Below, in pieces: positions 1 to 64,000 of a stretch of 64,000 nt of DNA. The position numbers and the translations under genes are program-made. The DNA is from Candidatus Udaeobacter sp. (GTDB lineage: Bacteria; Verrucomicrobiota; Verrucomicrobiia; Chthoniobacterales; UBA10450): the NCBI GenBank assembly GCA_035255865.1, contig DATEZD010000177.1:3299-67298 (forward strand), written 5' to 3'. Below the pieces are notes generated by a model, which searched no databases, was not told the origin of the DNA, and worked only from the letters and a program-made list of their open reading frames with translations. Position 1 is the first letter of the stretch; each line of letters starts with the position of its first letter.

Positions 1-834
1 CGCGTCGATCAATTGGGGGCTCATGTCGCTCTTCGTTTCTTCCAACAGCTCCGCTTTGATCAAACGTTGCGCTTCCTCCGGATTTTTTGTGATCCAGTCT
101 GTCAATTCCGCGTGCGCTTGCGCGAATTTTTTTGCCAGATCGCGCTGTTCCTTTAGAAATTTGACGCTCGAAACGAGAATTGTCGTGGCCACTTCCTTTT
201 CTTCGACAATCACTTTACCAGAGGCTTCCTGCTCGAGGCGAGTCAGCCAGGGTTCCACAGTCCAAACTGCATCTATTTTCTTCGCCTTAAAAAGGCCTAA
301 CTGATCCGGATTTTGTGTTGGAATCACCTGTGCGTCTCCGCCGAGTTGCGTGATCTTTAGTCCACCGTCTGTCAGCCATGCCCGGCAAGAAATGTCCTGC
401 GTATTCCCTAATTGCGGCGTGGCGATTTTCTTACCTCGAAAATCGGCGGCTCTTTTCAAATTTTCATCCGGTTGAACAACCAAACCCGCGCCGCCGTTGG
501 CCGCGCCCGCGATCAGACGAATCTCTTCCCCGTTGGATTTGGTATAAGCATTGAGCGCCGGGCCGGGACCGACATAAGTCAGATCAATCGAATTCGCGAA
601 AACCGCCTCCATCGCGCTCGGCCCAGCGTTGTAAACGAACCATTCGATTTTGGTTCCCGGTCCAAGCCGTTGTTCGAACCAACCTTTGCCCTGGCGCGAG
701 AGGGCGTGCGCAACCACGCCCTGTGCGTGCGTGATGTTCGGAAAATGGCCGACGCGAATTTTGGTTTCGGCAAGAGAAAAGGTCGCTGCTGCAAACCAGA
801 GCGAGATCGACAATGCAAGCTTGGAGATTTTCAT
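1..834 (-). CDS. ABC-transporter periplasmic substrate-binding protein, NMT1/SsuA/TauA-like (3' end runs off the window)
   Basis: Absent from the ORF track because there is no stop inside the window. My reverse-strand translation from the ATG (cat at 832-834) stays open to position 1: MKISKLALSISLWFAAATFSLAETKIRVGHFPNITHAQGVVAHAL...SIDLTYVGPGPALNAY...GKKIATPQLGNTQDISCRAWL. It has a signal peptide and the overall pattern of sulfonate/nitrate-type binding proteins. Confidence 0.7.
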   Translation of the reverse strand, partial: MKISKLALSISLWFAAATFSLAETKIRVGHFPNITHAQGVVAHALSRQGKGWFEQRLGPGTKIEWFVYNAGPSAMEAVFANSIDLTYVGPGPALNAYTKSNGEEIRLIAGAANGGAGLVVQPDENLKRAADFRGKKIATPQLGNTQDISCRAWLTDGGLKITQLGGDAQVIPTQNPDQLGLFKAKKIDAVWTVEPWLTRLEQEASGKVIVEEKEVATTILVSSVKFLKEQRDLAKKFAQAHAELTDWITKNPEEAQRLIKAELLEETKSDMSPQLIDA

Positions 835-900
835 TCTGTGATTGTTGATCTTGTCGATGGATTGGCGCAACAATCAAGCGCCGAAACAAAACAACTAACT

Positions 901-1788
901 TTATCGCAGCGGTCGGGCGACGAGGATGCCGCTGTCTGAGTGATAGCGATATAGATACTTGGAAAGCTCGTCGTCGACGACCACCCGTCCGTAATTGCTC
1001 GGAGAGGAGGCGTGCATGAAGTGCAAAACGCCGTCGCTTGTGCGCTGGGCGAGGCCGACATGCGCGGTCGAATAAAGTCCATTTCGCTCGCGTGAAATGA
1101 CGCCAATAACATCGCCGCTGCGCAGTTTTGGCTCAATTGCTTTGACCTGACTTTTTGGGATCTGGTAGAGCGGTCGCGAAGAAACGTTCGCTTCCATGCG
1201 TGCAAGTGGCCCCAGCAATGAACGGTTTGCCGCGAGATAACGGTATTGCCGCCACCCGGTGCTCATCTCGCGCGCGGAATGCGAGACGCTGCGGCCGCCG
1301 AGATCGCGGGTAAGATCTTCTACCAGACCGCGCCGACTATTGTCGTAGAGCCAGTCTTCCAAATAATGCAGCCGCGAAAGATATTCGCCGGTGCACTGAC
1401 CGCCGCGATAGCGATCTTGCTCGACGTAATACAGCATGCGTTCCGGCGTCCAGTTCGATTCCGGTTCGTTTAGCATCCGCGCGAAACCGAGCGCGATCTC
1501 GAAGAACGTCCAGCAATCCATCCCGTTGAAATTCACCGAAGGCGACTCGACTCGGTTGTCGATCTCCAGAGTGAAATGTTTGTAGCGCGTCCCGACCAGA
1601 GCTTGTCCCACGGCCGCGGTGCGTTCACCAATCGGCAGCGCTTTCCAGCTTTCCGCTTTAGCCTTTGCCACCAGCCGATTGAAGTGGTCTTGTCCTTTAA
1701 AAACTGTGCTCAACGGCAAGCGCGATTCGGATGCGAACGCGGCCGAACAGATCAAACAGAGCGCAACAGACGCTTTCCAACTTCGCAT
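901..1788 (-). CDS. Secreted DUF1460-like (N-acetylmuramoyl-L-alanine amidase-like) protein
   Basis: 295-aa ORF with a signal peptide (MRSWKASVALCLICSAAFA). Segments MDCWTFFEIALGFARML and YLSRLHYLEDWLYDN resemble DUF1460. The family was recalled from memory, not searched. Confidence 0.55.
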   Translation of the reverse strand: MRSWKASVALCLICSAAFASESRLPLSTVFKGQDHFNRLVAKAKAESWKALPIGERTAAVGQALVGTRYKHFTLEIDNRVESPSVNFNGMDCWTFFEIALGFARMLNEPESNWTPERMLYYVEQDRYRGGQCTGEYLSRLHYLEDWLYDNSRRGLVEDLTRDLGGRSVSHSAREMSTGWRQYRYLAANRSLLGPLARMEANVSSRPLYQIPKSQVKAIEPKLRSGDVIGVISRERNGLYSTAHVGLAQRTSDGVLHFMHASSPSNYGRVVVDDELSKYLYRYHSDSGILVARPLR

Positions 1789-1827
1789 GACGCAGACAAC
1801 TCAACGCGAGATGGAGAAGGTTACAAG

Positions 1828-1908
1828 GTCAAAAAGGCTACAAAGTTAAAACGTTAAAAAAGGTCGCAGGCCGACTAGACTTTTTTTAACGCTTTTAACC
1901 TTTTTGAC
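1828..1908. repeat. AT-rich long imperfect inverted repeat in a divergent promoter region
   Basis: Left arm gtcaaaaaggctacaaagttaaaacgttaaaaaaggtc, loop gcaggccgacta, right arm gactttttttaacgcttttaacctttttgac. It is unusually AT-rich compared with its surroundings. Confidence 0.55.
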
Positions 1909-1929
1909 TGTCTCATATCCTTTAGGAGC

Positions 1930-2895
1930 GTGCCTATTCGTTTTCCCAAAAAGAGCCGGCGAAATATTGTTCGCGAACCGTCGCGGGATGGCGCGTCTGG
2001 CCCGCGACTGCGGGATTCCACGCGCGTCCGGCTGCGTCCGCGAGCGGATTGGCACAAGCGCAATTTTCTTACCAGTGTGTTGATCCCCTCGCTTTTTGTG
2101 AAGCGTTCGGGTGGTCCGGCGGCTCCGCACTTCCCGAAAATCCGCGAAGGCGAGATCTGCATCACCTGGATCGGTCACGCCTCATTTCTCATTCAAACCC
2201 ACGAGGTCAATATCTTGATCGACCCGATCTGGTCGAAATGGCTTAAGGTGATCAAGCGGTTAAAACAACCCGGCTTCGAAATTCATCATTTGCCTTCGAT
2301 TGATTTTGTCCTGGTGACGCATGCGCATTTCGATCATCTCGACCGGCGCACGCTGCGGCGCGTGGCTGCCGATCAACCAATCGTTGTGCCCATGGGTGTA
2401 GGAAATTTGGTGCACGATCTCGGATTTCATATTGTGCATGAACTGGAGTATTGGCAGACAGTCGAGCTCGGACCGCTCAAGATTTCACTCACACCATGTC
2501 ACCACTGGGGAGCCCGGTTTCTTGCGGATTTACATCGTGATTTTGGCGGATTTGTGATCGCGTCGAATGGCCGCACGATTTTTCACTGCGGCGATACTGC
2601 CTATTTCCCCGGGTTCAAGGAAATCGGCAACCGCTTTAATATCGACGTCGCATTGCTTCCCATTGGCGCTTACGAAGCGCCCACTGGTCGCGAAGTTCAC
2701 ATGAACCCAGAGGAGGCGGTGAAAGCGTTTCTCGAGCTTGGTGCGGACACTTTGATCCCGATGCATTACGGAACATTTCGTCTCGGTTTTGAGCCGCTCC
2801 ATGAACCGCCGCAGCGGCTGCTTAGGTCCGCCCGCGCTCATGGCATCGAGGAAAAAGTCCTCGTGATGACTGAGGGAAAACCGGTTGTGATGTGA
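1930..2895 (+). CDS. MBL-fold metallo-hydrolase (start codon uncertain, possibly further downstream)
   Basis: ITWIGHASFLIQ followed by the VLVTHAHFDHLD metallo-beta-lactamase HxHxDH motif, then a later HCGDTAY and MHYGTF. The N-terminal 60 aa are Arg-rich and may not be translated. Confidence 0.8.
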   Translation: MPIRFPKKSRRNIVREPSRDGASGPRLRDSTRVRLRPRADWHKRNFLTSVLIPSLFVKRSGGPAAPHFPKIREGEICITWIGHASFLIQTHEVNILIDPIWSKWLKVIKRLKQPGFEIHHLPSIDFVLVTHAHFDHLDRRTLRRVAADQPIVVPMGVGNLVHDLGFHIVHELEYWQTVELGPLKISLTPCHHWGARFLADLHRDFGGFVIASNGRTIFHCGDTAYFPGFKEIGNRFNIDVALLPIGAYEAPTGREVHMNPEEAVKAFLELGADTLIPMHYGTFRLGFEPLHEPPQRLLRSARAHGIEEKVLVMTEGKPVVM

Positions 2896-2962
2896 AGAAC
2901 CTTTTCTAACCACAGATGGACACAGATGAAACACAGAGTCGCAGATTGGTTTTCCTGCATCT

Positions 2963-5158
2963 GTGAAAATCCGTGTTAATCCGTGGCTAAATTATCTTGG
3001 CGCGCTCTCAGCCGGATTGATTGTTGTATTCTTCTGTCTGCTTCTTGTCTGGCACGATCCGCTGGTTTTTTGGAACGACGATTATGAATTGTCTGTGTTG
3101 CCGGTGTTTGCGGACATGGCGCGCAGCTGGTCGGAGGGGAATTGGCCGATCCTGAGTCCGTACTCGTGGGTTTGCGGCAATCTCGCCGGCGAATTTCAGT
3201 ACGGTACATTTTCGCTCTTCATAAATACGGCGGTCATTCTCATCTGGAAATTTCCTCTGACATTTCCACAACAAGCCGCAGCTCTTTCCATTGCTCACCT
3301 GTTTGTTTTGGCAATCGGCGCATTTTTGCTCGCACGCGACCGGCGACTTTCAATTCCACTGTCGATCTTTGTCGCGCTAGTCGCTGCGCTGAATGGCTGG
3401 ATCATTTGCTGGGGCGCGACCGATTGGTTCGGCGCCTTGGGCGCGTTCACGTGGCTGCCTTGGGCATGGTGGGGAGCGGAACGCGCGCTGGATCAACAAC
3501 GAACGAACTGGCGATTCCTCTGGCCAGCGCCGTTCGTTTATCTCGTCGTCACGGGCGGATTCCCCTACACGGTTTTGATGTTGCTGCTCTTGATCGCGTG
3601 GTTGGCGATCAAGGCGATGTGGGAGCGCGACAGTCGAGACACTAACGTCCCTCGCACGTTGGCAGTCTTGCCGATGCTCTTTGGTGTCGCGCTCGGTTTC
3701 GGACTGTCCGCGCCTGCGTGGCTGGCGATTCTCGATCTCGTTCAGGGTTCAGCACGCGAACTGCAGTCGCCAGCAGCGCACTGGCAATGGCTCGTTCCGC
3801 CCTCGGCCTTGCCCGGTTTGATCTTGCCATGCTGGACTGTTAATTGGGCGGATTTTTCCAGCCGTTATCTGCCACACACAGCAACTGAATTAGCATGCGG
3901 GCTAGTCGCTCCCGCCGCACTCATCGCAGGATTCCTCGGGCGTGGGCGTGTACTCGTCAGGCAAATTAGGTGGGAGGTTGTCTTGCTCTTGCTCGTACTG
4001 TTGCTCTGCACGATTCCAACGGCCGGTCTTTTCCGGTGGAGTTTTCGCTGGCTTCCATTTTTCCATTTGGTTCTCGCGATTTGCGCAGCGGAAGTGCTGC
4101 AAATGCGGCCGGGGTCACCGCCCCCGGCTACAGTGGCGCTCATTCTCATCGTTTTGACGGGTATCGCGATGTTCGTTCTGCGCACAACTGGCGCTTATGC
4201 TTTCCCTCTGACATGGATTTTAGTCGCGCTCGCGGGGATTTGGTGGCTGTCAACGCTTTGCTTGCGTGATTCTGAATTTCAAAAATGGGGACCGGTCGCG
4301 ATCACGTTTTTGGCATTTTTGGCTACATATTTCTGCATCCCGACCAACTGCGGCGTCCCCACGTACAATTTTTCTCAAGAACTGCTTAAACCCGCGCCGC
4401 TCGATCCAACTCGTCTTTATATGAGCATCTATCCGTGGGCGGAGCTTACCTATTGCGTGGCAAACAAACCGGAACCGGTCGGCCGAACTCTGCGGTCTGG
4501 CAGCACCTCGATGTGGGCCGGATTGCATTTCATTAATGGTTACAGCCCAATTCGAGCCGCTGGCGTGGCGCGCGAATTCAGGACCACGATCCACGGTGAA
4601 ATCAATCCGGAAGTGGGAGAATATTTGCTCGATCATCAAGCTGGCAAGGGTGGGGAACTAGCATTGCTGGGAGTGGACGGTATCGTCGTTGCGCGGGAAA
4701 TCGATCTCGTGCCGCAACCATCCTCTGAATGGCAGCTCGTCGTTTCAACAGATGAAGGACGCGTCTTCCACCGGCGCGGTGTGCCATTCGCGCGCGTGCG
4801 CTCAGTCAATTCAATCGATTCGAGGCCTAACGAGCAGTTTGTCGCCGCAACGATTTCGCAGATCGATAATTCGCGAAACCGAGTGGGAGTTGATGTCGAT
4901 GTGCCTAATGGTGATCAGCCCGCGTTACTGACTTTTTCGCGGCCCTATTTTCGCGGATATCGGGCGCGCTTGGGCGATCAAAAGCTCGCCGTCACTTCCT
5001 ATCGGGGATTATTTCCACTGGTGGAAATCCCGGCGGGCACGCATGGGCGACTCACTCTTGCCTATCGTCCATATTGGCTCATCTGGGGAGGGAGCGCTGC
5101 CGTCGCTTGTGCTGTAATCATCGCGCTGAGCCTTGTCGCCGCAATTACTCGGAGATAG
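2963..5158 (+). CDS. Large polytopic integral membrane protein, function not assignable (YfhO/glycosyltransferase-C-like topology)
   Basis: 731-aa ORF. It has more than 10 hydrophobic helices in the first 450 aa, a soluble C-terminal domain and a final TM helix. The first codons overlap a repeat (atccgtgttaatccgtgg), so the start is uncertain. Confidence 0.65.
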   Translation: MKIRVNPWLNYLGALSAGLIVVFFCLLLVWHDPLVFWNDDYELSVLPVFADMARSWSEGNWPILSPYSWVCGNLAGEFQYGTFSLFINTAVILIWKFPLTFPQQAAALSIAHLFVLAIGAFLLARDRRLSIPLSIFVALVAALNGWIICWGATDWFGALGAFTWLPWAWWGAERALDQQRTNWRFLWPAPFVYLVVTGGFPYTVLMLLLLIAWLAIKAMWERDSRDTNVPRTLAVLPMLFGVALGFGLSAPAWLAILDLVQGSARELQSPAAHWQWLVPPSALPGLILPCWTVNWADFSSRYLPHTATELACGLVAPAALIAGFLGRGRVLVRQIRWEVVLLLLVLLLCTIPTAGLFRWSFRWLPFFHLVLAICAAEVLQMRPGSPPPATVALILIVLTGIAMFVLRTTGAYAFPLTWILVALAGIWWLSTLCLRDSEFQKWGPVAITFLAFLATYFCIPTNCGVPTYNFSQELLKPAPLDPTRLYMSIYPWAELTYCVANKPEPVGRTLRSGSTSMWAGLHFINGYSPIRAAGVAREFRTTIHGEINPEVGEYLLDHQAGKGGELALLGVDGIVVAREIDLVPQPSSEWQLVVSTDEGRVFHRRGVPFARVRSVNSIDSRPNEQFVAATISQIDNSRNRVGVDVDVPNGDQPALLTFSRPYFRGYRARLGDQKLAVTSYRGLFPLVEIPAGTHGRLTLAYRPYWLIWGGSAAVACAVIIALSLVAAITRR
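4098..4133. repeat. REP-like hairpin (gccgggg-tcaccgc-ccccggc + tacag) lying in-frame inside the membrane-protein CDS
   Basis: tgcaaatgcggccggggtcaccgcccccggctacag. The 26-nt core gccggggtcaccgcccccggctacag is identical to 52000-52025. Here it encodes LQMRPGSPPPAT. Confidence 0.6.
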
Positions 5159-5229
5159 GCTCGACCAAAGGCTTACGTAAATACGCAATCGTGTTGAACT
5201 GTGATGATTTGGTTCGATTTTATCCAATC

Positions 5230-5670
5230 GTGAAAAGGTCACTCGTCACACTTACCATATTTTTCTCAGCCTTCGCTGCCACGTTCGGAGATCTCAAGCC
5301 CACCGATTCGAGCGCTCCGGTCCTGCAATATTTTGAGCCTGTTCAAATCGCTCCCAAGGCTGGCCATACAGATGCACCGAACTTTACTTTCGCCGGGGGA
5401 AAACCGTTGCTTACGATAACGTCTGTCCATCAGGTAATTCCCCAGCGGGATGGAAAAGGCGTTATAATTGTCCTAAATGAAAAGGACAAACAGCGATACG
5501 CAGAGCTAACGCGCCGATTTAAGAGTCGCCTGCTGATATGTGTTGCTGCAGCCGACGTGATCAGCATCGAGCAAATCACTTCTCCGGCGGAGAACGGGAT
5601 GATTGAGTTTAGTGATGCCCACTATACGGGGCATATCGCCAAATATCTGCGTCGCCGGTTCGGTATGTAG
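5230..5670 (+). CDS. Hypothetical secreted protein
   Basis: In frame with track ORF 5074..5670. GTG at 5230 gives VKRSLVTLTIFFSAFAATFG, which looks like a signal peptide. I recognise no motif. Confidence 0.45.
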   Translation: MKRSLVTLTIFFSAFAATFGDLKPTDSSAPVLQYFEPVQIAPKAGHTDAPNFTFAGGKPLLTITSVHQVIPQRDGKGVIIVLNEKDKQRYAELTRRFKSRLLICVAAADVISIEQITSPAENGMIEFSDAHYTGHIAKYLRRRFGM

Positions 5671-5761
5671 CGTTGCGACAAAACAGGAAAACCCTCCACT
5701 ACGGGCTGGTCACGCGTAGCAGGTCCTTTTGATACGGCGTATCGCCGTTTGGTACTTCAAT

Positions 5762-5845
5762 TGTCATGTTGAGCGGAGCGAAACATCTCTGGCTTGTTTC
5801 CCTTCCGTCTGAAAAATCAGATTCTTCGCTTCGCTCAGAATGACA
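5762..5845. repeat. MITE/REP-like inverted-repeat element with TGTCAT...ATGACA termini
   Basis: Left arm tgtcatgttgagcggagcgaaacatctc. The reverse complement of the right arm is tgtcattctgagcgaagcgaagaatct (about 21/26 identical). It lies between convergent genes, and its right end supplies the last 3 codons and the stop of the CPBP gene. Confidence 0.6.
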
Positions 5846-6542
5846 TTTCCATTAACCAAGCGCTTGTGAGTGTCGCATTATAGACACAATGACAGACAAT
5901 ACAGTTCCAAAGATTGCGTGTCTTCTCTAAGATAAGACATAGAGTTACCTGCACGACTGCTAGTAATACAAACAGCCATACCGATGCTGTCATAACACCC
6001 GGGTGAGTAAGCGTCGCCGCGAACACCACTATCGATATGCTTAGAGGTATTCCATAGCTTTCGCGAAAAGCCCGATAAAGAAATCCGCGCATAATGATTT
6101 CTTCAAACACCGGCCCAACGAGAACTAAAATTGTAAAAAGGTGCTTTTCCGGCCCTGGTTGATGAATAAAAGGTTTCGTTAGGGGATACTTCTCGGCAAA
6201 ATCTGGCGACAGTTCGATTCGTGCCAAGAAAACGCCCGTAAGCCCGAGGACAAGACCCGCAACTACTGCAAAATAACTAATACCTTGCCGGATAGATTGG
6301 AATTCAAAGAGATCTAAGACGTCCAGTAGTGATTGGGGATGCGCAAACAATAGAACTACCAATAAAGCCGCGAGCCCTTCTCCTGCGGTAACAAAGAACG
6401 CTCCAAAAGGTGTCCCGACCCAGTATCTGAATCTTGGGAAAAATTGCCAAAACGCCACGAGAACCACTAATGCAACGAGCTGGGAGCCGAACAAGGCTGC
6501 GATATAAAGCCACGGCTTCAATATTCTGCGTGTTAAGCTCAT
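5835..6542 (-). CDS. CPBP-family intramembrane glutamic endopeptidase (CAAX protease-like)
   Basis: Multi-TM protein with FEEIIMRGFLYRAF (the EExxxR motif) and HCVYNA (the HxxxN motif). Confidence 0.75.
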   Translation of the reverse strand: MSLTRRILKPWLYIAALFGSQLVALVVLVAFWQFFPRFRYWVGTPFGAFFVTAGEGLAALLVVLLFAHPQSLLDVLDLFEFQSIRQGISYFAVVAGLVLGLTGVFLARIELSPDFAEKYPLTKPFIHQPGPEKHLFTILVLVGPVFEEIIMRGFLYRAFRESYGIPLSISIVVFAATLTHPGVMTASVWLFVLLAVVQVTLCLILEKTRNLWNCIVCHCVYNATLTSAWLMEMSF

Positions 6543-6642
6543 TTTTGTTACATACGGCTGATTGAAATCTATCCCGAGAGGTCGACAGAATAGGGATTTG
6601 ATATGTAGCGGTGCAGGATTCCCCCAGTCGCTGCTGACGCCG

Positions 6643-7866
6643 CTACAATTTTTTCGGATCTTCGAGCAGCTGGATCACGTGTTTAAGCAAGCGGCCGGCG
6701 CCGCCGCCGTCGATGCTGCGATGATCAAAGCTCAATGTGATCTGCGCTTCGGTTTTGGGGGCGAATTCTTTTTTTTCTTCATCCCACGACGGAACTTTTT
6801 TCCCGACTCCGAGACCGAGCAGCAACGTTTGATCTGGCAGTGGAATCGGCGTGCCCCATTCCATTCCGAAGGTTCCGAAATTGGAAACCGTCGCGATGCC
6901 AGCGGCTTGCATGTCCGGCGAAATCCGTCGTTGTCGCGCGAGCTCGATAAGTTCCTTGTATTTGGTGGCAAGATCGGCAAGTGAGGTTTTGTCTGCGCCG
7001 CGAATCACCGGCACCATGATCCCGTCCTCCGCTTCAACCGCGATGCCTACGTCGATCGAGTTTGATTGCACTACGCGGTTGCCGATCAGTTTCGCCGCGG
7101 CGCCTGGGTTTTCCGCCAGAGCGAGAGCGAGCGCACGCAAAACGTAAAGACCGGGGCCAGGCTTTGGATCACGCGATTGCCGGTCTTGCAAAACCGGATC
7201 GAGATTCACGGATGAGCCGATCGTCGAAAGCGGACGCGTCCAACTCCGCCGCATGGCGTCGGCCACGCCCGCGCGAATGGCGGAAGCTTCGTGCACGGTT
7301 TGCTTCTCGATCTTGTGCACGAAATTTTCGAGATCCTTAATGGTGACCCTATTCCCCGCGCCAGTGCCCATGATCCCTGCCAAGTCCGCCGTTGTTAGTT
7401 GCAATTCAGCCATGCGCGCGCGCACGCGCGGTGACATGAAAGTCGCGCCTTTTGTGATTGCAGGAACAGGTAGATCGCCAGCACGTGCGCCTTCGCCGTC
7501 GCGCGCGGCGATTTTTCTCTCGCGCGCGGGAGCGACTTCCTGATCAGCGCGCGCGGGAATTTCCTCAGCCACTTCTCGCTGTGGAGGAGGCGGCTCGTGT
7601 TTCGCGAATCGCGCGGCGTCTTGCTCGCTTGCTTCCACATAACCAAGCACTGCGCCAACTGGGTAAGTCTCCGTTAATTGCACGGTCATCTTGGCAATTT
7701 TACCCTTGCACGGCGTGGTCACGCCCATGACCGCTTTGTTGGTCTCGACATCGATAATTTCCTGATCGTCCACGACCTCGTCGCCGGGTTTAACCTTGAT
7801 ATCGACAATCGTGGCTTCTGCGATCGATTCGCCCAGCTGCGGCATGATGATCGGAACTTGCGGCAT
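6643..7866 (-). CDS. 2-oxoacid dehydrogenase E2 component (dihydrolipoamide acyltransferase)
   Basis: Start trimmed to MPQVPIIMPQLGESIAEATIV...ETNKAVMGV (lipoyl domain with the lipoyl-Lys context). An E3-binding segment follows. C-terminal SFDHRSIDGGGAGRLL is the catalytic motif. Confidence 0.9.
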   Translation of the reverse strand: MPQVPIIMPQLGESIAEATIVDIKVKPGDEVVDDQEIIDVETNKAVMGVTTPCKGKIAKMTVQLTETYPVGAVLGYVEASEQDAARFAKHEPPPPQREVAEEIPARADQEVAPARERKIAARDGEGARAGDLPVPAITKGATFMSPRVRARMAELQLTTADLAGIMGTGAGNRVTIKDLENFVHKIEKQTVHEASAIRAGVADAMRRSWTRPLSTIGSSVNLDPVLQDRQSRDPKPGPGLYVLRALALALAENPGAAAKLIGNRVVQSNSIDVGIAVEAEDGIMVPVIRGADKTSLADLATKYKELIELARQRRISPDMQAAGIATVSNFGTFGMEWGTPIPLPDQTLLLGLGVGKKVPSWDEEKKEFAPKTEAQITLSFDHRSIDGGGAGRLLKHVIQLLEDPKKL

Positions 7867-7871
7867 AGAAT

Positions 7872-8840
7872 CTATTCTCGAAGCAGTTGCCTCGCCTTCG
7901 CGACAATATTTTTCGCGTTCGGTCGATGCGCGGTCCAAAGATTTGGGTGGTATGGAATCGGAGTGTCTTTCGCGTTGAGACGTTGCGGCGATGCATCGAG
8001 CAGATGAAAACCCTGGCTCGTAACGCGCGCGATAACTTCCGCGGTAGCACCGCCCCATGGAAAGGATTCACCCACGCAGAGCAAACGTCCAGTGCGCGCG
8101 ACGGATGCCAGCACGGTGTCAGTGTCCAGCGGTTTAACCGTGCGAAGATCGACAACTTCAATTTCGAAATCTTCACGCGCGAGTTCCTCCGCCGCCGCGA
8201 GAGATTCCTGCATCATTGCGCTGTAGCTCACAATCGTAAGATCGCGTCCCTCGCGCACAATCCGCGCCCGGCCAGTTGGCAAACCTTTCTCCGGCAATTT
8301 GTCGGCCTTGAGGTGGTAATAAAGATATTTGTGTTCGCAGTAAATGACCGGATCATCAATCGCTACGGCTTCAACGAGCATGGTGTACGCGTCTTCCACC
8401 GTCGCTGGCGTCATCACGATCAGGCCGGGGTAATGCGCGTAAATGGATTCCATGGATTGACTGTGAAACGGACCGCTGCCTTTTGTTCCGCCGGACGGAA
8501 GACGCACGGTGATCGGCACTGGCACGCCCGTTCGCCAGTAATGCGTGCCGGCGTGGTTTAGGATTTGGTTGAGTGCAGTGCTGGAGAAATCCGCAAACTG
8601 CATTTCCACGATCGGCCGCATTCCCTGAATCGCGGCGCCAATCGCGGTGCCCACGATCGCGTCCTCGCTAATCGGCGTGTTCAACACGCGTCCGGGAAAT
8701 TCCTTCGCCAGACCTTTTGTTGCTTTAAATGCGCCGCCGAAGCTCCCGCCGACGTCCTGCCCGTAGATGAAAACGCGTTCGTCATCGCGCAACAATTTTG
8801 CCTGCGCTTCGCGAATTGCCTCGAGATAGGTGATGCTCAT
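7872..8840 (-). CDS. 2-oxoacid (pyruvate/acetoin/branched-chain type) dehydrogenase E1 beta subunit
   Basis: Start trimmed to MSITYLEAIREA. It contains GQDVGGSFGGAFKATKGL and a transketolase-like pyrimidine-binding region plus C-terminal domain. The start overlaps the E1alpha stop by 4 nt. Confidence 0.9.
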   Translation of the reverse strand: MSITYLEAIREAQAKLLRDDERVFIYGQDVGGSFGGAFKATKGLAKEFPGRVLNTPISEDAIVGTAIGAAIQGMRPIVEMQFADFSSTALNQILNHAGTHYWRTGVPVPITVRLPSGGTKGSGPFHSQSMESIYAHYPGLIVMTPATVEDAYTMLVEAVAIDDPVIYCEHKYLYYHLKADKLPEKGLPTGRARIVREGRDLTIVSYSAMMQESLAAAEELAREDFEIEVVDLRTVKPLDTDTVLASVARTGRLLCVGESFPWGGATAEVIARVTSQGFHLLDASPQRLNAKDTPIPYHPNLWTAHRPNAKNIVAKARQLLRE

Positions 8841-27160: not shown

Positions 27161-28888
27161 CTACAATCCCATCAACTCGCGAACGTATTTTACCGGCGGG
27201 CTGCCGTAGGAGACGACTTGATCGTTGTATTTCTTAAGGTTGAAATCCTTCCCCAATTTCCTCTGTTCCGCGGCGCGAAGATCGAGATGCTCGGTGGCGC
27301 CTACGAAATATGTGGAGAGCTGGGCAGAAGTCAGGCGAGCGCGTTTCCATTTCGCTACCGCTTCGCCTTCCTGCTGGTATCCCTCCTTCATCATCAGATC
27401 CATCGCTTCCTTTTCGTCCATGTTCCCTGCGTGAATGCTTTGGTCGAGAACGGCATTGCAGATGGCGCGCAGCCGCATCTTCAGCTGCTGCATTTTCACC
27501 TCGGGCCCGCCATAACCCTGTTCCGCCATCACCTGTTCACAATAAACCGCCCAACCCTCGACGAATGCGCCGCTCTGAAAAATCGCGCGCACCAAAGTGG
27601 GCGCGCGGAATTCATTGGCCCGAGCCAGTTGCAGGAAATGTCCCGGCATAGCCTCATGCACGGTCAAATCGCGAATCATGTAATTGTTGTACTCGCAGAA
27701 GAATGATTCCCTGCGTTCCGTTGACCAGTCCTTGGGCGTCGGCGCGACCGCGAAAAATGTTCTGCCGGTTTTATCGAGCGGACCCGGCGCGTCGCAGTAG
27801 GCGATAGCGACACCGCGCTTGAATTCGGGCATCGCGATCACATCCAGCTGCACATTCGGGACGGTGACCAAATCGCGTTGCTTTACGAAATTAGTCGCTT
27901 CCGTGACAATCTTTTTCGCGTAATCGACGACGGTAGCGTCGTCGGGATGTTGCTCGGCCAGCTTCCCGAGCACCGCGGCAGTGACCTTATGTTTATCCGC
28001 CAGCGTTTTATCGTCGGCGTTCGGAAAATATTTTCTGTAGAGCGGCAGCGCTGTTTCGTAGATGGTGGTCTGCGTCTGTTCCAAATCGGCCCTCGCCCGT
28101 TTCATGATTTCTTCCATTGGCAGGTCTGACGCGAGGGCGAAACGCAGCTTCTTTCGGTACTTCTCCGGGCCAAGGCGGAAGTCGCCGTCTGAGCGCGGCA
28201 ACAGATCGTTCTGGAGCCATTTCTTGTAATCCTCCATCGCGGCTGCGGTTTTTTCCTGTAACGGCGTGAGGTCTTTTTTCATTCGCGGCGACTGGTCGAG
28301 CAGAGGCGCCAATCCTTCACGCACGAGACTGATTGCACCCTGCGTCTGCTCGATCGCTGTTTCAGTGTGAACGCGCGGTGGGTGTTGCAGGTTGGCTTTC
28401 GCCTGAGCGATCACGCGCGGGATTTTCTCCATGCGCTGGCGCAGATTTGGAATCCGTTTTTCCGGTGACGCAAAATCTCGTGCGACCAAAAGATAAAGGC
28501 TGTTCGCGAGGCTTTGCATGTAAACGAGCGGATTCCATTCCAAGGCCCTCAGCTCTTCGGCCTGGAAGATTTGGTAATCGATGTTTTCCTTGAGAATTCG
28601 GAAATCGATGTTGTTCGCACCGGTAAGCTGCGACCCGTCGATGGAATTCAGCTTGTCGCGAAATTCCTTTTGCGTTGCCAAATCTTTTGCGCGCGCTTCA
28701 GGCGAATAATCGGTCAGCTGGCTGTCAAACCGATGGTCACCGAGCTCGGTCGCTTCCTCAGGATTGCCCTGCAAATATTGCTCGATGTAATCGTGGGCGA
28801 TCTTTTGAAACGCGTCGTCCTGCGTGTTGGCCGCTGCGTTCAACATCGACAACGACAATAAGACGCTCGCTGTGATAACGACTTTCAT
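27161..28888 (-). CDS. DUF885-family protein (putative secreted metallopeptidase-like)
   Basis: Signal peptide. VHEAMPGHFLQ matches the conserved HExxPGHxxQ of DUF885, and the 575-aa length is typical. Confidence 0.8.
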   Translation of the reverse strand: MKVVITASVLLSLSMLNAAANTQDDAFQKIAHDYIEQYLQGNPEEATELGDHRFDSQLTDYSPEARAKDLATQKEFRDKLNSIDGSQLTGANNIDFRILKENIDYQIFQAEELRALEWNPLVYMQSLANSLYLLVARDFASPEKRIPNLRQRMEKIPRVIAQAKANLQHPPRVHTETAIEQTQGAISLVREGLAPLLDQSPRMKKDLTPLQEKTAAAMEDYKKWLQNDLLPRSDGDFRLGPEKYRKKLRFALASDLPMEEIMKRARADLEQTQTTIYETALPLYRKYFPNADDKTLADKHKVTAAVLGKLAEQHPDDATVVDYAKKIVTEATNFVKQRDLVTVPNVQLDVIAMPEFKRGVAIAYCDAPGPLDKTGRTFFAVAPTPKDWSTERRESFFCEYNNYMIRDLTVHEAMPGHFLQLARANEFRAPTLVRAIFQSGAFVEGWAVYCEQVMAEQGYGGPEVKMQQLKMRLRAICNAVLDQSIHAGNMDEKEAMDLMMKEGYQQEGEAVAKWKRARLTSAQLSTYFVGATEHLDLRAAEQRKLGKDFNLKKYNDQVVSYGSPPVKYVRELMGL

Positions 28889-28894
28889 CCGATT

Positions 28895-30316
28895 TCAGCT
28901 CGGCGTGCCGCCGTGGAGAATCGGCTCCGTAGCGATTTCGTCGGGAGTGAGCTGCTGCGATTGCAGATAAGTGCGGCCCTTGTAGAAACAGGCGACAACC
29001 ACGAAGACGACAGCGGCTCCGAACATCAACCAGGTGAAAAAGACAAAGTACTGATAAGCGCTGAGCTTGTGCCCTGCGCCCAAGATCCATTTGTTGACCA
29101 GACCGACGAAGAGCTCACCTGAGGCGACCGTGAGAAGCCACAACGCCATGACCGAGCTCTTCATCGAGTTGGGCGACTGAGTATAGGAAAATTCCAACCC
29201 GGTGATCGAAACCATCGCTTCGCCCAGCGTAAGAATAACGTAGGCGAGAAGTTGCCAGTTGATGCTCGGCTTCAATCCGGCATCGATTTGGCCCTGAATC
29301 CAAACGATCACGACAAACGACAGGCCGGTAATAAAGAGACCGATGCCGATTTTGCGCAGCGGCGTGAGCGGGAAAATTTTGTCAATCGCGGGATAGATCA
29401 CGTAGTTGACCAATGGAATAAAAATCAGGATCAAAATTGGATTCGCGGTTTGGACCTGTGCCGCGATCAAATCCATCCCCATCCAGTGCAGATCCATCTT
29501 CTCGGCTTGCAACGTCCATTCTGCCCCGTTGCTCATTCCCCACAAGGCCCAGAAAACCAAAATGAAAACGTAAACCATCGCAATGCGCCCGAGGGTGATG
29601 AGACCTTCTTTACTGAAAGTTTCTTTCAAATAACCGAGGCCGGCCGGCGGCACGTGGACCATTTTCTTGCGCCCGCCCCAGAAAAATAAAGTCGCGATCA
29701 ACATCGCTATTCCGGGAATTCCGAACGCCCAGCCTGGCCCCCACTTGGGATTCGCGAGGAGCCATGGGCAGAGAATGGAGGAGATGAACGAGCCGGCGTT
29801 AATCGAAAAATAGAACCAGCCAAACATCTTTGAAAGCAGATGCTTGTTCGATTCGCCAAACTGATCGCCGACGTTGGCCGACACGCATGGTTTGATGCCG
29901 CCTGCGCCCAAACAGATCAGTGTCAGTCCAAGTATAAGCATCGTGCGTTGTCCGATGGCAATTCCCCAGGCAGTCGCCATGCACGCGAGAGTGAGATTGC
30001 CCAGGCAGTAAACGATTGAGAGCGATAGGATGGTCCAATATTTGCCGATCCAGCCATCGGCAATGATGGCGCCAAGAATCGGAAGGAAATAGACACCGAA
30101 CACGAAATAATGCGTATACATGTACGCTTCGTTCGGGCTCATCGGCGCCAGCGCTCCCGATTGATTCAAGATGTAGTGCGCCATGAAGACGGTCAGCACC
30201 GACTTCATTCCGTAGTAGGAGAAACGCTCGGCGGCTTCGTTGCCGATGATGTAAGGAACGCCCGGCGGCATGCCGGTAAGATTTGGGGGCGATGTTAAAT
30301 ACTTGTGTTTGGCCAT
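28895..30316 (-). CDS. Proton-dependent oligopeptide transporter (POT/PTR2 family)
   Basis: GNEAAERFSYYGMKSVL is the POT signature ExxERFxYYG. The protein has about 12-14 TM segments. Confidence 0.9.
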   Translation of the reverse strand: MAKHKYLTSPPNLTGMPPGVPYIIGNEAAERFSYYGMKSVLTVFMAHYILNQSGALAPMSPNEAYMYTHYFVFGVYFLPILGAIIADGWIGKYWTILSLSIVYCLGNLTLACMATAWGIAIGQRTMLILGLTLICLGAGGIKPCVSANVGDQFGESNKHLLSKMFGWFYFSINAGSFISSILCPWLLANPKWGPGWAFGIPGIAMLIATLFFWGGRKKMVHVPPAGLGYLKETFSKEGLITLGRIAMVYVFILVFWALWGMSNGAEWTLQAEKMDLHWMGMDLIAAQVQTANPILILIFIPLVNYVIYPAIDKIFPLTPLRKIGIGLFITGLSFVVIVWIQGQIDAGLKPSINWQLLAYVILTLGEAMVSITGLEFSYTQSPNSMKSSVMALWLLTVASGELFVGLVNKWILGAGHKLSAYQYFVFFTWLMFGAAVVFVVVACFYKGRTYLQSQQLTPDEIATEPILHGGTPS

Positions 30317-30331
30317 ACGCGTTGCTTTTGC

Positions 30332-30547
30332 CTAACGAGCTTCATGCGGAACAACTTCGACCGGACTGGCTGAGGCCGAAGGTTCGTCAGAATTCTTTTT
30401 CGTGGCGTGCGACCAGACTTTTGCTGGATCGGGCTGTTCGCGTTGAACGTCTGGCATCTGGCCGAGCGGATGTTTTTCGCAGGATATGCAAAAGAGAAGC
30501 ATGCCGAGCGCAACAGCGACGACGCACTGGCGAAGGAAGAGAGCCAT
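30332..30547 (-). CDS. Small putative lipoprotein
   Basis: MALFLRQCVVAVALGMLLFCISC has a lipobox-like L-F-C-I-S-C. It lies 15 nt upstream of the POT gene on the same strand. Confidence 0.35.
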   Translation of the reverse strand: MALFLRQCVVAVALGMLLFCISCEKHPLGQMPDVQREQPDPAKVWSHATKKNSDEPSASASPVEVVPHEAR

Positions 30548-30672
30548 AATGCGCTGCCACAGTTATCAGTCTCTGGTGTCGCGCGCAAGGATGAAAGCGT
30601 GGGTATGCCGTCACCTCCGGTCATAAGGGCTCTCTCGGTTCACCGCAGTGCGCGGCACCCCGTCAACGCGCG

Positions 30673-30780
30673 GTTATCCTGAACGGAGTGAAGGATCTCG
30701 CACAGGCTGGTTGAGCACGCTATTTAGCTTGCGTGTTCCAAGCTCGAATTGTGAGGTCCCTCACTGCGCTCGGGATGACA
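30673..30780. repeat. MITE/REP-like inverted-repeat element, same family
   Basis: Left arm gttatcctgaacggagtgaaggatctcgcaca. The reverse complement of the right arm is tgtcatcccgagcgcagtgagggacctcaca. It lies upstream of ftsK. Confidence 0.55.
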
Positions 30781-30815
30781 CGCGAGTGGGATCGGCAGAG
30801 ATGTATAAGAGATGA

Positions 30816-33281
30816 TTGAAAGACGCGGCTGTAGGATTACTATCACACGCGGTGGCCCGCACGGACAGAAACAGCGCTTGGAACGAAGTCTTCGCTCTCG
30901 TTCTACTTTTTATCGGCACGTTGCTGTTTTTTGCGCTGATTTCCTATACGCCAAAAGATATACCGTCGTGGATCTGGTTTAGCCGCGTTTCGCCAGCGAA
31001 TCATCCTGCGCAAAATTTCATCGGGCCCGTAGGCGCAATTGTGGCGGGCATTTGCTATCAAACCATTGGTGTTTTCGCTTCGCTGTTGCTGGCAGCGGTT
31101 CTACTCGGTTTCGGCGTGGCGAAATTGTTTCATCCTCGGTTGCGTGTAACGCCCCGAATTCCATGGATCGTTTTGTTCATCTTGTCTGGTGCGTGCCTGG
31201 ACCAGTTATGGGACATCAGCCACTTGCTCGGGTTGAAAGTGCCGGTGGACATTCAAGGACCCGGTGGCTTGATCGGCTATCGCCTGGCCGATGAACATCG
31301 CGGCATGCTCCGCGCCGCGCTTGGCCCTGTCGGCTCGCTTGTTCTCGTGATGGGAATTTATGCGACCACGCTGATTTTGGTTACGGGGCTGCGCCCGATT
31401 CACCTGATTCGCGAAACGGTTGCCACCACGCGACGGGTGGGGGCAGCGCTTCAGGAATGGCAATTGCGCCGAAGGCTGCGCAAAGCCGATCTCAAAGGAA
31501 AACTGGAGATCAGGGAGAAGCAGCTGGCGAAGGAGCGGCGCATGTACGAAAAGGCGTTGAGAAAGAAAGGCATGCCTGTGTCCGAGCCGGTCGGCGCGAC
31601 CATTTCGCCGGAGGAACTGGCAGATCGCCCAGAGCCAAAGGTGGTCGATACAACCGCGCTACCGAGCGAGCACGTCCGGCCGTTTGGCCGGAAGCCATCT
31701 CTCGCAGAATTGCGCGCCAGCGAGGAAAAACCAAAAGCGGGTTCCAGCGTGGCCACCGCTGCTTCCAGCTGGGAAGATTATGTCTTGCCAGGATTGGACC
31801 TACTCGATGAGCACAGTTTAGAAGGCCGCGCGGCCGCCGATCCGTCTGAGTTAGAGGAGGTCCGGCAAATCCTGATTGATACGCTAGGGCAATTCGGCAT
31901 TGCCGTGGCGCCCGGCGACATTACCAAAGGCCCTACGATCACGCGCTACGAAGTGTACCCGGCAAAGGGCGTGCGTGTGGACAAGATTGTGAGCTTGGAG
32001 CGAGACCTTGCCCGAGCGACACGCGCTGAGCGGATCAACATTCTCGCGCCGATCCCCGGCAAAGACACGGTCGGCATCGAGCTGGCGAATACTCGAAAAG
32101 TTACAGTGAAACTGCGCGAAATGTTGCAATCGTCCGATTGGGAAGAAACAAAAGCGCGCGCGAAAATTCCGCTGACGCTCGGCAAAGATGTTTACGGTAA
32201 GGCGATCATCACCGATTTGGCGCAAATGCCACATCTCCTGGTGGCCGGCACCACTGGCAGCGGGAAAAGCGTTTGTATCAATGCGCTGATCGCCAGCATG
32301 CTCTTTCGCTTCACGCCGGAAGAACTGCGTTTTGTGATCATCGATCCAAAGATAGTCGAAATGCAGGCATACAATTCGCTGCCGCATCTCGCGTTCCCGA
32401 TCGTTACGGACCCGAAGAAAGTGTTGCTCGCCTTACGGTGGTTGATCGACGAGATGGAACGCCGCTACAAAATGTTTGCCCGCGTAGGCGTGCGCAACAT
32501 CGTCGGCTTTAATGGGCGGCCAAAGAAAAAGGCCGTAGCCGCGGGCGCTGACCGCGGTGGAGAAGATGAAACTCCTGACGAGCGGCCGGGCTCAACGCCG
32601 CCGGCTACAGAAGAGATTCCCGACAAAATTCCTTACATCGTTGTGATCATCGACGAGCTGGCTGATCTGATGCAAACCGCGCCGGCGGACGTCGAGACGG
32701 CGATTGCGCGTATCACACAAATGGCGCGCGCGGCAGGCATTCACCTGATTGTGGCCACGCAAACGCCGCGCGCGGACGTGATCACCGGCGTAATTAAAGC
32801 GAATATACCTTGTCGAATCGCATTTCAGGTCGCCTCCAAGATCGATAGTCGCGTCATTCTCGATGAAAACGGAGCCGATCGCCTGCTCGGACAGGGCGAC
32901 ATGCTTTATCTCCCGCCGAGCACTTCGCGTCTCATTCGTGCGCAAGGCGTGCTTGTCACGGATGAAGAAATTCATCGTCTGGTAGAATTCGTTTCAGGAC
33001 AAAGCCCGCCTGCTTTTGACACTGCGATGCATGAGAAGCTTCAATCCACAGCCGCGCCGGAAGAAGAGGTGACCAGCGAAGATGAAGAGTTGGTCGAGAA
33101 ATGCCTTGAAATCATTCGACAAGAAAAACGCGCTTCCACTTCATTGCTTCAACGTCGGCTTCGGCTGGGTTACACCCGCGCCGCGCGCATCGTTGATATT
33201 CTGGAGCAGCGCGGTATTTTGGGTCCCGGCGAAGGCGCCAAACCACGCGAGATTCTGGTCGATCTCGATGCTGCCGTTTAG
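30816..33281 (+). CDS. ftsK: DNA translocase FtsK/SpoIIIE
   Basis: N-terminal TM helices and a linker. LLVAGTTGSGKSVCINALI (Walker A), IVVIIDELADLM (Walker B) and a C-terminal gamma winged-helix domain (RRLRLGYTRAARIVDILE). Confidence 0.95.
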   Translation: MKDAAVGLLSHAVARTDRNSAWNEVFALVLLFIGTLLFFALISYTPKDIPSWIWFSRVSPANHPAQNFIGPVGAIVAGICYQTIGVFASLLLAAVLLGFGVAKLFHPRLRVTPRIPWIVLFILSGACLDQLWDISHLLGLKVPVDIQGPGGLIGYRLADEHRGMLRAALGPVGSLVLVMGIYATTLILVTGLRPIHLIRETVATTRRVGAALQEWQLRRRLRKADLKGKLEIREKQLAKERRMYEKALRKKGMPVSEPVGATISPEELADRPEPKVVDTTALPSEHVRPFGRKPSLAELRASEEKPKAGSSVATAASSWEDYVLPGLDLLDEHSLEGRAAADPSELEEVRQILIDTLGQFGIAVAPGDITKGPTITRYEVYPAKGVRVDKIVSLERDLARATRAERINILAPIPGKDTVGIELANTRKVTVKLREMLQSSDWEETKARAKIPLTLGKDVYGKAIITDLAQMPHLLVAGTTGSGKSVCINALIASMLFRFTPEELRFVIIDPKIVEMQAYNSLPHLAFPIVTDPKKVLLALRWLIDEMERRYKMFARVGVRNIVGFNGRPKKKAVAAGADRGGEDETPDERPGSTPPATEEIPDKIPYIVVIIDELADLMQTAPADVETAIARITQMARAAGIHLIVATQTPRADVITGVIKANIPCRIAFQVASKIDSRVILDENGADRLLGQGDMLYLPPSTSRLIRAQGVLVTDEEIHRLVEFVSGQSPPAFDTAMHEKLQSTAAPEEEVTSEDEELVEKCLEIIRQEKRASTSLLQRRLRLGYTRAARIVDILEQRGILGPGEGAKPREILVDLDAAV

Positions 33282-33299
33282 CCGGCATTTTTCGCGCTA

Positions 33300-34229
33300 A
33301 TGACGATAGAAGGACTCGGTAAAAAATTTCAGGAAGCGCGGCGCGCGAGAAATCTCACGCTCGATGAAGCAGCGCGGATGACGAAGATTCGTCCTGCCCG
33401 GCTCGCGGAAATCGAGGCGGACGATTTTTCTCAGTTTCCGAGTCTGGCGTACGCAAAAGGGTTCCTGCTTATCTATGGAAAATTTTTGGACGTCGATGTC
33501 ACGCCATATCTTGATGCGTTCGAGGATTCCGAGCGCGTGACGGTCGATGGCTACTCATACCTCCAAGAGAATCGCCCTGAGAAGCCAGTCAGCGCGCCAG
33601 TTGTGCCGCGCCGTCCTGCTTCCGTTGTTCGCGGCGATCGTGTTTCGCCGATGCCACTAATTGTGGGGATTGCGGTGTTGGTAATTGGTTTTTTGTTAAT
33701 GAAATTGGTTCTCAATGTGCAGCGACTCGCTCCGGCGCGGGGCCAGTCCACCGCGCAGGTGTCACCCAGCGCAGCGCCTGTTTCGCCTGCACCGACTCAA
33801 GCGGCGCCAGGTAATGTTGCCGCCGCTTCATCGGTCGCGACAACCCCGAAGGCTTTCGGGGAGTCGACGACCGCACCGAATCCGGTCGCGGCGGCTGCCG
33901 TGATACCCAGTGAGCCGGAGGTGCGTCGCGCCAAGCCTGTGACTCGAGATGATTTGGCCAAAGCACAAGAGGTGGCAAATCCATCGCCCGCAGAATCAGG
34001 CGACCAGAATCGGGTCGCGATTCTCCCACTTAAAAGAACCTACGTGAAAGTGACCGTAGGCGACGAGAACGGCAAGCCCGCGTTCGAACGTTGGGTGTCG
34101 CCGACTGATGGCGCGGTTGAATTTCGCGGCAAACACGTCTCGATTCGGGTTCTCGATCGTGAGGCCGTTACAATCACGAAAAACGGCAAGGCGCTGGAAG
34201 AGGACGATCAAGACGTGACGGTGAACTGA
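33300..34229 (+). CDS. RodZ-like cytoskeleton protein (HTH + TM + C-terminal DUF4115-like domain)
   Basis: An N-terminal HTH (ARRARNLTLDEAARMTKIRPARLAEIE), a single TM, a Pro/Ala-rich linker and a C-terminal beta domain. Confidence 0.65.
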   Translation: MTIEGLGKKFQEARRARNLTLDEAARMTKIRPARLAEIEADDFSQFPSLAYAKGFLLIYGKFLDVDVTPYLDAFEDSERVTVDGYSYLQENRPEKPVSAPVVPRRPASVVRGDRVSPMPLIVGIAVLVIGFLLMKLVLNVQRLAPARGQSTAQVSPSAAPVSPAPTQAAPGNVAAASSVATTPKAFGESTTAPNPVAAAAVIPSEPEVRRAKPVTRDDLAKAQEVANPSPAESGDQNRVAILPLKRTYVKVTVGDENGKPAFERWVSPTDGAVEFRGKHVSIRVLDREAVTITKNGKALEEDDQDVTVN

Positions 34230-34283
34230 GGGTAGTCAGAAGGGTCCTGAGAAAACGCCCAACGTCGAACATCGAATACTGAG

Positions 34284-35732
34284 ATGAAAACAAAAGGGAA
34301 TCATGTCGCCTGGAAACCAAAGGTCGGCATGATCAGTCTCGGTTGCGCTAAAAATCTTGTCGATGCAGAGATCATGCTGGGAAGCGTTTTACAGCGAGGA
34401 ATGGAAATCACATCGCGCCCAGAGGACGCCGATGTGCTGGTCGTTAACACGTGCGCGTTTATTGATTCAGCCAAGGAAGAATCCATCGAAGCGATTCTGG
34501 AGGCGCATCAACAGCGCGGCTTAAACAGAGGGCAAGATCAAAAACTGATCGTAAGCGGCTGCATGTCGCAACGATTCGCAAAAGAACTACGTCACGAGCT
34601 GCCGGAGGTGGATGCGTTTATCGGACTCGATCAGGTCAGTGAGCTTGGAGAAATTGTGGAAACAATTCTCAGAAAACGTCCAGCGCCGAATGCTGAACGC
34701 CCAACGCACAATGCAGACCGTTGGACGTTGGACGTTGATTCCGAAAACGGCGATGTCGATCTTTCATTCGCGGACCGGCGCCCCACGTACATTCCAGACT
34801 ACGACACGCCCCGCTTCAGGCTCACGCCAGAGCATTTCGCTTACGTAAAGATTGCTGAAGGCTGCAATCACCCATGCAGTTTTTGCGTGATTCCGCAGAT
34901 GCGGGGAAAACACCGCAGCCGCCAACCCGAATCGGTGCTGGCGGAAATTCGCGGACTCGTCGCGGAGGGCGTGCGCGAGATTAACTTGATCAGCCAGGAC
35001 ACCACCTATTACGGCATGGATTTGTGGCCAGAGAAAGCGGGGCCGCGTCAGCCGATCGATTCGACTCGCGGACCAACTCTCGCTGCGCTGCTCCGTGAAA
35101 TTCAAAAGATCGAAGGCGAATTCTGGGTGCGCCTGCTCTATACGCACCCGGCGCATTGGAGTGATGAACTGATTGAGACTATCGCGCAGTGCGATAAGGT
35201 CGCGCGCTACATCGATATTCCTCTGCAACATATCGACGATTCAATGTTGAGCCGGATGCGACGCGAAACGTCGCGCAGATATATCGAAAGGTTAATCGAG
35301 AAACTGCGCGCTGGGATTGCCGGCGTCACGTTGCGCACGACTTTCATCGTGGGGTTTCCCGGCGAAACGGACGCCGAATTTACCAGCCTTCTCGATTTCA
35401 TTCGTCGCGTCCGGTTTGAACGGCTTGGCATCTTTAAATATTCTCAGGAAGACGGCTCGCGCGCAGCGAAAATGCCGGAACAAATTCCTGCAAAAATCAA
35501 GATCGCACGTTATCGTGAGGCAATGTCAGTGCAGCAGCAGGTTGCGCACGACATCGCTCGCGAAAAGATTGGAAGCGAACTGAAATTGCTGGTTGATCAG
35601 CAGCATATCGCCCGAAGCGAAGGCGATGCCCCGGATGTCGATGCGCGCGTTATTCTATCCAAGGCCGCGCCCGTCGGCGAGTTTGTTTGGCGCAGGATTA
35701 CTGGAAGCCGGGGCTACGATCTGCTTGCTTAA
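34284..35732 (+). CDS. rimO: Ribosomal protein S12 methylthiotransferase
   Basis: MTTase N-terminal domain (VGMISLGCAKNLVDAE...NTCAFI), radical-SAM CNHPCSFCVIP and a C-terminal TRAM domain. It carries an extra linker segment (see findings). Confidence 0.9.
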   Translation: MKTKGNHVAWKPKVGMISLGCAKNLVDAEIMLGSVLQRGMEITSRPEDADVLVVNTCAFIDSAKEESIEAILEAHQQRGLNRGQDQKLIVSGCMSQRFAKELRHELPEVDAFIGLDQVSELGEIVETILRKRPAPNAERPTHNADRWTLDVDSENGDVDLSFADRRPTYIPDYDTPRFRLTPEHFAYVKIAEGCNHPCSFCVIPQMRGKHRSRQPESVLAEIRGLVAEGVREINLISQDTTYYGMDLWPEKAGPRQPIDSTRGPTLAALLREIQKIEGEFWVRLLYTHPAHWSDELIETIAQCDKVARYIDIPLQHIDDSMLSRMRRETSRRYIERLIEKLRAGIAGVTLRTTFIVGFPGETDAEFTSLLDFIRRVRFERLGIFKYSQEDGSRAAKMPEQIPAKIKIARYREAMSVQQQVAHDIAREKIGSELKLLVDQQHIARSEGDAPDVDARVILSKAAPVGEFVWRRITGSRGYDLLA

Positions 35733-35794
35733 GGTACGTTTAAGAGATGACAAGCGAGCGTTTTTTGAGCAGACTTTTAAGTTGAATTTATTTC

Positions 35795-36220
35795 ATGGCC
35801 GGCCCGAACGAATCCAAAAAAGAAAACGTTGGCATTGAGTTACCGCTTCCTCCTCCAGGAAGATCACCGGATCCGAACATAAAACCGCGCGAAACGGCGC
35901 CAGTCCAGTTGCCGGTTCGTGAGCCCGTGGGCAAGACGCCTCTTCCCACTCCAATTCCGACGCCGATACCTGCACCGGTCGCGCACGCGTCACACTCCTC
36001 AGGTCTAAGCGAGGAAACAGCACGGGTTTCGGGTATGCCGGATTCGGCGGCGGCTGAGATGAGAAAAACCCAGCCTCTTATCGCCATGCCAGACGTCACT
36101 GCGCATAATCCTTCAATCGCTCTGGCGCTTGGGAAGAAAAACTCAATGCTGCTGTTATGGATACTGTTCGGCGTTTCTCTCCTGATTTTGATTATTCAGA
36201 TTTGGACTTACCTTTCATAA
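35795..36220 (+). CDS. Hypothetical Pro-rich protein with a C-terminal TM anchor
   Basis: Low-complexity PxP region and a C-terminal LLLWILFGVSLLILIIQIW. Confidence 0.45.
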   Translation: MAGPNESKKENVGIELPLPPPGRSPDPNIKPRETAPVQLPVREPVGKTPLPTPIPTPIPAPVAHASHSSGLSEETARVSGMPDSAAAEMRKTQPLIAMPDVTAHNPSIALALGKKNSMLLLWILFGVSLLILIIQIWTYLS

Positions 36221-36224
36221 AGCC

Positions 36225-36554
36225 ATGGAAAATTCTACCGTTATTAAGCTCGATGAATCCAATTTTGACCGCGAACTGACGCAAGACGACAAGCCTGTGA
36301 TCGTCGATTTTTGGGCGGAGTGGTGCGGTCCATGTAAAATGATCGTGCCGCTGCTGGATGAGATTGCGCGCGAAAAAGCCGGCGCGGTCAAGGTAGCAAA
36401 AGTGAACGTGGACGAAAATCAGAGTCTCTCGTTCAAGTACAACATTCGCGCGATCCCGGCTCTTCTCTTTTTCAAGAACGGCCAACTGCGCGATCAAGTC
36501 ACCGGTGTCACGAGCAAAAAAGATTTGTTGAATCGGCTCGACGCGCTGGCGTAG
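36225..36554 (+). CDS. trxA: Thioredoxin
   Basis: FWAEWCGPCKMI active site. 109 aa. Confidence 0.95.
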   Translation: MENSTVIKLDESNFDRELTQDDKPVIVDFWAEWCGPCKMIVPLLDEIAREKAGAVKVAKVNVDENQSLSFKYNIRAIPALLFFKNGQLRDQVTGVTSKKDLLNRLDALA

Positions 36555-36794
36555 GAGTTCTTCGTCCCGGCGAAAAATTCGAGTGATCATCGCGCTGCCA
36601 ATGGCGCAATTCTGCTCGTTATCGTGCTGGCGTTCGTGATGTATGTGACACGTAAGGCAGATCGGAAGGCTGGGGTCGCGCCTAAAAATTAGCAAACCAG
36701 AGATCGCAAAGGCGCACCAATCCGAGTTTGCCCAGGCAAATGCCCTAGGAACTAACTGATCAACCGTAGGTATTGCTTATTTTTTTCTTAGGGC

Positions 36795-36823
36795 TTGACC
36801 GGTTTGGACAGTTCGGATAAAAG
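36795..36823 (+). promoter_or_regulatory. Candidate sigma70-type promoter for the eCIS operon (TTGACC-17 nt-TAAAAG)
   Basis: TTGACC at 36795-36800, a 17-nt spacer, then TAAAAG at 36818-36823. It sits in the 482-nt gap between trxA and the sheath gene. It is followed by the 12-nt palindrome cccccgcggggg at 36831-36842. This is sequence resemblance only. Confidence 0.25.
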
Positions 36824-37036
36824 TAAATTTCCCCCGCGGGGGATTGCGTCGCGGACCGAAGCGCTATGAGAAACATTAGACTGCATGACTAACACAAAAA
36901 ACATCATTTGGGTTGTGGTCCAGCGACCCTCCCCAGCAGGGGACGCGAGCTCACTGCCGATTTCTCCCGAACTGCTTTCACACAGATGTCGTCTGCCATT
37001 GAATTCCTGCCAAACTCAACCTTCACTCTCCTGATT

Positions 37037-39001
37037 ATGCCTGTTCAAACTACTTATCCTGGCGTTTACATTGAAGAAATTTCCAGTGGCGTCCATACGA
37101 TCAGCGGCGTCGCCACATCCATCGCGGCGTTTGTCGGTTACACGCAACGTGGACTGGATAATCGCGCGACGCAGATTTTCAGCTTCGCTGATTTCGAGCG
37201 CGCCTTCGGTGGTCTCGCCCCGGACAGCGAGGTGAGCTTTGCCGTACAGCAGTTTTATCAGAATGGCGGCACCACCGCGTATGTGGTGCGAGTGCCGCGG
37301 GACGGCGCCACGGTCGCGAAGGTTACGCTGTTGAATGGCGTTGGGGGCGGCGCGTCGCCTTCATTAGAGGTAAGCCTGCTCAGCACCGGCACTTGGTCGG
37401 ACAACGTCATCATCGACGTCGATTACGATGGCGTATCTGATGGCGACAGTTTCAACCTGACCATCACGGATCTGGCCACCGGGACAGTCGAGACCTTCGA
37501 TGACGTCACGATCGACAATACCAAGAACAATTTTGTCGAGTCAGTCGTAAACGATGAGGACAGCGGCTCAAAGTTGGTTTCGGTCGCGGCTACGCCCGCG
37601 AACGGTCGACCGGCTGCGACCGGTTTGGCCGGCGCCGACATTACACTTGCCAACATCAAGAACGACCAGACCTACACGATCCAGCTCGTACTCGACGACC
37701 CGATGATCTCGGTCGAGTTCCCCTTCATTGCGAAGGACGAGGCACTCCCGAAATCGATCGCTTCGGTCTGCCGGATGTTGGAGCGACAGGCAACCGCAGA
37801 ACTTGCTGGCAACATCCCGGGTGCGCGCGTACAATGCACCCCCACGACGAACGGTGCGGGGGTGCATGTGGCGGCGTTTGTTCCTAACGCCTACGACGCG
37901 CAGGTCAATTTCGCGGCCGGCACAACCAACGACGCAGACACTTTTCTCAACCTCACATCCGGCAACGGCGGCGCGAACGTCTCGCACTATTGGCCTGACA
38001 GCCAGCGCGGCGCCGACGCTCTCGCTCAGGCCGGCGCGACTCGCGGGTCCGACGGCACAGGACTGCCGCAAGCCGCAGCATTGATCGGCAACCCGGGAAG
38101 TTTCACTGGAATCTACGCCCTCGAAAAGATCGATCTCTTTAATATTCTTTGCATACCCGATGTGACGCGCGCGAAACCGGGTAATCCAAATCAGGCGGAC
38201 CTTTCGCTCGTCGACCAAAACGCGGTCTTCAGCGCGGCCATGACCTATTGCAAAAACGAGCGGCGAGCTTTTCTCCTGATCGATCCGCCGCCGGATGTGC
38301 GCGACGTCCCGACGGCCGTGGATTGGAAGACCGCCAGCCTAACGGTACATGATACGAATGGCGCGGCCTATTTCCCGCGTTTGAAGTTGCCCGACGCGAC
38401 AAACGATTTCCAACTCCGCACGTTTGCGCCTTGTGGCGTTGTGGCGGGGTTGTATTCACGCATCGACGCGAACCGCGGTGTATGGAAAGCGCCGGCGGGC
38501 GTTGAAGCGACTCTCAGCGGTGTTCAGGGGATGGTCTACAAACTTACTGACCTTGAAAACGGCGCACTCAATCCACTTGGCCTTAGTTGCCTTCGCACCT
38601 TCCCAATCTACGGAGCGATCGCCTGGGGCGCGCGCACTTTGGTCGGTGCTGATGATGAAGGCAGCGAGTGGAAATACGTCCCGGTGCGGCGGATGGCACT
38701 TTTTCTAGAGGAATCGCTCTACCGTGGCACCAAGTGGATTGTTTTTGAACCTAACGATGAGCCACTCTGGTCGCAGATTCGTTTGAACATTGGCGCGTTC
38801 ATGCACGATCTCTTTCGCCAGGGCGCTTTCCAAGGCAACACGCCGCAAAAAGCTTACTTCGTCAAGTGCGACGGCGAGACCACTACCCAAAGCGACATCG
38901 ATCACGGCATCGTGAACATTCTCGTCGGGTTCGCACCGCTCAAGCCAGCTGAGTTTGTCATCATTAAGATCCAGCAAATCGCCGGACAACTCGCCACGTA
39001 G
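37037..39001 (+). CDS. Contractile tail sheath protein (eCIS sheath)
   Basis: Start moved to ATG 37037. MPVQTTYPGVYIEEISSGVHTISGVATSIAAFVGYT at the N-terminus and ...WGARTLVGADDEGSEWKYVPVRRMALFLEESLYRGTKWIVFEPND at the C-terminus are hallmark phage tail sheath family segments. Confidence 0.92.
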   Translation: MPVQTTYPGVYIEEISSGVHTISGVATSIAAFVGYTQRGLDNRATQIFSFADFERAFGGLAPDSEVSFAVQQFYQNGGTTAYVVRVPRDGATVAKVTLLNGVGGGASPSLEVSLLSTGTWSDNVIIDVDYDGVSDGDSFNLTITDLATGTVETFDDVTIDNTKNNFVESVVNDEDSGSKLVSVAATPANGRPAATGLAGADITLANIKNDQTYTIQLVLDDPMISVEFPFIAKDEALPKSIASVCRMLERQATAELAGNIPGARVQCTPTTNGAGVHVAAFVPNAYDAQVNFAAGTTNDADTFLNLTSGNGGANVSHYWPDSQRGADALAQAGATRGSDGTGLPQAAALIGNPGSFTGIYALEKIDLFNILCIPDVTRAKPGNPNQADLSLVDQNAVFSAAMTYCKNERRAFLLIDPPPDVRDVPTAVDWKTASLTVHDTNGAAYFPRLKLPDATNDFQLRTFAPCGVVAGLYSRIDANRGVWKAPAGVEATLSGVQGMVYKLTDLENGALNPLGLSCLRTFPIYGAIAWGARTLVGADDEGSEWKYVPVRRMALFLEESLYRGTKWIVFEPNDEPLWSQIRLNIGAFMHDLFRQGAFQGNTPQKAYFVKCDGETTTQSDIDHGIVNILVGFAPLKPAEFVIIKIQQIAGQLAT

Positions 39002-39035
39002 CTTTCAATTCTCAACCCTCAACTCTCGATAACCC

Positions 39036-39563
39036 ATGGCTCAATTCACCGTTAATCCCAGCAGGTTCGATCCGTACAAGAATTTCAAGTTCCGTGTCAA
39101 GTGGGACGGCCGCTATGTCGCCGGCGTCAGCAAAGTCGGCGGCCTCAAGCGAACGACTGAAGTCGTCAAGCATCGCGAAGGCGGCGACCCCAGTAGCAGC
39201 CGCAAGTCTCCTGGCCGCACGGAATACGAAGCAATCACCCTCGAACGCGGCGTCACACACGACACCGAATTCGAGAAGTGGGCCAACAAAGTGTGGAACT
39301 TTGGCAGCGGCTTGGGCGCGGAGGTGTCGTTGAAGGATTTCCGCAAGGACCTTATCCTAGAGATGTACAACGAAGCGGGCCAGGTCGCGCTTGCTTACAA
39401 AATTTATCGTGCCTGGGTCAGCGAATATCAGGCATTGCCCGATCTGGACGGGAACGCCAATGCTGTCGCCATTCAGCACATCAAACTGGAAAACGAAGGC
39501 TGGGAACGCGACCAATCCGTGCCCGAGCCGAGCGAACCCACTTTCACGAACCCGGCAAATTGA
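39036..39563 (+). CDS. Tail tube protein (T4 gp19-like / eCIS inner tube)
   Basis: FKFRVKWDGRYVAGVSKVGGLKRTTEVVKHREGGDPSSSRKSPGRTEYEAITLERGV is the conserved pattern of the phage-tail-region tube family. The gene sits immediately after the sheath gene. Confidence 0.88.
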   Translation: MAQFTVNPSRFDPYKNFKFRVKWDGRYVAGVSKVGGLKRTTEVVKHREGGDPSSSRKSPGRTEYEAITLERGVTHDTEFEKWANKVWNFGSGLGAEVSLKDFRKDLILEMYNEAGQVALAYKIYRAWVSEYQALPDLDGNANAVAIQHIKLENEGWERDQSVPEPSEPTFTNPAN

Positions 39564-39574
39564 GTTGAGCTGCC

Positions 39575-40264
39575 ATGCGCGCGCTCTCGGCCAAGGACCT
39601 GTTGAGCGTCTGGGAATCCGGGGCCAGCCAAGTTCCATTGCAACGCGCGCTGACAATGCTGGCGTTCGCTTGTCCGGAAGCTTCATCGGATTCGCTTGCC
39701 CGTCTGACCATCGGCCAGCGCGACGCGCGTTTGCTGGCGCTGCGGGAAATGACGTTTGGATTCGAAGTAACAGGCGTGACTGATTGTCCAGAGTGCGGAG
39801 AAAAGATCGAACTGAGCCTTAACTGCTCGCAGATTCGTTCAACGACAGAAGCTGAGCCGCCTGACGAGCTTGTTGTCCAGGCAAATGGTTTCGAGATGCG
39901 CTTTCGTTTACCGACCAGTGCCGATTTATTCGCCGTCAAAACCGAGGAGGAACTGCTGGAACGCTGCTTGTTGAGCCGCGTCGATGACCTGACCGAAGAT
40001 TTTGCCGCCACTGTTAGCGAAAAAATGGCGAGCGCAGATCCGATGGCGGAGATTCATCTCGTGCTGGATTGTCCGCGCTGCCAGCACAGGTGGGAGGCAC
40101 CGTTTGATATTGTCGCGTTTCTCTGGCGGGAGATCAGCGCCGCCGCCCGGCGGTTGTTACGCGAGGTTCACACGCTTGCGTCCGCTTACGGCTGGACGGA
40201 AACCGAAATCCTGGCGCTGAGTCCGGCGCGCCGGCGCATCTATCTGGAGATCGTAAACGGATGA
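39575..40264 (+). CDS. eCIS-associated hypothetical protein with two CxxC pairs (putative zinc ribbon)
   Basis: 229 aa with DCPECGEKIELSL and LDCPRCQHRWEAPFDI. It is coupled to its neighbours (4-nt overlap downstream). I recall no characterised homologue. Confidence 0.6.
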   Translation: MRALSAKDLLSVWESGASQVPLQRALTMLAFACPEASSDSLARLTIGQRDARLLALREMTFGFEVTGVTDCPECGEKIELSLNCSQIRSTTEAEPPDELVVQANGFEMRFRLPTSADLFAVKTEEELLERCLLSRVDDLTEDFAATVSEKMASADPMAEIHLVLDCPRCQHRWEAPFDIVAFLWREISAAARRLLREVHTLASAYGWTETEILALSPARRRIYLEIVNG

Positions 40265-40893
40265 GTGATTTTCTTTCCAATCTGATCGCGCGCAGTTTCA
40301 CCGATGCGCCGGCGATTCAACCGCGGGTGCCGTCGTTGTTCGAAGCATCAGCGGAAGAATTTTTCGATGAGTTGCCGTCGTTTCAAGGGGTAATTGCTAC
40401 GCCCGGACAGGTCGCTCCCACAAACGCGTCTGTGCCTGTCTCCAAATCGTCCGCGAGGGAAGAGACTGTCACAACGAGACCAATCGCGAATGTAGCTGCC
40501 ACGCGTACGGCAGAACGCATGCTAAGGCGGGACGCGCCCGCACACCAACCCGCGCCCATTAGTAAGTCGCGGGAGGGTAGCGCGCAGCCGAGTGGAGTGA
40601 GGAAACTCCAGGTTGAAACAAAGAGGATCAGCGTCGCGGAACATTCGTTCGACGATCGAAAACAAGATCGCGCCTTCGAGGCATCTTCCCCGGCGAGTGC
40701 ACTCCAGTCCCGGCGTCGAAAGAATTTGTTGCCGGCTGAACGAGAACCTTCAACGGCATCGCCGACAATTCGTGTCACCATCGGCCGCGTCGAAGTCCGT
40801 GCGATTCATCCCCCTGCGCCCACTCAGAAGGAGGCAACACCACAGCCGCCGAAGCTTTCGCTCGAAGAATATTTGAAAGGAAGCAAGCAATGA
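40261..40893 (+). CDS. eCIS-associated hypothetical protein (largely disordered, conserved ends)
   Basis: 210 aa. N-terminus MSDFLSNLIARSF, a low-complexity middle, and a C-terminus PTIRVTIGRVEVRAIHPP...LSLEEYLKG. It has 4-nt overlaps on both sides. Confidence 0.6.
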   Translation: MSDFLSNLIARSFTDAPAIQPRVPSLFEASAEEFFDELPSFQGVIATPGQVAPTNASVPVSKSSAREETVTTRPIANVAATRTAERMLRRDAPAHQPAPISKSREGSAQPSGVRKLQVETKRISVAEHSFDDRKQDRAFEASSPASALQSRRRKNLLPAEREPSTASPTIRVTIGRVEVRAIHPPAPTQKEATPQPPKLSLEEYLKGSKQ

Positions 40894-42161
40894 GCGACGC
40901 GCTGGCCATCGCTGCGGTCACCGGATTGCTGCGCGATCTGCTCACCGGCGTGATGACTCGCCCGGATCTAAATCTTTCCACTGTTGTTGGCTCAGCAGTG
41001 GACGTAAGCGCGCTGCCGCCCGACCTCATCAAGAGCGAGACGAAGGGCATCAATCGTCTCAACCTTTTTCTGTATCAAGTGCAGCCGAACCAGGGTTGGC
41101 GGAATGTAAACCATCCGTCACGCGACGGGCGCGGCGATCGCATCGCCAATCCACCGCTCGGACTCGATCTGTATTATTTGCTCACGGCGTACGCCGGCGC
41201 GGACATGCACGCGGAAGTCTTGCTGGGCTACGCGATGCAATACCTGCACGAATTAGGCGTGATGACCCGCGAGATGATTCGCAATCAATTCAACGCGTGG
41301 AGTGGGAGCGCTGACCCGTTGCTCAAGGCACTGCCGGGGTCCAGGCTCGCCGACCAAATCGAACAAATAAAGATTTCTCCTTATGCGTTGAATACCGAAG
41401 AGATGTCGAAACTCTGGACAGCAACGCAAGCGCACTATCGCCCCACGGCCGCGTATCATGTGTCGGTCGTATTAATTGAGAGTCAGTATCCAACGCGCGC
41501 GGCGCTGCCTGTGCTCCAGCGTGGCTTAGGTGATTTCGGTGTCGCCGTTCAACCCAACTTGGTGCCGCCATTACCGACTATCGAATCGCTGGAACCGCCG
41601 CAGCAGCAAACCGCCATTCGCATGGGCGAAACGCTGACCATCAATGGATTCAATCTTGCCGGCTCGCCACTCAACGTTGAATTCATTCACGCGCGCAGTC
41701 CAAATGCATTGACCTTGTCCGTTGCGACTGCAACGCCGACGCAGTGGACTGTCAACATCTCTCCGCTCAATCCCGATGATTGGGAAATTGGAATCTACCG
41801 CGTCGCAGGAGTTATCGGTTCGGGTACAACGCAGGTGACGACGAATGAATTGCCGCTCGCGCTGGCGCCGCGCATCGTCAGTATCAATGCGAGCAAGGCC
41901 GCGGGAGTGGTGACACTCACCGTTAAATGCAGTCCAAAAGTTTGGCAGGAGCAGGAGGTGTCGTTGATCGTCGGCGACCGCGCGATTGTCGCCGAGCCAA
42001 TTGCGAGCGCCAAAACCGACACACTTACTTTCAAGTCAAGCGATTTGCCGAGCGGCCCGCAGTGGGTGCGGCTGCGAGTGGAAGGAACCGACAGTATCTT
42101 GATTGATCGTACTAAGACGCCGCCGATTTTCGATGCGACTCAGCAGGTGACGATTCCATGA
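40890..42161 (+). CDS. DUF4255 (Afp16/Pvc16-like) tail terminator/cap protein with a C-terminal Ig-like extension
   Basis: The N-terminus MSDALAIAAVTGLLRDLL...LNLFLYQV...DLYYLLTAY is the DUF4255 signature. The C-terminal 200 aa or so look like two beta-sandwich repeats. Confidence 0.8.
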   Translation: MSDALAIAAVTGLLRDLLTGVMTRPDLNLSTVVGSAVDVSALPPDLIKSETKGINRLNLFLYQVQPNQGWRNVNHPSRDGRGDRIANPPLGLDLYYLLTAYAGADMHAEVLLGYAMQYLHELGVMTREMIRNQFNAWSGSADPLLKALPGSRLADQIEQIKISPYALNTEEMSKLWTATQAHYRPTAAYHVSVVLIESQYPTRAALPVLQRGLGDFGVAVQPNLVPPLPTIESLEPPQQQTAIRMGETLTINGFNLAGSPLNVEFIHARSPNALTLSVATATPTQWTVNISPLNPDDWEIGIYRVAGVIGSGTTQVTTNELPLALAPRIVSINASKAAGVVTLTVKCSPKVWQEQEVSLIVGDRAIVAEPIASAKTDTLTFKSSDLPSGPQWVRLRVEGTDSILIDRTKTPPIFDATQQVTIP

Positions 42162-44137
42162 ATGACGACACGCATTGGCTCGAAGCGAATCAACAATATT
42201 TGATGCATGCCATTGGACGAGTGCGCGCTCTGTTGGAAGGACGCGCCACCGTCCGACCAGCAACGGAAGGTAGGGCTGACAGTCCCCTGGCCGCAGAAGA
42301 CGGCGCGCATCCCGCGACTGCGGGACACCCTACCACGCCGCCACCAGCGCTCGACACGCTTTGTGCCGCCTTTGGCCTATCGCCTTTCGAGCGCGACGTG
42401 CTGCTGTTGTGCGCTGGCATCGAGTTGGATTCCAAGTTCGTGTCGTTGTGTGCAACCGCGCACGGCGACACGACGCGGGCATACCCAACGTTCAGTCTCG
42501 CGCTCGGGGCATTACCCGATCCGCACTGGAGCGCGCTTGCGCCGAATGCACCGCTACGCCGGTGGCGTCTCGTGGAAGTTAGCAACAGCAATGCATTGAC
42601 GACGAGTCCTCTCCGAATTGACGAACGCATACTGCATTATCTCACGGGTGTTTCGCATCTCGACGATCGGCTCGCCGGCTTGGTCGAGCCGGTAGGCATG
42701 GCAGGCGAATTGGTGCCTTCACAGCGCGTCCTTGTCGAGCGCGTGAAGCAATCCTGGTCGAACCGGAAAAAAATTTCCGAACTTCCTGTGGTGCAACTGT
42801 GCGGCGATGAATCCGTCACCAAACACGCGATTGCTGCGGCTGCATGCACGTCGCTCGGTTTGAATCTTCATCAGATTTTGGCGTCATCGCTGTCGCAGGA
42901 CCCGCGCGAGATGGACGCGCTGATTCGCTTGTGGCAGCGTGAGGCCGCATTAAGCACAAGCGCGCTATTAATTGACGTGCATGATATGGACGGCGCCGAT
43001 GCCGCTCACACAAGCGCCGTGAACCGGCTGATTGATCATCTCACTGCACCTTTACTTTTGAGCACACGCGTGCGTTGGAAAAATACGAGTCGCTTGATGT
43101 TGACTGTGGATGTTTCCAAGCCAACAGCGGACGAACAGCACGCGCTGTGGCAACATGTGCTCGGCGCTCACGCCGCTTCCTTGAATGGAAAACTGGATGC
43201 GCTGGTCTCGCAGTTTGACCTCAGCGCATCGAGCATTCGGGCCGCCGCGATGAACGGCCAATCGGACGAACGTTCCCCTGAGTGGGCGACGCTTTGGGAT
43301 TCCTGCCGGATGCAGACGCGTCCGCGATTGGACGATTTAGCCCAGCGCATTCAGCCGCTCGCAACTTGGGATGAATTGGTGCTACCCGATGCGCGGCGCG
43401 TCACCTTGCGAGAGATCGCTGCGCACGTGCGGCGGCGTTATCAGGTGTACGAGACATGGGGCTTCGCGAGCAAAAGCGCGCGGGGTCTGGGGATTAGCGC
43501 GCTGTTCGCCGGCGCAAGCGGCACGGGCAAGACGATGGCGACCGAAGTGCTCGCCAATGAATTGCGGCTCGATTTGTATCGTATCGATCTGAGCCAGGTC
43601 GTCAGCAAATACATCGGCGAGACTGAAAAGAATTTGCGGCGCGTGTTCGACGCGGCAGAGGAAGGCGGCGCGATTTTGTTGTTCGACGAAGCGGACGCGC
43701 TGTTCGGAAAACGCAGCGAGGTTAAGGACAGTCACGATCGGTACGCGAACATCGAGATCAGTTATCTGTTGCAGCGCATGGAGGAATATCGCGGACTGGC
43801 AATTCTCACCACGAACATGAAAGAGGCGCTCGACAGCGCGTTTCTCAGGCGGATCCGATTCATTGTGCATTTCCCGTTTCCCGATCTCGCTGCGCGGGAG
43901 GAAATCTGGCGACGCATTTTTCCCGACCAGACGCCGACTGAAGAATTGGCGATCGACAAACTGGCGCGTCTCAACGTCGCGGGCGGTAATATCCGGAACA
44001 TTGCTCTCAACGCAGCGTTCCTCGCCGCTGACGCGAACGAGCCGGTGCGAATGAACCACGTCTTGCGCGCCGCGCGCACCGAGTACGCGAAAATCGAGAA
44101 ACCGCTCACCGACGCGGAGATCGGAGGCTGGCAATGA
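42158..44137 (+). CDS. AAA+ ATPase (Afp15/Pvc15-like eCIS assembly/loading ATPase)
   Basis: C-terminal AAA module: LFAGASGTGKTMATEVLANEL (Walker A), AILLFDEADALFGKRS (Walker B) and LAILTTN (sensor 1). An N-terminal domain of about 380 aa has unknown fold. Confidence 0.9.
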   Translation: MNDDTHWLEANQQYLMHAIGRVRALLEGRATVRPATEGRADSPLAAEDGAHPATAGHPTTPPPALDTLCAAFGLSPFERDVLLLCAGIELDSKFVSLCATAHGDTTRAYPTFSLALGALPDPHWSALAPNAPLRRWRLVEVSNSNALTTSPLRIDERILHYLTGVSHLDDRLAGLVEPVGMAGELVPSQRVLVERVKQSWSNRKKISELPVVQLCGDESVTKHAIAAAACTSLGLNLHQILASSLSQDPREMDALIRLWQREAALSTSALLIDVHDMDGADAAHTSAVNRLIDHLTAPLLLSTRVRWKNTSRLMLTVDVSKPTADEQHALWQHVLGAHAASLNGKLDALVSQFDLSASSIRAAAMNGQSDERSPEWATLWDSCRMQTRPRLDDLAQRIQPLATWDELVLPDARRVTLREIAAHVRRRYQVYETWGFASKSARGLGISALFAGASGTGKTMATEVLANELRLDLYRIDLSQVVSKYIGETEKNLRRVFDAAEEGGAILLFDEADALFGKRSEVKDSHDRYANIEISYLLQRMEEYRGLAILTTNMKEALDSAFLRRIRFIVHFPFPDLAAREEIWRRIFPDQTPTEELAIDKLARLNVAGGNIRNIALNAAFLAADANEPVRMNHVLRAARTEYAKIEKPLTDAEIGGWQ

Positions 44138-44439
44138 ACATGACGAACTCAACGCCGAACGCCCAACGCCGAACGTCCAAAGCCCAACCTTCAGTTGAAC
44201 TGCATATCGGCGAACTTGTGCTGCATGATTTCGCGCCGGGTGATCGCCACGTGATCGGCGACGCTGTGGAGCGCGAATTGTCGCGGCTGCTGAGCCGGCA
44301 AGGCATTCCGAGTTCGCTGCGATCGAAAAACGCAACGGACGACATCAAAGGCGCGACCTTCAATGTGGCGCACAGCGCAAAGCCGCCTGTGATCGGTCGG
44401 CAAATCGCGCAAGCTGTTTATAAGGGATTCCGCGAATGA
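44134..44439 (+). CDS. Small eCIS-associated hypothetical protein preceding the payload genes
   Basis: 101 aa, with ATGA overlaps on both sides. The N-terminal 20 aa are encoded by a caacgccgaacgcccaacg low-complexity repeat. The core is VELHIGELVLHDFAPGDRHVIGDAVERELSRLL. Confidence 0.6.
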   Translation: MNMTNSTPNAQRRTSKAQPSVELHIGELVLHDFAPGDRHVIGDAVERELSRLLSRQGIPSSLRSKNATDDIKGATFNVAHSAKPPVIGRQIAQAVYKGFRE

Positions 44440-46028
44440 ACACGCGCGTTTTACCGCAAGCGAAACAGTCGACGGCGTCGGCCCCGCCCATGCGCAGCAA
44501 GCTATTGCAGCGCAAATGTGCCTGCGGCGGCACGCCGGGACCGACCGGCGAATGTGAGGAGTGCCACAAGAAGCGGCTGCAACGGAAAGTCGGAAATCCG
44601 AAATCCGAAATGCAAAGTGACTCGTGGGTACCTCCCATCGTGGATGAAGCCCTGCGTTCGCCTGGCCAGCCGCTCGACGCCGTTACACGCTCATTCATGG
44701 AACCACGCTTCGGCCACGATTTTGGAAACGTGCGCGTGCATACGCATGCGCGCGCTGCCGCTTCGGCGAAGGCGATCAATGCGCAGGCCTATGCCGTTGG
44801 CCACAACGTTGTCTTCGGCGAAAATAAATATGCACCGACTACCCAAGCCGGACGCGAACTGCTGGCGCACGAACTCACACACGTCGTGCAACAAGGCGAT
44901 GCTAGTGCTGGACTGGTGCAAAACCATCGCCGTTCAGGGCCGGCAATAAGCCAACCGGGAGCCCGCGCCGAGCAGGAAGCTGACCGTGGTGCTGAGGCGG
45001 TGGCGACTGGCGGAAGCTTCGCGCCGTCCGTCAAAGCAGCTCCCGGAGCGACGATCCACCGCGCGGATGAGGAGTGGAATAAAGCCTACGGCAAACACAA
45101 AAGCTTTCTTCAGAAACCCTTCGATGAGTTCAAAGCTGGGCTTGGCGAGATCAAATCCACGACCGAGGGCGGGCTGACGGAAAACAAGGGGCGGCCGCTC
45201 TCGGAACGAAAGAAAGACGCTCCGACCGGCACGCCCGCCGCGCCTGAAATCAGCTTCGATGTGCTCAAAGAGATTTATTCCGGACTCAAGGCCGACGTCA
45301 CCGCCGACCCGGCGAAGGAGAAGAAGGCCAAGAATTACCTGGAGCACCTCAACAAGGCATTCAAGATCATGAAGATTGATACGGTTGAGGCGCAGGCGGT
45401 TTATCTGGCGCACGCCTTTATCGAATCCGATCAGTTCCGCCAGTTCACCGAAACGCAAGGGTCAATCGACAAGGGCGCGCAAAAGTGGATGGATGATCCG
45501 ACAAAGGTGCAGATCAATACATCGGACCTCAAGAAGCGATATGCGCTGGGAGGTTCGGTCAATCCGACCGGAGGCTTCGAGTTCATCGGGCGCGGCCCCG
45601 TTCAGGTCACGCATAAGGCCGAGTACGTCGAAGTGATCGCCATGCTCGAAAAGGCCGCTGATCAATATAAGAAAGATGCGGACGCCGGCGATGCGAAGGC
45701 GAAAGAGTATGTGGAGCTGACGCGCAAGGCGGCCAAGGACATCAAGGCCGACCCCCGGAAGGCCGCCGACCCTGAGTACACATTCCTGGTCTCGGCAGCC
45801 TTTATGAAGAAGCGAGGCGCGGACGTGTCGGCGGCGACGGTGAAGACCGGGACGCAATGGACCGGGGCCGATGCCGCCAGCGGTTGGGTCGCGGGCGGGA
45901 AACAGAAAGCGGGTTCGCCGCAGGCCCAGGCGCTCATCGATAAGAGCAATGCCTACGACAAGATTTATCCTGTGCTTCTGCGCGAGGCGAACAAGAAGAA
46001 GCCCGCCGCACAAACAGCGAAGCCGTAA
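44436..46028 (+). CDS. Putative eCIS payload 1: Cys-rich leader + DUF4157 domain + C-terminal GH19 (chitinase/lysozyme)-like domain
   Basis: - Leader: LLQRKCACGGTPGPTGECEECHKKRLQRK.
- DUF4157 core: PLDAVTRSFMEPRFGHDFGNVRVH...AYAVGHNVVFG...LLAHELTHVVQQ.
- C-terminus: AHAFIESDQFRQFTETQG and FEFIGRGPVQVTHKAEY resemble the GH19 catalytic-Glu and GRGPIQLT motifs. Confidence 0.8.
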   Translation: MNTRVLPQAKQSTASAPPMRSKLLQRKCACGGTPGPTGECEECHKKRLQRKVGNPKSEMQSDSWVPPIVDEALRSPGQPLDAVTRSFMEPRFGHDFGNVRVHTHARAAASAKAINAQAYAVGHNVVFGENKYAPTTQAGRELLAHELTHVVQQGDASAGLVQNHRRSGPAISQPGARAEQEADRGAEAVATGGSFAPSVKAAPGATIHRADEEWNKAYGKHKSFLQKPFDEFKAGLGEIKSTTEGGLTENKGRPLSERKKDAPTGTPAAPEISFDVLKEIYSGLKADVTADPAKEKKAKNYLEHLNKAFKIMKIDTVEAQAVYLAHAFIESDQFRQFTETQGSIDKGAQKWMDDPTKVQINTSDLKKRYALGGSVNPTGGFEFIGRGPVQVTHKAEYVEVIAMLEKAADQYKKDADAGDAKAKEYVELTRKAAKDIKADPRKAADPEYTFLVSAAFMKKRGADVSAATVKTGTQWTGADAASGWVAGGKQKAGSPQAQALIDKSNAYDKIYPVLLREANKKKPAAQTAKP

Positions 46029-46086
46029 GCCCAAGGCCCGAAAAATTGATTACGAGAGCAAGTGTCTTTTGAGAAGAGGTGAAGAA

Positions 46087-54028: not shown

Positions 54029-54040
54029 GGACTAGTATTT

Positions 54041-54074
54041 ATTTCGGATTTCGGATTTGGGATTTCGGATTTGG
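54041..54074. repeat. Tandem heptamer repeat (gatttcg/gatttgg x5) between the spike and PAAR-like genes
   Basis: atttcggatttcggatttgggatttcggatttgg runs directly into the ggagg SD of the PAAR-like gene. An 18-nt reverse-complement copy (aaatccgaaatccgaaat) lies at 44594-44611 inside payload 1. Confidence 0.75.
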
Positions 54075-54086
54075 AGGAACTTAGAG

Positions 54087-54407
54087 ATGCCGGGCTTCGT
54101 TCTCCATCTCGGTGCGACAGTGATGTGCACGCACGGCGGACAAGCGCAGCCGACTGCACCGAATCCGCGCGTGCTGGTCAGCGGCCAGCCCGTCACGACT
54201 CAAGCGCCGCCATACGTCATCGCTGGTTGTCCCTTTGTTCCGCCCGGTGGCAACGGGCCGTGCGTCACGGCACAATGGATCATCGCCGCCACGCGGGTGC
54301 TGGCTGGCGGACAACCGGTGTTGACTCAAACCAGCGTCGCGATCTGCACACCAACTGGCACGCCGTTGAACGTCGTCGTCACACAAACCCGAGTAACCGC
54401 CACATGA
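54087..54407 (+). CDS. PAAR-like / DUF4280-like spike-tip protein
   Basis: 106 aa, Cys-containing and beta-rich (VMCTHGGQAQP...AGCPF...GPCVTAQW...AICTPTG), immediately after the spike gene. It has no literal PAAR motif. Start set at MPGFVL. Confidence 0.6.
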   Translation: MPGFVLHLGATVMCTHGGQAQPTAPNPRVLVSGQPVTTQAPPYVIAGCPFVPPGGNGPCVTAQWIIAATRVLAGGQPVLTQTSVAICTPTGTPLNVVVTQTRVTAT

Positions 54408-54769
54408 GCCAGGTGGATTATCCATTCAGTTTCGACAATCGCGGCCGCACTTCGGACACGGCGTTAGACGATCACATTCGCGATTTGATCGAGCAGGTGT
54501 TGTTCACGTCACCGGGCGAGCGCGTGAATCGCCCCACATTCGGCTGCGGCTTGAATCAACTCGTCTTTGCGCCGAACAGCCCTGAGCTCGCGGCCGCGAC
54601 GCAGTTCCTGGTGCAAGGCTCCTTGCAACAGTGGCTCGGCGATTTGATCGTCGTGGACTCGGTGGAGGTCGAGAGCGTGGACTCGACGTTGCGCGTGACG
54701 ATTTCCTACGTCGTGCGCCGAACGCAGACGCCGCAAACCGCAGTGTTCATGCAAGGAGGCGGCGCATGA
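54404..54769 (+). CDS. Baseplate wedge protein GPW/gp25 family
   Basis: Start trimmed to MSQVDYPF. IRDLIEQVLFTSPGERVNRPTFGCGL is the gp25 signature. It has ATGA overlaps on both sides. Confidence 0.85.
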   Translation: MSQVDYPFSFDNRGRTSDTALDDHIRDLIEQVLFTSPGERVNRPTFGCGLNQLVFAPNSPELAAATQFLVQGSLQQWLGDLIVVDSVEVESVDSTLRVTISYVVRRTQTPQTAVFMQGGGA

Positions 54770-57357
54770 TTTACTTCTGCTGCACCGAGCTGCGTCGCGA
54801 CGCGGTGAAGCAATCCGCCAATCTAAACGGAATTGATTTCCTCGAGGTGCTGGACGATCCAGCGCTGCCGAACGACCAACGCCAGCGCAAACTCTTCGTG
54901 CATTTTTTGAAGGCACTCGCGCCGAACGCGCTGAAAAAAGAAAATATCCGCATCGATGGTGGCGAACGCATCACGAACATTGGCGTCGTGAGCATCAGCG
55001 CGAGCGCGGAAGTTCTCACCGTAGAAGTGGACAAGCCGGGCGATTTTTCGCTCTACACACTGCGCCTGCTTAAAGACGCGTCATCCACAGATCCTGACGA
55101 ACCGCCGCCTGATGGTTTCGATCCGTTGCTGTCGGCTGTGGAATTTTCATTCAAGGTCGAATGCCCGAACGATTTTGACTGCAAGCCCACGCGTGAGTGT
55201 CCGCCCGAACAGCGCACTGAACCGGACATCAATTATCTGGCAAAGGATTACAGCAGCTTTCGCCAACTAATGCTCGACCGGATGTCGGCGCTGATGCCAC
55301 AGTGGCGAGAGCGGAACGCGGCGGATCTCGGGATCGCGCTGGTCGAGTTATTGGCGTACGTCGGGGACCATCTATCCTATCAACAGGATGCCATTGGCAC
55401 GGAAGCGTATCTCGGCACTGCCCGGCGGCGTGTCTCCATCCGCCGGCACGCGCGGCTCGTGGACTATCGGATGCACGACGGCTGCAACGCACGCGCGTGG
55501 GTGCAGGTGAGCGTGAACGCTGACTCGGTTTTCGTTCCGCAGCACACGCAACTGTTCACCCAGCTGAACGACCAACAAGTACGCATCCCGACCGAGCCGC
55601 AAGCGTACAATCGCGCGCTGGCGCAGCATCCAACTGTGTTCGAGACGATGCACGACGCGACGCTGTTCGCTGCGCACAACCAGATCGATTTTTACACGTG
55701 GGGCGAACACGAATGCTGTCTGCCCAGAGGCGTTACGCGCGCAACGCTGCGCGACATCGATGATCCAAAAGATCCGGACAAACGCCTGCGTCTGTGCGTC
55801 GGGGACGTGCTAATTTTCGAAGAACGCAAGGGGCCCAAGACCGGTAACCCTGCTGACGCCGACCCCGCGCGTCGGCACGCGGTGCGATTAACCAGAGTCA
55901 AGCCCACGACGAAATGCGAAATTGTTGAAGGCATTGAGCAGCGCACGCCCGACGCGCAAGGGCTGACAGATCCGCTCACGAACGAATTGATTGTCGAAAT
56001 CGAGTGGGCAAACGAAGACGCGCTGCCGTTTCCACTGTGTATTTCATCCAAGACAGATAAGGAGCACGGCGACCAAGAAATCGAGCAGGTGAGCGTCGCG
56101 CTCGGCAATATTGTGCTGGCGGATCATGGTATGACGATTGCGAATGAAGCGCTCGGCGACGTGCCGCCGCCGGTTCTTTTTTTTGCGCCCGATGTGAGCG
56201 CGAATCGCTGTGCCGACAATCCGCTCGTGCCAATTCCACCGCGTTATCGCCCCGCGTTGGACAAGTATCCGCTCACACAAATTGGTCGTGTGATAAAAAA
56301 GCAAACCGTCGGTGGACGCGAAGAAACTGTGCACGTGCCGTTCGATCCCGACGCACCCGCGGAGAACGCGTTTCGTTGGCACATGGCTGATACGCTGCCG
56401 TGGATTCAATTAACGAGTGTTTATGAAGAGAACCCGGAGGATTGGACGCCACAGAAAGATTTACTGAACAGCGATGGCGAAAAGACCGACTTCGTTGTCG
56501 AGGTCGAGAACGACGGAACAGCACACGTGCGTTTTGGCGACAATGAACATGGTCGGCGTCCCGATTCCGGCACGACGTTCACCGCGGCGTATCGCGTCGG
56601 CAACGGCGTCGCTGGAAATGTCGGTGCGGATTCGCTGGTTCACATCGTCAGCGATGATTCGCGCATTACATCCATGCGCAATCCCATCGCCGCGCACGGT
56701 GGTGTCGAACCCGAGAGCATTGAAGACGTGCGCCAGCGCGCGCCATACGCCTTCCGCACCCAGGAGCGCGCGGTGACCGCGAACGATTACGCGACGATGG
56801 CGCAGCGCGATGTGTTCGTGCAGCGCGCGGCGGGCACCTTCCGCTGGACCGGCAGTTGGCGCACGATGTTTGTGACAATAGATCGCTTCGGCGGGGCAAA
56901 AGTGGACGACGCGTTCAAGCAGGAGATCGAAGATGAACTCGAACCGTATCGCATGGCGGGGCAGGACCTTGACGTGAATGGTCCGATTTACGTCTCTCTC
57001 GAAATCGAGATGCAGGTCTGCGTTAAGCCCGATTATTTCCGCAGCGCGGTGAAACAGGCGCTGCTGGAAATCTTTAGCAATCGCATTTTGCCCGACGGGC
57101 GCCTCGGCGTTTTTCATCCCGACAATTTTACTTTCGGACAGACTGTGTTTCTCAGTCCGCTCTACGCGGCGGCGCAAGCGGTTGAGGGTGTCGAGTCGGT
57201 GGTAATTGCCAAATTTCAGAGGCAGGGCACGGACAGCGATGTCGCACTGAACGCGGAGAAATTGGAACTCGCGCGGTTGGAAATCGCGCGCTGCGACAAC
57301 GACCCGAACTTTCCAGAGCGTGGCGTGTTTCGTTTAACGCTGGATGGAGGCAAATAG
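54766..57357 (+). CDS. Baseplate J-like (gp6/Afp11-like) protein
   Basis: Start trimmed to MIYFCCTELRRDAV. The 863-aa protein contains VTANDYATMAQRDVFVQRAAGTFRWTGSWRTMFVTI, a baseplate-J domain pattern. Confidence 0.8.
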   Translation: MIYFCCTELRRDAVKQSANLNGIDFLEVLDDPALPNDQRQRKLFVHFLKALAPNALKKENIRIDGGERITNIGVVSISASAEVLTVEVDKPGDFSLYTLRLLKDASSTDPDEPPPDGFDPLLSAVEFSFKVECPNDFDCKPTRECPPEQRTEPDINYLAKDYSSFRQLMLDRMSALMPQWRERNAADLGIALVELLAYVGDHLSYQQDAIGTEAYLGTARRRVSIRRHARLVDYRMHDGCNARAWVQVSVNADSVFVPQHTQLFTQLNDQQVRIPTEPQAYNRALAQHPTVFETMHDATLFAAHNQIDFYTWGEHECCLPRGVTRATLRDIDDPKDPDKRLRLCVGDVLIFEERKGPKTGNPADADPARRHAVRLTRVKPTTKCEIVEGIEQRTPDAQGLTDPLTNELIVEIEWANEDALPFPLCISSKTDKEHGDQEIEQVSVALGNIVLADHGMTIANEALGDVPPPVLFFAPDVSANRCADNPLVPIPPRYRPALDKYPLTQIGRVIKKQTVGGREETVHVPFDPDAPAENAFRWHMADTLPWIQLTSVYEENPEDWTPQKDLLNSDGEKTDFVVEVENDGTAHVRFGDNEHGRRPDSGTTFTAAYRVGNGVAGNVGADSLVHIVSDDSRITSMRNPIAAHGGVEPESIEDVRQRAPYAFRTQERAVTANDYATMAQRDVFVQRAAGTFRWTGSWRTMFVTIDRFGGAKVDDAFKQEIEDELEPYRMAGQDLDVNGPIYVSLEIEMQVCVKPDYFRSAVKQALLEIFSNRILPDGRLGVFHPDNFTFGQTVFLSPLYAAAQAVEGVESVVIAKFQRQGTDSDVALNAEKLELARLEIARCDNDPNFPERGVFRLTLDGGK

Positions 57358-60106
57358 CCCACGAATGGACACGAATGATTTAACAAAATTGAACGACTGC
57401 GGGTGCTGCGAAGGGCTGATGGGTGAAACACCTGCTGTGATTGATAATCGCCCGGGCTTGACTGCTATTGCCTACCGCGTCGGCACGCACTCGCGTTTCA
57501 AAGCGTCCATGCTCGCGCGGTTGTCTGATCCTGACCTCAGTCAGCTGAAAGCATTGAAGACGCGCGAGGATGACGATTTTTCCATCGCGCTACTCGATGC
57601 GTGGGCATCGGTTGCGGACGTGCTAACTTTTTATCAAGAGCGCATCGCGAACGAAAATTATCTTCGCACCGCGACTGAACGTAATTCAATCCTGCAGCTG
57701 GCGCGCTTGATCGGTTACAAATTGCGTCCCGGTGTCGCGGCGAGCGTGTATCTCGCCTTCACCGTCGAAGACACGTCTCAAGCCACGAATCCGGCGCCCG
57801 TCAATCCCGCGAACCCGCCGCCCGTGTGGAGCGCGGTTGGGACGGCAGTGATCGATATCGGTACGAAGGTGCAAAGCATCCCGGGTCCCAACGAGCAGGC
57901 GCAAACGTTCGAGACGATGGAAAAAATCACGGGGCACGCGGCGTGGAATGCGATGAAAGCACGCCAGACGGGGCCGCAGCCGCTCGCAACAGACATGGAC
58001 AAAATCTTGTTCGAAGGCACGGCGACGAAATTAAACAAGGGCGACGCGCTGCTCATCGTCGTGCCCAATTCATCCGGCAGCACAGATCAGGCGCTGCGCC
58101 GCGTGGCAAGTGTTGAGGGGGATGACAAAAAGCAGCAGACGACCGTGGGACTGGTCACAGCGACCAAACCGAAATTTGCCATCATGCTGCCGATCTATTT
58201 GGAAGGCGGGTTCACCCTCGGCGCGCTGCCCTTTAACGACAACACGGTTGACAATCTGATTTTGAACAAAGCGTGGAATGGGTCCGACCTCGATGCATTT
58301 GCCAAAATACAGGGTTTCTCCATTGACGAGTTGTATGCCAACATCGGCGCCAAATTCAAGAAGCCGACGCCGACACCAGAAAACACCGGCGCGTTTGCAA
58401 TGCGGAAGCGCGCCGCGCTTTTTGGCTACAACGCGCCCGATTGGAATGCAATGGCGTGGCTGACTCGCACGAATTACGGCGACATCTACGATTACACGAC
58501 GCAATTGTGGAAGTTAGATGATTGGCCCGTTTCGAAATTCACCGGCGATACGGCCCATACGCTGTCGCTCGACCAAGTTTACAAAGAAATCAAAGCCGGG
58601 GATTGGGTCGTCGTGGTGCATCCAACCAAGGGCACAGTCATCGCGCCGGTGAAGGACGTCACGGAAACCGCGGCATCGTTTTTTGCCATTAGCGGACAGG
58701 TCACGCAGATCACCTTCGACTCGAGCGTGGATGTCCCGCTCACTACCATGACCGAGCTGCGCCGGACGAGCGTCTATATTGTTCCCGAACAACTGACGCC
58801 TGCCGAGCTCACCGATTCCTCCGACGTCGAAAGCGACTCGATTCAACTGGACGGACCTTACGCGGGACTCTCTGCCGGACAGACCGTCATTGTCAGCGGC
58901 ACCCGCGCCGATCTCGAAGGCGTGGCGGCCGCCGAAGCTGCGGTAATTGCCGATGTCACACTCGCGGGCGGATTTACAACGCTCACGTTGGTGGGCGACC
59001 TTACGAATCCGTACGTCCGCGACACGGTCAGCGTCAACGCAAATGTTGCGCTGGCGACGAATGGTGAAACGACCAGCGAAATTTTAGGGAACGGCGACGC
59101 ATCGCAAGCCTATCAGCAGTTTCAATTGAAACAGTCGCCGCTCACCTATGTCAGTTCGGCGTCGTCCAGTGGCTCAGACTCGACGCTTCAGATTTTCGTG
59201 AATGATCTGCATTGGCACGAGGTGCCGAGCTTGCTCGACGCTGAACCCCGCGACCGCGTTTTTGTCACGCGCGCCAGCGATGACGGCAAGACGACACTTG
59301 AATTTGGCGATGGCAGGATGGGCGCGCGGGTGCCAACGGGACAAGAGAATGTCCGCGCAGTTTATCGTAAAGGCATCGGCACGGGCGGCAACGTCAAGGG
59401 TGGACGATTGAGCTTGCTATTGACGCGGCCGCTCGGCGTCAAAGCGGTCATTAATCCGATTGCCGCCAGCGGCGGCGCAGACTCCGAAAAGTTGGAGGAC
59501 GCGCGATCGAATGCGCCCCTCACTGTGCTGACTTTAGACCGCGTTGTTTCCCTGAGGGATTACGAAGATTTCGCGAGCGGGTTCGCGGGGATTGCCAAAG
59601 CATTGGCGACGTGGACGTGGGATGGGCAAACGCGCGGCGTCTTCGTGACCGTGGCGGGACCGAGCGGCGCGAAGATTCCCGATGGAAGTAAGACGCTGAC
59701 GAACCTCATCGCGGCAATGCAGTCTGCCGGTGATCCGCATGTGCCGTTGCGCGTACAAACATACAGGTCCGGTTTCTTTCGCCTTTCGGCACTCGTTGTT
59801 ATTAATCCCGATTATCAGCAGGACAAAGTGATTGCGGCGGTGACTGATGCGCTGCGCACGGGATTTTCGTTCGACGCACGCGCGTTCGGACAAGGCGTCG
59901 CGCTGAGCCAGGTTGTGGCAGGGATGCAAGCCGTGCCCGGCGTTGACGCGGTGGATGTGACTAAAATGTATCGTGTGGGCGACGCTGCCGACTGGAACGC
60001 GCGTCTCCCTGCGGCCATGCCGCAAGCGGGGGCAGAAGGAACAGTGCAAGCGGCTGAGCTACTGATTCTCGATCCAGGTCCAATTGATTTGGGAGTAATG
60101 TCGTGA
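57344..60106 (+). CDS. Second large baseplate protein with a J-like domain (putative baseplate assembly protein, Afp12-like)
   Basis: LNDCGCCEG...RPGLTAIAYRVGTHSRFKASMLARLS is typical of the putative-baseplate-assembly family. It has a later VSLRDYEDFASGFAGIAKA J-like segment. An alternative start is ATG 57365. Confidence 0.75.
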   Translation: MEANSPRMDTNDLTKLNDCGCCEGLMGETPAVIDNRPGLTAIAYRVGTHSRFKASMLARLSDPDLSQLKALKTREDDDFSIALLDAWASVADVLTFYQERIANENYLRTATERNSILQLARLIGYKLRPGVAASVYLAFTVEDTSQATNPAPVNPANPPPVWSAVGTAVIDIGTKVQSIPGPNEQAQTFETMEKITGHAAWNAMKARQTGPQPLATDMDKILFEGTATKLNKGDALLIVVPNSSGSTDQALRRVASVEGDDKKQQTTVGLVTATKPKFAIMLPIYLEGGFTLGALPFNDNTVDNLILNKAWNGSDLDAFAKIQGFSIDELYANIGAKFKKPTPTPENTGAFAMRKRAALFGYNAPDWNAMAWLTRTNYGDIYDYTTQLWKLDDWPVSKFTGDTAHTLSLDQVYKEIKAGDWVVVVHPTKGTVIAPVKDVTETAASFFAISGQVTQITFDSSVDVPLTTMTELRRTSVYIVPEQLTPAELTDSSDVESDSIQLDGPYAGLSAGQTVIVSGTRADLEGVAAAEAAVIADVTLAGGFTTLTLVGDLTNPYVRDTVSVNANVALATNGETTSEILGNGDASQAYQQFQLKQSPLTYVSSASSSGSDSTLQIFVNDLHWHEVPSLLDAEPRDRVFVTRASDDGKTTLEFGDGRMGARVPTGQENVRAVYRKGIGTGGNVKGGRLSLLLTRPLGVKAVINPIAASGGADSEKLEDARSNAPLTVLTLDRVVSLRDYEDFASGFAGIAKALATWTWDGQTRGVFVTVAGPSGAKIPDGSKTLTNLIAAMQSAGDPHVPLRVQTYRSGFFRLSALVVINPDYQQDKVIAAVTDALRTGFSFDARAFGQGVALSQVVAGMQAVPGVDAVDVTKMYRVGDAADWNARLPAAMPQAGAEGTVQAAELLILDPGPIDLGVMS

Positions 60107-62262
60107 AAGTCGACGTAACCCCGATTTATAATCTGTTGCCCGCAATCTACCGGATTCGCGACGCTGAACTTGGCGAACCGCTCAAGGCGTTTTTATCGGT
60201 GATTGCAGAGCAAGTGGCCGTGCTCGATGAAAATCTTGCACAATCGTACGACGATTTGTTCATCGAGACCTGCGCGCCATGGGTCGTGCCGTACATCGGC
60301 GATCTCATTGGTTATCGCACCATCGAAGGCATTCCCGCGAAAATCAGCAGCCCGCGCGCAGAAGTGGCCAATACGATTGCGTATCGGCGGCGTAAAGGGA
60401 CCGCATCGATGCTCGAACAACTCGCGCGCGACGTGACAGGCTGGGACGCGCGTGTGGTGGAATTTTTTCAACTGCTGGCGACGACGCAATATATGAATCA
60501 TCTGCGGCCAAGAAATTTATACGCCCCTGACTTGCGCCGATGGGAACCGCTCGAACGGCTCGACACGGCGTTCGAAACCACCGCGCATACGCTGGAAGTG
60601 CGACGCATTGCGAGTGGACACGGCAAGTACAATATCCCGAACATCGGCATATTTCTCTGGCGGCTGCGCGCGTACTCGCTGACGGATTCGGCAGCGGCGA
60701 AATTGGACGATCGGCGTTACTTTTTCAGCCCATTGGGAAACAACACGCCGCTGTTCAATTCTCCGGAAACAGAAACAGAGATCACGCATTTAGCGACTCC
60801 GCAAAACGTGCCAATGCCGATCAGCCGCCGCGTGCTGGACGCCTATCTCGACACGTACTATGGCAAGGAGACCGGCAAGAGTATTTTCATCAAAGCCGAT
60901 GACGTAGACATTGATTCGAGTGAAATCGTAGTCTGCAATTTATCGGATACAGCAGGCAATCAGTGGGCGCATACTCCGCCGGAAAAGGGCAAAATTGCCA
61001 TCGATCCTGTGCTGGGCAGGATTGCGTTTGCCGATGCGCCACCCGAGCCGCCGCTGGTGACATTTCATTACGGTTTCAGCGCAGACATGAGCGGCGGCGA
61101 GTACGACCGCGCCGAAACGTTTGACGATGAATTAAAACTGGTTGCGCAGGTTGCCGCACCGGACAAAATTCAGGACGCGCTAGATGGATTGAGCGACACC
61201 GGTGCCGTTGAGGTCACCGATAACGCGCGCTATGACGAGAACCTGACAATTGACGCCGGAGCCGCGGGTAAAATCGAGTTGCGCGCGGCCAATCGCAAAC
61301 GGCCGCACCTGGCGCTAACGAGTGCCTTGCAAATCACCGGCGGCGCGGATGCGCAAGTAACGCTCAACGGTTTCCTCATCAGCGGCAACTTGGTCCAAGT
61401 CAGCGGAAAGCTGGGCAAATTGCGTCTGGTGCATTGCACGCTCGTACCGGGTTGGACGCTGAATGTGGACGGAACACCTGCACAACCAATGGAGCCAAGC
61501 CTCATCGTCGATTCAAGCGGAACGATTGTGGAGATTGACCATTGCATTCTCGGCGGCATCCGCACCGATGAAAGCGCGCGTGTCGTCATCTCCAGCAGCA
61601 TCGTAGATGCGATGGACGAAACAAATGTGGCGTTCGCGGCGGTGAACGAGAAGGATGCGGGCGGCGTCTTGCGCATTGATAACAGCGCGCGGACCGATTG
61701 CGTTGAAAAGGATTCTCAGAGTTGCCCCTCCGGTAGCACCATCATCGGCAAGGTCCATACGCGAGAGATCGAGTTAGCCTCGAATGCGATTTTACTCGCG
61801 CAGTTGGCCAAGAACGACAAATGGCTCGCGCCGATCTGGTCCGAGCGGCAGCAGGAAGGCTGTGTGCGATTTTCTTACGTCCCGCCGCAATCGATCACGC
61901 CCCGCCATTTTCGCTGTCAGCCGGACCTCGCCCGGCAAGCAATTGACGACAAACTGCGCGCAGACGCCAAACAACTCTCGCCCCCGCCGCTACCGGCCAC
62001 GCTCGAGGCTGAAATTCAAGCAGCCAAGGACTCTGAAACGTTGCGGGTCAAACCGCAATTTACTTCACTGCGCTATGGCGATCCTGGCTACGCGCAATTG
62101 AGCCAACGGTGCGCGGTCGAGATTCGCGAAGGCGGAGATAATGAATCGGAAATGGGCGCGTTCAATGAATTGATGCAGCCGCAGCGCGAGACCGATTTAC
62201 GCGTACGACTCGACGAGTATCTGCGCTTCGGATTGGAAGCGGGAATTTTTTACGCCACATGA
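60103..62262 (+). CDS. Phage tail protein I-like N-terminal domain fused to a beta-helix-like region (distal baseplate/fibre-like)
   Basis: GTG start. IYNLLPAIYRIRDAE...FLSVIAEQVAVLDENLAQSYDDLFIETCAPWVVPYIGDLIGY matches the conserved phage-tail-region protein family. The middle section has repetitive segments suggesting a parallel beta-helix. Confidence 0.7.
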   Translation: MKVDVTPIYNLLPAIYRIRDAELGEPLKAFLSVIAEQVAVLDENLAQSYDDLFIETCAPWVVPYIGDLIGYRTIEGIPAKISSPRAEVANTIAYRRRKGTASMLEQLARDVTGWDARVVEFFQLLATTQYMNHLRPRNLYAPDLRRWEPLERLDTAFETTAHTLEVRRIASGHGKYNIPNIGIFLWRLRAYSLTDSAAAKLDDRRYFFSPLGNNTPLFNSPETETEITHLATPQNVPMPISRRVLDAYLDTYYGKETGKSIFIKADDVDIDSSEIVVCNLSDTAGNQWAHTPPEKGKIAIDPVLGRIAFADAPPEPPLVTFHYGFSADMSGGEYDRAETFDDELKLVAQVAAPDKIQDALDGLSDTGAVEVTDNARYDENLTIDAGAAGKIELRAANRKRPHLALTSALQITGGADAQVTLNGFLISGNLVQVSGKLGKLRLVHCTLVPGWTLNVDGTPAQPMEPSLIVDSSGTIVEIDHCILGGIRTDESARVVISSSIVDAMDETNVAFAAVNEKDAGGVLRIDNSARTDCVEKDSQSCPSGSTIIGKVHTREIELASNAILLAQLAKNDKWLAPIWSERQQEGCVRFSYVPPQSITPRHFRCQPDLARQAIDDKLRADAKQLSPPPLPATLEAEIQAAKDSETLRVKPQFTSLRYGDPGYAQLSQRCAVEIREGGDNESEMGAFNELMQPQRETDLRVRLDEYLRFGLEAGIFYAT

Positions 62263-62289
62263 CCAAGACAAACCACAGAGGACCGACCA

Positions 62290-64000
62290 ATGAAAGGTGA
62301 TTTCAGTCGCGACACATTCGATTCAAAAAAACATTACAGCCGGGTTTTGATGCAGCAGGGGCGCGTCCAGACAGACGCAGATTGGAACGAGCAGCAGGCG
62401 ATAACGACATATCGCGTTGAGACGGAAACGCGCGATGTGATTGGCGCCTGCGGCGCGCCGTTGAACGACGCGGGATTTGGCATCGCGAACGACGGCAAGA
62501 CGCTGACCATCAGCAAAGGGCGCTTTTACGCTGATGGGATTTTGTGCGAGAACGACCAGGCGGATTTGGATTATCTCAAGCAACCAGATTTTCCAAACGC
62601 GCCCGTTCCGCTCGATCTGCTCAAGAAAGCCAAAGCGCCATTCGGCATTGTCTATCTCGACGTATGGCAGCGGCATCTCAGCGCGCTGGACGACGACTAC
62701 ATTCGCGAAAAGGCATTGGGCGGGCCGGATACCGCGACGCGTCTGAAAACAATTTGGCAGGTGCGCGTGCTGCCGGTGCAGGGCCCCGACGAGAAAGAAT
62801 GCGCACGACTCGAAAAGGAGCGCCAAAGTCTCCAGGCGAAAATTGACAAGCTGCAAGGCGGGATTAACAAAACTGCAAAGAGCAAAAGCAAAGCCGCGCA
62901 AAGCAAAAATCTCAAGGCCGGCGCGGACGTCGACAAGCTACGCGAAGAATTGACGAAGCTCGAAGCCCGAATCGAAGCGGTCTGCGGCGCCGTAGCATGT
63001 GCGACGCCGTTTCCCGAGTGGAACGCACTAGTCACGCCGAGCAGCGGCACATTGAATGCGCACACAGCCACACCGGCATCCGACGACGTTTGTCTCATTC
63101 CACCCAGCGCGGGCTACCAGCGTTTGGAAAACCAGCTTTATCGCGTTGAAGTTCATGACGACAGCGCGTCGAACAAACCGACGTTCAAATGGTCGCGCGA
63201 TAATGGCGTCGTCGTCACCTCCATCACAAACATCAGCGGACAGGACGTCAGCGTTCATGATGTGGGCCCCGACGATGTATTGGGTTTTGCGAACGGGCAG
63301 TGGGTCGAAGTGAGTGACGACAGCTTGGAACTCAATGGACTGCCGGGCGAATTGATCCAAATCCAAAATGTCGACGCAGCGACAAAAACCATCACGCTGC
63401 AATCCGCGCCGACGCTCACGTTCAAGGAAGAACTGCATACGAAGTTGCGCCGATGGGACGGCACGGCCGCGTTAACGACGAGCACATGGCTTCCGCTTGA
63501 AGGCGGTATCGAGGTGCAGTTCTCGAACGGCACCTACAAGACGGGCGATTATTGGCTGATTCCTGCGCGCACGGCGACGGGCGAAATCGAGTGGCCCCCG
63601 TTTGAGACGCCGAACACGAATCCCATCGCGCAGCCGCCGCGCGGCATTCGACATCATTACTGCCGCCTCGCGCTACTGGCATTCGATGGAAAAAAATTGA
63701 CGGTGCAACAAGACTGCCGCGATGTTTTTTATCCGCTAGCGGCCAGCGCGCTGCACGTAACGAAAACAAGTTGGCAGAATGACGATCTGCTGCCGACCAA
63801 AGCGCTGCAGAAGGGGTTGCAGATTTGGTTCGACGTGGTGCCCGATAAATTGTCGCTCGTCGGCGGTGGTCAGCCGCCTGCAAGCCCCACCGTGATCGTC
63901 AGCGCCGAAACCCCGCTTGAATCCGGCGCCGCTGCGCCCGATTTGACTTTTATTCTCGACACGAAAATCATGCTCAACTCGGATTCGATCGTTTTGAACA
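62290..64000 (+). CDS. DUF6519-like protein (partial, continues beyond the window), possible distal/target-recognition component
   Basis: Absent from the ORF track because there is no stop in the window. I translated from ATG 62290 and the frame stays open to 64000: MKGDFSRDTFDSKKHYSRVLMQQGRVQTDADWNEQQ... The family name was recalled from memory. Confidence 0.65.
   Translation, partial: MKGDFSRDTFDSKKHYSRVLMQQGRVQTDADWNEQQAITTYRVETETRDVIGACGAPLNDAGFGIANDGKTLTISKGRFYADGILCENDQADLDYLKQPDFPNAPVPLDLLKKAKAPFGIVYLDVWQRHLSALDDDYIREKALGGPDTATRLKTIWQVRVLPVQGPDEKECARLEKERQSLQAKIDKLQGGINKTAKSKSKAAQSKNLKAGADVDKLREELTKLEARIEAVCGAVACATPFPEWNALVTPSSGTLNAHTATPASDDVCLIPPSAGYQRLENQLYRVEVHDDSASNKPTFKWSRDNGVVVTSITNISGQDVSVHDVGPDDVLGFANGQWVEVSDDSLELNGLPGELIQIQNVDAATKTITLQSAPTLTFKEELHTKLRRWDGTAALTTSTWLPLEGGIEVQFSNGTYKTGDYWLIPARTATGEIEWPPFETPNTNPIAQPPRGIRHHYCRLALLAFDGKKLTVQQDCRDVFYPLAASALHVTKTSWQNDDLLPTKALQKGLQIWFDVVPDKLSLVGGGQPPASPTVIVSAETPLESGAAAPDLTFILDTKIMLNSDSIVLN

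Follow-up and report, generated by a model that had tools for sequence, protein, structure and literature searches.

A predicted lineage II contractile injection system with four mid-operon DUF4157 cargo genes in Candidatus Udaeobacter

The operon and its flanks

We analyzed a 64-kb stretch of DNA (64,000 nucleotides; hereafter the window) on a 71,223-bp NCBI contig from a metagenome-assembled genome of Candidatus (Ca.) Udaeobacter sp., an uncultured soil bacterium, for which the protein records of the locus are HJW38665-HJW38686. An earlier note, made from the sequence alone, had described a phage-tail-like injection operon of about 21 co-directional genes in a Verrucomicrobia-like host. We recovered 21 plus-strand genes running from 37037 to the window end (Table 1), and the host belongs to the Verrucomicrobiota, as expected. 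The sheath is 85% identical to its counterpart in Ca. Udaeobacter AEW3. Both genes of the proposed trxA/rimO flank were matched, and the rest of the upstream 36 kb consists of housekeeping genes. The only membrane protein nearby is encoded at 35795-36220.

Table 1. Features of the operon and its leader, with the best evidence for each
Feature	Position	Strand	Evidence
Upstream non-coding region	36795..37036	+	Read directly from sequence
Sheath (Cis2 / Afp2-4 equivalent), 654 aa	37037..39001	+	Phage_sheath_1C 1.6e-10
Inner tube protein (Cis1 / Afp1)	39036..39563	+	Phage_T4_gp19 1.6e-45; TIGR02241 1.9e-42
Zinc-ribbon protein, T4 baseplate-hub assembly family; accessory gene conserved in lineage	39575..40264	+	PF12322 T4_baseplate 7.7e-13 (above cut-off); PHROG150 'baseplate hub' 9e-11
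210-aa low-complexity protein, conserved C-terminus	40261..40893	+	No family match
Tail terminator / cap (Cis16 / Afp16)	40890..42161	+	Pvc16_N (= DUF4255) 2.3e-45
AAA+ ATPase (Cis15 / Afp15)	42158..44137	+	AAA 4.6e-27; WHD 1.2e-22
101-aa conserved small protein, 3' of ATPase gene	44134..44439	+	Orthologs at same position in relatives
Cargo 1: Cys-motif N-terminal region, DUF4157, GH19-type lysozyme/chitinase domain (aa 211-530; predicted)	44436..46028	+	eCIS_core 4.8e-31
Cargo 2: DUF4157, uncharacterised C-terminal domain	46069..47622	+	eCIS_core 1.6e-31
46-aa remnant ORF, duplicated 5' end of tube-initiator gene	47624..47764	+	15/19 first aa identical to N-terminus of 51319 gene
Cargo 3: Cys-motif N-terminal region, insertion-split DUF4157, alpha-helical HExxH/Cys-rich C-terminal domain	47764..49209	+	eCIS_core 1.1e-25
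Cargo 4: long N-terminal region with extra motif copies, DUF4157, two-module C-terminal region	49206..51314	+	eCIS_core 1.2e-31
Tube initiator / tube-baseplate adaptor (Cis5/7-like, CIS_tube)	51319..51969	+	CIS_tube 3.3e-5, just under Pfam gathering score
71-bp tandem duplication of LysM-like gene start	51960..52070	+	Direct repeat D6, 85% over 40 nt
LysM-like small baseplate-hub protein (Afp7 / gpX-like)	52037..52396	+	PHROG46 'baseplate hub' 1.3e-4; NCBIfam LysM 0.0022; Phage_tail_X 0.027; LysM 0.2
gp27 / VgrG-N-like hub, first half of split Cis8 / Afp8	52389..53519	+	Ortholog-profile match
gp5 / V spike OB-fold, second half of split Cis8	53516..54028	+	Phage_base_V 2.9e-22
PAAR-like spike tip (Cis10 / Afp10)	54087..54407	+	DUF4280 2.1e-5, 25.5 bits vs 26.3 cut-off
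gp25-like baseplate wedge (Cis9)	54404..54769	+	GPW_gp25 1.5e-19
Baseplate J-like protein copy 1 (Cis11a)	54766..57357	+	Baseplate_J 3.3e-9; TIGR02243 1.8e-94
Baseplate J-like protein copy 2 (Cis11b)	57344..60106	+	Baseplate_J 3.5e-7; TIGR02243 3.6e-79
Conserved 719-aa peripheral baseplate protein, Cis12 position	60103..62262	+	TIGR02242 alone, 0.0017, far under cut-off
DUF6519 (eBAP5) fibre/crown-like protein, truncated by window end	62290..64000	+	DUF6519 1e-69

The operon had been placed from about 36795, but the sheath gene begins at ATG 37037, and its MPVQTTYP N-terminus is common to all relatives. Reading the upstream region by eye, we noted a weak promoter-like element (TTGACC-17 nt-TAAAAG, 36795-36823). 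It precedes a GC hairpin (CCCCCGCGGGGG, 36831-36842), after which comes a leader of about 200 nt. A consensus promoter scan called no promoter in 36795..37036, and this region is not conserved in relatives. Nine of the 11 gene junctions previously listed as 4-nt ATGA overlaps have that sequence; the other two, at 49206 and 60103, are GTGA. At 47764, listed as one of these junctions, the ATGA includes the stop codon of a 46-aa remnant ORF; the preceding cargo gene stops earlier, at 47622. The end of the operon, which the earlier note sought beyond the window, probably lies after the DUF6519 gene: in relatives, unrelated housekeeping genes come next. In L014 and L033 (57-58% relatives), these are LacI/iol genes or an opposite-strand M50 peptidase gene; a few relatives (L015, L042, L066, L088, and L045) carry DUF4157 or AAA genes 3' of the DUF6519 gene.

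Structural genes and lineage

The sheath, tube, and gp25 families on which the proposal of an injection particle had depended were all matched. Of two genes described as unknowns, the first belongs to the T4_baseplate family and has an ortholog in every relative examined. The second remains without a match in Pfam, NCBIfam, or PHROG; its conservation in relatives is limited to the C-terminal part, and its position suggests a tape-measure-like or assembly role. The AAA+ ATPase is presumed to be the cargo-loading unfoldase, by analogy with PVC and AlgoCIS work (PMC11495950; bioRxiv 10.64898/2026.05.27.728243). The 101-aa protein encoded after it matched nothing in family profile searches.

The weakest structural calls are the LysM, CIS_tube, DUF4280, and Cis12-position proteins. 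Matches to CIS_tube and DUF4280 were found as proposed, both just under the Pfam gathering scores, and orthologs of the tube initiator (51-84% identical) occupy the same position in all relatives. The LysM-like assignment is weak, and its position agrees. A gpD-like hub had also been proposed; this protein has no Pfam match, but a profile of 13 orthologs matched the solved VgrG 9rce_F (3.9e-9) and AlgoCIS chain 7aef_q (1.7e-3). For the 719-aa protein, the label "tail protein I" reflects a single sub-threshold match. Its ortholog profile had no PDB match, and 60 orthologs among the fetched loci each lie between the second J-like gene and the DUF6519 gene. DUF6519 is classed as an eCIS baseplate-anchor domain of fibre genes (PMC12923769). 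Because an 82% identical ortholog (L013) has 802 aa, the protein is about 230 aa short in the window, and the missing portion is presumably the receptor-binding part. Across 80 metagenome loci, gene order does not vary between the tube initiator and DUF6519.

The eight core components of Chen et al. 2019 were all found, and by gene content the operon specifies a complete headless contractile tail, in which the two J-like proteins are the gp6-like wedge proteins, together with the eCIS-specific AAA+ ATPase. A canonical type VI secretion system (T6SS) has the sheath, tube, gp25, VgrG-like, and PAAR-like parts in common with it, and one cargo fold resembles the effector TseP. However, profile searches of the 64-kb window detected no TssJ/L/M, TssK, TssF/G, TssA, or ClpV-type proteins, the tube is gp19-type rather than Hcp, and a Pvc16 cap is present. 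The missing membrane complex and baseplate genes refute this reading, which we regard as practically excluded.

A degraded prophage tail module or R-type tailocin would kill by membrane depolarisation without delivering protein. Every structural gene has homologs among myophage tail genes, homology to phage sheaths is detectable, and the series of sheath, tube, accessory genes, tape-measure position, and baseplate matches phage tail modules in order. By contrast, the Pvc16_N cap, Afp15-type AAA+ ATPase, and DUF4157 proteins, of which there are four here, are eCIS-type markers absent from phage tails and pyocins (PMC6899500, PMC8213781). Identity to the nearest phage sheath is just 34%, no phage protein matched the DUF6519 protein, and the entire operon is kept intact across phyla. 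Nowhere in the 64 kb did we find head, portal, terminase, integrase, or other mobility genes, tRNA genes, or an Rfam match, and the operon has no detectable lysis cassette. A phage-derived killing particle is thus very improbable, and the view of a stand-alone injection system, neither prophage nor T6SS, was borne out.

The earlier note contrasted the mid-operon cap, ATPase, and cargo genes with the Afp/PVC archetype, in which they lie at the 3' end. This is no peculiarity of the locus: the same arrangement occurs in all relatives examined (Verrucomicrobiota, Acidobacteriota, Alpha- and Gammaproteobacteria, and the cultured Novosphingobium resinovorum). Lineage II systems have subtype-specific gene orders (PMC6899500), and clade IIa carries a mid-cluster DUF4157 "interspacing region" (PMC11566945). 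The locus fits a lineage II operon of the IIa/IIc-type organisation published in 2019, with the subtype assigned from gene content. An eCIS operon of Ca. Udaeobacter copiosus is already catalogued (Ga0111076_1231, 528-32166), and EAT13, a toxin from that operon, kills yeast (Geller et al. 2021, PMC8213781). The statement that no eCIS from such a host had been characterised therefore needs narrowing: no particle is known to have been isolated from the phylum. The operon is thus of a catalogued kind, and its odd-looking gene order is normal for the lineage.

Cargo proteins and their proposed delivery

Four consecutive proteins matched eCIS_core (= DUF4157) at 1e-25 to 1e-31. They are built like the AlgoCIS cargos Cgo1 and Cgo2, with a common N-terminal region, DUF4157, and a variable C-terminal effector domain; in AlgoCIS, cargos of this scheme are loaded in an ATPase-dependent manner (PMC8894135; bioRxiv 10.64898/2026.05.27.728243). 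The C-terminal domain profile of cargo 1 matched the GH19 endolysins 8p8e, 9ms6, and 4ok7 at about 2e-6. Its AF2 model (pLDDT 94.8) gave GH19 endolysins and the T6SS effector TseP as best Foldseek matches (probability 0.99-1.00), the domain has two invariant Glu nine residues apart, and orthologs bear the JGI name "predicted chitinase". It is likely a GH19-type muramidase/chitinase and so would act on a cell wall.

Cargo 2 starts at TTG 46069 or GTG 46087, whereas gene callers chose ATG 46198; a conserved NQPGDxFEQEADR motif lies upstream of the latter. Its C-terminal domain family has 47 clusters, with DUF4157 annotated in 43 (the other four are short and mostly partial). Among 27 aligned members scanned, 25 have DUF4157, and the C-terminal domain matched Pfam in none. 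The cargo 3 domain defines a family of 49 representative clusters in which HExxH and six Cys are almost invariant and 29 of 35 members have DUF4157; its AF2 model (pLDDT 85.9) matched no fold in either PDB or BFVD. The C-terminal region of cargo 4 comprises two modules (345-495 and 496-702, the latter with HEQFH) and has just eight clusters among 5.8 billion proteins, a weak DUF922 match (0.029), and a 70% identical ortholog in Ca. Udaeobacter AEW3 (L010). The HExxH motif thus occurs in two of the three effector domains of cargos 2-4. New here are the GH19-type domain on cargo 1, the conserved HExxH/Cys-rich domain without structural neighbour on cargo 3, and the mosaic nature of the array, with its tube-initiator gene scar.

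We consider it probable that the locus is a chromosomal lineage II CIS whose particle is released and delivers the DUF4157 cargos into a target. The baseplate would assemble around the spike, and tube and sheath would then polymerise and be capped by the Pvc16-like protein. The ATPase may recognise the common N-terminal regions and thread the four cargos into the tube lumen. After release, probably through producer lysis, the particle would bind its target via the variable C-terminus of the DUF6519 protein, and sheath contraction would be followed by cargo delivery by the tube. The wall polymer attacked would most likely be bacterial peptidoglycan; fungal chitin is possible.

The extracellular action implied by the label eCIS in the earlier note was an assumption; both lineage II systems characterised to date work from inside the cell. 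Conceivably, if somewhat doubtfully, the same machine stays unreleased in its producer. It could be membrane-anchored and fire into neighbours on contact, like the haloarchaeal system, the one characterised clade IIa system, which is membrane-bound and T6SS-like (PMC11566945). Alternatively, it could be a cytoplasmic CIS that discharges into the envelope of the cell that made it, like those of Streptomyces, which are described as intracellular (PMC11126660). The GH19 cargo would then bring about lysis of its own producer. The nearest solved sheaths are those of the Streptomyces CIS (8bky/9gtp, 1.6e-72) and 9ezm (3.2e-69); matches to the sheaths of extracellular Pvc, Afp, and AlgoCIS are far poorer (1e-47 or weaker), and the best solved homolog of J-like copy 1 is Streptomyces 9gtp_1K (5.2e-15). 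These similarities are consistent with retention, as are the intracellular or membrane-bound character of lineage II systems described so far (PMC11566945, PMC11126660), the mid-cluster DUF4157 toxins of the clade IIa system (PMC11566945), and the lack of a lysis cassette. However, none of the 21 operon proteins has a transmembrane segment, whereas the haloarchaeal system correlates with an adjoining 6-TM anchor gene, and a search of the available upstream flanks of relatives detected no counterpart of the membrane protein at 35795-36220. No immunity-like small genes lie between the cargo genes; toxin-immunity pairs are, by contrast, a feature of the haloarchaeal system, which depends on contact. 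Orthologs of the DUF6519 protein combine a conserved N-terminus with a C-terminus of variable length (about 660 to 1430 aa in total), the usual pattern of receptor-binding fibres. Sequence alone decides for neither release nor action from inside the producer.

Probable remodelling of the cargo block

The cargo block occupies the tape-measure position of phage tail modules. Between cargos 2 and 3, DNA at 47623-47684, where the 46-aa remnant ORF begins, matches the start of the tube-initiator gene (51318-51379), and L094 carries a remnant of the same kind 3' of its cargo 2 ortholog. The remnant is apparently a recombination scar. Together with this scar, the mosaic pattern in which orthologs of the four cargos occur across relatives suggests that the block evolves through exchange of cassettes, with the conserved start of the tube-initiator gene as the exchange point. 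Downstream of that gene, the 71-bp duplication creates a 24-aa mini-ORF (51966-52040) with an ATGA overlap at each end.

Gene content, gene order and lineage

All 21 genes of the operon lie on the + strand between 37037 and the end of the window with hardly any intergenic space, in line with the earlier note, which had counted about 21 co-directional CIS genes. Its calls of sheath, tube, cap, ATPase, DUF4157 payloads, spike, gp25, J-like proteins and DUF6519 were nearly all upheld by profile searches (see the table). Membership of the CIS superfamily was judged by the eight core components of Chen et al. 2019 (PMC6899500), and both an Afp16-type cap and an Afp15-type ATPase were found. The CIS_tube and DUF4280 matches fell slightly under the Pfam cut-offs, and the LysM-like protein gave weak matches at a fitting position and size. 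The hub had no Pfam match and, as a single sequence, no match among solved structures; a profile built from 13 orthologs matched solved VgrG (3.9e-9). One of the two genes after the tube that had been left as unknowns belongs to the T4 baseplate-hub assembly family, and this zinc-ribbon protein found no match in a sequence search of solved structures. We dropped the name tail protein I for the 719-aa protein, since its basis was a sub-threshold TIGR02242 match and neither the single sequence nor a profile matched a solved structure. The AAA+ protein also scored 99 bits with the 'IteA anti-phage ATPase' model, whose cut-off is 510; this was set aside as generic AAA similarity.

Positions of features in the window, with profile matches and remarks
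Feature	Position	Match or remark
AmiA-like amidase	901-1788	flank
NlpC/P60 peptidase	16997-17932	flank
Class A beta-lactamase-family protein	22302-23246	flank
Membrane protein	35795-36220	141 aa, flank
Sheath	from 37037	start ATG (MPVQTTYP), same start in all relatives; Phage_sheath_1C 1.6e-10; solved CIS sheaths up to 1.6e-72
Tube		T4_gp19 1.6e-45
Baseplate-hub assembly family gene	39575-40264	PF12322 7.7e-13; PHROG150 9e-11
Cap		Pvc16_N / DUF4255 2.3e-45
ATPase		AAA 4.6e-27; WHD 1.2e-22
Cargo 1	44436-46028	DUF4157
CxC...CxxC motif, cargo 1	44501-44577	
Cargo 2	46069-47622	DUF4157
46-aa ORF	47624-47764	
Cargo 3	47764-49209	DUF4157
CxC...CxxC motif, cargo 3	47835-47911	
C-terminal domain, cargo 3	48364-49209	aa 201-481
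Cargo 4	49206-51314	DUF4157
CxC...CxxC motif, cargo 4	49376-49452	
C-terminal region, cargo 4	50241-51314	aa 346-702
Tube-initiator start copied in 46-aa ORF	51318-51379	
Tube initiator	51319-51969	
Tandem duplication	51960-52070	71 bp, start of LysM-like gene
Mini-ORF	51966-52040	24 aa
LysM-like protein	52037-52396	PHROG46 1.3e-4; NCBIfam LysM 0.0022; Pfam LysM 0.2
Hub	52389-53519	
Spike		Phage_base_V 2.9e-22
gp25		GPW_gp25 1.5e-19
J1		TIGR02243 1.8e-94
J2		TIGR02243 3.6e-79
719-aa protein	60103-62262	
DUF6519 protein	to window end	DUF6519 1e-69; truncated

Nine of the 11 gene junctions described as ATGA overlaps have that sequence, and those at 49206 and 60103 are GTGA. The LysM-like gene has its start duplicated in tandem, producing a mini-ORF (MTDPMQARLQSRRGHRPRLQLHIP) whose start and stop each lie in an ATGA overlap with the adjoining genes, so translational coupling may persist across it. 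Upstream of the sheath gene a consensus promoter scan called nothing, and the region is not conserved in relatives. No RNA families were found with Rfam.

The genes run in the order sheath, tube, zinc-ribbon protein, small protein, cap, ATPase, small protein and DUF4157 genes, followed by a baseplate block of tube initiator, LysM-like protein, hub, spike, PAAR-like tip, gp25 and two J proteins. An identical order was found in three other Verrucomicrobiota, a Steroidobacteraceae MAG, an alphaproteobacterial MAG, Pyrinomonadaceae (Acidobacteriota), several unassigned soil contigs and the cultured Novosphingobium resinovorum SA1. The system of the last strain lies on plasmid pSA1 (locus L095; NZ_CP017076.1, approximately 1,405,651-1,427,636); it is syntenic, its sheath is 53% identical over the full length, its cargo region spans about 8.8 kb, and the PLSDB copy carries no annotation over this stretch. 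As a cultured alphaproteobacterium, N. resinovorum SA1 could serve as an experimental model for the lineage.

By gene content the operon fits lineage II with an organization of the IIa/IIc type, IIa and IIc not being separated by gene content. It has two Baseplate_J genes, a split hub and spike and a DUF4280 protein, and profile searches of the operon found no Afp6- or Afp14-like matches. Subtype-specific gene organizations have been described for lineage II, with two afp11 copies in IIa and IIc, afp8 split in IIa-IIc and afp10 in all but IIb (PMC6899500). Similarly, the clade IIa system of Halogeometricum borinquense has two Cis11 and no Cis6 or Cis14 homologs, and its two structural blocks enclose a mid-cluster DUF4157 toxin region (PMC11566945). 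In Streptomyces davawensis, the gene for a DUF4157 effector directly precedes the baseplate genes, which is the tape-measure position in phage tails (PMC11126660). The mid-operon placement of cap and ATPase, which the earlier note had regarded as unusual, is thus real but a property of the lineage, because relatives share the order, and the lineage II orders, the two-block layout of Halogeometricum and the effector position of S. davawensis are on record. By contrast, Afp/PVC systems (clade Ia), which have the eight core components in common with the operon (the LysM-type Afp7 tentatively; sheath homology, 1e-40 to 1e-47), carry cap, ATPase and toxins at the 3' end, an unsplit Afp8, one Afp11, an Afp14 tape measure, Afp13 fibers and effectors without DUF4157.

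The window ends within the DUF6519 gene; to judge from the 82% identical ortholog in the related locus L013 (802 aa), about 230 aa of the product lie outside. Exact-protein look-ups gave no extension past 64000 (the 719-aa protein and J1 were absent from the index, and gp25 occurred on contigs of <5 kb only), so the operon end was judged from relatives. In two loci at 57-58% identity (L014 and L033), what comes after the DUF6519 gene is either a LacI/inositol operon or an M50 peptidase gene on the opposite strand. The order from tube initiator to DUF6519 was invariant in 80 metagenome loci, mostly with nothing CIS-related after DUF6519. Placement of cargo genes at the 3' end also occurs in a minority of related loci: DUF4157 genes follow the DUF6519 gene in L015, L042, L066 and L088, and an AAA ATPase gene does so in L045. 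Because these five loci carry DUF4157 or AAA genes there, further cargo genes past 64.7 kb are conceivable in this operon.

We also searched for components of other contractile systems. No tRNA, integrase, head or T6SS membrane genes were present within the 64 kb; for the last three, the earlier note had stated this of 27 kb. Head, portal and terminase genes of a prophage and the lysis cassette of a tailocin were likewise not found in the window, and TssJLM, TssK/F/G, TssA, ClpV and an Hcp tube were absent from the 21 operon genes and flanking ORFs of at least 150 aa. Among phage sheaths, the nearest shows 34% identity, and a search of a phage collection with the DUF6519 ortholog gave no match. 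Readings of the operon as a prophage remnant, a tailocin or a canonical T6SS are effectively excluded.

Cargo proteins

The four cargos, encoded inside the CIS cluster, match eCIS_core/DUF4157 at 1e-25 to 1e-31 and all retain an intact HEL[TA]H motif, and their C-terminal domains are mutually unrelated. Their layout (N-terminal region, DUF4157 and variable C-terminal domain) is that of Cgo1 and Cgo2 of AlgoCIS from Algoriphagus machipongonensis, whose cargos also have a disordered N-terminal region and resemble one another N-terminally within the one system (PMC8894135, bioRxiv 10.64898/2026.05.27.728243). There, AAA+ ATPase-dependent loading of the tube lumen requires the N-terminal region but not DUF4157 (PMC8894135, bioRxiv 10.64898/2026.05.27.728243); loading of the present cargos is putative. 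AlgoCIS is a proven extracellular particle of clade Ib with tail fibers, the tape measure Alg14 and two cargos, whereas the system here has four cargos.

N-terminal motifs are shared in a modular fashion. The motif LLQRKCACGGTPGPTGECEEC is common to cargos 1, 3 and 4, and NQPGDxFEQEADR to cargos 2 and 4; in cargo 1 the latter is placed after DUF4157. Three of the four cargos share the N-terminal motif LLQRKCAC-GGTPGPTGEC-E[EA]C (CxC...CxxC), a stretch conserved at 75-82% at the DNA level among them, which is a candidate for a system-specific loading signal or a zinc knuckle. Four cargos with one N-terminal motif set make a compact natural case of the loading-sequence scheme used in eCIS engineering. 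In public gene calls, cargo 2 starts at ATG 46198 (474 aa); because the conserved motif NQPGDHFEQEADR, common with cargo 4, precedes that ATG, the true start is probably TTG 46069 or GTG 46087.

For the C-terminal domain of cargo 1, a 32-sequence profile matched GH19 endolysins (about 2e-6). In Foldseek, its AF2 model (pLDDT 94.8) placed GH19 endolysins on top (probability 1.00; TM-score normalized to the target, 0.5-0.69), with the T6SS effector TseP also among the top matches. Two glutamates nine residues apart, E120 and E129 in domain numbering, are invariant in the 32 sequences, and JGI names the orthologs 'predicted chitinase'. Profile and model together point to a GH19-type lysozyme/chitinase domain with predicted cell-wall-degrading activity.

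The C-terminal domain of cargo 3 is alpha-helical and carries six conserved Cys as well as an HExxH that is almost invariant. Among 1.84 billion proteins it forms 49 representative clusters, nearly always in DUF4157 fusions. Its AF2 model, a confident one (pLDDT 85.9), had no structural neighbor in PDB or BFVD, and its profile matched none of the solved structures; it may be an undescribed effector domain. The corresponding domain of cargo 2 gave 47 clusters, 43 with DUF4157 annotation and the remainder short or partial, and no Pfam match in the 27 family members scanned. The C-terminal region of cargo 4 was found in only eight clusters among 5.8 billion proteins, all close relatives. It consists of modules 345-495 and 496-702 (the second with HEQFH), each of which turns up on its own in other DUF4157 proteins, and profile comparison found the region unrelated to the cargo 3 domain. 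Assignment of cargo 4 to DUF922 was rejected as too weak a match (0.029).

Proposed remodeling of the cargo array

Cargos 2 and 3 are separated by a 46-aa ORF, directly after cargo 2, in which the first 19 aa (about 60 nt) duplicate the beginning of the tube-initiator gene, located 3.7 kb farther downstream. It bears on the ATGA overlap described at 47764, which exists but involves the stop of this remnant ORF rather than that of the preceding cargo gene. A like remnant (11016-11168 of the related locus L094) follows the cargo 2 ortholog, and there a different insert, encoding a two-TM protein, stands before the intact tube-initiator gene. The 46-aa ORF looks like the scar of a cassette insertion by recombination at the tube-initiator start.

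Orthologs of the cargos are patchily distributed: that of cargo 1 occurs in the Acidobacteriota locus L096 and in L098, that of cargo 2 in L093 and L094, and that of cargo 4 in Ca. Udaeobacter AEW3 (L010), and none of cargo 3 was found in these five loci. The number of DUF4157 genes ranges from one to at least four across related loci. From the two remnants, the patchy orthologs and the varying DUF4157 number, we infer that cargo cassettes have been gained and swapped through recombination at the conserved tube-initiator start. The remnant hints at how cargo arrays get rebuilt.

Host, precedent and mode of action

Candidatus Udaeobacter, an uncultured genus with a reduced genome, ranks among the most abundant bacteria in soils worldwide; the operon takes about 1% of that genome. 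Exact-sequence look-up placed the window within a 71,223-bp NCBI contig from a Candidatus Udaeobacter sp. MAG (proteins HJW38665 to HJW38686). Sheath identity is 85% with Ca. Udaeobacter AEW3 and 83% with a Chthoniobacterales MAG. A complete, intact-looking CIS with a predicted cell-wall-degrading cargo in an abundant soil genus offers a concrete hypothesis for interactions with neighbors.

The earlier note had held that no eCIS of Verrucomicrobia was characterized. It is true that no particle is known to have been isolated from Verrucomicrobiota, but Geller et al. 2021 listed eCIS operons for Ca. Udaeobacter copiosus (Ga0111076_1231, 528-32166) and Rubritalea marina, showed the Udaeobacter operon in a figure and found yeast to be killed by its toxin EAT13, a predicted actin cross-linker with DUF4157 genes on either side (PMC8213781). 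In the literature searched, this was the only paper linking Udaeobacter with contractile systems. Compared by description, the Ca. U. copiosus operon is of the same genus and kind (about 31.6 kb versus about 27.7 kb here), likewise holds DUF4157 cargo genes inside, and has no reported afp13 homolog (PMC8213781). It differs in its EAT13 actin cross-linker, a domain that profile searches did not find here, where the cargos comprise a GH19-type hydrolase and three domains without assigned function. The earlier interpretation was right in kind but overstated both the peculiarity of the system and the want of precedent. Operon type, gene order and occurrence in the genus are already on record, and the general picture of such systems is unchanged; of modest note are mainly the ecological importance of the host, the cargo with a predicted cell-wall hydrolase, the possibly undescribed HExxH domain and the putative recombination scar.

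As to the mode of action, we lean towards an extracellular system that targets the cell wall. An intracellular or contact-dependent mode is less likely, although it draws on the solved structures: the best solved sheath and Baseplate_J homologs are those of Streptomyces CIS (8bky, 9gtp), and the 9ezm sheath, which we take to be a haloarchaeal one of clade IIa, matches almost equally (3.2e-69). The operon also contains no lysis cassette, which favors the same mode. Streptomyces CIS belong, we assume, to subtype IId. In that subtype there is one Afp11, and Afp8 is not split (PMC6899500). The CIS of Streptomyces model species are intracellularly localized, and that of S. davawensis promotes eDNA release and spore formation; its DUF4157 effector Tme has tape-measure homology and transmembrane helices (PMC11126660), whereas the four cargos here have neither. 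The Halogeometricum CIS is attached to the cytoplasmic membrane and contact-dependent; it correlates with a 6-TM anchor gene and has toxin-immunity pairs (PMC11566945). By contrast, neither anchor nor immunity genes were seen in the operon: all 21 proteins lack transmembrane segments, and no immunity-like genes stand beside the cargos. The DUF6519 protein, with its conserved N-terminus and length-variable C-terminus, also argues against the intracellular or contact-dependent mode; DUF6519 (eBAP5) has been classed as an eCIS fiber anchor domain (PMC12923769).

Beyond the observed parts, host, lineage and cargo architecture, particle assembly, ATPase-driven cargo loading and contraction-driven delivery would proceed as in homologous systems. 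In a bolder joint reading, the CIS would be the main weapon with which the host lyses neighboring microbes, by a cell-wall hydrolase and three effectors of unassigned activity; the HExxH and Cys-rich domain of cargo 3 would be a toxin fold without a solved or viral structural neighbor, and the arsenal would be renewed by cross-phylum cassette exchange at the tube-initiator start. Taken whole, we consider this reading rather improbable.

Upstream of the operon lie ftsK, an HTH protein gene, rimO, a small membrane protein gene and trxA, among them the trxA and rimO of the earlier note, and farther upstream SMC, 2-oxoacid dehydrogenase subunits, permeases, queC and other housekeeping genes. The 141-aa membrane protein was considered as a CIS anchor and rejected, as it had no match in the relatives' loci including their upstream flanks. 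The flank also encodes a class A beta-lactamase-family protein, an NlpC/P60 peptidase and an AmiA-like amidase, which are unrelated to the operon and serve as context only, the genus having been reported as antibiotic-tolerant.
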